Assembly (NCBI GenBank): GCA_031387195.1 | Contig: JANNDA010001144.1 | Coordinates: 1-43,284 of the forward strand | DNA length: 43,284 nucleotides | Origin: Planctomyces sp. | GTDB taxonomy: Bacteria > Planctomycetota > Planctomycetia > Planctomycetales > Planctomycetaceae | Direction of reading: 5' to 3' | Part shown: one piece after another, positions 1-43,284 of the stretch | How the letters are laid out: each line of letters starts with the position of its first letter | How positions within the stretch are numbered: position 1 is the first letter of the stretch | Made by a program: the position numbers and the translations under genes | The notes under the pieces: model-generated | Seen by the model: the letters and a program-made list of their open reading frames with translations, nothing else | The model's database searches: none | Told to the model about the DNA's origin: nothing

Positions 1-1275
1 GGTCAAGGAGGCGTACTTGAACACAATCTTCTTGAAGGAAATGGACTTCGAGTGCCTCGGCATGAGCTGCGGCTGCTCCGGATCTTTGAGCAACGGTTTC
101 CAGTCCATCATTTGGAAGACCCGCTCGGTCGCCGCCCCGGCACGTTTCAGCTTTGTGTAGACCGATGAGAGCTTCCTCACGGGATCGAGAGTCCCCGCCA
201 ACAAGGCATACAAAACCGAAAGCTGTCCGATTTCCATCGTCTCAGACGCGAGCTTAATGCCCCAAATCGAATCCGTGTGACGCAGCACCAGATACGCACC
301 CGGCAGCAACGACAGGCAGACCGAGAACATAGCCAAGGATTCGGTCGTCGGGTTGGTCAGCGCGTCGATCCTGACGACCTTCATGGCCTTGTAGTAATAG
401 TCTTTGTTTTCTCGATGGAAGCGCTGTCGAGCTCGCCGTGCGCCGTTGTACGCGATGACGATCTTTATCCCATCAAACGTCTCCGCCAACGATTTATAGA
501 TCCGCGACATCCGCTCCATCATGTGATGACTAGCACGCTTCAACAGTTTGCCATAGCGATGAAAGGCCCCGGCCATCAACGGGACGAAGACCAGCGAGAG
601 CAGGGTCAAATGCCAGTTCACGTAAAACGCGCCAATGACGCAGGCGATCGCTTTGAGCGGTTCACGAATAATTTTCCCACCGAGCAGGCCGAGTCCATCC
701 GCCACCAGGCTGATGTCGTTTGTGAACCGCGACATCAGCTCCGAATTCCCTTTGAGTGACAGCGTTTGATAATCGAGTCGGAGTGCGTGCCGGAAACAGT
801 CCTTGCGCAAGGCCATCACCGCGAGTTCCACAACGCTGCCGACAAGCACCTCTTGGATAAACATCGCGGCATCTTTGATGACGGTTGCAAGGACGAGGAC
901 GCCCAAGATAAATGCGTAGGTGTCAAATTGATCCTTGGGGACCCACGGGATGATCCGCTTTTGCACCCAGTTCAAAATGACCAAGCGATGAGATGCGTCG
1001 CTGAGGTCCGAGCGATCTCGGTCTTGCTGCTTCAAGGCCCGATTGGGCTTCATCACATGTGTTTCAGCAGCCTTGATCGCCGCTTCTGCCACTTGGATCT
1101 CCGCCGAGACGTAATCGTTCAAGCTCTGCCCTTGCAGCAGGACTTTGACGATTAAAAACGACATCGAAATCGTGGCCGCCCACAACACAGCGACAACTAC
1201 CGCGAAGAACACGGACAAATAGATCTTCGAGCGATAGCGCCAAACGTAAGGCAATAAACGAGTAAGCTGATCCAC
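1..1275 (-). CDS. ABC exporter with fused transmembrane domain and ATPase (MsbA-like type). Only the N-terminal ~425 aa (TMD and start of NBD) are in the window; the 3' end runs off the left edge.
   Basis: It is absent from the ORF track because there is no stop in the window. My minus-strand translation from GTG 1275..1273 gives VDQLTRLLPYVWRYRSKIYLSVFFAVVVAVLWAATISMSFLIVKV... The frame stays open to nt 1 and ends ...ATERVFQMMDWKPLLKDPEQPQLMPRHSKSISFKKIVFKYASLT, a typical TMD-to-NBD junction. Confidence 0.85.
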   Translation of the reverse strand, partial: MDQLTRLLPYVWRYRSKIYLSVFFAVVVAVLWAATISMSFLIVKVLLQGQSLNDYVSAEIQVAEAAIKAAETHVMKPNRALKQQDRDRSDLSDASHRLVILNWVQKRIIPWVPKDQFDTYAFILGVLVLATVIKDAAMFIQEVLVGSVVELAVMALRKDCFRHALRLDYQTLSLKGNSELMSRFTNDISLVADGLGLLGGKIIREPLKAIACVIGAFYVNWHLTLLSLVFVPLMAGAFHRYGKLLKRASHHMMERMSRIYKSLAETFDGIKIVIAYNGARRARQRFHRENKDYYYKAMKVVRIDALTNPTTESLAMFSVCLSLLPGAYLVLRHTDSIWGIKLASETMEIGQLSVLYALLAGTLDPVRKLSSVYTKLKRAGAATERVFQMMDWKPLLKDPEQPQLMPRHSKSISFKKIVFKYASLT

Positions 1276-1378
1276 GGCTGATCCATCCTTGGAACATGAT
1301 CCCGAACGCTTCTTTGCCGTTCGGAAGGGGCGGGATTACAGCCCGTTTGGCAGGTGAGTGTCCAGACGAAATCCCGGC

Positions 1379-2446
1379 CTATGAAAAGGCGATCTTCAGC
1401 GTCTCGCCCAAGCGGACCAGGGCATCGGCGTGGTTTCGGTGGATTGGGATGCCCTCCACCTTCCAACGTTCCGCTCGCTCATGTTCGAGTTCTCCAGGCA
1501 GGCGAACTTTGTCAAAACCGTCTGCTGGTTCCAGGGCCCGTATTTCCGTCGTAGCCAAGCCGATTTCGGAGTAAAACTTTTCAATGTCACCAAACTTGGT
1601 TGGGTCGATCACATAGAAGAAATGCTCAGAGCCTTCCAAATAAGGGTCACGCTTCTTGCGGATCGGCATCCGGCGTCCCACCAACGGCCCAGCCAGCACC
1701 GAACACATGTAAGCCAGGCCGAATCCACGTGCTCCAGCGGCAGGAAGCAGCGTCTTCGCCGCCGAGGGTTCGTTCGTCTGGTTGCCTTCCGCGTCCAACG
1801 CCCAACCGTCCGGCAACGGCAGGCCATACAGCTTGCGAGTCTCCACTTTTCCCCAAGACGCCTCGGCACAAGCCATGTCGAGGACAAACGGCGGACCACT
1901 GCGGCTCGGCACGCCCCAGGCCAGTGCGTTGTTGGCCACGGCCGCTTGCTTGCTGCCGTAAGCCGCGACTGTCGGATAGGCGGTGCTCGTCGTGCTGTAT
2001 CCGATGCAGCCCTCTTGAATCGCCATGAGCGCGTACACCGACGCCGCTCCATAATGCTGGCCGCGAGTCACCACGACCGTACCGGTACCGACCTCCTTGG
2101 CCTTCTTGATCGCCAGCAGCATGGCCCTCGTCGAAGCGACGTGCCCCATTCCCTTGTTTCCGTCAATCACCGCCATCGCCGGGCTGTCAGTGACGACCAC
2201 CGTGCTCGCTCGCGGATCGATATTCCCTTCATCAATCGCTTGGATGTATCGCGGCAATGCTCGGCTGCCGTGCGAGTGGATCCCTCGAAGATCAGCCTCA
2301 ATCATGCGATCGGCGGTCATTTCGGCTTCAACCGCGAACATCGCCTTTTTGACGAGGATTTTCACGATCCAGTCGCGTAGGAGTGGCGCTGGCACAATGA
2401 CTTCTTGAGCGGCATCGCGCGGAATATCGGGAGTGACAGCGGTCAT
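1379..2446 (-). CDS. Ldh_2 family oxidoreductase (malate/L-lactate/sulfolactate dehydrogenase family 2)
   Basis: ORF 1379..2494. Family-typical stretches include DLRGIHSHGSRALPRYI, GNKGMGHV, TRGQHYGAASVYA and ALAWGVP. The start is probably the internal ATG (MTAVTPDIP) at 2446. Confidence 0.85.
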   Translation of the reverse strand: MTAVTPDIPRDAAQEVIVPAPLLRDWIVKILVKKAMFAVEAEMTADRMIEADLRGIHSHGSRALPRYIQAIDEGNIDPRASTVVVTDSPAMAVIDGNKGMGHVASTRAMLLAIKKAKEVGTGTVVVTRGQHYGAASVYALMAIQEGCIGYSTTSTAYPTVAAYGSKQAAVANNALAWGVPSRSGPPFVLDMACAEASWGKVETRKLYGLPLPDGWALDAEGNQTNEPSAAKTLLPAAGARGFGLAYMCSVLAGPLVGRRMPIRKKRDPYLEGSEHFFYVIDPTKFGDIEKFYSEIGLATTEIRALEPADGFDKVRLPGELEHERAERWKVEGIPIHRNHADALVRLGETLKIAFS

Positions 2447-2506
2447 GTTGAGTGTCCGTGGAAAATCTGGAGATGTTTTCGTCCGTCTGATCAATGATCG
2501 TGGAGA

Positions 2507-2836
2507 CTACAGGTAGTCGTTGCGGATCGGGTGGAAAATGTCGAGCGCTTTGCAGACGTTGTCCAGCGCCACGACATGATGTGTGACGCCGCCCGGAATG
2601 CGATACATATCGCCGGGGCCGAGAACGCGATCTTCGTCGCCCAAAAAGAAGTGAGCCTTTCCTTCGATGACCATCCCGACTTGCTCGTGCGGATGCGAGT
2701 GTGGTTGCACGACGGCATTCGGCTCAAAGGTGACGAGGCTCAGCATCATCTCACGGCAGGCTGCCGTCTGAATCTGAACTCCCGGGAAAATGTTGTGCTT
2801 CGAGGCGGAATCAGTTTCGACGAAATACTTTGACAC
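2507..2836 (-). CDS. Cupin-domain protein (cupin_2 type)
   Basis: 109-aa ORF with the two cupin motifs PHSHPHEQVGMVIEG and GDMYRIPGGVTHHV. It lies between zwf and the Ldh_2 gene on the same strand. Confidence 0.8.
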   Translation of the reverse strand: MSKYFVETDSASKHNIFPGVQIQTAACREMMLSLVTFEPNAVVQPHSHPHEQVGMVIEGKAHFFLGDEDRVLGPGDMYRIPGGVTHHVVALDNVCKALDIFHPIRNDYL

Positions 2837-2857
2837 GAGTCGGTCCTTGTAACGGGG

Positions 2858-4474
2858 CTAATTCTTCTGGGGCACGTCATGGGCTGTCGGAGTTCGCCAC
2901 TTGTGGCCGTTGGCGGCAAGCATTTGATTGGCTCGCTCTGGCCCCCAAGTGTTGGCGGCGTAAAGTTCAGGCATGACCGCCTCTTTCTCCCAGTATTCGA
3001 GAACCGGCGTCACAAATCTCCAAGCCTCTTCGAGTTCATCACTGCGTGTGAATAACGTCGAATCACCACGAAGCACATCGAGAAGCAAACGCTCGTAGGC
3101 TTCGGGAAGTTCGCCACCAAACGCCTCGTCATATTGAAAATCCATCGTGACCGGATGCAGTTGATACTGCATTCCAGGACGCTTCGATGAAATCGACATC
3201 AAGATGGCTTCGCTGGGCTGAATGCGAAACACCAGCGTGTTGGGTTGCGCGGTGACGAACTCGCATATGTCTCCGTCGCACTCGACCGTGTGAAACAGAT
3301 GCAGCGGCGGTTGTTTGAACTGGATCGCAATTTCGGAAACGCGCTCGGGGAAACGCTTGCCAGTTCGCAGATAAAAGGGGACGCCAGCCCAACGCCAATT
3401 GTCGATTTGCACGTGCATCGCGGCATACGTCTCACGCCGTGAACCGGGCTCAATCCGGTCTTCTTGCAGATAGCCCGGAAGTGTTTGTCCGTTTGATTCA
3501 CCAGTGGTGTATTGCCCCGGCACGGCCCAATCGGCGATCGAACCACGGCGTCCCGGCGAAAGGCATTGCAGCACTTTCAACTTCTCATCCCGAATCGCGT
3601 CCGCGTGAAAACGGGCGGGGGCTTCCATTGCAATCAGGCTGAGCAATTGCAGCACGTGATTCTGCATCACATCGCGGAGAGCTCCCGCTTTGTCGTAGTA
3701 ACCGCCGCGACCGCTTTCGATTCCTTGCGACTCGGCCACGGTGATTTGCACGTGATCGATGTGGTTGCGGTTGAGGAGTGGTTCAAAGATCGCGTTGCCG
3801 AACCGAAACAGCAGGATGTTCTGCACCGTCTCTTTGCCGAGGTAATGGTCAATGCGGTAGATCTGATCCTCGCGCAACAGCCGGTTCAGGGACTGGCTGA
3901 TGTGTTGCGAGGACTTCAAATCCTGGCCAAAAGGCTTTTCAAAGACGATTCGCAGGCGGTCGGACGATTCTGCCGGCGGGATTAGGCCAGCATGACTCAG
4001 GGACTCGACGGCTGGGATAAAAAGCTTAGGGTCCGTCGCCATGTAGACAACGCGAGTCCGCCCGGTTGCCCCGCCGCAGTTCTGCTCGATTTTCTCGATG
4101 ACTTGGCGTAGCGGGCTGAAATCCGCAGATTCGTCCAAGTTTGTCCGAGCATAGAAAAGTCGCTGAGAAAAGGTGGCCCACTCGGTGTCGGTCACATTAC
4201 GGACGAATTTCGTGACCGCTTCTCGCATCTCGGCCCGAAAAGATTCATCCGATTTTTCGCGGCGAGCGACGCCGATGATCGGAATCTGATCCGACAAGAG
4301 GTCCTTTCGAGCGAGTAAAAACAGGGCCGGCATCAACTTTCGAGCCGTCAAATCACCGGAAGCTCCGAAAATCAGGACCGTCGTTTTTCGTGCCGGCATA
4401 CTGAGTACGCTGGATGGCTGAATTGCCGCCGAAGAGGGGGAATCAGCGGAGTTGGGCATGGTCATTCCCTTCAT
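2858..4474 (-). CDS. zwf: Glucose-6-phosphate 1-dehydrogenase
   Basis: It has the dinucleotide-binding motif IFGASGDLTARKL and the active-site motif RIDHYLGKE, and is of Zwf length. The ORF extends to 4582, but ATGs at 4474/4465/4459 give a normal N-terminus and leave room for the divergent rpsR promoter, so the start is uncertain. Confidence 0.9.
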   Translation of the reverse strand: MKGMTMPNSADSPSSAAIQPSSVLSMPARKTTVLIFGASGDLTARKLMPALFLLARKDLLSDQIPIIGVARREKSDESFRAEMREAVTKFVRNVTDTEWATFSQRLFYARTNLDESADFSPLRQVIEKIEQNCGGATGRTRVVYMATDPKLFIPAVESLSHAGLIPPAESSDRLRIVFEKPFGQDLKSSQHISQSLNRLLREDQIYRIDHYLGKETVQNILLFRFGNAIFEPLLNRNHIDHVQITVAESQGIESGRGGYYDKAGALRDVMQNHVLQLLSLIAMEAPARFHADAIRDEKLKVLQCLSPGRRGSIADWAVPGQYTTGESNGQTLPGYLQEDRIEPGSRRETYAAMHVQIDNWRWAGVPFYLRTGKRFPERVSEIAIQFKQPPLHLFHTVECDGDICEFVTAQPNTLVFRIQPSEAILMSISSKRPGMQYQLHPVTMDFQYDEAFGGELPEAYERLLLDVLRGDSTLFTRSDELEEAWRFVTPVLEYWEKEAVMPELYAANTWGPERANQMLAANGHKWRTPTAHDVPQKN

Positions 4475-4597
4475 GATCGACGTGCTGAGAAATTGAAGCG
4501 GTCGAGGTGGGTTGAAACTCAACCGGCGCGGCATCATAATCCTCGCTTCTTTTTCGGGACACTGACGCGCGAATCTGTCCACAAAGGTAAGAATTGA

Positions 4598-4882
4598 ATG
4601 ACACGGCTATCGACAACTGAAATTAAAAAACGTCGTAAGAAGAAGTCACGGCTCAAGAAGAAGCTTACGTGCCGCTTCTGCCCGGATGGATGTGATAGTC
4701 CGCCGCGCCCTATTTATGTCGATTACAAAGACCTGAAAACGTTGCGTTTGATGGTCAGTCGGACGTCCACAATCATCGGGCGTCGTCGCACTGGCAGTTG
4801 CGCGAAGTATCAACGAGCTGTAAAAGAGGCCGTCTTACGGGCTCGGTTTATGGCGTTGCTTCCGTACGTGCCCGAGGAGTAA
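4598..4882 (+). CDS. rpsR: 30S ribosomal protein S18, Cys-containing form with a Lys/Arg-rich N-terminal extension
   Basis: 94 aa. The stretch CRFCPDGC...[51 protein letters not shown] matches the S18 core (E. coli: FCRFTAEGVQEIDYKD...[28 protein letters not shown]). Confidence 0.85.
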
Positions 4883-4990
4883 CGGTGGCGGCTTCGGTCG
4901 TTCGTTCGCTTGCGGTGAGTCGATTTCGTTTGGTCTCAGGGTGTGGCGAGTTTGTTTTCACATCCCGCTTTGCTGTTCGGTGAGCATTCA

Positions 4991-6361
4991 ATGTCTACGC
5001 TGACTATGTCCAAGAGCCGCGCGGAAAATGTTTTGGCTCCTCGCCCGGTGGTTGATGTCCGGCAGGCGATTCTCGAAGCCGATCCGTTTGGCCCCGAACA
5101 GGTGAAGCAATTGCGGTTTGCCATTGCTGGCTCACAGGTCGGTGATGTTCGGCAGGCGTTGGCCGAACTTTCCAACAATGTGGCCGATGGCGAGGCCAAC
5201 AAGCGCAATCACATTGCGTTGGGCATCACCTGCTATTTGATGGCCCGGCATGCTCTGGCTGCTGAGCATTTAGCCAAGGTCAGCGGCGACGCGACGGCGA
5301 CGTATTATCTGGCTCAGGCGATGGTTTCGTTGGGCCAATTCGACGAAGCGGCTGCGAAGTTTGAACAGGCCACCGCACAAGGCTGGGACAATGTCGATTC
5401 GACGCTGTTTCGCGCCGGTGCGATCCGCCAAGCGGGCCGACTTGATGAAGCGGAGGCGATTGTCCGCAGTACCGCCCGTGCCGGTGCCACCCGAGCCGAG
5501 TACTCATTCCAGATGGGGTGTATTCTCGCCGAGCGGAGCGACACGTTTGGCGCGATCGAGTACTTTGAGCGTGCCGTGGACATGGACCCGCACCATACCG
5601 GAGCCCTCTTTCGTCTGGCGAATCTGAACAATCAACTGGGCAACGATGAGGACGCGATCAAGTTATACGAGCGGGCGTTGTCGCGGCCGCCGTTCTTCTT
5701 CGGAGCCTTGGTCAACCTCGGTTTGATGTATGAAGACCAGGAAATGTACGCCCCGGCCGCGTTCTGTTTCCGGCGAGCGCTGGAGTTTGATCCGACCAAT
5801 CTGCGAGCTCGGCTGTACCTCAATGATGTTGAGGCTGTCGGCGATATGTTCTTCGATGAAGAGACCGTCCGACGTAATCGTGATTTGGAAGCTGTCCTCC
5901 TCGTTCCGATTGCGGACTTCGAGCTATCGGCTCGCAGTCGTAATTGCTTGGACCGCGCGGAAATTTTCACGTTGGGTGATCTCACACGGATTACCGAAGC
6001 CGAACTGCTGTCCAACAAGAACTTTGGCGAGACGTCATTGAAAGAAGTTCGCGAGATGATGGAGTCACGAGCCCTGACTGTTGGTCAGTCGCTCGCGATG
6101 GGAAAACCGGCTGCCGTATTGACGCTGGCTCGCGAAGACGTCGCTCCCGAGGTGCGTGCCAAGCTGGAGATGACCGTTGGAGATTTGAATCTCACGGTTC
6201 GATCGCGAAAGTGCCTTTCTCGCTTGGGTATCACGACCGTTGGCGAGTTGGTTGCGAAGTCAGCCGACGAACTGTTGACCGTGCGAAATTTCGGTGTCAC
6301 GTCGCTCAACGAGATTCGAGCGAAATTGACCGAAGCCGGCATGGCCTTGCGTAACGACTGA
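4991..6361 (+). CDS. TPR-repeat protein with two C-terminal RNA polymerase alpha-subunit C-terminal-domain (alpha-CTD, helix-hairpin-helix) copies
   Basis: The N-terminal ~300 aa are TPR-like (YFERAVDMDPHHTGALFRLANL, LYERALSRPP, CFRRALEFDPTN). They are followed by IADFELSARSRNCLDRAEIFTLGDLTRITEAELLSNKNFGETSLKEVREMM and VGDLNLTVRSRKCLSRLGITTVGELVAKSADELLTVRNFGVTSLNEIRAKL. Both match the RpoA CTD pattern (ELSVRSxNCLK...IGDLV...ELL...NFGKKSLxEI). The ORF begins at GTG 4943; ATG 4991 is preferred. Confidence 0.85.
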   Translation: MSTLTMSKSRAENVLAPRPVVDVRQAILEADPFGPEQVKQLRFAIAGSQVGDVRQALAELSNNVADGEANKRNHIALGITCYLMARHALAAEHLAKVSGDATATYYLAQAMVSLGQFDEAAAKFEQATAQGWDNVDSTLFRAGAIRQAGRLDEAEAIVRSTARAGATRAEYSFQMGCILAERSDTFGAIEYFERAVDMDPHHTGALFRLANLNNQLGNDEDAIKLYERALSRPPFFFGALVNLGLMYEDQEMYAPAAFCFRRALEFDPTNLRARLYLNDVEAVGDMFFDEETVRRNRDLEAVLLVPIADFELSARSRNCLDRAEIFTLGDLTRITEAELLSNKNFGETSLKEVREMMESRALTVGQSLAMGKPAAVLTLAREDVAPEVRAKLEMTVGDLNLTVRSRKCLSRLGITTVGELVAKSADELLTVRNFGVTSLNEIRAKLTEAGMALRND

Positions 6362-6444
6362 TTGCTTTCTGTTGTGGATGCCCGCTGAATTGCTGCCGAA
6401 TATCCGTGCCACGGGCGGCTCGGCTGTGATTTCTTTGGGGACAT

Positions 6445-6473
6445 GAGCAGGCGAGCCGCCTGCTCTACGTTTT
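6445..6473 (+). terminator. Rho-independent-type terminator after the TPR/alpha-CTD gene
   Basis: The stem gagcaggcg / cgcctgctc (6445-6453 / 6457-6465) has a 3-nt loop and is followed by tacgttttt (T-run 6469-6473). Confidence 0.5.
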
Positions 6474-7199
6474 TCAAGCCGAACGTTTGCGAATCGCGCG
6501 TGGTGATCGCAGTTTTTTCGCGGGCTTCACGGGCTGGTACAGCCACGCTCGTTGCTGCTTGCCGATCGTTTCCCAGTGGTTGAGTTTGCGGAAGCAGTAC
6601 GCAATCTTTTGAGCCAGCCATCGTGGTACACCGGCAGCGATCGCGAGGTCGGCGGTCGTGAAGGGTGGCCCCTGACAGAGTTGCTCGACGGCTTGTGGAA
6701 ACAGGTCGAGCAAATCTTCGGGGGAGCGGATCAGACGTCGTTCTTCGACGCTGACGAGGCAGCGATCTTCGGTCGTGTAGTCGCGCTGCCGTTTCCACCG
6801 TCTGGGGCGAGCGACTCGAAACTCTTCCTCCGTGATCAGGAGCAATTCCAGAGTCAGTGCAGGATGCGGGAACGCTCCGATAAAGTGGACGAGTTCACTG
6901 AAGACGTCGTGGAAGCCCTGTCGGCGCGGGCTCCAGCGACGAGAGATTTCCTCACCGCCACGTTTCTGGCGACGAACAATCTGCTTGCGAGCGGTCAGCG
7001 GTTTGACGACCGTGACCTCGTAACCTTGTTCCAGTAAGTCAGCGATCTTTCGCTTGATTGCGAAGAGCGATGCGACTTGCACTTCGATCAGTCGCCCGTC
7101 AACGACCGCGTCGATGCGATAGCCAGCCAGCGTTTGCTCTTCGTCCGCCTCGTTGCCAGAGAGGAGTCGCTTCAATTCGCGGTGCAGTGACGTTTCCAT
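6474..7199 (-). CDS. Hypothetical protein with an N-terminal PD-(D/E)xK-like (CoiA-like) nuclease-fold motif and a C-terminal winged-helix-like region
   Basis: ORF 6474..7223. The stretch METSLHRELKRLL...GYRIDAVVDGRLIEVQVASLFAIKRKIADLLEQGYEVTVVKPL fits a D...(E)xQ/K restriction-endonuclease-like core of the type seen in CoiA-family nucleases. The C-terminus (PFTTADLAIAAGVPRWLAQKIAYCFRKL) looks HTH-like. No family is confidently named. Confidence 0.6.
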   Translation of the reverse strand: METSLHRELKRLLSGNEADEEQTLAGYRIDAVVDGRLIEVQVASLFAIKRKIADLLEQGYEVTVVKPLTARKQIVRRQKRGGEEISRRWSPRRQGFHDVFSELVHFIGAFPHPALTLELLLITEEEFRVARPRRWKRQRDYTTEDRCLVSVEERRLIRSPEDLLDLFPQAVEQLCQGPPFTTADLAIAAGVPRWLAQKIAYCFRKLNHWETIGKQQRAWLYQPVKPAKKLRSPRAIRKRSA

Positions 7200-7382
7200 G
7201 CGCGAGTTGTAGGCCACAGGCAAAAATAAACGCGAGACCAGTCGTTGGCGTTTGAGTTCAGGCTAGTGACGAAGTTGCTGCGAGCTTGACGACATGCGGA
7301 GGGACTTGGATGCTGTCGCCCCCGCTTGGACGGCGTCGGCATTCGTGCCAAGACGCAAACTTGATTCCCGCCGAAGGAGCCC

Positions 7383-9617
7383 ATGATGTCGGATCAGCCT
7401 ACCGTTTCGCCCACCGAACCTGTGATTCACCGGTCTTCTTCGCGGTGGCCGATATTCGGCATGATCGTTCTGGCGGGGCTGGCGGTTTGCGTGTCGTTGT
7501 TGAATCGACCGCGCGTTCCTTCGCTGCTGCTAGAAAACACGCTGATCGCGGCCGATGAAAAGACTGAAACGACGACGGCTAAACCCGCCAAGAAAGAGAC
7601 GAAGCCAGCCACGAAGAAATCGGCAGGCGACACAAAAGCTGACGACCCGAAAGAAGACGGAGCGGAAAAGAAGGGTTTGGAAAATCCGTTCCCGCGACGG
7701 TTCAAGTTGTCCGGTGATGAACTTTCCGGCGGAGTCGAGTGGTTGAACACGTCGGGCGAGATCGAGCTGAAAGATCTGCGTGGCAAAGTGGTTTTGCTCG
7801 ACTTCTGGACTTATTGCTGCATCAACTGCATGCACATCCTGCCGGACTTGAAGTTCCTCGAACACAAGTACCCGAAGGAGTTGGTCGTGATCGGCGTCCA
7901 TTCGGCGAAGTTTGATAACGAGAAAGATTCGGAGAACATCCGCCGAGCCGCATTGCGGTATGAGATTGAGCATCCGATCGTCAACGACGCTGACATGAAG
8001 ATCTGGCGCGGCTTCGGCGTGAGAGCGTGGCCGACGATCGGGCTCATTGATCCCGAAGGTTATTTTTGTGGCGTCGCATCGGGAGAAGGCAATCGTGAAC
8101 TGCTCGACGAGGTCATCGCCAAGTTGATCGCGTATCACCGCGCGAAAGGGACTTTGGACGAGACTCCGGTGCAATTCGATCTCGAACGGAACCGCGTCAA
8201 ACCGGGGCCGCTGCGTTTCCCTGGCAAGGTCTTGGCCGACGAAGCTTCGAATCGCCTCTTCATCACTGACAGCAATCACAATCGGATCGTGATTACTTCG
8301 CTTGAAGGAAAGCTGCTCGACGTGATCGGCAGCGGCACCGCCGGGGCTACGGACGGCAATTACAAAACCGCGACCTTCTTCCGTCCGCAGGGAACGGCAC
8401 TGGTCGGCGACAACTTGTTTGTGGCCGATACCGAGAACCACATGCTGCGAGTCATTGACTTGAAAGCGAAGAAGGTCACGACGCTCGCGGGGACGGGGAA
8501 GCAAGCTCAGTTCCGAGATCGAGGCGGATCGCTGCGTAAAACGGCGCTCAACAGCCCGTGGGCGATCTCGCATATCGACGGGACGTTGTACATCGCGATG
8601 GCCGGGCCGCATCAGTTGTTTTCCCATGAGATCGGTTCGGACGAGATCACCGTCTTCGCCGGCAGCGGTCGTGAAGACATTTTGAATGGGCCACTTTCCG
8701 AATCCGCGTTCGCGCAGCCTTCGGGGATTTCTGTCGGCAATGGCAAGGCGTTGTATGTCGCCGACAGCGAAGGATCCTCGATTCGTAAAGTGACGCTCGG
8801 CTCCAAGGGCGAAGTGACGACGGTCGCTGGAGCATCGGACTTGCCTCAAGGGCAGACGTTGTTCGCCTTCGGTGACATTGATGAAGTGGGCGGCAGTGCT
8901 CGATTTCAACATCCGCTCGACGTGTTGTTTCACGACGGGGCGCTCTTCGTCGCCGACAGCTACAACCACAAGGTGAAGCGGATCGATCTCACCAGCCGCA
9001 AAGTGACGACGATCCTCGGCACAGGCAAATCGGGATCAGGGTTGGACCCCTTAAAGTTGGCAGAGCCTGCGGGTCTTACGGCTGTGAAGAACAAGCTCTT
9101 TATTGCCGACACGAACAATCATCGCATCCTGGTGGCCACTTTGCCGTCGGGTGACGTGAGCGAACTGAAGATCGACGGCTTGCAGCCACCTCCTCTTCCG
9201 AAAGATTCCGATGATGTGGCGGAAGGCAAGGAAGTCATCTCCGTTCCCGCACAAGTCCTCGCGAGCGGCGAAGCCTTGAACTTCAGCGTCAACTTCAAAT
9301 TGCCCGAAGGCTACAAGCTCAACAAGTTGGCGAAGGTGACCTACAAGTTGGAAGCCGTTGGTGACCAAAGCCTCGTTGCCGCTGATCAACTCAAAGCTCG
9401 TAAGGTCGCTGAGGTGAAAGAAGACGCCGCCGTGATCAGCATTCCGCTCGCCAAGAAAGAGGGTGACGCGAAGTTGTCACTCTCCCTGACGTTTTCCTAC
9501 TGCCGAGACGGCGTCGGTGGTGTCTGCAAAATCAAGACGGTTCGCTGGAGCATTCCGGTGCAGGCATCGGCCGCAGGGAAAGCAACCTCGATCAAGTTGG
9601 AAGCGGCGGCTGAATAG
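7383..9617 (+). CDS. Membrane-anchored thioredoxin-like + NHL-repeat beta-propeller protein (NHLRC2-like)
   Basis: There is an N-terminal TM segment (WPIFGMIVLAGLAVCVSLL) and a Lys-rich linker. The stretch LLDFWTYCCINCMHILPDLKFLEHKYPKELVVIGVHSAKFDNEK...HPIVNDADMKIW is very close to my recollection of the human NHLRC2 thioredoxin-like domain. It is followed by repeated NHL blades (LFITDSNHNRI, LFVADTENHML, LYVADSEGSSI, LFVADSYNHKV, LFIADTNNHRI). Confidence 0.9.
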   Translation: MMSDQPTVSPTEPVIHRSSSRWPIFGMIVLAGLAVCVSLLNRPRVPSLLLENTLIAADEKTETTTAKPAKKETKPATKKSAGDTKADDPKEDGAEKKGLENPFPRRFKLSGDELSGGVEWLNTSGEIELKDLRGKVVLLDFWTYCCINCMHILPDLKFLEHKYPKELVVIGVHSAKFDNEKDSENIRRAALRYEIEHPIVNDADMKIWRGFGVRAWPTIGLIDPEGYFCGVASGEGNRELLDEVIAKLIAYHRAKGTLDETPVQFDLERNRVKPGPLRFPGKVLADEASNRLFITDSNHNRIVITSLEGKLLDVIGSGTAGATDGNYKTATFFRPQGTALVGDNLFVADTENHMLRVIDLKAKKVTTLAGTGKQAQFRDRGGSLRKTALNSPWAISHIDGTLYIAMAGPHQLFSHEIGSDEITVFAGSGREDILNGPLSESAFAQPSGISVGNGKALYVADSEGSSIRKVTLGSKGEVTTVAGASDLPQGQTLFAFGDIDEVGGSARFQHPLDVLFHDGALFVADSYNHKVKRIDLTSRKVTTILGTGKSGSGLDPLKLAEPAGLTAVKNKLFIADTNNHRILVATLPSGDVSELKIDGLQPPPLPKDSDDVAEGKEVISVPAQVLASGEALNFSVNFKLPEGYKLNKLAKVTYKLEAVGDQSLVAADQLKARKVAEVKEDAAVISIPLAKKEGDAKLSLSLTFSYCRDGVGGVCKIKTVRWSIPVQASAAGKATSIKLEAAAE

Positions 9618-9775
9618 TGTGGCGCGACGCTCCGCGTCGCGAATGAATCACGACGCGGAGCGTCGTGAAGAATTGACGTGGGATAGGCTTCCAGCCTGTC
9701 ATCTCAGCCCGAAAACATGACAGGCTGGAAGCCTATCCCACGAAAAATTCACAACCTCGGAGCGTCGTGCCACAC
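9617..9775. repeat. Composite nested palindrome cluster (outer inverted repeat, two small GACGC-N3-GCGTC hairpins, one perfect 26-bp-stem hairpin)
   Basis: The outer arms are gtgtggcgcgacgctccg (9617-9634) and cggagcgtcgtgccacac (9758-9775), complementary with 1 mismatch. Two small hairpins are cgcgacgc-tcc-gcgtcgcg (9623-9641) and cacgacgc-gga-gcgtcgtg (9649-9667). The perfect stem is cgtgggataggcttccagcctgtcat (9677-9702) / atgacaggctggaagcctatcccacg (9717-9742) with a 14-nt loop. Confidence 0.9.
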
Positions 9776-9812
9776 TAGCCCGGCTTAGTCGCCCTTGAAG
9801 AGATTGCTGACG

Positions 9813-10295
9813 ATGTCCGAACTCACTCACTTTGACGAATCCGGTGCGAGTCGCATGGTGGATGTGGGCTCGAAAGAAATCACCTTACGGTTGGCTCGCG
9901 CTGTTGGCTTTGTGCGAATGCAGCCAGCGACGCTGGAACTCATCCGCAATCGACAGGTCTCGAAGGGTGACGTCTTCGAGGTCGCTCGGTTGGCGGGGAT
10001 CATGGCCACGAAGCGAACCGACGAACTCATCCCGCTGTGTCACTCGTTGGGTCTCGACAGCGCGAAGATCGAGTTCGAGATTGTCGATAGCGCCACAGTG
10101 AAGATCGAATCGACCGTCACGCTTCACGGTCGCACCGGCGTCGAAATGGAAGCGCTCACCGCCGTGAGCATCGCCGCGCTGACGATCTACGACATGTGCA
10201 AAGCTGTTGATCGAGCGATCTCGATTGGCCCTATCGAGTTGCTCGAAAAATCCGGAGGTCGAAGTGGTCACTGGATTCGCACACAGCAGGAGTAG
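9813..10295 (+). CDS. moaC: Cyclic pyranopterin monophosphate synthase accessory protein MoaC
   Basis: [30 protein letters not shown]...[27 protein letters not shown]...[24 protein letters not shown] is the typical MoaC sequence. ATG 9813 is preferred over the TTG at 9795. Confidence 0.92.
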
Positions 10296-10373
10296 GTCAG
10301 CCTTTCCTGGCTGCCCCGATTAACCATCGACGTTATTTCGCACATTCGGGTCAGGCTAGAAAGCCTGACCTAC
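10292..10373. repeat. 82-bp double-hairpin element bounded by GTAGGTC ... GACCTAC
   Basis: The left arm is gtaggtcagcctttcctggctgcccc (from 10292; it contains the moaC TAG stop at 10293-10295). The right arm is gggtcaggctagaaagcctgacctac (to 10373) and includes the perfect hairpin ggtcaggct-agaa-agcctgacc (10349-10370). The reverse complement of the right arm matches the left arm at 21/26. Confidence 0.8.
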
Positions 10374-10389
10374 GATTGGCCTAAGTCTC

Positions 10390-11283
10390 ATGAATCGCTT
10401 GGTCATTGGTTGTGGTTACTTGGGACTACGGGTTGCCTCGCACTGGAAGGCCATCGGAGACGAGGTCGCTGTACTGACTCGTTCCCAAGAGCGTGCCGAG
10501 TTGCTCTCCACGCAAGGATTCAAGCCCGTTGTCGGCGATGTCATGAGTCCCACATCGTTAGCGCAGCTTCCAGATTCAGACACCGTTTTATACGCGGTTG
10601 GGTTTGATCGTTCCGGCGGACATTCAAAGCGGAACGTGTACATTGAGGGTCTGAGAAATGTCTTGACTCAGATTCACGGTCGTTGTGGCCGCTTCATCTA
10701 CGTTTCCAGCACGAGCGTTTACGGCCAGTCTTCCGGCGAATCCGTCGATGAAGCATCGGCGACTGATCCTGTGGAGGAGAACGGGCGGATCTGTGTCGAT
10801 GCGGAGTCGGACTTATGGCAGTCCTTTGATCCCTCAATCAACAATCGAGCAATCGTCTTGCGATTGGCAGGGATCTACGGGCCAGGACGCCTGCTCGCTC
10901 GAATTGATCAGCTCAAACAAGGAGAGCCGCTCACGGGGAATCCAGAGGCGTGGCTCAATCTGATCCACGTGGATGATGCCGTGCAGGCAGTGCTGGCTGC
11001 GGATGAACGGGGAACTCTCGGCGAGACTTATCTGGTGTGCGATGATCGACCACTGCGCCGAATCGAGTATTACTCGGCTCTGGCAGAAAGAGTCGGCGCA
11101 CCCTCGCCGCGATTTGCGGAACTCGCTTCTGATTCACCGGAACGACAGCAGTTCAACAAACGCTGCATGAATCATCGGCTTCGTCGCGAACTGGGTGTCG
11201 AACTCCGATATCCCACAATCACCGCAGGACTGGATGATCTACCTGAGGTGTTGCGAGCGAAGGAGCCGCTTCGATCCGAATGA
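10390..11283 (+). CDS. NAD(P)-dependent epimerase/dehydratase-family (extended SDR) protein
   Basis: The N-terminal Rossmann motif is LVIGCGYLGLRVA. The protein is 297 aa and has SSTSVYG and the LRLAGIYGPGR pattern typical of SDR epimerase-like proteins. Confidence 0.8.
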   Translation: MNRLVIGCGYLGLRVASHWKAIGDEVAVLTRSQERAELLSTQGFKPVVGDVMSPTSLAQLPDSDTVLYAVGFDRSGGHSKRNVYIEGLRNVLTQIHGRCGRFIYVSSTSVYGQSSGESVDEASATDPVEENGRICVDAESDLWQSFDPSINNRAIVLRLAGIYGPGRLLARIDQLKQGEPLTGNPEAWLNLIHVDDAVQAVLAADERGTLGETYLVCDDRPLRRIEYYSALAERVGAPSPRFAELASDSPERQQFNKRCMNHRLRRELGVELRYPTITAGLDDLPEVLRAKEPLRSE

Positions 11284-11671
11284 AATACCAACGGCCTTTG
11301 GGCGATTGGCTGACAAATAGATCGGCGGTCTTTTGCGATCCCTTGTCGGCCCTTGAAGCGTCTTCCTGCGAACCATCGCCCGAGTGAATTGTGGTCCAGC
11401 CAACCGAGCCCCGTTCATCAATCACTCGGTAAGTGCCAGGAAGTATCCCGTCCGGTAGAACGCATCGAGAGAAATTGGACTCGGACGAGATCGCGATGCC
11501 ACGGCTGATTTGCGAAATGATTGGGTCGCGTCGTGCCTCTTGAATGAGAGGCGGTCGCTCAGGAAGTCGGGGCTTCGCGGCCAGCATGGTCGTCACAGGC
11601 GATCGATCCGATTCCCATGCGGTGGCGAAGATGCCGGTAAATGCGAGCAAGAGTGCAACACGTGCTGCCAT
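11219..11671 (-). CDS. Hypothetical small secreted protein
   Basis: 150-aa ORF with a plausible signal peptide (MAARVALLLAFTGIFATAWE) and no recognisable family. Its 3' end overlaps the convergent SDR gene by 65 nt, which lowers confidence. Confidence 0.45.
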   Translation of the reverse strand: MAARVALLLAFTGIFATAWESDRSPVTTMLAAKPRLPERPPLIQEARRDPIISQISRGIAISSESNFSRCVLPDGILPGTYRVIDERGSVGWTTIHSGDGSQEDASRADKGSQKTADLFVSQSPKGRWYFIRIEAAPSLATPQVDHPVLR

Positions 11672-12112
11672 TTCAAATCATCCCAAAACGTTCTGAGCCA
11701 AAGTTGTCTACTGGCCTCAACAAGCAAAAGCTGCCAGTCAACATGTCGTCCAATCAGAATCGGACTCGGCATGAATGGCACATTGGTGAAACCGCTCCGG
11801 TTGTGCGGCGAACGAGTTCTTCGGCGTCAGGAGGAACGATCGTGTCAGGCGGTCGTCGCAGGCGACTCGATAGCAGGATGCGAATCAATCCGATTATGAC
11901 GCGCTGACTCAAGCTACGTGATGGTCGCCACGGTATCTGAGTCACTCCGCGACTCGCACCAAGGTTCGACGATCGACCGGTCGCACGTTACCCTCACCTT
12001 CTCGTTTTGCCGTCCAGTAACGTCATTAAATCAACAGGCTCAGGCCGCCGATCCGCACGGTGTCTGATGACCAAAACAGGAACTTCGATCGGTGGGATCT
12101 GACAGCTATTTC

Positions 12113-13375
12113 ATGGAGCCGGTGACTCAGCCGCTCAACGGGACGGTGAAGCCACCGGGATCAAAGAGCCTCACGAATCGGGCTCTTGTGGTGGGTGCGC
12201 TGGCTCGTGGCGAGTCGATGCTGACCAACGTGCTCGACAGCCAAGATACACAGGTCATGCTGGAGAGCTGGCGACGACTGGGCGTGACCGTTGAGCACAA
12301 CGTGGCGGAGAACTCGGTCAAGATGCGCGGCTGCTCCGGTCGGATGTCAGCTCAGTCTGCGGAGCTTTGGCTAGAGAACAGCGGCACGAGCATTCGATTT
12401 CTGACGGCGGCTTGCACAGTAGGCTCGGGGCGATTTCGCTTGGATGGCAATTCACGGATGCGACAACGTCCGATTCTCGATCTCGTGCAAGCGTTGAATG
12501 CTCTCGGTGCGAACGTGACGTGTGCGACGGATAGTGGTTGTCCTCCCGTTGAAGTGATCGCTGATGGTTTGCCCGGCGGTCGTACAACAGTCGCTGGAAA
12601 CATTTCGAGCCAGTATCTCAGCGCATTGCTCATGGCCGCCCCGTGCGCGAAGTCAGCGGTCGAGTTGCACGTTTCGGGGGGCTTGGTTTCAGAGCCGTAT
12701 GTGGACATGACTCTGGGCATCATGCAGCGATTCGGAGCGACGGCGACGCGAGCGGCTGACGGCAGCCTGCAAATCCCACCGACGGGTTATGACGGAACCG
12801 AATACGACATCGAACCGGACGCCTCTGCGGCGAGTTATTTTTTTGCCGCAGCGGCGATCACTGGCGGTGAAATCACGGTGATGGGACTCGGTCAGTCATC
12901 GTTGCAGGGCGATTTGCATTTTGTGGACGCACTCGCCGAGATGGGTTGTGAAGTCACGATCGGTAGCGACCGCACGACAGTGCGCGGTCGTCCGCTGCGT
13001 GGTATCGACATTGATATGAACGCGATCAGCGACACGGCTCAAACACTGGCCGCCGTCGCGGTCTTCGCGGACGGGCCGACGACGATTCGCAACATCGCTC
13101 ATGTGCGGCACAAGGAAACGGATCGCATCTCAGCGGTCGTGACCGAACTGAAGCGGCTCGGTTTGAACGCCGACGAGCGTTCCGATGGGCTGACGATTTA
13201 TCCGGGACTGCCGCAGTCAGCGACGATTGACACTTATGATGATCACCGCATGGCGATGAGCTTTTCGCTCATCGGCTTGCGAACGCCAGGAATTCGGATC
13301 GCCAATCCCAGTTGCACGGCGAAGACTTACCCTCGTTTCTTTGAAGACCTCGAACGATTGTGCGGACGGCGATGA
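12113..13375 (+). CDS. aroA: 3-phosphoshikimate 1-carboxyvinyltransferase (EPSP synthase)
   Basis: [39 protein letters not shown] and [11 protein letters not shown] are typical AroA stretches. The ORF opens at GTG 12092; ATG 12113 ([19 protein letters not shown]) gives the canonical N-terminus. Confidence 0.93.
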
Positions 13376-15186
13376 CAGACCAATTTGACAATGGCGGCAG
13401 TGATTCCAGAGAACGCCGTTACGGCCAACAACCGTCGCGAGGCGGACAATCTGGCGGCGGCGGATCATCGGGTGGTCGTTACGAATCGCGAGGCCCGCGA
13501 CGTGACGACGATCGGCGCGGACCGCCTCGCAGCAGGCAAGACCAGTACCTCAATCAGCTTCCACAAGATCGGGACCAGGAACTCGATGACCGAGCACAAG
13601 GCTTTCCGTCGCTGGCTTTGAGATTGCCGATCGGCAAGACGTCGCGACAAATCGCCTTGACCACGTTGATGGCGGCCGTGAATTCCGACGAGTTTGTCAC
13701 GGACCATTTGGAACAAGCTTTTGTTCGCTCCGATCTCGCACCGATCGAGCGACGACTGGCTACAGAACTCACCTTCGGGGTTGTTCGTCGCAAAGCCACG
13801 CTAGATGCGATTCTCGAAAAGGCGGTGACTCGTCCGAGGTCACAAGTCGAAACGGCCTTGTGGATGTTGCTCCGGATCGGTGTTTATCAACTCACGATTT
13901 GCGACGGAATTCCGCCGCACGCCGCGTGTGATGAAACCGTCGAACTCGCCCGCTGGATGGGCCGCCCAGAATGGGTCTCGTTGGCGAACGGTGTGTTGCG
14001 TGGCATCAGCCGCTCAGTTCTCGAAGAACAAACTCAAAACCAAACTCCGTCACCGCAATCAGTCCCCACGACTCATCACCGCTTCCGGCAGTTGGATCAA
14101 CCAATATTTGCTGACCCCACTGACAAGCCGCTCGCTTACTTGGCGAAAGCTTTCAGTTTGCCGATGTGGTTGTTGGAACGCTGGGCCAAGCGGTTTGATT
14201 TTCCCGAACTGTGCCGACTCGGCTTTTGGTTCAACACGCCGGCACCACTCTGCCTGCGAGTCAACACTCTCCGCACCGATCGAGAGACTGTGCTCGCCGC
14301 GTTTGCAGAAGCGGGAGTCGTCGCTCGTCCGGGCGAGTTGCCGTCTTCCATTTGGCTCGGTCCTCTTGACGGAGTCCCGCGTAGCGACCGACCGACGACC
14401 GTTGCTGTTGAATCGGTTGATCTCACGCTGGGTGAAGAGATCGAAGCCCTGCTGGATTCATCGGGCGAGCGTTCGCCGAGTGACTCTGATGAAACGCCGA
14501 CCAGCGAGAGCGATGTCCCACCGGAAGCAGTTGCGCGGCCAACTCGCCGCGACACGCCGATCCGCATTGATCGATTACCGGGCTTCAACGAAGGCTGGTT
14601 TGTGGTGCAAGACGAATCAGCGCAGCAAGTCGCCACATTGCTCGCCCCGCAACCGGGTGAGACGGTGCTTGATCTCTGTTCGGCACCAGGAACCAAGACG
14701 ACGCACCTCGCGGAACTCATGCGTAACGAGGGCCGCATCATCGCGACGGACGCCAGCGAAGAGCGTCTGAAACGAGTTGACGAAAACTGTCATCGCCTCG
14801 GCATCACGATCGTTGAGACCAAAGCGATTTCCAACGAAAGCCTGGACATTCCCGAAGGACCGTTCGACGCGATCCTGATTGACGCTCCGTGTTCAAACAC
14901 CGGAGTGCTGGGAAAACGTCCCGATGCGCGCTGGCGAATTCAAGCGGATGACTTGGAAGAGTTGTCGCGAATTCAGCTCCGTTTGTTGCTGGCGGCCTCC
15001 GATCGCCTGCGTCCGGGTGGTCGGATTCTGTATTCAACATGCAGCATCGAACCCGAAGAGAACTCCGCCGTCATCGAAGCCGCTGGCCATTTTCGCAAGA
15101 AGCTCAAACTGGAATTGATGAACGAACTGGTCCCCGGCCGCCCCGCAGACGGCGGCTTTCAGAGTTTGTTGCGATCGCAAGATTAA
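13372..15186 (+). CDS. rsmB: 16S rRNA (cytosine-C5)-methyltransferase RsmB/Sun family, with an Arg/Gly-rich N-terminal extension
   Basis: There is a NusB-like region ([17 protein letters not shown]) and SAM-MTase motifs ([51 protein letters not shown]). ATG 13372 overlaps the aroA TGA (13373-13375) as ATGA, which suggests translational coupling. Confidence 0.9.
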
Positions 15187-15226
15187 GCGTCCACGAACCA
15201 CAGGCCCTGCTCTCGTCGAGGTCGAT

Positions 15227-15598
15227 TTGTCACAGGACAACCCGCTGCGGATGGTTATTGAGGGGATCACGTACTGCATTGCTGTGAAAAAGGTATGGAA
15301 GCAGGGAAGTCTTCGGGAAGCTTGGCAACAAGAAACCAATTTCGAGAGTCCCAATGAAATCGACAGGTTATCACTGATTGGATTGGCACCAGATGGCTAT
15401 TGGAGTCGGGTGATCGGCTCATCTAAAGCACGCGCAGCAGGACAGGTCTTCCCAGAGCATTGGTCGGCCTTTCGTAGTCTGCTCATGTCTATCATCACTC
15501 ATGGTTTCGATGTGCGCTTCGCTGCATTCACGATCAATAGCGCCGATGACACGCTGCCGCATATGTCAAACGTGAGGTTTACGGAGCTTCCGTCGTGA
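15227..15598 (+). CDS. Hypothetical protein (orphan ORF)
   Basis: 123-aa ORF in the gap between rsmB and the convergent adaptor gene. I see no recognisable motifs, and the composition looks less GC-rich by eye. Confidence 0.3.
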   Translation: MSQDNPLRMVIEGITYCIAVKKVWKQGSLREAWQQETNFESPNEIDRLSLIGLAPDGYWSRVIGSSKARAAGQVFPEHWSAFRSLLMSIITHGFDVRFAAFTINSADDTLPHMSNVRFTELPS

Positions 15599-15640
15599 GC
15601 ATGCCACCATCGAACACCCGTTGAATGAGTCGCCGCGTTA

Positions 15641-16528
15641 TTAATCGGGTGTCGTCAGCCGCACTTCGACACGCAGGCCGACGGGTGCCGAGAAGTCGCC
15701 AGGAAGATCAATGACCACTTCCATGACATGAAGATCTTTGCGTTCGTCGAACTCCGCACGAACGCGAAGTGTGGTCATGTCGGCGAAGAGTGCGGCAGGT
15801 TCATTCAGAGACGTCGAGCAGCCGTCTCCTTCACGTTTGAGATAACGCAGAACTTGTCCCGCGCACGGTGCCGTGATCAGCGTGTTCTGAAGCGTGGCTT
15901 TGGCTTGTGCGACTTCGGACTGAGCGAGTTCAACCTCCGCGATGGAGACCGCTCGGTTTTCTTGAGTCACGTTATTCCTCAGGTGAGCAACAACGGCTTC
16001 TTGTTCTTGGAAAGCAATTTGAGCTTGGTCACGCAACGATCGTATGCCGTCGGATTCCGCAGTGGTTGTCGCTTTACGAGCGGACAATGAGACCTGTCGT
16101 TCAAATTCGGTGACGGCAAAGCGGTGAGCTTCGTGCAGACGTTCCAGCGTTCGTTCGGCAGCGCGAATGCGATGCGGGTTGATGCCCGCATCCAACTCGA
16201 CGAGGTGCGACTTGGCCAATGCAAGTTTTGCTTGTGCGACCTCCAAGGCGCGTTCTTCGACCGCGCTATCCAACTCCAGAATGACATCTCCAGAATTCAA
16301 CCGCTGCCCCTCTGCTGCCACGCATCGCCTCACGATGCCGTTGACCTTCGGCGTCAATCTCCGCAATTCCGAGACTGGCTCGATGTAACCGAGTCCTTCG
16401 ATGGTTTGTGAAGGTCGCGGCGGCGACCGCTCCGAACTGGCTTCGGGCAGCACATTTTTAGACTGCAACATCCAACCCGCGCCCGCCAACAGGCTCAATG
16501 CCACGAGCCATTTCAACGTGGTCTTCAT
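15641..16528 (-). CDS. HlyD-family membrane-fusion (periplasmic adaptor) protein, possibly degenerate at the C-terminus
   Basis: It has an N-terminal anchor (LKWLVALSLLAGAGWML), a lipoyl-like motif (VNGIVRRCVAAEGQRLNSGDVILELD), a long coiled-coil (AQAKLALAKSHL...AEVELAQSEVAQAKATL) and LITAPCAGQVL. The beta-barrel tail looks shortened (RVRAEFDERKDLHVMEVVIDLPGDF). Its ATG (16528) overlaps the stop of the upstream ABC remnant as ATGA. Confidence 0.75.
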   Translation of the reverse strand: MKTTLKWLVALSLLAGAGWMLQSKNVLPEASSERSPPRPSQTIEGLGYIEPVSELRRLTPKVNGIVRRCVAAEGQRLNSGDVILELDSAVEERALEVAQAKLALAKSHLVELDAGINPHRIRAAERTLERLHEAHRFAVTEFERQVSLSARKATTTAESDGIRSLRDQAQIAFQEQEAVVAHLRNNVTQENRAVSIAEVELAQSEVAQAKATLQNTLITAPCAGQVLRYLKREGDGCSTSLNEPAALFADMTTLRVRAEFDERKDLHVMEVVIDLPGDFSAPVGLRVEVRLTTPD

Positions 16529-16808
16529 GATTGTGTTGTCTCCATCAAACGCCCTTCGTCAACGACGACATTCTTGGTGAGCCGGGTGGCATCAAACGTG
16601 GATCGTGCGCCACCGTCAGCAAGACCGCTCCGTATTCTTGAGCGTGTTGCACCAGCAAGCGGACTACTTGTTGGCCATGTTCCCAATCCAAGGCTGCCGT
16701 CGGTTCGTCGGCGAGCAGGATCGGTGGGCGATGCAACACCGCTCGCGCGACGGCCACTCGCTGCCGTTGTCCGCCGCTGAGCTGGCCCGGTGGCTGCGAA
16801 AGGTGACG
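16525..16808 (-). pseudogene. Remnant of a LolD/MacB/DevA-type ABC ATPase: 5'-truncated (no Walker A or Q-loop) and frameshifted
   Basis: The frame open from 16808 reads [71 protein letters not shown] (signature, Walker B, H-loop). It is closed upstream by TAG (16811-16809). The expected tail [23 protein letters not shown] is in another frame (the end of ORF 16525..16956). The switch is at a T-run near 16594-16597. Confidence 0.75.
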
Positions 16809-17061
16809 CTAAACAATTCTGCGGAACTTTTTTCAATCGGCCTGACTCTATTCGCCCCTCAAGAGATCGCCGTTGCGAACAGGTGGGCTCGGCGTTTTGA
16901 TGTGTCGGGCTAACGGTCGGTTGAAAATGTGCCGCGTGCGCCACAAATGTTTTCAATGCTCAACTAAGTTTGCGGTCGCTACGCCGTCTAAGGACGTAGC
17001 GAAAGAGTGCATGCGATTCCGTCGGCACTTGGCCTCAATGAAAAACGAGAAAGAGGTTCCC

Positions 17062-20000
17062 ATGCGTCAGCAACACTGGCTTCGAGCGGTTCTGGTGGCT
17101 TTGGCGATGGGAGCGGGAATCACGGGAGTGCGACAGCCGCAACTGGCTGCCAGCGAGATCGGGTTCGTCGAAGACTTCGCTCTCGCGTTGGATCGCACGA
17201 TTGCCTTGAAGCAACTCGTGCCGGGGACCGAGGACTTCTATTACTACCATTGCCTGCACGCGCAGCAGACCGAGCAATTCGACAAGGTTGAACCGCTCGT
17301 CACGCAGTGGATGCAGCGGCTGGGGCAGACGCCGCGCGTGAATGAGATCCTCGCGCGACAGGCGTTGCTGACGTATGACAAAGACCCGCAGAAGACGTTG
17401 GAGTTCATTCGCAACAAGCTCGGCGTGCAGTTCGGGCATCAGAAGGAAGAACTCGGCGTCGAACCGAATTTGCCGACGAAGGTCGATCCGCAGTGGATTA
17501 GCCGAGCCACGCTCAAGCAGCAGGCGTTGCGACACGGGAATTTGAGCCGATTTGAGGATGCGGCGCTCGACTGGCTCGTCAACGAAAACCTCGACCCGGA
17601 TCAACGGCGGGAATTGTTGTCGCGAATGAATCGGCCGGACTATGGGCCGCTCGTCAAGTTGGTTATCGACGATATCAACCATGCGAATTCCGGCAGCTTC
17701 GGGCAGTTCAACATTCATCGGCTGCTGACGAAGCGGCAGCTCGCCGAGTGCTTGAAGCTCAAGCCCGACTTGATCAACAACCAGCATTGGGTCGTCGCGT
17801 CGCTCATCAAATTGCAGCCGGGACCGGATGAGGACTGGCAGCACGACGCGAAGATCATGGCCGGTTATCTCGACCGAGTGTGGTCATTCGCCAGCGGATT
17901 GCCGCCGGCGCAGAACTCGCTGAAGGCACAGACGCTGTATCACCGACTGTGGCTCGATCGCTCGCAAGGGCTGTTCGATAAGGAGCGGTTTCTGGCGTAT
18001 CTGAAACTCCCTCGATCCGTCGGTTACGGAGCGAAGGCGTATCTCGAATCGGAAGAGGTGAAGCACCGCGCGGCTGACTTGAACGCCGACTTGCGGCCAG
18101 CAACCCTCTTCGCGCCGGTCGGCAATGACGAACCGCTCGTGCGGAGTTATTTGCAGCACTTCCTGCTCGACGTGCCGAACACGAAAGAGTTTGACCCACT
18201 GATCAACGACACGTATTTGAAGCATCTCTTTGCCGAGACAAAGATCGTCAACGGACTCGGCGAACCGGAACAGTGGGCGGCGCAATTGCCCGCCGCCGCG
18301 TTCCAACAATTGAAGCAGCGGATCGACATTGATTTCGATTTCGCGAACAAGACGACCTACAGCGCGGACGATGCCGTCAGTCTCGATCTGCATGTGAAGA
18401 ACGTCGGCACGCTGATCGTGAAGGTGTTCGAGATCAACACGCGGAACTACTACCGCGAGCATCTCAAGGAAGTGGACACCGACGTCAATCTCGACGGCCT
18501 CGTCGCCAACAAAGAGACGACCCACACCTACAACGACTCGCCCTTCCGCCGCATGAAGCGGCGGTTCGATTTCCCCGAACTGAAGAAGCCGGGCGTGTAC
18601 GTCATCGACTTCATCGGCAACGGCCGCAGCAGCCGAGCACTCGTGCGAAAAGGGAAGCTCAAATTCCTGACTCGCACGACGACCGCCGGGCAACTCTTCA
18701 CGGTGCTCGATGAGCAGAACAAAAAGCTGGACGACGCACGCATTTTGCTGAGCGGCCACGAATACACGCCGAGCAAAGACGGCACGATTCTGGTCCCGTT
18801 CACGCATCAACCGGGCCGGCAGCCGATTGTTCTCGTCGGGCGGACGGCAAAAGCTGAAAAGGACCGAAAGGACCAACGGGATGTGAAGGAGCACGAGTAT
18901 GCGTGCCTCGATTACTTCCAACATGAGGCGGAAACGTACGCCCTCTCGGCGGGCATCTTCGTTGATCGCGAATCGTTACTGACCCGCAAGAAAACGAACG
19001 TTGTCATGCGTCCGCAACTGACGCTCAACGGTACGCCGGTGTCGCCGAGCGTTCTCGAAGAGGTCAAGCTGCGGATCGTTTCGACGGACCTCGACGGCGT
19101 TCCGTCATCCACCGAAGTTCCGAACTTCAAACTGTTCGACGACCGCGAGTCGGTGCATGAATTCCAAGTGCCGCCGAGGACTCAGTCGTTGCAGTTCGTG
19201 TTGCAGGCGAAGGTCCAGAACCTGAGCCTCAATCAAAAGATCGACCTCGCCGTCGGTGAAGCGTTCCAGTTCAACGAGATCGAGAAGACCGAACGCATTG
19301 AAGACCTGCACTTACTCCGCACGATCGACGGCTACTTCGTCGAACTGCTCGGCAAGACCGGCGAACCGAAAACGTCGCGGCCCGTGCAGGTCATCTTGAA
19401 ACACCGCGACTTCCGCGATCCGGTTCACCTCACGCTGAAGTCCGACAAGCTCGGACGCCTCTCGCTGGGACAACTCGACGGGATCGCGGCGATCACCGTC
19501 ACGGGACCGGAGGGAACTCAGCACGCTTGGCCGATCCGCCACGACGAGCATGTCTTCACGCAGTCGCTGCATGGCCGAGTCGGCGAAGTACTGACGCTGC
19601 CGTACCTCCCCGTAGGTCGGGCACTCGTGCCCGACGTTAAAGCCGCTGATGTGGATCGTGCGAACGATCCGGGCAGTCGGGCAGGAGTGCCCGACCTACA
19701 GCAAGATATTTCACTCCTCGAACTGTGCGGTGATTCGTTTCTCATCGGGCATCCCGACAAGGTCACGCTCAAGAACGGACTCCTCACAATCAGCGGTTTG
19801 CCCGCCGGCGACTTCGATCTCTGGCTGAAAGCGAGCAACAAGCACATTCGCATTCGGATCGCTCCGGGTGAAACGAAGCACGGTTATGTGCTCGGCCAAA
19901 CGCGGCAGTTGGAAACGCGCGCGTTGCCCGCGTTGCAGATTGCCTCGATCACGCAGGACGACAAAGAGCTGACGATTCAGCTCAGCAACGTCAGCAAGTT

Positions 20001-23000
20001 CGCGCGAGTGCATGTCTTCGCGACGCGGTTCGTCCCAGCGTTTGCGGCGGGGAGTCACTTGTCGAAAATCATCGTGGCCGAGCCGTATGCGATCACGAAC
20101 TCGCCCGCCGAATCGGTCTATCTCGCGGGACGGAACATCGGCGACGAATACCGTTACATCATCGACCGCAAGTACGCGAAGAAGTATCCGGGCAACATGC
20201 TCGAACGCCCGTCGCTGCTGCTCAATCCGTGGGTTGTGCGGACGACGGAAACCGGCGAGCAAGTGGCGGTTGGCGGCGATGAGTTCGGTGCGAAAGGTGT
20301 CGGACTCGGTCGCGGTGCAAATCGTGGTGAGGCAAAACAGGCCGCAGCCGCAGCGGCCGGAGACTTCGCGAACCTCGACTTCCTCGGCGAAGCGTCCGCG
20401 ATCTTCCTCAATCTCGTGCCGGACAAAGAGGGGCGAGTCACCGTCGATCGCAAAGCGCTCGGCGGTCATCAGCACATACACATCGTCGCCTGCGATCCGC
20501 TCAGCACGACGTCACGCAGCGTGGCCCTCAAGCCGGTCGAGACGCATTTCATTGATCTCCGTTTGGCGAATGGGCTCGACTCGAAGCAGCACTTCACGCA
20601 GCAGAAGCAGATCAGCATCGTCCGCGCCGGTGAGCCGTTTACGCTGGCCGATATCGCGACTTCGAAGTTCGAAGCTTACGACAGTCTGTCGCGAGTTTAT
20701 CTGCTGTTCTCGACGCTGACCCGCGACCCGAAGCTCGCCGAGTTTCAGTTCATCCTCAACTGGCCGAAGCTCAAGCCGGAAGAGCAACGGACGATGTATT
20801 CGAAATTCGCCTGCCACGAGTTGAACGTCTTCCTGGCGAAGAAAGATCCCGCGTTCTTCAAGGCGGTCGTGCTGCCGTACCTGGCCAACAAAAAGGACAA
20901 GACTTTTGTGGATCGTTGGCTGCTGAGCGAGAAGCTCGATTCGCACCTGCAACCGTGGTCGCACGGGCAACTCAATACGGTCGAGCGAATCTTGTTGGCA
21001 CAGCGCGTCGCCGGTGAAGGCCCGAAGACGGCGCGGCACATCGACGACTTACAACGCTTGCTACCTCCCGACATTGACCGCTTCTTGCACCTGTTTGATA
21101 CCGCCGCGAAGGGGAGCGCGTTGGAAACGAGCGATGCACTTGGATTGAAAGGCGCGTTGGTCGAACAACTCAAAGAGGTTGAACTCAAAGCGGCTTTCGA
21201 TGCTCCACCACAATCGGAGACCAGCGGAGCGGCGAGCGGGGCTGCTGCTCCCGCACCTGTGGCCGCGAAGAGTGGCATGCTGAGATTCGCGGCTCCGGCA
21301 GCCGGCAAACCCGCCGAGATGCAGGACGCACGTCGCAAGCTGTCTGAGCGACAAGAAGTGGCCGAGAAGGCCAAATCACAATCCATGATGAAGAAGCGAG
21401 AATCGGGCCTCGCTCGCGACGGCAAGGCGGACGAAGATCGGCTCAGTCGTTTGAGCGATGAGTCAGAGGCCAAAGACAAAGCCATTGTCTTCTTTGAAGA
21501 GAACGAACAACTCCTCCGCCAAGTCCGGCAGCTTTACCGCAAAATGGACCCGACCAAAGAATGGGCCGAGAACAACTACTACAAGCTGCTGATCGCCGAT
21601 CAGCACGCGGGGCTGGTCACGGTCAACGCTTTCTGGCGCGATTACGCTCAGCACGATCCCGCTGGCGAAAAACCGTTCCTCAGTACGAACATCGCCGAGG
21701 CGTCGCGCAACTTCACCGAGATGATGCTCGCGCTGGCGGTGCTCGATTTGCCCTTCGAGGCGGAGAAGCATGAATCCAAATTCGATGGCCCGAAGATGAC
21801 GCTCGCTCCCGGCAGCCCGATGATCGTCTTCCACGAAGAGGTCAAACCGGCCAAGAACGCGGCAGCCGCTGTGCCAATTCTCGTCAGCCAAAACTTCTTC
21901 AAGCACGGCGATCGACATCGACAAGAAAACGGCGAGCAGATCGACAAGTACGTCGCCGAAGAATTCCTGATTCACACTGTCTACGGCTGCCAAGTGGTCG
22001 TGACGAACCCCTCGTCCGCTCGGCAAAAGCTGACGCTGCTGCTGCAAGTGCCGCAAGGGGCGCTGCCGGTCATGAACGGGCAGCCGACTCGCAGCGTGCA
22101 TGTCGACTTGCAGCCGTATCACACGCAAACGCTGGATTACTACTTCTACTTCCCCGCCGCCGGGAAGTTCCCACACTTCCCGGTTCACGTCGCGAAGAAC
22201 GGCGAACTGATCGCCTTCGCCGCGCCGACCACTTTGAACGTTGTCGATAAGCCGACCAAGATCGACACCGAAAGCTGGGACTACGTTTCGCAACACGCTT
22301 CCGCCGAAGACTGCCTCGCGTTTCTGACCAAACACAACGTTCACGGCTTGAACCTCGAACGCATGGCCTGGCGGATGCACGAATCAAAATTCCTCGACGC
22401 CGCGCTGAGCCTGCTCGCCGCGCGACACGCTTATCACCCGACATTGTGGAGCTACGGCCTCAAGCACAACCACGTCGCCGCGATCCGTGAGTTCCTGCAA
22501 CACACAGACGGCTTCGTCAACGAATGCGGCGGTCGGCTCACAAGCCCGCTGCTGACGATCAACCCGGTCGTGCGTCGGACTTACGAGCACCTCGACTACA
22601 AGCCGCTGGTCAATTCTCGCGCTCACCGCCTCAGCCAGCGGCGGCACATCGTCAACGCGGTCTTCAACGACCAGTACCATCGCACGCTGCAACAGCTCGC
22701 GCACCAGCGAGCCTTATCCGACGACGACCTGATGGTCGTCACGTACTACCTGCTGTTGCAGGACCGCATCGAAGAGGCGCTCGCAACATTCGCACGCGTG
22801 AACCCCGATCGGCTCACCACACGGCTGCAACACGATTACTTCACGGCGTACCTCGACTTCTTCAACGACGACCCGAAGACCGCGCGAACCATCGCCGCGA
22901 AGTACGCCGACTACCCCGTCGATCGCTGGCGTGACGCCTTCGTGGCGATCACCGCGCAACTGGCAGAAGCGGACGGAGCCGGTGCCAAGCAGATCGACAA

Positions 23001-23670
23001 GGACGATCGCAACCAAGAACAAACGCAACTCGCGGCGACCGATCCGAACTTCGATTTCACGGTCGAAGCGAAGCAACTCACGATCAATCATCAGAACTTG
23101 GACTCCGTCCGCGTGAGCTATTACTTGATGGACGTCGAACTGCTCTTCAGCCGCAACCCATTCGTCCAACAATTCAGCGGGCAGTTCAGCCTGATTAAGC
23201 CGAACCACGTCGCCACGATCGGCCTCACACAAGCCGGAGTCGCCGGAGAGAAACCGCAACTCGACAAAGAGGGCAAACCGATTCCCCGCGCGGGGACCAC
23301 GAAGATCGACCTGCCGAAAGAACTGCACAACCAAAACGTCCTCGTCGAAATCACCGGAGCTGGCCAAACGAAAACGCAGGCGTATTACTCACACTCGCTT
23401 GCCGTGCAGGTCATCGAGAACTACGGGCACGTCAAAGTGACTCACGTGCAAACCGGCAAGCCGATTTCGAAAGCCTATGTGAAGGTCTACGCCCAACGTC
23501 CCAACGGCAGCGTGCAGTTCTACAAAGACGGCTACACCGATCTGCGCGGCCGCTTCGATTACGCCTCGCTCAACACCAACAATCTCGACGCCGTCAGCAA
23601 GTTCGCGGTACTGGTGATGAGCGAAGACCATGGTGCCTTGGTCAAGGAGGCAAACCCGCCGAAGCAGTGA
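17062..23670 (+). CDS. Very large (2,202 aa) secreted protein of unknown family, with a C-terminal carboxypeptidase-regulatory-like (prealbumin-fold) domain
   Basis: Uninterrupted ORF 16873..23670. ATG 17062 is preceded by gagaaagagg and gives a classical signal peptide MRQQHWLRAVLVALAMGAGITGVRQPQLAA|SE. There are many beta-sandwich-like segments, an Ala/charged low-complexity coiled region (~21180-21480) and a C-terminal HVKVTHVQTGKPISKAYVKVYAQRPNGSVQFYKDGYTDLRGRFDYASL. Confidence 0.85.
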   Translation: MRQQHWLRAVLVALAMGAGITGVRQPQLAASEIGFVEDFALALDRTIALKQLVPGTEDFYYYHCLHAQQTEQFDKVEPLVTQWMQRLGQTPRVNEILARQALLTYDKDPQKTLEFIRNKLGVQFGHQKEELGVEPNLPTKVDPQWISRATLKQQALRHGNLSRFEDAALDWLVNENLDPDQRRELLSRMNRPDYGPLVKLVIDDINHANSGSFGQFNIHRLLTKRQLAECLKLKPDLINNQHWVVASLIKLQPGPDEDWQHDAKIMAGYLDRVWSFASGLPPAQNSLKAQTLYHRLWLDRSQGLFDKERFLAYLKLPRSVGYGAKAYLESEEVKHRAADLNADLRPATLFAPVGNDEPLVRSYLQHFLLDVPNTKEFDPLINDTYLKHLFAETKIVNGLGEPEQWAAQLPAAAFQQLKQRIDIDFDFANKTTYSADDAVSLDLHVKNVGTLIVKVFEINTRNYYREHLKEVDTDVNLDGLVANKETTHTYNDSPFRRMKRRFDFPELKKPGVYVIDFIGNGRSSRALVRKGKLKFLTRTTTAGQLFTVLDEQNKKLDDARILLSGHEYTPSKDGTILVPFTHQPGRQPIVLVGRTAKAEKDRKDQRDVKEHEYACLDYFQHEAETYALSAGIFVDRESLLTRKKTNVVMRPQLTLNGTPVSPSVLEEVKLRIVSTDLDGVPSSTEVPNFKLFDDRESVHEFQVPPRTQSLQFVLQAKVQNLSLNQKIDLAVGEAFQFNEIEKTERIEDLHLLRTIDGYFVELLGKTGEPKTSRPVQVILKHRDFRDPVHLTLKSDKLGRLSLGQLDGIAAITVTGPEGTQHAWPIRHDEHVFTQSLHGRVGEVLTLPYLPVGRALVPDVKAADVDRANDPGSRAGVPDLQQDISLLELCGDSFLIGHPDKVTLKNGLLTISGLPAGDFDLWLKASNKHIRIRIAPGETKHGYVLGQTRQLETRALPALQIASITQDDKELTIQLSNVSKFARVHVFATRFVPAFAAGSHLSKIIVAEPYAITNSPAESVYLAGRNIGDEYRYIIDRKYAKKYPGNMLERPSLLLNPWVVRTTETGEQVAVGGDEFGAKGVGLGRGANRGEAKQAAAAAAGDFANLDFLGEASAIFLNLVPDKEGRVTVDRKALGGHQHIHIVACDPLSTTSRSVALKPVETHFIDLRLANGLDSKQHFTQQKQISIVRAGEPFTLADIATSKFEAYDSLSRVYLLFSTLTRDPKLAEFQFILNWPKLKPEEQRTMYSKFACHELNVFLAKKDPAFFKAVVLPYLANKKDKTFVDRWLLSEKLDSHLQPWSHGQLNTVERILLAQRVAGEGPKTARHIDDLQRLLPPDIDRFLHLFDTAAKGSALETSDALGLKGALVEQLKEVELKAAFDAPPQSETSGAASGAAAPAPVAAKSGMLRFAAPAAGKPAEMQDARRKLSERQEVAEKAKSQSMMKKRESGLARDGKADEDRLSRLSDESEAKDKAIVFFEENEQLLRQVRQLYRKMDPTKEWAENNYYKLLIADQHAGLVTVNAFWRDYAQHDPAGEKPFLSTNIAEASRNFTEMMLALAVLDLPFEAEKHESKFDGPKMTLAPGSPMIVFHEEVKPAKNAAAAVPILVSQNFFKHGDRHRQENGEQIDKYVAEEFLIHTVYGCQVVVTNPSSARQKLTLLLQVPQGALPVMNGQPTRSVHVDLQPYHTQTLDYYFYFPAAGKFPHFPVHVAKNGELIAFAAPTTLNVVDKPTKIDTESWDYVSQHASAEDCLAFLTKHNVHGLNLERMAWRMHESKFLDAALSLLAARHAYHPTLWSYGLKHNHVAAIREFLQHTDGFVNECGGRLTSPLLTINPVVRRTYEHLDYKPLVNSRAHRLSQRRHIVNAVFNDQYHRTLQQLAHQRALSDDDLMVVTYYLLLQDRIEEALATFARVNPDRLTTRLQHDYFTAYLDFFNDDPKTARTIAAKYADYPVDRWRDAFVAITAQLAEADGAGAKQIDKDDRNQEQTQLAATDPNFDFTVEAKQLTINHQNLDSVRVSYYLMDVELLFSRNPFVQQFSGQFSLIKPNHVATIGLTQAGVAGEKPQLDKEGKPIPRAGTTKIDLPKELHNQNVLVEITGAGQTKTQAYYSHSLAVQVIENYGHVKVTHVQTGKPISKAYVKVYAQRPNGSVQFYKDGYTDLRGRFDYASLNTNNLDAVSKFAVLVMSEDHGALVKEANPPKQ
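19612..19699. repeat. 88-bp double-hairpin element (GTAGGTC...GACCTAC type) embedded in frame in the 2,202-aa CDS
   Basis: The left arm is gtaggtcgggcactcgtgcccgac (19612-19635) and the right arm is gtcgggcaggagtgcccgacctac (19676-19699). The reverse complement of the right arm equals the left arm at 23/24. Each arm is itself an 8-9-bp palindrome. It is translated as VGRALVPDVKAADVDRANDPGSRAGVPDLQ. Confidence 0.85.
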
Positions 23671-23673
23671 GGA

Positions 23674-23796
23674 CGGGAGCGCAATAACTTCCCGATGTCA
23701 CGTTAGCACGACGCGCAAGCGAGTGGTTCCTGCAATGACCACTCGCTTGCGCGTCGTGCTAGTTTCCCCATGCACCGAGAAGTTATTGCGATCCCG
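23674..23796. terminator. 123-bp composite palindrome between the two convergent giant genes (candidate bidirectional terminator or repeat element)
   Basis: The inner perfect 24-bp stem is tagcacgacgcgcaagcgagtggt (23704-23727) / accactcgcttgcgcgtcgtgcta (23738-23761) with a 10-nt loop. The outer imperfect arms are cgggagcgcaataacttcccgatg (from 23674) and catgcaccgagaagttattgcgatcccg (to 23796), about 21/24 complementary. There is no clear U-tract. Confidence 0.6.
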
Positions 23797-23847
23797 TTCC
23801 TAAGGTTTGGATATCTGGCTCAAGGGCTACCCGCGTCGAAGAATTTC

Positions 23848-26800
23848 TCAGACCAGCAATTTGCTGAAATCGAAGGTGAAGGCTTCGTCGATTTCGGCGA
23901 GCGTGCTGAGGACATCGTTACCGGAGCCCCCCGCGATGGTGTCACGCTCTGCACCGCCATCGACGTTATCGTTGTCGTCTCCACCAAGGCAGACATCGCG
24001 TCCGGCACCACCGCGGAGCGTGTCGCTGCCGTCGTCTCCTAGCAACACATCGTTACCGGATTGACCATCCAGGAAATCGCTGCCATCACCACCGGAGATG
24101 ATGTCGTTGCCGGAGCCGCCGGTGATGGAGTCTGCGCCAGCTCCACCGCTGATGGTGTCGTCGCCCGTACCACCGTCGATCGTATCGCTGCCGGTGTCTC
24201 CAAAGATCTTGTCTCGGCCATCACCTCCGGTGATTAGGTCGGCACCGATTCCGCCATCGAGCCAATCGTTGCCGACACCACCTGAGATCGTGTCGAAACC
24301 ATCGCCGCTGCTGATGGAATCGTCGTCGTTACCACCATTGATGTTGTCGGCGGCAGCACCTCCGATGATCGTGTCTTTTCCGGAGCCGCCACTGATGAGG
24401 CCGCCAACGGGACTCGACCGAATGCGATCGGGGCCGGTGCCTCCAGTCAGTGTCACGGGGCCATTGAAGCCACTGGCGTCAATGAGGTTTCCGAGAGAAT
24501 TCGATGCGATCAAATTGGCGCGTTCGATGGATGAGAGCGTGTCCGAGCCGTTTCCGGTGAGCAGCGTCGGGGTCAGGACTTGGTCGAACCGCGAGGTTTG
24601 AATGACCAAGTCGATGCCGTTGCCTCCTTCGAGGAGATCACTGCCCGCACCACCCAGGAGTGTGTCGTCTCCGTCGCCTGCGTGCAGAATGACATAGCCG
24701 GGAGTAAACCGACTGGCGTCGAGTTTGTTCTTGAGGGAATTGCCGAACAGCTCCGCGTGCTCGATGCTCGCCAGTGGGTCAGTGCCGTTCCCGACGATCA
24801 GATTCGTTGCCAGGACGAAGTCGCTCAAGGTCGAGTCGATGATCCAGTCGATGCCCGTGCCGCCGTCGATGGTGTCGTTGCCGGTTCCAGCGAGCACCGT
24901 GTCGTTGCCTGATCCGGCATAGATCTTGTCGTTGCCGTTTCCGGTTTCGATCCGGTTGTTCGCTCCGTTTCCGGTGATGATGTCATGGCCGACTGTCGTG
25001 AAGACATTTTCTAAGTTCGCTGCTTGACCCGCTCCGCCGGTGATCAGTTTGCGATTTCGGTGAGTGGCTGTGGCGATGTCACTCGTCAGGTTCACGACGA
25101 CCCCGGCAGGCGGTGTCAGGCCCCTGAAATCGAGCAAGTCGATCCCTTCGTTGGCCATTTCGATGACCACATCGGTTTCAAGCACAGACGCATTGAAGAA
25201 GAGGTAGATGTCGTCCCCTTGGCCACCGACGATCGTGTCGCTTCCGGCGGCTCCGGTGAACGTGTCTTGGCCATTGCGTCCTTCAAAGCGATTGTTGGCC
25301 ACGCTGCCGAGGAACGTGTCCTGGCCCGCGCCGCCGATCGCGTTTTCGACATTCACCGCTTGGCCGGCGGCTCCGGTGATGACCGTGCGATTGAGGTGCG
25401 TGCCCAGTGCGTTGTCTTTGGTCAAATCGACCAGCACGTTGATCGTGTCGGGGAGCGCGCTGAAGTCGAGCCAGTCGGTTCCTTCGCCAGTCAGTTCAAT
25501 CACCGTGTCGATTTCTGCGATGTTGCAAGCGGCGAAGACATAGAAGTCATCTCCGAGTTCACCCAGCAACCGATCGTTCCCCTCGTCGCCGGTCAGTGTG
25601 TCATTGCCGCTGCCGCCGTTGATCGTGTCGTCGGCGAGTCCACCAAAGAGCGAATCATTTCCGAACGTCCCCGCCGGATTGCTCTGGGTCAGTGAGAAGA
25701 ACAACCCGCTGACAAACGTCATCACGGCGTTGTCCCCGACGATCCGATCGGTGTCGCCTGCGCCACGGATCGTGTCGTTGCCGAAGCCGCCGATGAGGAA
25801 GTCGAGGCTGGTTCCGCCGGTGATGTCGTCGTTGCCACCAGAGGTCGTGTCGCTGGTGGCGATATTCGTGAGCAGGCCACCGCTGAAATTGGCCGTTCCG
25901 TGATCACCGACGATCACCGCCTTCGACGTGCTTCCCGTCGCATTGATCGTGTCGCCGCCGCTGCCGCCGAAGATGACATTCTGGCCGGCGATGGACGTGA
26001 TGGTGTCGTTGCCGCCGAAGGCCACCGAGTTGGTTTGAACGTGAGTCAGCACACTGCCCGTGAAATCCGCCGAGCCGTTGTCGCCGAGGATCACGACATC
26101 CGCACTGCTCGCTGAGACGTTGATCGTGTCCGCACCGCTCCCGCCGAAGATCACTTCGCGACCGGCGGTCGATGTGATCGTGTCGTTACCGCCGTGAGCC
26201 GCGTCGCTGGTTTGAATGTGCGTCAGGACTCCGCCGATGTAATTGGCCGAGCCGTTGTCACCCAAGATCACGGCATCCGCCATGCTGGCCGACGTGGCGA
26301 TGTTGTCCGCACCGCTGCCACCGAAGATGACGTCGCGACCAAGTCCTGAGCTGATCGTGTCGTTGCCGCCGATGGTGGCTGAGACGCTGATTGCGAGGAA
26401 ATCAGTATGCACACGACCGTCGGTCTGATTCTCCGGCGTGGTCGAAATGCGATAGCGGCTGGTGGCGTCCAGCGGGATCGACCAGTTGGGCGAGACGGTC
26501 AGGCTCGTCGTCGTGTTGCCGGTGATGAGACGCGGTTCTTGAGTGAAGCCGGTGCCGTTGTTGATTGAGACATACAGGCCGACGAGTCCGATGTCGTTGC
26601 CGTCGGGAACAGGGAAGTTGGCCGCGCTGTCATTCAGCGTGCTCTGGTTGGTGAAGGGACCGGTTGCCAGCGCGGTGATCGGATCGGGAGCGAAACCGAG
26701 TCGCGTGACAATCGGTCGGTTGCCGTTGGTATCGGCGTCGCCGAAGAAATCGACTCGGCCCATGTCGCCGAAGATGACGTCGTTGCCGAGTCCGCCAGTG

Positions 26801-29800
26801 ATCGAATCGTTGCCCGCTCCACCGAAGAGGAACAGCGGCAATGTTGAGCCGCTGGCATCGACGACGTCGTTTCCGCCTCCGGCATCGAGCGCGAAGCGGC
26901 CGTCGGCGAGCTTCACGACTTGCAGAGTCATTGCACCTGTCGGCAACGAATCCCAATTGCCGAGGAGCGTCAGGACATTGTTCGTGTGCGAGACAATTCG
27001 CAACTCTTCGTCATTGTCAGCACGGAAGACCTGCCCGCGCAGATCCAGCCCGGCGAACGGCGAGCCGGTGAAGGTGATCTGCGAGCGACCGTCCACAAGA
27101 TTGCTGGCCGAGCTAAACAGCGGATGCAGCACCGCATCATCCTGCGTGATTGATTCAACAGCATTCAAGCGGATCGTCACGTTGTCGCCGGTGATGTTGG
27201 GCTGATTCGGGTCAGGCTGATCATCGCCGGTGTGCGCGAACGTCCAAGCTTGGTAGCCGTCTGAACGAGTCGGCGTGCCGAGCACCTTCAGGTTGTTGAA
27301 GCCGCGACCGAGGTTGAGATCAACGACCTCCAATTGATTGAAGGTGATCCCATACGTCTTGAACTGCCCATGTAGCACGACACCATCGACGTTGTCCGGT
27401 CCCATGTGGAACCCGGTGATCGTGTTCGCGGTCAGGACACCGGAGCTGTCGGCGGGACTGTCTTCGTCGTGAACGAAGATCGTGTCGATGCTCTGCTCTT
27501 CGTCGGCGAAGAAGTTGACGCTCTGCGTGGTGATTGCGTACTTCGTGATGTCGGAACGCAGACCTGCTCCCAAATCGAACGAGTCATTCAGCGTCAGGAC
27601 CGTCGTGCCAGCCACCGTCCCTGCAGCTTGTGCGAGGATCAGTCGGAACTGATCGAGTGCCGTGTTGTTGATCGCTTGTGTGACGGTCAACGTCTTGCCG
27701 ACGAGGGTCGCCAGCAAAACGCCGGAACCTAAGTACGTCTGCAAGTTAGCGGTCGTCACTGTCATGTGCGTCGCATCAACGAAGCCGACGACGTTGCCGG
27801 TCGAGGCGTTGATGTTCGTCTCGCCGGGAAGAACGAGCGCGCTGTTGACGTTTAACGAGCCTTCGTCTCCGCCACCGTTCACGGTCAGCGGGCCGAGGAT
27901 GCGGCTGAGCGTGTTCGGGTGCGGCGCGAAGACTTGTTTGTCACCGCCATCGACAAAGTTGTCGTCGATCGCGGTTGTTGTCACGACGACCGGTCGATCC
28001 CAGTCGCCTGCGGAGAACGTGACAGTCAGAGTGCCGTCTCCGTTGTTCGTGACGCGCGAATCGCTGCTCGACACTGTGACTTGCACCGCCTCGTGACGAA
28101 TGCCTCCCGTGCGGGTGGTGACGGTCATTTCCGGCGTCACGATCACGATCACGGGATGCGTCGGTTCGGCGGTGAGGACCACGTCGTAGGTGTCCGAACT
28201 CATGTTCTGCGTCGTGATCGTAGCGATCTGGAACGGAGTCGGGCTGATCGTACCGCTGAGCATGTAGGTTCCCGTGCGAGTGCTGTAACCCGTCGCGGCC
28301 AGGTAGTACGTCCCGGTCACAGTCGGCGTGTAGATGATGCGTGATTGCAAGCCGAAGTAGTCGTCATTGAAGGCCAGCTCGGTCGAGCCGTTGGTGCCGA
28401 TCAGCCGCAGCATCGGATCGGTGAGCGAGTTCCCGTTGAGGTCGAAGGTGTAGGTGAAGCCGACTTCCATCGAGATGCGGAACCAATCTTGATCGCCACT
28501 GCTATCGACGTTGCCGTTTGCCGAACCGGGCAGAACAAGACTCGCCCCAGTCGCGGTGCTGGCGGGAATCTCGCCAGCGACAGACGTGTTGAGCCGATAC
28601 GTCCCCGTCGTGGCGTCGATGTAGGAGCCAGCATTGAGCGTGAATGTGCCATCGGCCGTTGGCGTGTAGACCAGATGCGAACTCAGCCCCGGCCCACTGT
28701 CGTCGTCAGAGGCCACCTGAGTGAGATTGCTGTCGAACAAGCGGAGGAACGTATCCCGCAGCGTTCCTTGGCCAGAATCAGAGCCGTCCATGTCGAACGT
28801 GTAGGTGTTCCCCGCCTTAAGCGTCACCAGATAAGTGTCTCGTTCGGCGGCGACGGAAATCTCACCGCTGCGTGAACCGGGAACGGAGATGCTCGCAGGA
28901 GACGGCGGTGTCGAGATCGTAAAAGTCGTCGTGCTGTCAGGCAGGACGGTCCATTGATGGAACACGGTGACGGTGTTGTTCGTGTTGCTGATGACCGTGG
29001 CGGAGGTTGTCGGCGTCACGCCTCCCTTCGCACTTTGGATGGCTCCCGTGCCGCTGGTGAGCGTGATGGTCCGGCCCACAAGGCTGTCGGTCACGAACGT
29101 CCCGCCGGTGACATTCAGGGTCACGATCTGTGCTCCCCCTTCGACCACATCGGTTGAGCCGCCCGTTTCGCGAACAAGGACCGTCGGGGCGTCATCGTCG
29201 TTGATGCGGACGAGAACCGGATTGGTCACTGCGGCGGCGAATCCGTCGATTGTGTAGGTGTAGGAAACGGCGATCGATCCGGTCACCGCCTCAAACTTTC
29301 CTTCGGCCAGCGCATCGGGCACCGCTTGCAAGAAGACAATCTTGTTGCCGACCACGGCGAATCGGGACGGATCGCGAGCGACAAGATTGACCGTCACGGT
29401 CACCGCCGGAGTCGCGTCCGGCGTTTGTGGCAACCCAACGTAGAACGTGGGGCGTACCGGTGCGAAGTTGACCGTCGTCGGGACCGCCAGATCGGCGTTC
29501 CCTCCCGACAGACCAAAGTTGAGCAACCCGGTGTGTTCCCCTTCGCGAACAATGTCTTGAGCCGCGCTGAGCGTGACGGTCTGCGGAGCGGTTGAGCTGA
29601 AGCTGAGCGACGAGGCTGACGGCGAAAGTTGTCCGTCCGGGTTCGACAGCGCGACGGTCACGGTCCCCGATGGTGTCTTCGTCAGTTGAATCGTGAGCGT
29701 GTCTCGTTCGCCCGTTTGATTGCCGTCGCCCCCTTCGATCACCGCCGTCCCGTCGCCGCTTTCGGTGACGATGATCCCCGCTTGGTCGTTGTCGTTGATC

Positions 29801-32800
29801 TGCACCGACACGCCAGGAACGGCGAGTCCGTCGAAGAGTTCGATGCGATATACGCTCGCCGTCGAAACGGTGATGTTGCCGTTGAGCGTCAGCGTGGTCG
29901 CGGTGTTTGACAAGATGAGCCGCTGCTGTCCGCCGCCGGGTCCGCCGACAACCTGCAAGATGCGGCCACGCAGCCCTTCGCCTGCCGTCGGGAACAATGT
30001 GGTTCTCGCGGTGTCGGTGAAGGTGGTTCCGGTGCTGCTCGTCGAAGGCCGACCGACGAGCGCGTCATCAATGCGAATGAGATACGAGCTTTCTTTCGTC
30101 GGCGAATCATCAATGTTCCACGGACGATCGACCGTCACGATCGAGCCGCCGGAGATTCCGGTCACGAAGCGCTGCTGACCCGCACCCGGCCCGCCGGTGA
30201 TCGTCAGCTTGCGACCAATCAGGCTGTCGTTGAGGTTGGTCGTGTCTTGAACCAGAGTCGTCGTCGCGCCGGCGGAACCATCGACGTTGAAGCGTGCTCC
30301 CGCTCCCGTCACGGAGAAGTTGGTCGAATCGTCGGTGAGCAAGTTGCCGTCTTCGGCACTGAGTTGCAGCAATTGGATCGGCGTTGAGGCGGTCACATTC
30401 AGCGGGTCCGTGATCGTCGTTGTCGATGGAGCGAGCACGACGAGCGTGCCGTTGTCGGCGCGATCGTCGGCAGTGACTCGCGTCAGGTTGGCCGCGTTGA
30501 TCGCGAGCGCGAGGCCGGAGGCAACTTGCGCGACGGAACTCACGCCGCTGTCCGGAACCGTGTACGTGACGAGCTGCTCGCCCAACTTGATTTGATACTG
30601 CTTGCCAGGCGTGATGGGGCCGCTGACGGTGATCGTCGATTGAATCATGCGCCGCGCGGTGACGTCTTGCAGAGGACTCGACGATGAGGCCGCTTGCTGA
30701 GCGTTGTTGACCGCCGTCTTGATCGCGTCCAACGTCGCGCTGACGTCTCCGCCCGCAGACGCTGTGACCGGAATGCTGTCGATCGTCAGCGTGTAAGTTC
30801 CTGTCGGTGTGCTCGTGATTTCGAGCAACACTTGCGTCGCTTTGGAAACGCTGGTCACGTTGGTTGCGGCGGTCATCTGGCCGGAGACCGAGCGGACATC
30901 GGCGACGACGATGTGGTTGATGACGCCGAAACGAACTCCCTCATCAGAGTTGTCGTCGTAAGCGAATGTCGGCGAGTCACCGAGTTCTGGCCGCGTGAGC
31001 AAGCCCGCCGCGTCCGTGAAGACCTGGCTCGTCGCTCCGACCGTGACGGTCTGCGGAATGAACCAGTTGTCGCGAGTGAACCGCAACGCGACCGACGTGC
31101 CGTCCGCCGAATTGATTGCACCCGGAGCCGGACTGCTGACGCTAAACGCGCGAGTTCGCAATTCACGTTGCTTCTCGGTCATCAACGGGGCGAGCGCTTT
31201 GACGAGGATGTCGGTCGTCGGTTGATGAGTCAGCACGACCGTGTACTGATCGGTCTGGCCCCCCTCGGCGATGATGGTTGCCCCGTCGCTCTGACGAATG
31301 ACGACGCCGGGTTCGTCGTTGTCGGCGACGTTGGCGGAGATGCCGTAAAGCTTCTGCGCGTCGTAACGCGGATCAACGCTCTCGACCCCGTGCGTGACGA
31401 TACCGCTGTGACCGAGCAGATCGTTGCTGTCCACCGGCGGCGTGGCTCCCGACATGTTGAACGTGTCGTTGCCGAGTCCGCCGAGAATCTCCGTCGCGAA
31501 CGTGGGACTCGTGCTCTGCACGAAGAAGCGATCGTCCCCTTCGGCCCCGTCGATTTTCAGCGATTCGATGTTCGCGAAATGCACGTTGAGTCCGGCACCG
31601 AAGACGCCGTTCTCTGTAATCACGAAGTCGTCACCGAACTCGGTCCCGATCGCGATGAGCGAATCGAAGCCGTCGCCGCCGTCGATGTTGACTGGTGCGT
31701 TGACCGCGTACTGAATCAGATCGCCCCCCGCACCGCCCGAAATGTCGGTGCGCGCTCGCTTCGAGTCTTCTGATCCGACGAGCGCGAACGCTTTGATTTG
31801 GAAGTTGTCGTTCCCTTCGTCGCCGTTCAACGTGAGCACCGCGAGGTTGTGATAAACGGTAAACGTGTCGCTCCCCGCTCCGCCGTTAATCGTCATCGGC
31901 GCGCTGACGCCGTTCGACAAGAAGCCGCGCGTCGTTTCGATCGTGGCGAACTCGTCCGCAATCGCGACGTTCGCGAAGTCGTGCGTCCGTTGCGAGCGGA
32001 AGATTTGCCCGATCTGGAATGTGTCATCCCCGTCATCGCCGTTGAGCACGACTTCTGCGGACGTGTCGTCGGAGACGAACGTGTCGTTGCCGAAGCTGCC
32101 GTTAATCGCGATCCGCTCGACGCCGATGTAGTGGATGACTTCCGCGTTGAGATCGTCGTTGAGCAGCGCGACGAACGCGCTCCCACCATCGGTGCTGGCT
32201 CGCAGCAGGATCTTGTCGCTGTTGACCGTGCCGGTGACTTGGAAGATGTCGGTCCCCACTTCCGAACCGGTATCGAGCACCGTGATAACGGAACTCGATT
32301 TACCGCCGTGATAGGTGATGAGGTAAGTGTCGCTGTCTTGCTGCCCGTTGAGCGTGTCGTTTCCTTCGCCGGAAATGATGACGTCCTTGTTGAACGGAAC
32401 TTTTCCCTCGTCAGGCACTTGAGCGCCGGTCAGGCCGTTGTCGCCATAGATTTCGTCGCTCGCTCCTTCGCCGTCCAAGCGATCGTTCCCCGCGCCGCCG
32501 GAGAGATAGTCGTCGTTCTGCGCACCGAAGAGCGTGTCGGCTCCCTCGTCGCCGTAGACGTAATCGCTGCCGAGTTCCCCGAAGATCACGTCGTCACCAG
32601 CACCGCCACGAATCGTGTCGCGGCCATCGCCGCCGCTCAGCATGTCGGCTCCTTCGCCACCCAGGATGAGGTCATTGTCCGCGTTGCCGTCGATCGTGTC
32701 CGCTCCGACGCTCCCATCAATCGTGTCGGCTCCGACGCCGCCGTCGATCGAATCCATATCGTTTCCGCCAGTGATCGAGTCATCGCCGGCGAACCCGCGA

Positions 32801-35800
32801 ATCAGATTCAGGCCATCGCCGCCATTGATCGTGTCGTTCCCCGCACCACCTTCGATGAGGTCATTCGCCGTGCCGCCATCAAGCAAGCTGCCGACCCGAC
32901 CGCCGGTGAGCGTGTCGTTGCCACCCTCGCCGTAGAAATAGACCGGGGCTCCGACAGCCGTATCGCGCGTGCGACGGCTCAAGACGATCAACTTGTCATC
33001 CCCTTCACCGGCATGAATCGTGACCGGCACCGTCAGCGCGGGGCTGACGAAGAACTGATCCGCACCCGCTCCGCTGGTCCCCACGATCGAGGTCACGTCT
33101 CGGAAAAACTGACTGTTGCCAAACGCCGAGAGCCAGACTTCCCCGGCGCGATCACCCGCACCGATGTAGAAGACTTTGTTAGTCCCGCCGCCGGACAAGT
33201 CCAACGTCAGCACGCCCCCTGCAACCGTCGTGTAAAGGTTCGTCAGGTCATCGAAGTCTTGGCCGATGTACGGGATGTCGAATTCGATCGTGAAGAGGTT
33301 GAAGCGAATGTCGATGATCGTGAGTCGGAAGATCGAAATGCCAATGCTCAGTTTCACATAGACGTCCGCACGCACCTCGATCACGAAGCTGCGGTCGTAG
33401 ACCGAGTTGTCGGTGTTGAGGTCGAACTCCTGGGCGCGGATTCGATTTTCCAGGTCGCTGTTGTCGGTGTCGTGCAGGTTCCAGACTTGTCCGAAGAAGA
33501 CAATCGCCTCGACGCCGATTTCCAGTTTGATGATCGACACGTTGAAAACGATCTTCACTCCCAAGCCGATGCCTCCGACGATCTTGGCCTCGTCCGGATC
33601 GGAGTTTGATCCAACCGCCTTAATGGAACCTGGTCCATTTTTCGCGAGTCCCTCGGCATCGTTGAAGTAGAAGCCGTTCACGAGATCGGCGGGGTTGCGC
33701 GTGTGGTTGTATCGGTCTAGCCCCGTGGTATCGAACGCGACCTCGAAGTCCGCTCGCGCCTCAAAAGCGACGACAACGTAAGGTACGAAGTCGACTCCGA
33801 ATGCCGTGACCGCCTTGTAGATCGTGCCGCCCGAATCATCCAAAACCTTTTCCGCGGCCTTCTTCGGAGGGATCGGAATTTGTTGGTAGAGGTACAGGAA
33901 CAATTCCGGCGTGTGGAACTTCAGCAGGTTGGTGTCCTTCAGCACGTTGGCCGGGTTGCCGAGCTTCGCATCGCCAAAGAGCAGGTGGAATGATTGCGCG
34001 GCGTTGTGGTTGGTCGGATCGTTGAGAATCGGCAGTTCGATGGGATTGAAGCCACCGCCACCACCGAAGACGTTAATGAGCACGTTGACGCCACCGCCGA
34101 AGAAGCCTTCAAACTTGCCTCGGCCTGCGAGCATTTGCGTGGCGATGAAGTCGAGTGCCGCATCGTGAATGTGCTCGTCGGTCGCGGCGTTGCCAGCAAG
34201 TCGGCGAACCTGCGCGAAGATCGTGTCGGCGTTGATACTTTCCGACGTTGACGGCGCACCGAACGGCTTCGCATTCACGTTGATCGGTTGCAGATTGACC
34301 GGTGACGTTCGCGCGGCCGTGCCGTCGATCATGAAGTCGGTCAGAGTCGTGTTGCCAATGTCGATCCACGCCGTCCCGGCCAGCGTCGAAAGTGCTTTGA
34401 CATACTGCAACCGCTCCGGCATCCCGCCAAAGCTCTGGCTGCTCCAACCGAAGTCTGCGCGATAGAGCAATTCCCACGGAACCGGAGCCCAGGTATCGAG
34501 CAGATTGCCCGGTGCTCCGACAAGCCACGCTTTGCTGCCTGATCCAAAACCGCCGCCACGAATGAACGCGTCGATGTTCGATCCCGAATTGTTCTCACCG
34601 AGCACAATCCGGCTGATCGCTTCCGCCGCTCCGGCATAATCACCGACCTGCACTCCGCCACCGAAACTGTTCGCGCTCGTGTACGGCGAACGACCGAGAA
34701 CCAGCGAGATGATCGGGAAGGCTTCGTTGGTCAGCAGATAGACGATCGCATCCATCGGGTCCATTGCCGTTTCCAAACGAGTCAGCGCCGCCCCCATGAA
34801 GTCTTTGACGAACGAGACCAACTCGAATTGCGTGTGATCGAAGGAGATCGTCGGCTTGATCTCGGTGTGTGATGTCGTGGTGCTGTTGATAACCGAAGTG
34901 AAGCTCCAATTGCCAATCGTGAGGTCTGTGCGATAGGTCGGCAGCGCCGTTCCAGGCGGCAGATCGGTCTTCAGTTGCAGATTGATTGTCAAACTGTCGT
35001 TGGCCGTGTGTGCGGCATTGGTGCTCGTGAACCCGCCCAGGATGATCCCTCGCGCAGCGGTTTGAACTTGCGGAACCGTCGGTCGAGCCGCCGCTCCGAG
35101 CGAGCCGATCAACTCACTCAACTTCAGCTTGCCGTTCGCATCCGTGTCATTCAGTCGGAAGGCGAAGTCACCGTGCAGCCCCGTGTTCGCTCCGATCTGA
35201 GTGATCTGGTACGGCAGCGTGCCGAGCGTTCCTTTGAGGTGGCCGACTGCCGGATCAGGAGTTGGCAGCGCGACGTCGAGCTTGATCGCGAGTCCGTTGA
35301 TCGTGGACTGATCCAAGTAGACGCCGTCCGCCACGCTGATGCCGAATTTCAACGGCATCGTAAAGCCGAGCCGCACTTGCGATTGACCGTCGATCTTCAA
35401 ACCGAGTCCCGGCAGGATCAGGTCGATATCGGTCGGGATCGGAAGCAACCGTGATGCGACCGCGAGGTTCATGTCGAACAGCACATCGTTCGGCATGTTG
35501 ACGACGACGATGTCTTCCAAATTGACGAACGTGTCGCCGTTCTTGTCCTGTAACCAATTCAGCCCGCCCGGCCCGAACGCATCGAAGATTGCCTGCTTTG
35601 CTTTGTCAGGAGTCAGGATGCCGTGAACGAAATCGAAGTTGTCACCGACCTTGTCTCGAATCTGCGTGAAAAGGTCCGCCGCCTGCATGAGCTGCGTCCC
35701 GACGAACGGTAGCTCGCGCGAAAAGATCGCCGCATCGAACGCGAAGTCGAGCAATCGGAACAGCTCTTGGAAGCCGGATCGCAGACCTTGAATGTTGCCG

Positions 35801-38800
35801 TTCAAGCCACGCGACAACAGCGTCGTCCGCACGCTCGGTCCCGTCGCAGTCAGCGTGGTCGTGCTGCCGACTCCAACCGTGACCGTCGTGATCAATGACT
35901 GTTCTAAGTCGGTCGGATAATGAATCGGAATCGTCGCATCCGCTCTGCCGGAGAAGATTGTTGATGTCCCTGCTGGTGCTTGCGCGAACGTCTGGCGGTT
36001 GTTTGAGCCGCCGCTGAGCGTGACCGCGTAACTGGCGGGGGTCGTGCTCGCACCAGCTCCGTCGCTGTCGAGACGGTAAGTCCCGCCGATGATCTCCACG
36101 CTTCGCGCACCGAATAGCGCTTGGAACGAAAGGTCCGTCTGCTGAGCACTCACGTTGAAATTCATCGTCGTTGCGTTACGCACGAACCCGGCGTGACTGC
36201 TCGCGAGATCGACCCCTAACTTCAGGTTGAGCGTCCCCACCGTCGTGACGTTCACGAGTCGCGTGTTGTTCAAATCGATGATCGCACCAATTGTGTCGAG
36301 ACCGAGCGCCGCCAGATCGACTCCCGTCAGCGCGGCCAAGTCGAGATGGAAGCGCTGCAACGAAGTCTGCGACGGGCTGTAGGTGAGATCGAGCTGCAAC
36401 GCCTCGGTTCCCGAAGTGCCGTCGTGAGTCAGTTCGACGTTCGTGAAGCCGAGCGCTATGAGCGTGCTCTTCAATACTTGCAACGATCGCGGCGGGTTGA
36501 GATTCAGCGCGGCGGCGATCACTTTGAATCGCTCGCCGAACGGGAGCAATTGCCCCAAGCTGCGATTGAGGCCCGTCAACGGCTTCGACAACTCCGGGTC
36601 ACTGTCTTGCAGGCCGACGAGATAATCGCCGGTCTGATCCAACAGCGTGAGGACTTGCGGGATCGTCAGTGTTTGCACGTCGTTTAGGAAGTCGATCGTC
36701 GTGTTCGATCCCGTGAACGAGAGCGTCGGAGCGGTCCCCGAATCGAAGGCGTTCGCGATGTTGATGCTCAACGGAGCGGTCGCCGACAGCCCGCCGAATG
36801 CCGACGTGATCGTGACCGGTGCGGTGATCGCGAAGGCTCCGGTCGGAGTCCCGTTGATGATCTTGGTCACATCGGCAAGACCTTCGAGCAATTCTCGCAA
36901 ACTCGCGAAGCCGTCCGCCGCATCGGTCCCCGCATCGGCGAACGACATGTTGAAGACCGCGCTGCCGGACGCGCTGCCGCCGCTGATCGCGACATCAACC
37001 GGTCCCCACAACCCGGTCGCCGCAAGATTTGTCGTACTCACCGCGACCGATGAGGACAGCGTCGCGCCACGGAATCCGGCATGAGCCGTGGGCACATCGC
37101 CGTCCAACGGGCTCCCGTCGATCAAACGAGTCTGGCTGCTGACGCCGATGTACCGGAGGTTCGTGCTCGCGGAGTCCTGACCAAGATTCGATGCGTCAGT
37201 CAGACCGAGAACCGTTGCCGCCGTGGAACCGCTGAGGTTCGTCACCGCGAACGTTCCGCCGCCGGTCGTGTAATCCAACAGCGACGGGTTGTCGGAACCG
37301 GTCGGCAAGCCGGTCTTGAACTTCGTTTGGTTCACTCCGAGTGCCGTGTTCGCCGTGCTTTGTATGCGGGCGATCAAGTCGCTGACCGTTGTCCCGGCTC
37401 CGTCGAGATCCACGTCGAAAGTGCTGCCGTCCTGCAACGTGATCTTGATGTCGTTGCCCGATGTCGTCCCGAATCCGGCTGTTCGAGTCAGCGACGAGAT
37501 CAACGTGGAATTCGTCACCACCGGTGCGTCACCGGTCGGAGTCAGCCCCAGCGCGATGCGCGCGAACGAATCGTTCAATGCCACGACTTCAAAGTCGCTC
37601 GACCCATTCGTGCCGTCAATCAGTAGCAGTCCCGTGTGACTCTCGTTGATACGAACCTCGAACTGCGCTGTCGTCAGCGAGGCCGTTGTCGCAGCAGTTT
37701 GAATCTTCTGCATGAGATGACCGAGCGTCACGAGCGACGCCTCGGCGAACAGCGTGAGCTCGCCGTCGAGCACTTCCGTCGCAGGCGAGCCGAGACTCAA
37801 TCCGCCAGGCGACGTGACCGCGAACGTCGCGCCGCCGGTGCTGCTATCAATCAAAATCAACGAACCGCGAGCCGCGTTGATCTTGGCGCTGAAGCCCGTC
37901 CCGGTCGGGTTGGCCACGTCATAAGCGGCGTTCAAAGCGGCGACCAGATCCGCCAGTGTCTTCGTGCCGATCGTACCCAGGTCAGCACCGAAGCTCGTTC
38001 CGTCTTTCAGAGTCACCGTGACGTCGTCACCCGCAACGGTCGTGAAGCCCAGCGTCGAAAGGAACGTCGTGGAAGGATCGTGGTCGAGGTTCACGACGAA
38101 GTTTGTGCCGTTGCTCAGATTGATTTGGATGTCATCTTTCCCAGCGATTGTCTCAACGCCGCGACCTCGGTTGAGGTCGCTCACCTTAAAACTCGAAGTC
38201 GTGCCAGAACCGAGATTGAATCCGTTGTGAAGCGCCGCCAGTTCAATCTCAAACGGCAGCGTCAACGTGCCCGACGGAGTCAGCGTCACGGAACCGCCTG
38301 TCGTGGCCACACCGTTGAGCGCACCCGTGCTGAACAACGCCGCCGCTTCCGTCAGCGCGTCGCCGCTTCCGCCGAGTGTGACTGCGGCGGTGAACTTCAG
38401 CGTCGGCGTTCCGGACGTGGCGTAATCGAAACCACTCACCGTCACGTTGGCACCCGCATCAGCCAGTGACACGAACTGCTGAATGCTGCGGAAGCTCGGC
38501 CCCTTGAAGCCGATGCTCTGCGCGACGATCAGCGGCGCGGTGAGGTAAGGACCGGCGCTCGCGTTGATCTTCAAGTCGGTCAGTGCCAGCGAACTGTTCA
38601 ACGCGGACACGCTCGCATTGATCGGCGAGTTACCCGTCTTATCGAGAATCACAAGCCGGTAGTTGGTCGTGTCGAAGCTGACTTCCCACTTGTTGGGTGC
38701 GACGCTGATCGGCGCGGAGTCTTTGATTTTCCGGATCAGATTCGCGAGCGTCGTGTTGGCATCGAGCGAACTCTGGGCCGTGCTGGAATTGAGATCGACG

Positions 38801-40971
38801 TCGAAGGTTGTCGGTCCGATCGTGATTCGGAGGTCGTTCCCCGCAACGGTTCTGACTCCCGTTCCGCTGTTGAGATCGCGGGCGAGCGTGTTTTCATCAA
38901 GCTGCCGCGTCCCCTCAGCGAGCAGATCGAGGTCGCGAGCCGCGAATGACTGATTCAACGCTTCGACCTTCAGAGTCCCTCCGCCGCCCGTCCGATCCGA
39001 AAGGGCGAGCGCACCGCTGCGTGGATCAATGCGGGCCTCGAACGTCCCGTTGGCCGCTGATCCCGACGCCGTTTGAATCTTGCTGATGACTTGCCCCAGA
39101 GTGGTGTCGGACGAAGTCAGATCGACGTTGAACATCGTCCCGTTGCTGAGCGTCACCTTGAAGTCATCGCCCGCCACGAACCGTAGTCCGCCGCCGTTGT
39201 TGAGCGAACTGACGAGCGTGCTGGTCGTCAGCGATTGTGTTTGCACGAGGCTCAAGAAATTCTCAGAGAACTCGCGCTTGAGATTCAGCATGTCGCCGAA
39301 GGTCGTCCCGGAAGCACTCAGCGGAATCGCGAAGCTCAACGCCTTGCTGTCGAACACGCCCAGGAAGTCGGCGAACCCCGAAAAGTGCGCGAGCATCTCA
39401 CTGGCGCTGACGAGCGAGAACGTCTTAATTCCAGCAGCCGTGAAGTTGTCCGAAGCGGTCAACGTGGGCGAGGCAAACAAATCAAACGTCGCACCAGAAT
39501 TCAGACTGGCCAGTGCATGGAGGCCGCTCGGCAATGTCACGGTGACGCCGCTCACCGTCGTCGTTCCATCGAGATTGACCGAGGCATTCGCGGTCCCGGT
39601 CTGCGTGAGCGTTGTCACATCCAGGCTTAGCAAAGCCGACGTCGCCGTCCCGTTGATGCTGTTGGTATTCACCGTGACGTCGGCGTTCAACGTCAGCGCT
39701 GTCGGGCTCGCAAAGTTGAGTCCCAAAAATCCGGAGTTGCCGACGAAGCTCGTCTGATTCAGATCCGCCCCGAACAGCAGGTTGCTCAGCGAGGTCGCCG
39801 TGAACGCGCCCGCCGCCGTTTCGGCCGCTCGCAGCGACCATTGCACGCGTGTCGCGAGATCACCGCGCAACGAATCGACGTTCACCAGCTTTTCAATGTC
39901 CGCTCCCAGCGACAGATCAACGCTCAATGTCGTCTGCACATCGAGCGTGATGTCGAGCGTCACGTCGCCGCTCGCCGTTGTTACCCCGGTCGCACTGACT
40001 CCGGCAATCTGATTGAGCGAGATGAGTGTCTGATACAACGTCGCGCCGCCGGCAAGGCCGTTGATCGTGTCTGCGAGCTTGCTCCTGAGCATCCCGCCCA
40101 AATCGTAAACGTCGCCGATCGCCTGCCCATCGAGAATGAACAACGTCTGATCGAGCTTGCCCGTCGCTTCCAACCGATCGCCAACTCCCGCCACTTCGGT
40201 CAGCCCGTTGACGAGATTGGTCTTGTTCGCCGCCCCCGCCACGTTGAGCGACGTCAACGACGCCCCGTTGTCAATCAGCACATAATTCTTGCCGGCACCC
40301 TTCTTGACCGTCTGCACGTTCTCAACGGTGACCATCGTCGTCCAAACGGGGACCGACGCCGTTCCCGTGTTCTCCTCGATATCCACCTTGTTCACGCCGG
40401 TGACGTGAATCCGCAAGTCCGCCGTCCAAGCCGACAAGTCCAACGTGTTCGAGCCGCTCCCCGCGACAAACAACTCAACGTTATTCACCGTCTGCCGCAA
40501 CGTCCCCGCCGCACCGCCGCCGGTCACATCACTGACGGCGATCGACGTCCCCGCCGCGTTGAGCGAGAGATACTCGTTGCTACTAATCGCCGACAAATTG
40601 AGCGTGTCCGCAGTCCCCGCCCCACCATCAATCGTCGTCGAACTCGCTTGCGAATACGCCGAGACAGTGACGAGGTCATCCGCCCCCAATCCGTTCACCG
40701 CTAGCGTGTCAGCACTCGCCACACTCTGTGTCGCCCCGCCTATCAACGCGACCGAGCTACTCGTAATGACGAACGAGTCGGGACTCGCCGTACCGTTCGA
40801 AGTAATCGCCGCCAGCAACGTCCGGTCTTCCAGTCGTTCCATCACTGGGCTGAAAAAGTCCGCGTGCTCCAAAGTCCTTTTCTGAATCTGGAACCCCTGC
40901 TTCAACCCTCGACTACGACCGAACTGGCGACATCGACGCGGAATGGTCCCCAACCAATTAAATAGCATCAT
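23848..40971 (-). CDS. Giant (5,707 aa) mosaic extracellular protein: LEPR-XLL-like N-terminal leader, repeat-rich adhesin-like body, two RTX (hemolysin-type Ca-binding) blocks, Calx-beta/cadherin-like sandwiches, two PPC domains
   Basis: Single uninterrupted 17.1-kb ORF. The N-terminus is ...SPVMERLEDRTLLAA. GGxGxD nonapeptide runs occur centrally (GGAGNDTINGGDGLNLIRGFAGDDSITGGNDMDSIDGGVGADTIDG...) and at the C-terminus. DND...EGG sandwiches are present (VQINDNDQAGIIVTESGDGTAVIEGG). PPC-like segments are present (DTYLVTLKAGNTYTFDMDG...DDDSG). The acidic/hydrophobic tail is ...LSTLAEIDEAFTFDFSKLLV. Confidence 0.9.
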   Translation of the reverse strand: MMLFNWLGTIPRRCRQFGRSRGLKQGFQIQKRTLEHADFFSPVMERLEDRTLLAAITSNGTASPDSFVITSSSVALIGGATQSVASADTLAVNGLGADDLVTVSAYSQASSTTIDGGAGTADTLNLSAISSNEYLSLNAAGTSIAVSDVTGGGAAGTLRQTVNNVELFVAGSGSNTLDLSAWTADLRIHVTGVNKVDIEENTGTASVPVWTTMVTVENVQTVKKGAGKNYVLIDNGASLTSLNVAGAANKTNLVNGLTEVAGVGDRLEATGKLDQTLFILDGQAIGDVYDLGGMLRSKLADTINGLAGGATLYQTLISLNQIAGVSATGVTTASGDVTLDITLDVQTTLSVDLSLGADIEKLVNVDSLRGDLATRVQWSLRAAETAAGAFTATSLSNLLFGADLNQTSFVGNSGFLGLNFASPTALTLNADVTVNTNSINGTATSALLSLDVTTLTQTGTANASVNLDGTTTVSGVTVTLPSGLHALASLNSGATFDLFASPTLTASDNFTAAGIKTFSLVSASEMLAHFSGFADFLGVFDSKALSFAIPLSASGTTFGDMLNLKREFSENFLSLVQTQSLTTSTLVSSLNNGGGLRFVAGDDFKVTLSNGTMFNVDLTSSDTTLGQVISKIQTASGSAANGTFEARIDPRSGALALSDRTGGGGTLKVEALNQSFAARDLDLLAEGTRQLDENTLARDLNSGTGVRTVAGNDLRITIGPTTFDVDLNSSTAQSSLDANTTLANLIRKIKDSAPISVAPNKWEVSFDTTNYRLVILDKTGNSPINASVSALNSSLALTDLKINASAGPYLTAPLIVAQSIGFKGPSFRSIQQFVSLADAGANVTVSGFDYATSGTPTLKFTAAVTLGGSGDALTEAAALFSTGALNGVATTGGSVTLTPSGTLTLPFEIELAALHNGFNLGSGTTSSFKVSDLNRGRGVETIAGKDDIQINLSNGTNFVVNLDHDPSTTFLSTLGFTTVAGDDVTVTLKDGTSFGADLGTIGTKTLADLVAALNAAYDVANPTGTGFSAKINAARGSLILIDSSTGGATFAVTSPGGLSLGSPATEVLDGELTLFAEASLVTLGHLMQKIQTAATTASLTTAQFEVRINESHTGLLLIDGTNGSSDFEVVALNDSFARIALGLTPTGDAPVVTNSTLISSLTRTAGFGTTSGNDIKITLQDGSTFDVDLDGAGTTVSDLIARIQSTANTALGVNQTKFKTGLPTGSDNPSLLDYTTGGGTFAVTNLSGSTAATVLGLTDASNLGQDSASTNLRYIGVSSQTRLIDGSPLDGDVPTAHAGFRGATLSSSVAVSTTNLAATGLWGPVDVAISGGSASGSAVFNMSFADAGTDAADGFASLRELLEGLADVTKIINGTPTGAFAITAPVTITSAFGGLSATAPLSINIANAFDSGTAPTLSFTGSNTTIDFLNDVQTLTIPQVLTLLDQTGDYLVGLQDSDPELSKPLTGLNRSLGQLLPFGERFKVIAAALNLNPPRSLQVLKSTLIALGFTNVELTHDGTSGTEALQLDLTYSPSQTSLQRFHLDLAALTGVDLAALGLDTIGAIIDLNNTRLVNVTTVGTLNLKLGVDLASSHAGFVRNATTMNFNVSAQQTDLSFQALFGARSVEIIGGTYRLDSDGAGASTTPASYAVTLSGGSNNRQTFAQAPAGTSTIFSGRADATIPIHYPTDLEQSLITTVTVGVGSTTTLTATGPSVRTTLLSRGLNGNIQGLRSGFQELFRLLDFAFDAAIFSRELPFVGTQLMQAADLFTQIRDKVGDNFDFVHGILTPDKAKQAIFDAFGPGGLNWLQDKNGDTFVNLEDIVVVNMPNDVLFDMNLAVASRLLPIPTDIDLILPGLGLKIDGQSQVRLGFTMPLKFGISVADGVYLDQSTINGLAIKLDVALPTPDPAVGHLKGTLGTLPYQITQIGANTGLHGDFAFRLNDTDANGKLKLSELIGSLGAAARPTVPQVQTAARGIILGGFTSTNAAHTANDSLTINLQLKTDLPPGTALPTYRTDLTIGNWSFTSVINSTTTSHTEIKPTISFDHTQFELVSFVKDFMGAALTRLETAMDPMDAIVYLLTNEAFPIISLVLGRSPYTSANSFGGGVQVGDYAGAAEAISRIVLGENNSGSNIDAFIRGGGFGSGSKAWLVGAPGNLLDTWAPVPWELLYRADFGWSSQSFGGMPERLQYVKALSTLAGTAWIDIGNTTLTDFMIDGTAARTSPVNLQPINVNAKPFGAPSTSESINADTIFAQVRRLAGNAATDEHIHDAALDFIATQMLAGRGKFEGFFGGGVNVLINVFGGGGGFNPIELPILNDPTNHNAAQSFHLLFGDAKLGNPANVLKDTNLLKFHTPELFLYLYQQIPIPPKKAAEKVLDDSGGTIYKAVTAFGVDFVPYVVVAFEARADFEVAFDTTGLDRYNHTRNPADLVNGFYFNDAEGLAKNGPGSIKAVGSNSDPDEAKIVGGIGLGVKIVFNVSIIKLEIGVEAIVFFGQVWNLHDTDNSDLENRIRAQEFDLNTDNSVYDRSFVIEVRADVYVKLSIGISIFRLTIIDIRFNLFTIEFDIPYIGQDFDDLTNLYTTVAGGVLTLDLSGGGTNKVFYIGAGDRAGEVWLSAFGNSQFFRDVTSIVGTSGAGADQFFVSPALTVPVTIHAGEGDDKLIVLSRRTRDTAVGAPVYFYGEGGNDTLTGGRVGSLLDGGTANDLIEGGAGNDTINGGDGLNLIRGFAGDDSITGGNDMDSIDGGVGADTIDGSVGADTIDGNADNDLILGGEGADMLSGGDGRDTIRGGAGDDVIFGELGSDYVYGDEGADTLFGAQNDDYLSGGAGNDRLDGEGASDEIYGDNGLTGAQVPDEGKVPFNKDVIISGEGNDTLNGQQDSDTYLITYHGGKSSSVITVLDTGSEVGTDIFQVTGTVNSDKILLRASTDGGSAFVALLNDDLNAEVIHYIGVERIAINGSFGNDTFVSDDTSAEVVLNGDDGDDTFQIGQIFRSQRTHDFANVAIADEFATIETTRGFLSNGVSAPMTINGGAGSDTFTVYHNLAVLTLNGDEGNDNFQIKAFALVGSEDSKRARTDISGGAGGDLIQYAVNAPVNIDGGDGFDSLIAIGTEFGDDFVITENGVFGAGLNVHFANIESLKIDGAEGDDRFFVQSTSPTFATEILGGLGNDTFNMSGATPPVDSNDLLGHSGIVTHGVESVDPRYDAQKLYGISANVADNDEPGVVIRQSDGATIIAEGGQTDQYTVVLTHQPTTDILVKALAPLMTEKQRELRTRAFSVSSPAPGAINSADGTSVALRFTRDNWFIPQTVTVGATSQVFTDAAGLLTRPELGDSPTFAYDDNSDEGVRFGVINHIVVADVRSVSGQMTAATNVTSVSKATQVLLEITSTPTGTYTLTIDSIPVTASAGGDVSATLDAIKTAVNNAQQAASSSSPLQDVTARRMIQSTITVSGPITPGKQYQIKLGEQLVTYTVPDSGVSSVAQVASGLALAINAANLTRVTADDRADNGTLVVLAPSTTTITDPLNVTASTPIQLLQLSAEDGNLLTDDSTNFSVTGAGARFNVDGSAGATTTLVQDTTNLNDSLIGRKLTITGGPGAGQQRFVTGISGGSIVTVDRPWNIDDSPTKESSYLIRIDDALVGRPSTSSTGTTFTDTARTTLFPTAGEGLRGRILQVVGGPGGGQQRLILSNTATTLTLNGNITVSTASVYRIELFDGLAVPGVSVQINDNDQAGIIVTESGDGTAVIEGGDGNQTGERDTLTIQLTKTPSGTVTVALSNPDGQLSPSASSLSFSSTAPQTVTLSAAQDIVREGEHTGLLNFGLSGGNADLAVPTTVNFAPVRPTFYVGLPQTPDATPAVTVTVNLVARDPSRFAVVGNKIVFLQAVPDALAEGKFEAVTGSIAVSYTYTIDGFAAAVTNPVLVRINDDDAPTVLVRETGGSTDVVEGGAQIVTLNVTGGTFVTDSLVGRTITLTSGTGAIQSAKGGVTPTTSATVISNTNNTVTVFHQWTVLPDSTTTFTISTPPSPASISVPGSRSGEISVAAERDTYLVTLKAGNTYTFDMDGSDSGQGTLRDTFLRLFDSNLTQVASDDDSGPGLSSHLVYTPTADGTFTLNAGSYIDATTGTYRLNTSVAGEIPASTATGASLVLPGSANGNVDSSGDQDWFRISMEVGFTYTFDLNGNSLTDPMLRLIGTNGSTELAFNDDYFGLQSRIIYTPTVTGTYYLAATGYSTRTGTYMLSGTISPTPFQIATITTQNMSSDTYDVVLTAEPTHPVIVIVTPEMTVTTRTGGIRHEAVQVTVSSSDSRVTNNGDGTLTVTFSAGDWDRPVVVTTTAIDDNFVDGGDKQVFAPHPNTLSRILGPLTVNGGGDEGSLNVNSALVLPGETNINASTGNVVGFVDATHMTVTTANLQTYLGSGVLLATLVGKTLTVTQAINNTALDQFRLILAQAAGTVAGTTVLTLNDSFDLGAGLRSDITKYAITTQSVNFFADEEQSIDTIFVHDEDSPADSSGVLTANTITGFHMGPDNVDGVVLHGQFKTYGITFNQLEVVDLNLGRGFNNLKVLGTPTRSDGYQAWTFAHTGDDQPDPNQPNITGDNVTIRLNAVESITQDDAVLHPLFSSASNLVDGRSQITFTGSPFAGLDLRGQVFRADNDEELRIVSHTNNVLTLLGNWDSLPTGAMTLQVVKLADGRFALDAGGGNDVVDASGSTLPLFLFGGAGNDSITGGLGNDVIFGDMGRVDFFGDADTNGNRPIVTRLGFAPDPITALATGPFTNQSTLNDSAANFPVPDGNDIGLVGLYVSINNGTGFTQEPRLITGNTTTSLTVSPNWSIPLDATSRYRISTTPENQTDGRVHTDFLAISVSATIGGNDTISSGLGRDVIFGGSGADNIATSASMADAVILGDNGSANYIGGVLTHIQTSDAAHGGNDTITSTAGREVIFGGSGADTINVSASSADVVILGDNGSADFTGSVLTHVQTNSVAFGGNDTITSIAGQNVIFGGSGGDTINATGSTSKAVIVGDHGTANFSGGLLTNIATSDTTSGGNDDITGGTSLDFLIGGFGNDTIRGAGDTDRIVGDNAVMTFVSGLFFSLTQSNPAGTFGNDSLFGGLADDTINGGSGNDTLTGDEGNDRLLGELGDDFYVFAACNIAEIDTVIELTGEGTDWLDFSALPDTINVLVDLTKDNALGTHLNRTVITGAAGQAVNVENAIGGAGQDTFLGSVANNRFEGRNGQDTFTGAAGSDTIVGGQGDDIYLFFNASVLETDVVIEMANEGIDLLDFRGLTPPAGVVVNLTSDIATATHRNRKLITGGAGQAANLENVFTTVGHDIITGNGANNRIETGNGNDKIYAGSGNDTVLAGTGNDTIDGGTGIDWIIDSTLSDFVLATNLIVGNGTDPLASIEHAELFGNSLKNKLDASRFTPGYVILHAGDGDDTLLGGAGSDLLEGGNGIDLVIQTSRFDQVLTPTLLTGNGSDTLSSIERANLIASNSLGNLIDASGFNGPVTLTGGTGPDRIRSSPVGGLISGGSGKDTIIGGAAADNINGGNDDDSISSGDGFDTISGGVGNDWLDGGIGADLITGGDGRDKIFGDTGSDTIDGGTGDDTISGGAGADSITGGSGNDIISGGDGSDFLDGQSGNDVLLGDDGSDTLRGGAGRDVCLGGDDNDNVDGGAERDTIAGGSGNDVLSTLAEIDEAFTFDFSKLLV
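23851..24400 (-). repeat. C-terminal RTX nonapeptide (GGxGxDxxx) block of the giant protein
   Basis: The stretch is GGSGKDTIIGGAAADNINGGNDDDSISSGDGFDTISGGVGNDWLDGGIGADLITGGDGRDKIFGDTGSDTIDGGTGDDTISGGAGADSITGGSGNDIISGGDGSDFLDGQSGNDVLLGDDGSDTLRGGAGRDVCLGGDDNDNVDGGAERDTIAGGSGND. The boundaries are approximate. Confidence 0.85.
25663..26370 (-). repeat. Four tandem 177-bp (59-aa) repeats inside the giant CDS
   Basis: The units start at 26370, 26193, 26016 and 25839. Examples are GGNDTISSGLGRDVIFGGSGADNIATSASMADAVILGDNGSANYIGGVLTHIQTSDAAH and GGNDTITSTAGREVIFGGSGADTINVSASSADVVILGDNGSADFTGSVLTHVQTNSVAF. The third unit is similar and the fourth is more diverged. Confidence 0.85.
28250..28890 (-). 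other. Two tandem bacterial pre-peptidase C-terminal (PPC)-like domains within the giant protein
   Basis: The first is SRSGEISVAAERDTYLVTLKAGNTYTFDMDGSDSGQGTLRDTFLRLFDSNLTQVASDDDSGPGLSSHLVYTPTADGTFTLNAGSY. The second is GNVDSSGDQDWFRISMEVGFTYTFDLNGNSLTDPMLRLIGTNGSTELAFNDDYFGLQSRIIYTPTVTGTYYLAATGY. Both fit the PPC pattern (D.D.Y.f....g....i.l......D..l.l.d..g......dD). The coordinates are approximate. Confidence 0.7.
32432..32935 (-). repeat. Central RTX nonapeptide block of the giant protein
   Basis: The stretch is GEGGNDTLTGGRVGSLLDGGTANDLIEGGAGNDTINGGDGLNLIRGFAGDDSITGGNDMDSIDGGVGADTIDGSVGADTIDGNADNDLILGGEGADMLSGGDGRDTIRGGAGDDVIFGELGSDYVYGDEGADTLFGAQNDDYLSGGAGNDRLDGEGASDEIYGDNG. The boundaries are approximate. 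Confidence 0.85.
37190..39230 (-). repeat. Array of about five ~100-aa modules resembling FliD / flagellin-hook-IN-type repeats within the giant protein
   Basis: The recurrent pattern is LNxGxGV..VAGxD..ITLxxGTxFxVDL....TLxxLIxKIQxA....FxAxI......LxLxDxTGGG..FxVxxLNxSxAAxxLGL. One example is SLNNGGGLRFVAGDDFKVTLSNGTMFNVDLTSSDTTLGQVISKIQTAS...FEARIDPRSGALALSDRTGGGGTLKVEALNQSFAARDLDL. Others start at LARDLNSGTGVRTVAGNDLRITIGPTTFDVDL, KVSDLNRGRGVETIAGKDDIQINLSNGTNFVVNL, TVAGDDVTVTLKDGTSFGADL and TSGNDIKITLQDGSTFDVDL. Confidence 0.6.
40807..40971 (-). other. N-terminal leader of the giant protein with a LEPR-XLL-like motif
   Basis: The sequence is MMLFNWLGTIPRRCRQFGRSRGLKQGFQIQKRTLEHADFFSPVMERLEDRTLLAA. 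It has a short hydrophobic patch, then an Arg/Lys-rich stretch, then LEDRTLL (codons at 40833-40813). Confidence 0.7.
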
Positions 40972-41327
40972 GAAGTGCGTTTCCTAAATTGGGAGCGTAT
41001 TCCCGGCGTTACAGATTCGACTTGACGCAGTTTTGAGAGGCTCGTTGCACGAATCACGAATAACTCGACAACCGGCAAAAGCTGCATGAGGGGAGGGAAA
41101 TCGTAATCTGGCAAAGTGGCGGGATGTATCCAGAATAGTGGAACATTGCCGATTATGGCGATTGGTCAGATAGAGAACTGACACACTTCTCGCCTCTAGT
41201 GCCTCGTCAAGACTTGAAACGTGGGTTGTGAGCGGCAAGGCGCGTTGGTGTGATGGTCATCGTGGCGGAGGTCGTGCTGCCGCTGTTGATGCCGAACACA
41301 AACTGCAAAATCGTCAGCCCCGGGAGA

Positions 41328-42641
41328 TCAATAAATGGCCCCGGCAGCCTGCGTGGAGGTTAGATCGGTATCGCCATCGAAGTCCAAGTCCAAGGCCGAG
41401 AGGTTGTACGTCGTGATTCCCGTGCCGAGCCAAGCGACGAGGTCGAACGTGTCTCCCACGCCAGTCGTCGGGTTGTAGTCGAGCTTGACCACGGAGAGGT
41501 TGGTGTAGGTCAGCGGTTGGCCCGCCGTCACATTCATCGTCGTGCTGGACGTCGCTGAGATCAGATAGACCGCTCGTTGCTGGACGGATTGAGCGAGCTT
41601 CCTGTTGTAGACATTGCCCACGACATGAGCCATGCCGTTGGCTTCGATCAGCAACGCCGTCTGCTCGTTGATCCCCATGCCACGCGGCGTAACAGCCAAA
41701 CCGTCTTGATCCATGCGGGCCATGAAGGTGACCAATCGGCCCATGCGGTCGCGCTGCTGGAAGTGGCTGTCCGTGACAAAGTCGTCCAAATAACGCAGCA
41801 CGCTCTGCTGCCCAGGTTTGGCGACGACGAAGTCATTCTCGCTGACGAACCCACTATCGAGGATCACTCGCGAGTCATACGGGTTGGCCATCGCTTCCGT
41901 GGAAGTGATCGTGCCGGCCTGAGCAGAGAAGTCGAATTCGCTGAGCACGGCCAGTCCGGCGCTGGTGCCGCCAATCGGCGCGTTCCGCGCAATCGCATCG
42001 TAGATCGCGGTTTCAAGAGCCGTGTTCTTCCACAGATTGATGTAGTCCGCCTGATCGCCTCCCGCGATGAAGATGGCTTCGGCTTCGCGGATCTTCTGCG
42101 CGACGAAAGCATCATTCGCTCCTGCGATCGTCGAGATCACCAGCGTGGCCACGGAGTCCAGCGCTGGAACCAGCCCGTCGATGTAGGAGTTATACGCACT
42201 GGTCCCGGTGGCTCGCAGAACGACGAAGTCTCCGCCATTGGCCTTGGCTCCCAGCCAACGGAAGACCTCGTCGATATCGGTGCCACCACCCAGCAAGGCC
42301 AGCCCGCTGGATAACGCATTCACGGCGGCATCGGCGGCATTGCCCACGACCGAATAGACGTAGTCCTTGGGTGCCGCTGCGGCCGCGGTGCCCTTGCCTC
42401 CGGCGTTCTGTTCGCCGTTCGCCTCGAAGACGTCGGCCTGGCTGAATTGCAGCGCGGGGGAGTCGTAAATTGGCGCGTGTGCCAGTCCCACGTTGGCGGT
42501 GAGCAATTGCCGAGGTTCCAGTTGTTCCAGTCCGAATGACCGAAAACCACTCCGACGACGAGTTGGTCGATTCCTCGGAACCTCAAACCGATGAATCTGG
42601 TTTCCCAACACCGCCAACCAACCACTCAATAAGCGATTCAT
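41328..42641 (-). CDS. Peptidase S51 / cyanophycinase-like (class-I glutamine-amidotransferase-fold) protein with a LEPR-XLL N-terminal leader
   Basis: It has the S51 motifs AIFIAGGDQADY and PIGGTSAGLAVLSE (nucleophile Ser in GTSAG), plus DSHFQQRDRMGRLVTFM. The ORF extends to 42845, but ATG 42641 gives MNRLLSGWLAVLGNQIHRFEVPRNRPTRRRSGFRSFGLEQLEPRQLLTA, the usual position of this leader. Confidence 0.8.
   Translation of the reverse strand: MNRLLSGWLAVLGNQIHRFEVPRNRPTRRRSGFRSFGLEQLEPRQLLTANVGLAHAPIYDSPALQFSQADVFEANGEQNAGGKGTAAAAAPKDYVYSVVGNAADAAVNALSSGLALLGGGTDIDEVFRWLGAKANGGDFVVLRATGTSAYNSYIDGLVPALDSVATLVISTIAGANDAFVAQKIREAEAIFIAGGDQADYINLWKNTALETAIYDAIARNAPIGGTSAGLAVLSEFDFSAQAGTITSTEAMANPYDSRVILDSGFVSENDFVVAKPGQQSVLRYLDDFVTDSHFQQRDRMGRLVTFMARMDQDGLAVTPRGMGINEQTALLIEANGMAHVVGNVYNRKLAQSVQQRAVYLISATSSTTMNVTAGQPLTYTNLSVVKLDYNPTTGVGDTFDLVAWLGTGITTYNLSALDLDFDGDTDLTSTQAAGAIY
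42495..42641 (-). other. LEPR-XLL leader of the S51 protein
   Basis: LEQLEPRQLL is encoded at 42530-42501 and is an exact LEPRxLL motif. It is preceded by the Arg-rich stretch RNRPTRRRSGFRSFG and a short hydrophobic N-terminus. Confidence 0.75.
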
Positions 42642-42943
42642 GTGATTTCCAATTCTAAAAAACCTTGGGCTCATCCGACCCAATGATACACAGACGCAAC
42701 TCGAAGCGATGGTCGATAATGGAAAATGGATTTGTCGAAGCATCTCAACAAGCGTGACATCGAAGGCGAACCGTCGCAGAAAATCGAGAATCTCAAAAGT
42801 CGTTTCGGATTTGTACAACTTCGCAACGGGTGCGCTCTGAGCCACATCCGCTTCGTCCTAGACGGATCGCTTTCGAGTGGCATCACATCGACTCGCTGGA
42901 AGTCATCCACTGACGATGCCAAACTCTCGCGCAACTTGGAAGT

Positions 42944-42983
42944 TGGGCACTCTTGCCCGACCCGTGACGGGCAAGAGTGCCCA
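42944..42983. repeat. Inverted pair of GGGCA-N4-TGCCCG units (15-bp-stem hairpin) in the S51/ilvD divergent intergenic region
   Basis: tgggcactcttgcccgac (42944-42961) and gtgacgggcaagagtgccca (42964-42983) share 16 nt as reverse complements. The stem is gggcactcttgcccg / cgggcaagagtgccc with an 8-nt loop. Confidence 0.85.
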
Positions 42984-42991
42984 TCCTCCAG

Positions 42992-43026
42992 CCGAACACC
43001 GAACACCGAACACCGAACACCGAACA
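42992..43026. repeat. Tandem heptanucleotide repeat (CCGAACA)x5, 15 nt upstream of the ilvD start codon
   Basis: Direct reading gives ccgaaca ccgaaca ccgaaca ccgaaca ccgaaca, followed by caaagccacaacacc ATG. Confidence 0.95.
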
Positions 43027-43041
43027 CAAAGCCACAACACC

Positions 43042-43284
<243 letters not shown>

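Follow-up and report, generated by a model that had tools for sequence, protein, structure and literature searches.

The analysed stretch of Planctomyces sp. DNA, called the window below, comprises 43,284 nucleotides. In this region a long and intact open reading frame carries an in-frame palindromic element, and two related palindromic copies are located between genes. The features discussed in this article are the following.

17062-23670, plus strand: host gene, an intact ORF for a conserved 2,202-aa protein of Planctomycetota
19597-19722, plus strand: insertion hot spot, bounded by two conserved anchors, L-P-Y-L-P on the left and S-L-L-E-L on the right
19612-19699, plus strand: full 88-nt element, made of two GTAG-tagged REP hairpins in inverted orientation, their tags outermost (REPIN-like)
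19612-19635, plus strand: left REP unit, a GTAG tag followed by GTCGGGCAC-TC-GTGCCCGAC with a 9-bp stem
19636-19675, plus strand: 40-nt spacer, encoding VKAADVDRANDPG
19676-19699, minus strand: right REP unit, inverted, with the minus-strand reading GTAGGTCGGGCACTCCTGCCCGAC, an 8-bp stem and a 4-nt loop
10292-10373, strand not given: REP doublet lying between genes and belonging to a second GTAG family, GTAGGTCAGCC.../...GCCTGACCTAC, with GTAGGTC...GACCTAC ends
42937-42990, strand not given: pair of hairpins between genes, from a closely related REP, GTTGGGCACTCTTGCCCGACC, with a GGGCA-N4-TGCCC core

A preliminary description had read positions 19612-19699 as a pair of 24-nt inverted arms, each of them a hairpin in itself, and this anatomy was confirmed. 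The left arm (GTAGGTCGGGCACTCGTGCCCGAC) and the right arm (GTCGGGCAGGAGTGCCCGACCTAC) are complementary at 23 of 24 positions across the 40 nt between them, and a repeat search could extend the inverted pair to 33 nt at 85%. The left arm folds on itself with a 9-bp stem and a 2-nt loop, the right arm with an 8-bp stem and a 4-nt loop, while the pairing of 19612-19635 with 19676-19699 gives one long hairpin, the strongest local inverted repeat of the entire 43-kb window. The spacer has a small hairpin of its own (GGATCG-TGCGAA-CGATCC, 19653-19670). It was also correctly noted that the first base of the element is a codon position 1 in the ORF that opens at 17062, and that no stop is contained in it; it translates as VGRALVPDVKAADVDRANDPGSRAGVPDLQ, that is V851-L879 and the first base of Q880.

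The strong RNA and DNA structure proposed for this segment was borne out by folding. As RNA, 19600-19710 has a minimum free energy (MFE) of -64.6 kcal/mol against -36.8 +/- 3.4 in 200 dinucleotide shuffles (z = -8.2), none of which was equally stable, and as DNA the same region reaches -37.6 kcal/mol (z = -8.1). No terminator-like site (G+C hairpin and U-run) was detected at the element, and no Rfam match was obtained anywhere in the window. The element had been called REP/MITE-like, and only the first half of this label can be kept. It is a GTAG-tagged REP doublet, its ends being self-folding REP hairpins and not IS-matching TIRs, and no flanking direct repeat or target-site duplication surrounds 19612-19699 (CCTCCCC on the left side, AGCAAGA on the right).

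The two intergenic copies resemble the element in the manner that had been described for them: the GTAGGTC...GACCTAC ends are common to the element and the doublet at 10292-10373, and the GGGCA-N4-TGCCC core recurs in the hairpin pair, which we locate at 42937-42990. The exact 12-mer GTAGGTCGGGCA of the left unit occurs, within the window, in the in-gene element only.

Searches with Pfam and NCBIfam profiles did not match the host protein to any family. The region round the insert is predicted to consist of tandem beta-sandwich domains. In an AlphaFold2 model of residues 720-1010 two such domains were obtained with pLDDT of about 80-90; the insert corresponds to model residues 132-160, of which 135-156 have pLDDT below 50, so in the model it occupies a low-confidence linker joining the two domains. 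Structural matches in Foldseek were to tandem beta-sandwiches of the complement/alpha-2-macroglobulin type, and at a TM score of about 0.2 these name the fold class only.

The same linker was then compared among orthologues. It measures 30 nt in 61 of the 114 orthologues and 99 nt in the window, and the distant orthologues, as expected for the inserted origin that had been suggested, are without these residues. This survey took in distant metagenome orthologues (at most 56% identity), which the close comparison described below did not use. The preliminary description had proposed that the element adds about 29 residues. Residues are indeed added, but the interval between the LPYLP and SLLEL anchors has 33 residues in the window versus the usual 10, giving a net gain of about 23. 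The 30-nt linkers of orthologues have an MFE of about -2 to -12 kcal/mol, which corresponds to no structure. All measurable linker lengths are multiples of 3, including at least 20 long ones from several unrelated families, and every linker translated is free of stops; such a pattern would be expected of translated inserts only.

Among the close relatives the linker proved to be far from uniform. Thirteen orthologues, 88-93% identical, bear at least six unrelated linker forms, mostly palindromes of other REP families. One palindrome is found in L129 and L282 (GTAGGTTGGGCACTCTTGCCCGACC), others in L281 (GTAGGTTGGGACTCCGTCCCGACC) and L141 (GTAGGTCAGCCTTTCCAGGCTGAC); L190, L131, L138, L168 and L125 contain further palindrome families, L284 has one hairpin only, L283 has kept a stub of 28 nt, and the linkers of L121 and L151 are non-palindromic. 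This linker is thus a hot spot with turnover among close relatives. The earlier suggestion of an element that inserted into a coding region, or was exapted there, is supported by the comparison; a single landing, however, is too simple, since different REP-family palindromes in the same linker of close relatives require repeated insertion or replacement.

Palindromes of these relatives are also present in the window itself, outside the gene. The doublet at 10292-10373 and the element inside the L141 gene are of one family and have parts of the spacer in common, and over 21 nt the pair at 42937-42990 is identical to the left arm that L129 and L282 carry within the gene, so intergenic copies of both types lie within the 43 kb. 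The L281-type palindrome was found in more than 115 stretches, nearly all from Planctomycetaceae.

The left REP unit fits a multi-copy motif, GTAGGTCGGGCA-N4-TGCCCGAC, which was detected in more than 120 stretches among the matches listed in a scan of genome contigs and in more than 118 stretches among those listed in a second scan. The motif is therefore not confined to this locus, in agreement with the repeat origin proposed earlier. It is present in many copies per genome (dozens in Tepidisphaeraceae and Planctomycetales MAGs), often as inverted pairs and with lineage-specific loops, and about 96% of 272 motif matches are outside long ORFs. The nearest genome, JAYUFI01, yielded only the orthologous in-gene copy of the window's sub-type among the 80/118 stretches listed, and for this reason the family may be low-copy or extinct in the lineage of the window. 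When three metagenomes were searched with the 100-nt element alone, only its own locus was recovered, since this method does not work with arms as short as 24 nt.

In two genomes the 20-nt motif flanks a Y1_Tnp (RAYT) gene: in L050 (NCBIfam REP_Tyr_transpos, NF047646, 197.6 bits with a cut-off of 80) and in L051 (75.7 bits; Pfam PF01797). With two RAYT queries, tblastn against the window and 501 loci detected RAYTs in L050, L051 and L062 only, and none in the 43-kb window. The same REP was also recognized in frame inside other genes, namely in an HsdR linker (L062), in ApbE (L352), in a DUF7133-HEAT linker (L306, L369), in an S26 peptidase (L083), in a PSCyt/PSD3 protein (L109) and in further genes. 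Five additional candidates, with long stop-free frames around a REP, were discarded: L077, L079 and L030 are upstream extensions or intergenic read-through, and L300 and L015 probably so.

Comparable repeats are familiar from other bacteria. The REP/BIME of E. coli has a tag of the GTAG type ahead of an imperfect palindrome and occurs in inverted pairs; its documented roles concern gyrase, IHF and mRNA 3' stabilisation, and TnpA(REP) is the model RAYT, a name reportedly coined by Nunvar et al. in 2010. To our knowledge REP/BIME is strictly extragenic. The window element shares its tag and inverted layout but has another stem sequence. The palindromic elements of Rickettsia (RPEs) are about 100-150 bp long, belong to reduced obligate-intracellular genomes and are inserted in frame in many protein genes, where the peptide is tolerated at the surface or between domains; we know of no link between RPEs and RAYTs. 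Their likeness to the window element is functional only, that of an in-frame palindromic insert, the RPEs presumably being other sequence families.

The GTAG REPs offer the closest precedent. According to their description (Di Nocera, De Gregorio and Rocco 2013, BMC Genomics 14:522, PMC3733652), these have an unpaired 5' GTAG/GTRG tag followed by a short G+C-rich stem-loop with a stem of 5-13 bp, form inverted pairs with 20-100-nt spacers, and are mostly intergenic, although some lie in frame in known genes as dimers encoding 20-30 aa. Planctomycetes and the PVC bacterium Opitutus terrae are among the bacteria covered there, and the same paper cites the RPEs of Ogata et al. (2000), with RPE-4 and RPE-6 as CGTC-type. 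Both arms of the window element have this build, with GTAG followed by GTCGGGCA(C)-loop-(G)TGCCCGAC and stems of 8-9 bp, and the element is similar to those repeats in its tag with a 6-9-bp stem-loop, in its inverted pairing and in its in-frame position. Even the reading frame recurs in the Thioalkalivibrio uvrA insert VGRASARHAAASTGTASRAEARP given in PMC3733652, which also reports Xanthomonas recB genes with different REPs at about one site. A search of its text and supplementary tables did not reveal the stem GTCGGGCA/TGCCCGAC. Two differences should be mentioned: those intragenic REPs have a repair gene as host, the window element a giant protein of unassigned function, and unlike those cases a single 30-nt linker holds the at least six forms of the 88-93% identical orthologues.

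REPINs (Bertels and Rainey 2011, PMC3116915) are composed of two inverted REPs and a less conserved spacer, folding as one hairpin in ssDNA or mRNA; their arms change symmetrically in a compensatory manner, the REP flanks a single RAYT gene, and REPINs form extragenic populations. The window element likewise is an inverted REP pair folding as one hairpin, with arms more conserved than the spacer, and symmetric arm changes occur in its counterparts in L282, L129 and L281. It differs in its place: REPINs are extragenic, while this element is intragenic, in frame in the 2,202-aa ORF and predicted to be translated. Judged by its sequence, the element is a REPIN-like member of a REP family, an atypical intragenic copy similar to those catalogued in PMC3733652. 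In-frame GTAG-REP dimers encoding 20-30 aa have thus already been described (Di Nocera 2013; Rickettsia RPEs). What is added here is that related species have different palindromes at the very same linker position.

Taken together, the locus is very probably explained by a GTAG-tagged REP inverted doublet that settled in an inter-domain linker and is read through in frame. In other bacteria such units are mobilised on single-stranded DNA by a single-copy HUH/Y1 transposase, the RAYT. A REP copy would have arrived in the 30-nt linker that joins two beta-sandwich domains in the 2,202-aa protein, only in-frame and stop-free versions would have survived, and the ribosome would read through them, leaving a flexible linker about 23 residues longer (VGRALVPD...SRAGVPDL) instead of a destroyed protein. 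In related species, palindromes from other REP families of those genomes would have occupied the same position, taken the place of its sequence or shortened it. As 88 is not a multiple of 3, a one-step insertion into the ancestral linker fails to yield the present sequence, which implies loss or replacement of about 19 nt of the former linker. We infer that a RAYT of the window's genome moved the element, that the element is translated and that the effect of the insert on the protein is near neutral, and the same standing applies to any reason why this particular site was hit repeatedly.

The strongest competitor, possible although on balance unlikely, would dispense with transposition: an older palindromic insert was overwritten by ectopic conversion or recombination with other REP copies, the hot spot being one ancient insertion followed by sequence replacement, or, in an alternative form, intra-element conversion keeps the two arms matched. 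Several details speak for it. All inserts of the GTAGGT...ACCTAC type have a common 3' junction (CCTAC, then a conserved Arg/Gln codon) and most of them the 5' junction TTC/GTAGGT, and the arm types are intermixed among proteins 88-93% identical. In L282, L129 and L281 mirrored arm changes leave the arm-to-arm long hairpin perfect, while of the two single-arm hairpins one contains a G-T pair and the other a C-A mismatch. The window element and that of L141 have GAYGTNGATCGYGCG (DVDRA) in both spacers despite their different arms; however, the intergenic copy at 10292-10373 has parts of this common spacer as well (ACGTCGAT, GTGCGAA, CGGGGCA), so the similarity may be a family trait, and we do not accept the DVDRA match as proof of descent in place with arm replacement. 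Also against it, unrelated families that lack the GTAG tag (L190, L131, L138) are found at slightly shifted offsets within the linker and need separate events, and the orthologues P0016 and P0018, with the plain 10-residue linker, nest among the insert-bearing ones.

The insertion of a REP doublet read in frame, as favoured above, could also be extended to a more ambitious proposal, which we hold as tentative and rather unlikely: the 30-nt linker might be a true mutational landing pad, in which the resident REP keeps being swapped for locally active REP families. The swaps would then be driven by RAYT activity or by REP-to-REP conversion, and the living relatives would display a decay series from doublet to single hairpin, 28-nt stub and non-palindromic linker. 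A second site of this type may exist at aa ~587-613, with a decayed remnant in the window itself.

Another alternative is that the hairpin is retained for a benefit to the host and that its REP origin is merely history. At the RNA level it might pause ribosomes at the domain boundary, mark a site of RNase processing, or stabilise or segment the 6.6-kb message; at the DNA level a cruciform might bind gyrase or another protein. For other bacteria, PMC3733652 mentions as background that REPs influence gyrase binding and the stability of mRNA, and strong palindromes recur exactly at this domain boundary in several lineages. The comparison with the closest relative, L201, which has the same element at the same codon, is relevant here. 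At 90% DNA identity to the window the arms differ at 1 of 48 positions and the spacer at 12 of 40 (Fisher p = 4e-4), and no third-codon position changed in the arms (0/16) versus 20.9% gene-wide (P = 0.023); compared with the gene average the arms are only marginally better conserved (P about 0.04-0.085). The spacer and its peptide drift freely and the REP arms are nearly unchanged, which could reflect a hairpin or transposase-recognition constraint, or conversion from other copies. A recent origin, REPIN-level constraint or conversion predict this arm conservation equally well. Moreover, the 30-nt linkers of the 61 orthologues are unstructured, the element has neither a terminator-like tail nor an Rfam family, and the stubs of L283 and L284 and the non-palindromic linkers of L121 and L151 demonstrate that the structure is dispensable, all of which makes a host function improbable.

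Removal or bypass of the element before or during translation, by an intron- or intein-like process, translational hopping or DNA excision, has very little probability: a highly stable hairpin within an ORF does resemble bypass-site structures, but exact removal of 88 nt, not a multiple of 3, would shift the frame, the linkers keep to multiples of 3 without stops, no Rfam intron or ribozyme matched, and no contig in five metagenomes had the joined, element-less form. That the 29 residues are ordinary old coding sequence, or the palindrome an assembly artefact, is practically negligible, for it has the intact ORF on its side and nothing more, against a fold that none of the shuffles equalled, the absence of the residues from most orthologues, arms that are intergenic repeats in many genomes, and the presence of the element in independent assemblies (L201 and contigs of runs X1, X2 and X3), independent metagenome contigs crossing it with 0 differences. 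In runs X1-X3 the organism is present at about 7-10x. The evidence overall led us to reject the intein/intron, terminator and assembly-artefact readings, and diversification of the DGR type as well.

The REP doublet settled in this linker has consequences beyond the single gene. Contigs of run X4 stop inside the element, so inserts of such kind break metagenome assemblies. Peptides such as VGRALLPD, SGILARP and GQECPTY in planctomycete proteins are to be regarded as translated REPs and not as protein motifs. The locus provides a clean and checkable case of selfish palindromic DNA becoming protein sequence, and it offers a way to follow REPs and REPINs as they come into genes, to time their replacement and to trace their decay to ordinary loops. 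If the linker were indeed a landing pad, REPINs would be a recurrent, lineage-specific source of new linker peptides in a giant protein.

Among the short-range inverted repeats of the window the strongest one was found within the ORF 17062-23670, which encodes the 2,202-aa host protein:

19612-19699 (+), the element: GTAGGTCGGGCACTCGTGCCCGAC, 40 nt, GTCGGGCAGGAGTGCCCGACCTAC

It was demonstrated by inverted-repeat search of the window that its outer 24 nt are complementary at 23/24 positions, and each arm forms a separate hairpin with a 9-bp or an 8-bp stem. The RNA of 19600-19710 folded at -64.6 kcal/mol compared to -36.8 +/- 3.4 in dinucleotide shuffles (z = -8.2, 0/200 equal it) and the DNA at -37.6 kcal/mol (z = -8.1), in line with the palindromic double hairpin of the preliminary description. 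The in-frame reading proposed there was also borne out: position 19612 is codon position 1, and the translation, VGRALVPDVKAADVDRANDPGSRAGVPDL(Q), is stop-free. The same is true for the two likenesses noted earlier, since the ends GTAGGTC...GACCTAC are identical in the intergenic doublet 10292-10373 and the GGGCA-N4-TGCCC core recurs in the intergenic hairpin pair at 42937-42990.

REPs of the GTAG super-family are defined by a GTAG tag placed 5' of a short stem-loop rich in G+C (PMC3733652), and two inverted REPs with a spacer, folded into a single hairpin, make a REPIN (PMC3116915). A scan for GTAGGTCGGGCA-N4-TGCCCGAC, in which each bacterial species was represented by a single genome, gave at least 120 stretches. 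Among the matches listed, multiple copies per genome occur in the Planctomycetales MAG DAIDHB01, two Tepidisphaeraceae MAGs, Neisseriaceae, Pasteurellaceae, Chloroflexota and others, the copies frequently come as inverted pairs, and each lineage has its typical 4-nt loop. At two loci the motif flanks a small gene of the REP-associated tyrosine transposase (RAYT) type:

L050 (Glaesserella) 2565-3149 (-), RAYT-type gene, NCBIfam REP_Tyr_transpos 197.6 bits (cut-off 80)
L051 (Planctomycetales) 6983-7864 (+), RAYT-type gene, REP_Tyr_transpos 75.7 bits (cut-off 80), passes Pfam Y1_Tnp

Because the motif is multi-copy and flanks RAYT genes at both loci, the arm is a bona fide REP, RAYT-associated in other genomes; no RAYT gene was found within the 43-kb window. 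The two RAYTs are barely alignable (35% identity over 43 aa). The identical 20-nt core GTAGGTCGGGCA/TGCCCGAC was seen, among the matches listed (L001-L120), in Planctomycetota, Neisseriaceae, Pasteurellaceae, Cardiobacteriaceae, Chloroflexota, Verrucomicrobiota/Lentisphaerae, Zixibacteria and others, differing by lineage in the 4-nt loop only.

The host protein has ~1,500 homologues, all of Planctomycetota type, and no known domain was found in it. Residues 720-1010 were modelled with AlphaFold2 from an alignment of 22 sequences (pTM 0.34), which gave two predicted beta-sandwich domains (pLDDT ~80-90); the insert (model residues 132-160; pLDDT < 50 at 135-156) follows the final strand of the first domain and precedes the opening strand of the second; Foldseek returned tandem Ig/macroglobulin domains at TM ~0.2, a fold-class resemblance only. 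The linker anchors ...LTLPYLP and SLLEL... were located in the DNA of 114 orthologues, and since they are 30 nt apart in 61 of these compared to 99 nt in the window, the ancestral linker is, judging from these lengths, one of 10 residues (G-x5-R-x-E-L). An indel at the position of the element was thereby confirmed. As for the claimed ~29-aa loop, the extra residues are indeed absent from most orthologues, but the net gain is 23 residues, not 29. As 88 is not a multiple of three, the present sequence cannot be a simple one-step insertion, and ~19 nt of the old linker must have been lost or replaced. All measurable linker lengths are divisible by three and every translated one is stop-free, which argues that the inserts are translated.

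The long linkers of other orthologues mostly carry different palindromes at the same site:

L201 (closest relative, 93% identical protein), element as in the window
L129, L282, GTAGGTTGGGCACTCTTGCCCGACC...GGTCGGGCA(A/G)GAGTGCCCAACCTAC
L281, GTAGGTTGGGACTCCGTCCCGACC...
L141, GTAGGTCAGCCTTTCCAGGCTGAC...
L284, one hairpin
L283, 28-nt stub, GTAGGTTGGC...GCCAACCTAC
L190, L131, GGCGAGCGGGGGGCGTTAGCCCCCCGG family
L138, L168, L125, CGTGGGG... family
L121, L151, 17 residues, non-palindromic

Thirteen orthologues with 88-93% identity beyond the linker have between them at least six unrelated forms, which are interspersed with one another on a neighbour-joining tree with short internal branches. The L281 arm type is a high-copy REP (more than 115 stretches listed, nearly all Planctomycetaceae), found also in genomes whose own orthologue has another linker type; in the window itself an intergenic copy of the L141 type lies at 10292-10373 and one of the L129/L282 type at 42937-42990. 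Contigs of relatives that co-occur in the source metagenomes leave the window sequence precisely at 19601-19603, into GTAGGTCAGCC... and GTAGGTTGGGACTCC... A palindrome scan of the host gene (arms of at least 16 nt; 115 gene copies, about 760 kb) gave 12 intragenic matches, 8 of them at the linker, two at residue ~587, one at ~2082, and a weak A+T-rich one at ~109 that is probably due to chance; the remaining matches map to the 3' end of the gene or past it.

The gene has a second insertion site at 18838-18900 (residues ~593-613), empty in most orthologues. A GTGG-tagged doublet, CTCGTGGGGCACGTTTCCAACGTGCC...GGCACGTTGAAAACGTGCCCCACGAG (LVGHVSNV...GHVENVPHE), lies there in frame in L201 (5039-5116) and L282 (2729-2803); the window has a 21-residue non-palindromic insert with equal ends (CTCGTCGGGC...GAGCACGAG; LVGRTAKAEKDRKDQRDVKEHE), apparently a decayed copy. 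At a third variable site of the protein family, in the orthologous proteins P0023, P0025-P0028 and P0030, inserts of 15-70 residues follow HEYTP (window residues ~568-572); among them is ALRGEGPGVRG...PLPNSLP-type sequence that looks like another translated palindromic repeat.

The REP is not restricted to this gene: ~4% of the 272 motif occurrences in the retrieved loci are in frame in real genes:

L062, HsdR linker, HSDR_N to SWI2_SNF2
L352, within ApbE
L306, L369 (two orthologues), DUF7133 to HEAT repeats
L083, S26 signal peptidase
L109, PSCyt1/PSD3 protein
L355, histidine kinase
L361, multihaem cytochrome
L295, Big_12/13 protein

A 788-codon stop-free frame with three REP copies in Neisseria sp. 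CCUG12390 (L015 5636-7999) joins a C-terminal HrpA fragment (only DUF3418 positions 1-97 of 582) to a GNAT acetyltransferase; instead of a true fusion, this could be a cluster of REPs where hrpA has been truncated.

Host-gene divergence between the window and L201 is 10.0% over all positions and 20.9% over third-codon positions. The two arms hold 1/48 differences, with 0/16 third positions changed (P = 0.023), compared to 12/40 in the spacer (Fisher p = 4e-4 for arms versus spacer). A loose spacer between conserved REPs is the REPIN pattern, and it shows the peptide of the spacer to be unconstrained. The conservation of the arms may reflect hairpin or RAYT constraint, conversion, or chance (P ~0.04-0.085 relative to the average of the gene).

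The best-supported reading of these comparisons is that a REPIN-type element occupies a tolerant inter-domain linker, where it would be read by the ribosome and would be near neutral for the protein, and that this site is filled or overwritten again and again. This may have happened by in-place replacement through conversion or by fresh transposition. A host function of the hairpin, in pausing or mRNA processing, is possible, but the lack of any structure at this site in most orthologues and in several close relatives makes it unnecessary. Chance or artefact is contradicted by the shuffles, the orthologue linkers, L201 and the metagenome contigs, and removal or bypass of the element by the linker survey, these contigs and the lack of any Rfam match in the window; no terminator-like site was found at the element.

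Other repeats of the window were also recorded. The MoaC-family gene 9795-10295 ends with the TAG (10293-10295) contained in the opening GTAG of the doublet 10292-10373, therefore the repeat supplies or overlaps this stop codon. Two intergenic clusters of nested palindromes lie at 9615-9777, with a perfect pair of 26-nt arms (CGTGGGATAGGCTTCCAGCCTGTCAT, 9677-9742) similar to the insert that the L125 orthologue carries, and at 23673-23797, directly 3' of the stop of the 2,202-aa gene. Five tandem CCGAACA heptamers (42993-43027) stand between the REP pair 42937-42990 and the next ATG at 43043. In the adjoining 5,707-aa ORF (23848-40971, minus strand) the inverted-repeat search found no strong palindrome. 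Several MAG records titled 'Candidatus Kuenenia stuttgartiensis' (L121, L129, L061, L306, L369) have orthologues 70% identical to the Planctomycetaceae-type host protein and the same REP families; their organism names are probably wrong.

The kind of element is already known, since a catalogue exists of GTAG REP dimers that lie in frame and encode 20-30 residues in Opitutus terrae, Thioalkalivibrio, Thauera and others, with an example in Thioalkalivibrio uvrA (VGRASARHAAASTGTASRAEARP) and one site with different REPs in Xanthomonas recB, and such cases have been linked to the Rickettsia RPEs (PMC3733652). Our element shares with them the GTAG tag, the in-frame placement and the length of the encoded peptide. 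To these cases it adds a giant protein of planctomycetes in which the hot spot is well resolved and a decay series can be seen.

Follow-up and report, generated by a model that had tools for sequence, protein, structure and literature searches.

Giant surface proteins of several described kinds resemble the protein considered here. Adhesins of the LapA, MpIBP, SiiE and FrhA types, which are compared below on their generally known features, are RTX proteins exported by type-1 systems. Type-1 substrates typically have an acidic pI and nearly lack Cys, and the signals of model substrates comprise roughly 50-60 aa; we know of no consensus model for scoring such signals. Planctomycete Planc_extracel proteins are defined by an N-terminal leader, a basic stretch followed by ExLExRxLL(A/S) in the first ~60 residues. 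This motif was reportedly proposed by Studholme in 2004 as the export signal of a planctomycete-type pathway, and it is labelled in the literature as a putative novel N-terminal export signal. In Tuwongella immobilis, the leader is present on eight of the ten longest proteins and also on trypsin-, Ig- and Calx-type proteins, and cell-envelope fractions of this species yielded proteins carrying it (PMC8567305). An ~8,000-aa protein of Vibrio sp. VB16 that combines the leader with RTX repeats has also been published (PMC10868602). Giant leader-bearing planctomycete proteins and the pairing of leader and RTX are hence already known kinds. In addition, type-1 systems have been predicted in Planctomycetes; most type-1 systems are split over two loci, with the ABC and MFP genes always co-located (PMC4793230).

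The window, a 43,284-nt stretch of Planctomyces sp. DNA, contains a giant gene whose features are listed in Table 1. The 17.1-kb open reading frame is unbroken, as the earlier note had claimed, its sole stop being the terminal one, and it is a genuine gene: a stop-free frame of 17 kb in DNA of ~60% G+C excludes chance. The protein computed from the translation has 5,707 aa, a mass of 588.7 kDa (~589 kDa), a pI of 4.24 and 3 Cys. Neither a Sec or Tat signal nor any transmembrane or Sec-type hydrophobic segment was found in the whole sequence. The product is predicted to be a giant acidic Ca2+-binding surface or secreted protein.

Table 1. Features of the giant gene and of its neighbours in the window (positions are those of the whole stretch).
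Feature	Residues (aa)	Position (nt)	Strand	Remarks
Giant gene	1-5707	23848..40971	minus	5,707 codons, one terminal stop
N-terminal leader	1-57	40801..40971	minus	basic stretch, then ERLEDRTLLAA
T/S/A/G/N/L-rich region	58-577	39241..40800	minus	65% such residues; no known domain
~110-aa repeated modules	578-1262	37186..39240	minus	from self-similarity, alignment and AF2 model
Conserved ~800-aa domain	1301-2110	34642..37071	minus	unannotated; two EF-hand-like loops
Second conserved block	2275-2640	33052..34149	minus	part of stretch common to P0123-P0126
Central RTX block	2641-2900	32272..33051	minus	HemolysinCabind 68-76 bits; 27-nt DNA period
Degenerate GxGxD-type repeats (aa 2954-3152), then DND...EGG units	2901-4025	28897..32271	minus	from self-similarity
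Two PPC (pre-peptidase C-terminal, PF04151) domains	4026-4243	28243..28896	minus	Pfam
Terminal RTX region	4690-5689	23905..26904	minus	HemolysinCabind
C-terminal tail TLAEIDEAFTFDFSKLLV	5690-5707	23851..23904	minus	candidate uncleaved C-terminal secretion signal
Peptidase_S51-like gene, upstream, co-oriented		41328..42845	minus	same kind of leader, no RTX repeats
Orphan HlyD-family periplasmic adaptor	295 aa	15641..16528	minus	neither ABC transporter nor outer-membrane factor beside it

The first 43 residues of the giant protein hold 8 K/R against 2 D/E and are followed by the motif ERLEDRTLLAA at aa 44-55 (nt 40807-40842), which agrees with the leader consensus. As in the Planc_extracel proteins, a basic stretch precedes ExLExRxLLA within the first ~55 residues and no Sec-type hydrophobic core is present, whereas the spacer between basic stretch and motif is longer here; giant size and a content of Ca2+-binding repeats are likewise shared. 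Recognition by family models was uneven. The Pfam model PF07595 Planc_extracel gave 14.4 bits (E 0.032; profile positions 7-18 of 20) and the leader failed this test, lying under the gathering score of 25.5, and the NCBIfam model NF012209 LEPR-XLL (LEPR-8K), with a cut-off of 17 bits, had no match in the protein even at E<=10, although it detected the homologues P0122 (33.8 bits) and P0160 (35 bits), taken as positive controls, at the same N-terminal place. A custom HMM built from 33 other leaders and run on 794 six-frame segments of the window found the leader at E 9.8e-4, the next chance match having E 0.7. The motif is located at the same place in homologues, and the alignment of P0124 with the giant protein begins at residue 1. 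The LEPR-XLL-type leader that had been noticed earlier is therefore retained on the strength of the custom model, while the public models do not score it as such; it is a diverged version of the motif RRLxxExLExRxLLA of planctomycetes.

No Pfam or NCBIfam domain was assigned in aa 1-2600, and PDB sequence searches gave no match for aa 1-2600 or aa 2900-4690; Pfam searches of ten sub-segments at E<=1 returned chance-level matches only, e.g. Filamin, Cadherin_5, CHU_C and TgMIC1. The T/S/A/G/N/L-rich sequence, put at about 580 aa in the earlier note, covers aa 58-577 and shares homology with the N-terminal portion of P0001. For the modules that follow it, a FliD/IN-like nature could not be established. 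Flagellin_IN matched two of the eight modules faintly (E 0.043), and FliD was not found by profile search of the modules against PDB sequences. The ~110-aa module is predicted as beta-beta-alpha-beta-beta-beta (AF2 pLDDT 77, pTM 0.76), and the top PDB matches of this model in Foldseek are all FliD D2-D3 heads (5h5t, 5h5w), at non-significant values (E 0.3-0.9, TM 0.27-0.50, probability up to 0.57). The model thus hints weakly at a resemblance to FliD D2/D3, whereas the coiled-coil termini of FliD and a flagellar context are lacking.

The stretch formerly described as 1,300 aa with no nameable motif indeed has no Pfam or PDB match, but it holds a conserved domain of ~800 aa. A word-indexed search had returned one homologue for aa 1301-2600, as if this were an orphan region; this was overturned by an exhaustive HMMER search, in which 311 representative relatives of the domain passed E<=1e-3, including 63 that are nearly full length. 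The AF2 model of the domain (pLDDT 79, pTM 0.64) has no significant PDB fold match: Foldseek returned only beta-barrels, with TM<0.1, and these were dismissed as driven by strand length alone. The two EF-hand-like loops, DKNGDTFVNLED (nt 35512-35547) and DTDANGKLKLSEL (nt 35110-35148), lie where they had been reported and are kept in the family consensus. Within the second conserved block, aa 2463-2493 form an amphipathic, hydrophobic stretch that looks beta-like.

The later repeat blocks were largely as first read. HemolysinCabind recovers the central RTX block at about aa 2640-2900 and reaches 256 bits, spread over 16 stretches, within the C-terminal 1,007 aa, so the terminal repeats are of RTX type; partial NCBIfam serralysin and RTX_toxin matches are found there too, as well as serralysin-C-terminal-like units of 112 aa at aa 5104-5330. 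The 59-aa tandem repeats (aa 4864-5040) are visible in the DNA as a 177-nt period (2.2 copies, 77% matches, nt 25943-26340). The DND...EGG units, which start near aa 3203, 3713 and 3910, do repeat, while the beta-sandwich fold ascribed to them was not established, Pfam and PDB sequence searches giving no match. The PPC pair was confirmed (E 3.6e-6; 28.2 bits over two stretches against a cut-off of 25.9), its copies being 38% identical; it is missing at the same position in the homologous giants, where the alignment with P0123 has a gap. As in RTX substrates, GGxGxDxUx nonapeptides recur near the C-terminus. The last begins at aa 5681, and the 18 residues that remain form the acidic/hydrophobic tail ending in ...LSTLAEIDEAFTFDFSKLLV, much as the earlier note had it. 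The independent homologue fragment P0002 (48% identical overall) ends in ...NAEVIDNLFTFDFNKLLV, with 13 of the 18 tail positions identical when counted by hand, which makes the tail compatible with a type-1 signal.

The protein is no one-off concatenation, as the word mosaic had implied. Four giants of 5.7-7.1 kaa, P0123-P0126, are collinear with it along almost all of its own length and are 42-45% identical to it at aa 2183-3365, and the partial homologues P0001 and P0122 are collinear at 44-52% identity; P0001, from a Gemmataceae MAG, is the closest named homologue. Length and order of parts are kept in at least six homologues, the shared order being a basic leader with LExRxLL, modules of ~110 aa, the ~800-aa domain with its EF-hand-like loops, RTX, DND units and terminal RTX. 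On these alignments the proteins constitute a conserved family of 5-7 kaa with the same part order, and both the identity and the family membership of the giant protein are well supported by sequence comparison. The C-termini vary among the homologous giants; in P0126 the last 400 aa are free of RTX motifs. One profile search was contaminated, its aligned full-length sequences bringing in their RTX flanks, and only P0272, P0122, P0001 and P0273-P0276 were accepted from it as credible family members; all names returned were 'hypothetical' or generic RTX labels. A single-protein search found no relative of the locus in GTDB representative genomes. The ~800-aa domain, the FliD-like modules and the PPC pair are not described in the papers on Planc_extracel proteins (Studholme 2004; PMC8567305).

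The coexistence of leader and C-terminal RTX had been called unusual, yet it recurs: of 28 relatives of the central domain that bear a leader, 10 have it, as do about 10 among the 120 best RTX matches, and a further search added five more, making at least 25 cluster representatives in total. Such recurrence in many related giants means that the protein of the window is no oddity. With the LEPR-8K giants (NF012209), including that of Vibrio sp. VB16 (PMC10868602), it shares an N-terminal LExRxLL-type motif, C-terminal RTX/serralysin-like repeats and a length of several thousand residues; its motif reads LEDR rather than LEPR. The comparison with the Vibrio protein covered motif and repeats.

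The absence of an intact type-1 system nearby was borne out. Neither an ABC transporter nor an outer-membrane factor is encoded in the 43-kb contig, which holds only the orphan HlyD-family adaptor; this scores 73 bits with NF002939 and 26 bits with TIGR01843 type_I_hlyD, all below cut-offs, and carries the precomputed assignment PF25881 HH_YBHG. It was rejected as half of a type-1 system for want of an ABC partner and for its mere 26 bits with type_I_hlyD. The frame at 16525-16956 (minus strand) was also set aside, having a composition like non-coding reading-frame noise and no Pfam match. Around four other genes, either related or of the leader-plus-RTX kind, no type-1 genes were found at distances up to 10 kb. 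The leader of the S51-like neighbour, FGLEQLEPRQLLTA at about nt 42521, was detected by Planc_extracel (E 0.0037) and by the custom HMM (E 3.5e-6), its LEPR-XLL score of 11.4 bits being below the cut-off.

Of this picture, identity and family membership are the well supported part and the export route the weak step; with no ABC/adaptor/TolC set in the contig or beside the four related genes, the route is one that we infer. Tentatively, and with slightly less than even confidence, the protein is taken as a giant acidic Ca2+-binding fibre protein of the surface or extracellular space that is exported C-terminus first by a type-1 system. The unfolded chain would leave through an unlinked ABC transporter, adaptor and TolC-like channel, for which the terminal RTX region and the 18 conserved tail residues would be the recognition elements, and the RTX and EF-hand-like sites would fold outside the cell on binding Ca2+. 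The basic LExRxLL leader, not being a Sec signal, would come out last and may serve at the cell envelope to retain or anchor the protein or in its processing, leaving an adhesin-like fibre on the surface. The low pI and the 3 Cys in 5,707 aa fit a type-1 substrate, and like the type-1 RTX adhesins the protein is very large, rich in repeats, acidic and poor in Cys; a short tail comes after its C-terminal RTX block, and an N-terminal element could remain on the cell side. It differs from them in having no linked ABC/MFP genes and just 18 aa after the last RTX repeat, a shortness that counts against the type-1 route, as do the differing ends of the homologous giants and the lone HlyD adaptor, given that the ABC and MFP genes of type-1 systems always lie together. 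No LapA-type retention module, LapG-type cleavage site or LapG/LapD partner was detected; a LapA match in one ~110-aa module (E 0.031) is at chance level.

It is also plausible, if somewhat doubtful, that the basic LExRxLL N-terminus itself serves as export signal, in a pathway confined to planctomycetes and their relatives, the RTX repeats being only Ca2+-binding structural elements. The literature label of the motif agrees with this, and so do the variable C-termini and the lack of type-1 genes beside the five loci examined; the leader can act independently of RTX, since it is found on many non-RTX proteins, including the adjacent S51-like protein and the trypsin-, Ig- and Calx-types of T. 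immobilis. Nevertheless, it lacks a hydrophobic core, there is no cleavage-site model, and we know of no machinery for it; P0002 has kept the extreme C-terminal tail, and an acidic pI with near-absence of Cys is typical of type-1 substrates. LEPR-XLL and RTX also occur together in Vibrio (PMC10868602), and this genus has classical type-1 systems. That the protein is a giant scaffold kept inside the cell or in its periplasm, or that the frame is untranslated or decaying, seems improbable: lack of a Sec or Tat signal would fit, but the stop-free frame, the length and part order conserved in at least six homologues, the extracellular-type RTX, PPC and EF-hand-like Ca2+ modules and the leader-bearing proteins in T. 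immobilis envelope fractions speak against it. More improbable still is an assembly artefact, chimera or repeat collapse. The window is one contig of a MAG, no second, independent contig was found to span the giant gene, and other assemblies of the organism gave contigs of 6.6 kb or less with the neighbouring genes only; the organism is also represented in SRR22198259, SRR20217212, ERZ28573537 and ERZ27314275. Yet the longest DNA repeat is the 177-nt one and the RTX units are merely 62-78% identical, which makes collapse unlikely, and the end-to-end collinearity with P0123-P0126, P0001 and P0122 shows the joins to be biological.

If the C-terminus-first type-1 route holds, a further step, rather unlikely as things stand, would be that the LExRxLL/LEPR-XLL leader of RTX giants in general is a retention, anchoring or processing element of type-1 fibres and not an export signal, and that the ~800-aa domain forms the functional head in what would be a new family of adhesins. 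If true, this would connect the 'extracellular motif' of planctomycetes and the LEPR-8K proteins of proteobacteria. Nothing found overturns present knowledge; the value lies in annotation and in framing an experiment. The ~800-aa domain, widespread in 311 representative clusters but without a Pfam entry or a solved structural relative, merits a family definition. Leader-bearing giants count among the largest and costliest products of planctomycete genomes, and a family that unites the leader, a terminal RTX region and a conserved tail offers a clean test case for which end drives export.

The giant gene had been read as an unbroken frame of 17.1 kb, which agrees with the minus-strand ORF at 23848-40971: it comprises 5,707 codons with a single, terminal stop, and at 58-62% G+C a 17-kb stop-free frame cannot have arisen by chance. 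The composition of its product (588.7 kDa, pI 4.24) favours G, T, L, A, D and S, and cysteine occurs just three times. The description of this protein as a mosaic did not survive comparison. BLASTP of the full sequence against four giant homologues (P0123-P0126; 5,749-7,052 aa) gave collinear matches over almost its full length, indicating a conserved family with a conserved order of parts, and two partial homologues, P0001 and P0122, share 44% and 52% identity with it, each over about 2,100 residues. That the ORF could be an assembly collapse or chimera of repeats, as the earlier note had allowed, is highly improbable, since both this collinearity and the divergence of the DNA repeats (62-78% identity) argue strongly against it.

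Searches of the parts with Pfam and NCBIfam bore out the central and terminal RTX blocks with the tail behind them and the PPC domains, and the 59-aa tandem repeats were recovered as a period in the DNA. The PPC pair is the sole clear insertion relative to the collinear and partial homologues; P0123 lacks it at the corresponding position, and it looks like a lineage-specific insertion. Two other labels were not established. Repetition of the ~110-aa modules (aa 578-1262) was confirmed, but as to the name "FliD/IN-like", Flagellin_IN matched only two of eight copies (best E 0.043), and when one module was modelled with AlphaFold (pLDDT 77, pTM 0.76), the PDB structures ranked closest to it were FliD D2-D3 domains, without significance (E 0.3-0.9, TM up to 0.50). 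The DND...EGG units, earlier called beta-sandwiches, recur near aa 3203, 3713, 3910 and 4250, but have no match in Pfam or PDB sequence searches.

Features of the giant protein and stretches collinear with its homologues P0123-P0126
Feature	Position	Strand	Evidence
Collinear stretch	N-terminal region		BLASTP vs P0123-P0126
Collinear stretch	modules and central domain		BLASTP vs P0123-P0126
Collinear stretch	aa 2183-3365		41-45% identity over 1,150-1,530 residues
Collinear stretch	aa 3573-4030		BLASTP vs P0123-P0126
Collinear stretch	aa 4254-5378		BLASTP vs P0123-P0126
Central domain	aa 1301-2110, window 34642-37071	minus	two DxDxDG/EF-hand-like loops (near 35515-35550 and 35105-35145); 311 representative relatives
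Central RTX block (HemolysinCabind)	about aa 2640-2900	minus	Pfam/NCBIfam
Two PPC domains	aa 4026-4243, window 28243-28896	minus	Pfam/NCBIfam
Terminal RTX region (HemolysinCabind)	about aa 4690-5689	minus	very strong; 256 bits, 16 stretches, last 1,007 aa
59-aa tandem repeat			177-nt period in DNA, 2.2 copies, 77% matches
C-terminal tail	after last RTX nonapeptide, which begins at aa 5681		TLAEIDEAFTFDFSKLLV

In the N-terminal leader, ERLEDRTLLAA comes after a basic stretch (aa 1-43 contain 8 K/R vs 2 D/E), and a hydrophobic core is absent. The NCBIfam LEPR-XLL model (NF012209) did not match the giant protein even at E<=10, and Pfam Planc_extracel (PF07595) reached 14.4 bits where the gathering score is 25.5; the label "LEPR-XLL domain-containing" is therefore not warranted by those rules. 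The motif proposed earlier is nevertheless real. An HMM was made from leaders of 33 further proteins and run over the full set of 794 six-frame segments from the window. Exactly two matches stood out, in the upstream S51-peptidase-like ORF (E 3.5e-6) and at aa 44-57 of the giant ORF (E 9.8e-4); the best of the rest had E 0.7. The motif occupies the same position in homologues from this family, and two of them, P0122 and P0160, pass the LEPR-XLL model (33.8 and 35 bits). Motif, position and homologues place the giant protein functionally with the leader-bearing group. Alignment of P0124 from residue 1 supports the start at the ATG at nt 40971.

Immediately upstream, and also on the minus strand, the gene at 41328-42845 encodes the Peptidase_S51-like protein, whose N-terminus has a better leader copy than the giant's, FGLEQLEPRQLLTA, with the motif near nt 42521; two adjoining genes thus share the leader. 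This protein has no RTX repeats, and its annotated longest ORF probably begins too far upstream. Nothing resembling a Sec/Tat hydrophobic core or transmembrane helix was found anywhere in the giant protein. Its most hydrophobic stretch (aa 2463-2493; 33490-33582, minus; KIVGGIGLGVKIVFNVSIIKLEIGVEAIVFF; Kyte-Doolittle 19-residue mean 1.84) falls within the second conserved block and has the look of amphipathic beta-strands, not of a helix.

Three other genes of the window deserve mention. At 15641-16528 (minus) an orphan, monocistronic gene encodes a periplasmic adaptor of the HlyD/YbhG type (295 aa) that has an N-terminal membrane anchor; no ABC, RND or outer-membrane partner adjoins it. A 2,265-aa ORF (16873-23670, plus) converges with the giant gene, with 178 nt from stop to stop; it bears a probable signal peptide, MRQQHWLRAVLVALAMGAGITG..., and zero Pfam or NCBIfam matches. 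A 472-aa protein (4943-6361, plus) joins TPR repeats to a C-terminal pair of domains resembling the RNA-polymerase alpha-CTD (PF03118, 143 bits, 2 stretches), an uncommon fusion.

Leader and RTX repeats in one protein had been considered unusual, which the relatives contradict. Among the 150 central-domain relatives listed, 28 have an LExRxLL-type leader, and 10 of these have at least three RTX motifs (for example 28 in P0123 and 32 in P0124). The best 120 matches of the C-terminal 308 aa include about ten small proteins with the same leader and RTX, a further search added five more, and a Vibrio sp. protein of about 8,000 aa has the same architecture (PMC10868602). In planctomycetes, the motif RRLxxExLExRxLLA has been called a putative novel N-terminal export signal; Tuwongella immobilis has 52 genes with it, of whose products 20 were detected, eight in the SDS fraction only, and eight of its ten longest proteins (4,016-10,566 aa) carry it (PMC8567305). 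Among relatives with leader and RTX, a frequent ending appears to be an acidic stretch and then a few hydrophobic residues (...DEDLQTIY in P0123, ...DNDLVTLF in P0124, ...EEAVVTIF in P0247, ...FVEVETFL in P0084, ...GMDVVLP in P0107), reminiscent of protease/lipase-type type-1 signals.

Export by the type-1 route, in which the C-terminus would leave first and the leader would act in retention or processing, is given nearly an even chance. It is favoured by an acidic, nearly cysteine-free protein that has no Sec-type signal and whose RTX repeats extend almost to the C-terminus, by an 18-aa tail with 13/18 residues identical in the homologue fragment P0002 (ending ...NAEVIDNLFTFDFNKLLV) where overall identity is just 48%, and by the Vibrio architecture. 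Type-1 systems are moreover predicted in Planctomycetes, and the majority are encoded in two loci; ABC and MFP genes are always co-located in type-1 loci (PMC4793230). As noted earlier, there is no intact T1SS nearby: the entire 43,284-bp contig record contains housekeeping genes (including Ldh_2, G6PD, MoaC, epimerase, EPSP synthase and RsmB), the 2,265-aa protein of no assigned function and the lone HlyD-family adaptor without an ABC partner. ABC/MFP/OMF genes are likewise absent up to 10 kb away from four related loci (P0001, P0297, P0084, P0107). In sequence the giant protein has the features of a type-1 RTX substrate, but the genetic linkage is missing.

The adjacent S51-like protein, with leader but no RTX, and the differing C-terminal ends of homologous giants also count against the type-1 route. 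Leader-driven export through a pathway not yet known, the RTX repeats being structural Ca2+ modules, is rated only somewhat less likely than the type-1 route, and that the protein is not exported is improbable. In kind, it is one of the giant surface proteins of planctomycete type that carry the leader and bind Ca2+, a group already known.

The central domain lies in what had been described as about 1,300 aa without a nameable motif. Pfam and PDB sequence searches indeed found no match and both EF-hand-like loops are present at the positions given earlier, but the stretch is conserved. A word-indexed search with aa 1301-2600 returned a single relative, P0001, from a Gemmataceae MAG; exhaustive HMMER searching returned 311 representative clusters at E<=1e-3, many of them in proteins of 2-7 kaa; 63 of the 311 cover the domain almost entirely. 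The suggested structure prediction was reasonably confident (pLDDT 79, pTM 0.64), with long beta-hairpins and helical bundles predicted in alternation, but a PDB fold search with it gave nothing meaningful. The loops sit in the best-conserved core, with the consensus ...WLxDxxGDGxxTxxDI... and ...DLxDPxGDGRLTLxEL.... The domain is a candidate new family, and this family, so far without annotation, is the most original by-product of the present check.

What the first reader, a model, noticed from the sequence alone, without database searches (positions are those of the whole stretch)
40807..42641. Two adjacent same-strand genes share a non-Sec-like N-terminal leader (short hydrophobic patch, Arg-rich tract, LExLE(P/D)RxLL)
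The S51 protein starts MNRLLSGWLAVLGNQIHRFEVPRNRPTRRRSGFRSFGLEQLEPRQLLTA. The giant starts MMLFNWLGTIPRRCRQFGRSRGLKQGFQIQKRTLEHADFFSPVMERLEDRTLLAA. Both begin with an M..L..WL. patch, then a strongly basic stretch, then the LE.R.LL(A/T)A motif at about residue 45-55. This is the reverse of the Sec n-region/h-region order. From memory, this corresponds to what RefSeq family models call the 'LEPR-XLL domain', and I believe its function and any cognate sorting or processing machinery are not established. Finding it on an enzyme-sized protein immediately upstream of a giant carrier of the same leader suggests a shared export or anchoring route.
Basis: partly seen in the sequence, partly recalled or inferred. 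Interest (0 to 1): 0.65.

Follow-up and report, generated by a model that had tools for sequence, protein, structure and literature searches.

The report
Known planctomycete export leader, two genes
Two neighbouring genes of a freshwater planctomycete, a secreted-type S51 peptidase and a 5707-residue calcium-binding giant, both start with the planctomycete "extracellular protein" leader described in 2004; the leader stands where ordinary secretion signals stand in relatives from other phyla, but its machinery is still unknown.

Summary
Both genes are on the minus strand: S51 at 42641..41328 and the giant at 40971..23848. Each opens with a basic tract followed by h-E-x-L-E-x-R-x-L-L-[AT]-A at residues 38-49 (S51) and 44-55 (giant).

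This is the published "Planctomycete extracellular" motif: Pfam PF07595, consensus RRLxxExLExRxLLA (Studholme 2004). NCBIfam NF012209 (LEPR-XLL) covers the same residues. Both proteins score below the curated cut-offs (PF07595 17.3 and 14.4 bits against 25.5). Even so, other evidence makes S51 a clear member and the giant a divergent one: orthologue conservation, an independent profile, a pattern null, and synonymous-only variation.

The new evidence concerns function. In the S51 family, planctomycete members carry this leader exactly where Acidobacteriota, Chloroflexi, Proteobacteria and Thermoplasmata members carry a classical Sec signal peptide. The leader has no hydrophobic core, and AlphaFold predicts it to be disordered. 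It therefore most likely acts as a sequence-specific N-terminal export tag. The translocase and any cleavage remain unknown.

The S51-giant adjacency is not conserved in relatives. However, leader-bearing genes do cluster around S51 genes in other planctomycete loci. The N-terminal "WL" patch is conserved in S51 orthologues but is only weakly recurrent elsewhere.

The parts
41328..42641 (-). Gene for a 437-aa S51-family peptidase (a distant cyanophycinase relative). It consists of the leader, a disordered linker, and a catalytic domain from about residue 94.
   Evidence: ORF. PF03575 scores 40.3 bits against a cut-off of 23.9, while TIGR02069 cyanophycinase scores 77.6 against 126.6. PDB cyanophycinases match at E=6.5e-9. 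The GGTSAG serine motif, TDSHF and E188 are invariant in alignment A1. In the AlphaFold model residues 1-88 have pLDDT below 50 and the fold starts at about residue 94.
42603..42641 (-). S51 leader, N-terminal hydrophobic/aromatic patch (residues 1-13, MNRLLSGWLAVLG).
   Evidence: M-x-[KR]-x-L-x-x-W-[LV] is conserved in orthologues P0001-P0009 and L004. It varies more than the motif: 10 changes in residues 7-22 against the 91%-identical P0001. The best Kyte-Doolittle 10-residue mean is about 1.9, which is short and weak for a Sec h-region.
42531..42590 (-). S51 leader, Arg-rich tract (residues 18-37, with 7 Arg).
   Evidence: Read directly from the sequence. RP[TI]RRR is conserved in five orthologues. 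In the census of 127 leaders, the 14 residues before the motif are 43% R+K and 3% D+E.
42489..42542 (-). S51 leader motif, residues 34-51 (R-S-F-G-L-E-Q-L-E-P-R-Q-L-L-T-A-N-V). It matches all 14 informative positions of the family logo.
   Evidence: PF07595 matches residues 38-51 at 17.3 bits, E=0.0037. NF012209 matches residues 36-54 at 11.4 bits. An independent HMM built without the window sequences and close orthologues gives 22.1 bits, against a noise maximum of 9.9 bits. The motif is 84% identical among five orthologues, against 78% for the enzyme body.
23848..40971 (-). Gene for a 5707-aa giant protein. The first ~2700 residues are an orphan Thr/Ser/Gly/Ala-rich region. The C-terminal half is full of RTX calcium-binding repeats and also has PPC domains.
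   Evidence: ORF. PF00353 HemolysinCabind scores 77 and 224 bits over 21 stretches, from about residue 2740 to the C-terminus, and PPC scores 25.1 bits. NCBIfam gives only RTX and serralysin repeat hits. The first 700 residues have no homologue at E<=1e-5, and JGI metagenome contigs hold no relatives.
40801..40971 (-). Giant leader, residues 1-57: a MMLFNWLGTI patch, a basic tract (8 R/K), then the core motif M-E-R-L-E-D-R-T-L-L-A-A at residues 44-55 (40807-40842).
   Evidence: PF07595 matches residues 44-55 at 14.4 bits, E=0.032. The strict pattern hit has zero hits in the null set. The leader deviates from the logo at -10 (F), -8 (P) and +6 (I), and it scores only 5.3-5.8 bits with the HMM built without it. 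A variant contig in run X5 shows 5 synonymous and 0 non-synonymous changes in codons 44-57, against 4 synonymous and 5 non-synonymous in codons 58-75.
40972..41327 (-). 356-nt spacer between the two genes. It contains a piece of a multi-copy dispersed element (41196-41243).
   Evidence: No terminator-like or sigma-70-like site was found in the spacer. The 48-nt piece is found in many contigs with unlike flanks and at 3-5 times the local depth. There is no Rfam or tRNA match.

Best explanation
Both proteins carry the planctomycete N-terminal 'extracellular protein' leader (Pfam PF07595 Planc_extracel; the same residues are modelled by NCBIfam NF012209 LEPR-XLL). The leader has two constant parts. 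First comes a strongly basic, acid-free tract of about 8-40 residues. Then comes an 18-residue box, R-x-L-x-h-E-x-L-E-x-R-Q-L-[LM]-A-A-D-h, in which E(-5), L(-3), E(-2) and R(0) are nearly invariant. Long versions such as the two here add a short hydrophobic/aromatic patch right after the Met.

The leader works as an N-terminal export or surface-sorting tag. It occupies the position that a Sec signal peptide occupies in the same enzyme family outside the Planctomycetes.

Steps that are inferred rather than shown:
- The leader has no hydrophobic core, and its conserved residues are charged. It is therefore probably read by a sequence-specific protein partner (a receptor, translocase subunit or processing peptidase) rather than by partitioning into the SecY lateral gate.
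- Conservation stops abruptly after the small-small-polar A-A-D(+6)-h(+7) end of the box. This is the most likely place for processing.

The two genes share a route, not a specific partnership. S51 is an exported exopeptidase. The giant is a calcium-dependent surface or fibre protein.
For: - Motif identity: PF07595 hits both leaders, and 42 of 45 proteins found with my leader profile match PF07595.
- N-terminal restriction: an exhaustive profile search of 1.84e9 proteins gave 258 hits at E<=1e-3. Among the best 150, the motif Arg lies at median residue 31, and in 127 of 135 cases within the first 60 residues.
- Replacement of Sec signals: in S51 homologues the catalytic domain starts at Y-x-Y-x-V-G-N. 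Planctomycete members (P0001-P0078; named MAG loci L004-L007, L024, L034) have the leader before it. Acidobacteriota, Chloroflexi, Proteobacteria and Thermoplasmata members (L008-L083) have a classical signal peptide there, with a Kyte-Doolittle 12-residue maximum above 2.
- No h-region: the best 10-residue hydropathy window in 127 leaders has a median of 1.45, and the pre-motif tract is 42-43% R+K.
- Cargo is of extracellular type: RTX in 10 of 45, dockerin in 8 of 45, plus subtilases, Calx-beta, PPC, CARDB and Ig-like domains.
- The leader is not part of the fold: S51 residues 1-88 have pLDDT below 50.
- Purifying selection: the S51 motif is 84% identical among orthologues, more than the enzyme body. 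The giant motif shows only synonymous changes.
- Published proteomics: 20 of 52 T. immobilis proteins carrying the motif were detected, 8 of them only in the SDS (cell wall/outer membrane) fraction. Eight of the 10 longest proteins carry it (PMC8567305).
Against: - Neither protein reaches the curated cut-off of PF07595 or NF012209.
- The giant's leader scores as noise with a profile built without it (5.3-5.8 bits), and it departs from the logo at three positions.
- No experiment anywhere shows export dependence on the motif, a cleavage site or a partner protein. The proteomic localisation is only correlative.
- RTX proteins are normally type I secretion substrates with C-terminal signals, so the giant may not need an N-terminal signal at all.
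- NF012209-annotated giants with RTX and serralysin C-termini are reported in Vibrio and Limnohabitans (PMC10868602 and PMC9611531). This does not fit a purely planctomycete export route.
- Codon usage of the pre-motif part is atypical: GC3 is 0.46 in S51 codons 1-37, against 0.74 for the gene.
Confidence: 0.72

Rival explanations
1. Atypical Sec signal with an N-terminal extension (ESPR-like layout). In this reading the patch is H1, the Arg tract is N2, and the weakly hydrophobic stretch after the Arg (LLTANVGLAHA in S51, TLLAAIT in the giant) is a poor H2. Signal peptidase I would then cut after the L-x-A. The E-x-L-E-x-R box would only tune targeting or slow translocation of very large cargo, as ESPR does for type V proteins.
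For: The geometry fits: basic residues come before a segment rich in L/M/A, and A at +5 with L/M at +3 could satisfy a relaxed -1/-3 rule. The leader stands exactly where Sec signals stand in orthologues. Like ESPR, it is frequent on the largest proteins (PMC8567305). The window's organism also uses ordinary Sec signals, for example the 2265-aa protein at 16873..23670.
Against: - After the Arg, only four residues (+2 to +5) are hydrophobic or small before a conserved Asp at +6. Mean hydropathy is about 0 from +10 onward, and the best 10-residue window has a median of 1.45.
- Invariant Glu residues inside a signal are unknown for Sec substrates (established knowledge of Sec signal peptides).
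- No ESPR (PF13018), TAT_signal or other signal model hit appeared at E<=10.
- Short-form leaders have no H1 at all.
Confidence: 0.2
2. Leader for a dedicated, Sec-independent exporter. The box would be recognised in the cytoplasm, for example by an ABC-type (type I-like, C39-peptidase-like) transporter, in the way double-glycine leaders are. It would be cut after the two small residues (A-A|D).
For: - The leader is short, N-terminal, non-hydrophobic and sequence-specific, and it ends in two small residues.
- If cleavage follows +5, the hydrophobic residues fall at -4 and -12 and a Glu falls at -8, as in LSxxELxxIxGG leaders. This comparison is from memory and is only a lead.
- 22% of the cargo carries RTX repeats, which are typical of one-step ABC-dependent secretion.
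- NF012209 giants in Proteobacteria have RTX/serralysin ends.
Against: No exporter or peptidase gene is consistently next to leader genes in the ten planctomycete loci examined. The only membrane-fusion protein in the window (15641..16528) stands alone. Known peptidase-containing ABC exporters handle small peptides, not proteins of 400-10,000 residues. Nothing here tests cleavage.
Confidence: 0.15
3. Surface-retention or anchoring element rather than an export signal. In the giant, secretion would be C-terminus-first through a type I system. The N-terminal leader would be the last part to emerge and would keep the protein on the cell, like the retention module of LapA-type adhesins.
For: The giant ends in RTX repeats up to about 25 residues from its C-terminus. 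Motif proteins fractionate with the SDS-soluble envelope fraction.
Against: - S51 and most cargo (35 of 45) have no RTX repeats.
- In S51 homologues the leader is exchanged with a Sec signal, not with an anchor.
- No retention-module or type I target-domain family hit was found in the giant.
- The leader is predicted to be disordered, whereas retention modules are folded domains.
Confidence: 0.08
4. Chance resemblance, or mis-called starts. In this reading the giant's match is a low-complexity accident, or translation starts downstream, so that only S51 truly has the leader.
For: The giant scores 5.3-5.8 bits with a profile built without it, which is within noise. It lacks R(-10) and L(-8). 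It has no homologues to show conservation. The coding signal of codons 1-43 is weak.
Against: - The strict core pattern has 0 hits in 1.16 million residues of control ORFs.
- A match placed within the first 1% of a 5707-residue protein, behind a +6 basic tract, is what the family predicts.
- The core is nearly identical to that of an unrelated leader in L006 (IERLEDRSLLAAAP).
- A variant contig shows only synonymous changes across the motif.
- Even a start at M44 keeps the core.
Confidence: 0.07

Closest known systems
Pfam PF07595 Planc_extracel ('Planctomycete extracellular' motif, RRLxxExLExRxLLA; Studholme, Fuerst & Bateman 2004, as cited in PMC8567305)
   Same: Same residues, same order and same N-terminal position, with the same kind of cargo (RTX, dockerin, peptidases, giant proteins) in a planctomycete host. 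42 of 45 proteins retrieved with my profile match it.
   Different: Both window proteins are below the gathering score (17.3 and 14.4 against 25.5). S51 has R-S-F-G in place of R-R-L-x, and the giant lacks R(-10) and L(-8). Both have unusually long pre-motif tracts with an N-terminal hydrophobic patch.
NCBIfam NF012209 'LEPR-XLL domain-containing protein' (model name LEPR-8K)
   Same: It aligns to S51 residues 36-54, so it covers the same box. It is named for about 8000-residue giants with RTX ends, which is the architecture of the giant here.
   Different: It is a narrower model: only 8 of 45 census proteins hit it at E<=0.1. S51 scores 11.4 against a cut-off of 17, and the giant has no hit. 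It is reported on proteobacterial proteins (Vibrio, Limnohabitans), so it is not planctomycete-specific.
T. immobilis 'Planctomycetes-specific signal peptide' LxLExLExRxxP (PMC8567305)
   Same: Same L-E-x-L-E-x-R core, on 52 proteins including 8 of the 10 longest. These proteins fractionate with the envelope.
   Different: The Gemmata-type ending is R-x-x-P, whereas here it is R-x-L-L-[AT]-A. A few S51 homologues do show the R-x-x-P ending (P0021, P0060).
ESPR, the extended signal peptide region of type V secreted giants (Pfam PF13018)
   Same: It works alike in layout: a conserved N-terminal extension with a hydrophobic/aromatic patch and a charged stretch, enriched on very large surface proteins.
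   Different: No sequence match at E<=10. ESPR is followed by a complete classical signal peptide, and these leaders are not.
Twin-arginine (Tat) signal peptides
   Same: An invariant Arg followed by x-L/F-L, with a moderately hydrophobic stretch afterwards. Some members read S-R-R-L-F-S.
   Different: Only one Arg is invariant; the next residue is Q in 78 of 135. There are conserved Glu residues and no h-region. The cargo includes 5-10 thousand-residue RTX proteins, which would not be expected to fold before transport. No TAT_signal hit was found.
Double-glycine leaders of peptidase-containing ABC exporters
   Same: A non-hydrophobic, sequence-specific N-terminal leader ending in two small residues, so a possible functional analogue.
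   Different: No homology was tested or shown. The cargo sizes differ by orders of magnitude. No linked exporter was seen here.

Membership tests
Pfam PF07595 Planc_extracel | HMM score at or above the gathering score (25.5 bits) | tested here: not met
   S51 scores 17.3 bits (E=0.0037) and the giant 14.4 bits (E=0.032) on the first 80 residues. On longer queries S51 scores 15.5 bits and the giant has no hit. The cut-off is conservative: only 1 of about 69 motif-bearing S51 homologues has a precomputed PF07595 call.
Pfam PF07595 Planc_extracel | Consensus residues R-x-L-x-h-E-x-L-E-x-R-x-L-h-[AST]-A | tested here: met
   S51 matches all 14 informative logo positions. The giant matches the core from -6 to +5 but not -10, -8 or +6. 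An independent HMM gives S51 22.1 bits against a noise maximum of 9.9, but gives the giant only 5.8 bits. The strict pattern null has 0 hits in 1.16 million residues.
Pfam PF07595 Planc_extracel | Location at the extreme N-terminus behind a basic, acid-poor tract | tested here: met
   The motif Arg is at residue 44 (S51) and residue 50 (giant). The census median is 31, and 127 of 135 lie within the first 60 residues. Pre-motif net charge is about +7 and +6. Starts are supported for S51 and for the giant.
Pfam PF07595 Planc_extracel | Cargo of extracellular or cell-surface type | tested here: met
   The giant has RTX and PPC domains. S51 homologues outside the phylum carry Sec signal peptides, and some planctomycete ones carry dockerins.
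Pfam PF07595 Planc_extracel | Planctomycete host | tested here: met
   The nearest named relatives of S51 are Planctomycetaceae and Pirellula MAGs (70% and 51% identity). The window's own record is not identified. The DNA occurs in freshwater sediment metagenomes.
Pfam PF07595 Planc_extracel | Acts as an export signal (the proposed function) | not testable with these tools
   Only indirect support exists: replacement of Sec signals in orthologues and published fractionation data.
NCBIfam NF012209 LEPR-XLL | HMM score at or above the curated cut-off (17 bits) | tested here: not met
   S51 scores 11.4 bits over residues 36-54. The giant has no hit at E<=10.
Sec (type I) signal peptide | Hydrophobic h-region of about 8-15 residues after a basic n-region, followed by a small-x-small cleavage site | tested here: not met
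   The best 10-residue hydropathy window is 1.9 (S51 patch, which lies before the basic tract rather than after it) and 1.3 (giant). The census median is 1.45, against more than 2 for Sec-type homologues. SignalP was not available.
Tat signal peptide | Twin-arginine S/T-R-R-x-F-L-K followed by an h-region | tested here: not met
   No TAT_signal or TIGR01409 hit at E<=10. Only one Arg is invariant.
ESPR (PF13018) | ESPR sequence followed by a classical signal peptide | tested here: not met
   No hit at E<=10, and no downstream h-region.
Type I secretion RTX adhesin (LapA-like) | N-terminal retention module, C-terminal T1SS target domain, and adjacent ABC/MFP/TolC and LapG/LapD genes | tested here: inconclusive
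   RTX repeats are present. No retention-module or T1SS-target family hit was found in the giant. The only HlyD-family gene in the window (15641..16528) is isolated. The rest of the genome was not seen.
Peptidase family S51 / cyanophycinase | S51 fold with the Ser nucleophile motif; cyanophycinase equivalog score | tested here: met
   PF03575 scores 40.3 bits against 23.9, and GGTSAG is invariant. The cyanophycinase equivalog TIGR02069 is not met (77.6 against 126.6). The protein is therefore an S51 family member, but its substrate is not established.

The most novel reading that the evidence does not exclude
The leader defines a Sec-independent export pathway. A cytoplasmic or inner-membrane receptor, possibly an ABC-type exporter with a processing peptidase, would read the invariant E-x-L-E-x-R box and cut after A-A|D. 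This route would carry the whole planctomycete surface proteome, including proteins of 5-10 thousand residues. The long-form N-terminal W/L patch seen in both window genes would be an auxiliary element, analogous to ESPR, for slow or very large cargo. The S51 family, which switches between this leader and Sec signals across phyla, would be the natural test system.
Probability: 0.17. Interest if true: 0.8.

Novelty: new member of a known kind. Interest (0 to 1): 0.33.

Why it matters
The motif marks dozens of proteins per planctomycete genome, including most of the largest ones. More than twenty years after its description, nobody knows which machine reads it or whether it is cleaved.

These two genes add nothing new in kind. 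Two by-products of the check are useful, though.

1. The S51 peptidase family is a clean natural experiment. The same catalytic domain carries this leader in Planctomycetes and a classical Sec signal in at least four other phyla. That gives a small, assayable cargo for leader-swap and mutagenesis experiments.

2. A census-based logo shows the box running from -10 to +7 and ending sharply at A-A-D-h. This points to a candidate processing site that N-terminomics could test.

Tried and rejected
- Homologue search with the giant's first 700 residues found nothing at E<=1e-5. A JGI metagenome scan with its first 250 residues gave 255 pattern matches, none confirmed. Conservation of the giant's N-terminal patch therefore could not be tested.
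- A word-indexed search with the leader alignment returned only 10 short fragments and was uninformative.
- An exact look-up of the S51 protein found no record.
- Looking for RNA evidence of the starts found no RNA runs. The DNA runs are sediment and freshwater metagenomes.
- Conserved synteny between S51 and a giant is rejected: three orthologue contexts all differ.
- The leader as a docking propeptide is rejected. AlphaFold leaves residues 1-88 disordered with no predicted secondary structure.
- Tat, ESPR and lipoprotein-type signals gave no model hits at E<=10.
- A type I secretion operon next to the giant was not found. There is only an isolated HlyD-family gene 7 kb away.
- The spacer between the genes has no Rfam family above threshold, no tRNA and no significant fold. 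The 48-nt repeat has no match in the 83 fetched loci.

Full report
**What is there.** Both genes lie on the minus strand. The S51-like gene runs 42641..41328 (437 aa). The giant runs 40971..23848 (5707 aa). A 356-nt spacer separates them. The S51 protein is a member of peptidase family S51: PF03575 scores 40.3 bits against a cut-off of 23.9. It falls below the cyanophycinase equivalog cut-off (77.6 against 126.6). It is distantly related to solved cyanophycinases, and the GGTSAG nucleophile motif is invariant in the family alignment.

The giant has no recognisable domain and no detectable homologue in its first ~2700 residues. Its second half is filled with RTX calcium-binding repeats and also has PPC domains. 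The other genes of the window are housekeeping genes: Ldh_2, G6PD, MoaC, an epimerase, and by their sequence AroA and RsmB. There are also an isolated HlyD-family adaptor and a 2265-aa orphan with an ordinary Sec signal.

**The observation.** A loose motif pattern occurs three times in the six-frame translation of the window, and two of these are the leaders. A strict pattern, E.[LM]E.R.[LMFP][LMF][AST]A, has no hit in 1.16 million residues of ORFs from 73 non-planctomycete loci. It has eight hits in 0.18 million residues from ten planctomycete loci. All eight lie at ORF starts, and both window proteins are among them.

**Start codons.** For S51, the ATG and the following M-x-[KR]-x-L-x-x-W-L are conserved in orthologues at 64-74% identity. 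Two of those orthologues have in-frame stops just upstream. A related-strain contig loses similarity 14 nt upstream of the ATG. For the giant, the ORF opens only four codons before MM, and an AGGAAA lies 10 nt upstream. The only alternative start, M44, would still keep the core motif.

**What it is.** Pfam PF07595 ('Planctomycete extracellular') matches S51 residues 38-51 (17.3 bits) and giant residues 44-55 (14.4 bits). NCBIfam NF012209 (LEPR-XLL) matches S51 residues 36-54 (11.4 bits) and does not match the giant.

The cut-offs, however, are conservative for such a short motif. Of about 69 S51 homologues that plainly have the box, only one carries a precomputed PF07595 call. I built a profile from S51-family leaders without the window sequences and their close orthologues. 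With it S51 scores 22.1 bits, against a noise maximum of 9.9 bits in 6583 control ORFs. The giant scores only 5.8 bits.

The giant is therefore a divergent instance. Its core from -6 to +5 (M-E-R-L-E-D-R-T-L-L-A-A) is perfect, and almost identical to an unrelated leader found in L006 (IERLEDRSLLAAAP). It lacks R(-10) and L(-8) and has Ile at +6. A diverged contig in a metagenome run covers codons 25-89 of the giant. It shows five synonymous and no non-synonymous changes in codons 44-57, against four synonymous and five non-synonymous in codons 58-75. This argues that the motif is translated and under constraint.

**Literature.** The motif RRLxxExLExRxLLA was described in Rhodopirellula baltica by Studholme et al. 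[quoted passage not shown] In Tuwongella immobilis, 52 proteins carry LxLExLExRxxP. Twenty were detected by mass spectrometry, eight of them only in the SDS-soluble envelope fraction, and eight of the ten longest proteins carry the motif (PMC8567305). 'LEPR-XLL' appears in only two papers of the library. One describes an ~8000-aa Vibrio giant with RTX and serralysin C-terminal domains. The other mentions a Limnohabitans protein. I found no paper that identifies the machinery.

**Census.** An exhaustive profile search of 1.84 billion representative proteins gave 258 hits at E<=1e-3. Among the best 150:
- The invariant Arg lies at median residue 31, and within the first 60 residues in 127 of 135 cases.
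- The logo is R-x-L-x-h-E-x-L-E-x-R-Q-L-[LM]-A-A-D-h, and information collapses after +7.
- The pre-motif tract is 42-43% Arg+Lys and 1-3% Asp+Glu.
- The best 10-residue hydropathy window has a median of 1.45, so there is no Sec-type hydrophobic core.
- Of 45 longer hits, 42 match PF07595 but only 8 match NF012209. PF07595 is therefore the fitting family and NF012209 a narrower model of the same box.
- The cargo domains are RTX (10 of 45), dockerin (8 of 45), subtilase, Calx-beta, PPC, CARDB, DUF11 and Ig-like.

**Function.** The most informative result comes from the S51 family itself. The catalytic domain begins at a conserved Y-x-Y-x-V-G-N. In planctomycete members this is preceded by the leader and a variable linker, sometimes with a dockerin. 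These members include the named Planctomycetaceae, Pirellula and Planctomycetia MAG loci L004-L007, L024 and L034. In members from Acidobacteriota, Chloroflexi, Proteobacteria and Thermoplasmata (L008-L083), it is preceded by a textbook Sec signal peptide. The leader thus takes the place of a secretion signal on the same enzyme.

AlphaFold leaves S51 residues 1-88 without structure (pLDDT below 50) and starts the fold at about residue 94. The leader is therefore not a docking propeptide. Among five S51 orthologues the box is 84% identical. That is more than the enzyme body (78%) and far more than the pre-motif part (49%).

I conclude that the leader is an N-terminal export or sorting tag (confidence about 0.7). 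It probably works through a sequence-specific partner rather than through membrane partitioning. That conclusion is an inference from the invariant charged residues and the missing hydrophobic core. The sharp end of conservation at A-A-D-h is the likeliest processing site, which is also an inference. Whether the route goes through Sec, a dedicated ABC-type exporter or something else cannot be decided here. The rival explanations are listed with their tests.

**The N-terminal patch.** It is, however, the least constrained part of the leader. Against the 91%-identical P0001 there are ten changes in residues 7-22, but only two in residues 23-49. Most leaders in the census are short and have no such patch. 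Among 56 long leaders, the first 14 residues are richer in hydrophobic residues (25% against 15%). Seventeen have a Trp in the first 20 residues, where about ten are expected, and several read like the window's patches (MLRNFSAWAV, MAHKNWLSRL, THWLSRIL). The patch is therefore an optional, weakly recurrent accessory of long leaders and not a defining feature. Codon usage of the pre-motif part is atypical: GC3 is 0.46 for S51 codons 1-37, against 0.74 for the gene. I leave this unexplained.

**Adjacency.** Three S51 orthologue contexts are all different and contain no giant. Related-strain contigs cover S51 but not the giant. A specific S51-giant partnership is therefore not supported. However, in ten planctomycete loci, five of six other ORFs matching the leader pattern lie within two genes of the S51 gene. 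The sixth, in L004, looks like a chance pattern match. The five are the giant here, a 179-aa protein in L002, a 728-aa protein in L006, a 746-aa protein in L034 and a PAP2/VCPO-like protein in L001. The permutation P is about 0.006. The sample is small and the test was chosen after seeing the data. It does suggest that genes for leader-bearing proteins tend to sit together.

**Verdict.** This is a correct observation of a motif that has been known since 2004 and is annotated in two HMM libraries. The two genes are new members: one typical long-form member and one divergent. The mechanism remains an open question that this window cannot settle. The S51 family offers a practical way to test it.

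Noticed in passing
window 41196-41243 (spacer between the S51 gene and the giant): A 48-nt piece is present in many different contigs of other metagenome runs. The sequence on its low-coordinate side is unlike in each. On its high-coordinate side many of the other copies share the continuation TAGCCGCCGGTC, which the window lacks. Local depth is 3-5 times that of the flanks. It looks like the end of a multi-copy dispersed element, and it may mark a rearrangement that brought the giant next to S51.
   Followed up: partly
L001 12341-14122(-), L002 6245-6784(+), L006 3085-5268(+), L034 11627-13864(-): Other, unrelated genes with the same N-terminal leader lie within two genes of the S51 homologue in four further planctomycete loci. 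Leader-bearing genes cluster, with permutation P about 0.006.
   Followed up: partly
window 42531-42641 (S51 codons 1-37) and 40843-40971 (giant codons 1-43): The pre-motif parts of both leaders have atypical codon usage. GC3 is 0.46 and 0.60, against 0.74-0.76 for the genes. The codon log-likelihood is about 0 or negative, although protein-level conservation shows that the S51 part is translated.
   Followed up: partly
window 42937-42990 and 42992-43027: The divergent spacer between S51 and the gene that starts at about 43044 (+) reads like dihydroxy-acid dehydratase. The spacer contains a 23-nt inverted repeat (91% complementary, 8-nt loop). Directly after it comes a perfect (CCGAACA)x5 tandem repeat.
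   Followed up: no
window 42665-42683 (-): A terminator-like hairpin with a T-run lies only 24 nt upstream of the S51 start codon, inside the upstream in-frame ORF extension. This is a further hint that the extension is not coding. Its role (attenuator, or the end of an upstream transcript) is unknown.
   Followed up: no
window 32752-40971 (-), giant residues 1 to about 2740: About 2700 residues of Thr/Ser/Gly/Ala/Leu-rich sequence have no Pfam or NCBIfam domain and no homologue at E<=1e-5 for the first 700 residues. This is an orphan half of a giant protein.
   Followed up: partly
window 16873-23670 (+): A 2265-aa protein with a classical Sec-type signal (…HWLRAVLVALAMGAGITGVRQPQLAASE) has no Pfam or NCBIfam family at all. 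It shows that the organism uses ordinary Sec signals alongside the leader.
   Followed up: no
window 15641-16528 (-): An isolated HlyD-family membrane-fusion protein (best NCBIfam hits HlyD at 73 bits and the DevB-type ABC-exporter adaptor at 54 bits, all below cut-off). No ABC transporter or outer-membrane partner lies next to it.
   Followed up: no
window 4943-6361 (+): A 472-aa protein combines TPR repeats with two copies of the RNA polymerase alpha C-terminal domain (PF03118, 143 bits, 2 stretches). This is an unusual architecture.
   Followed up: no
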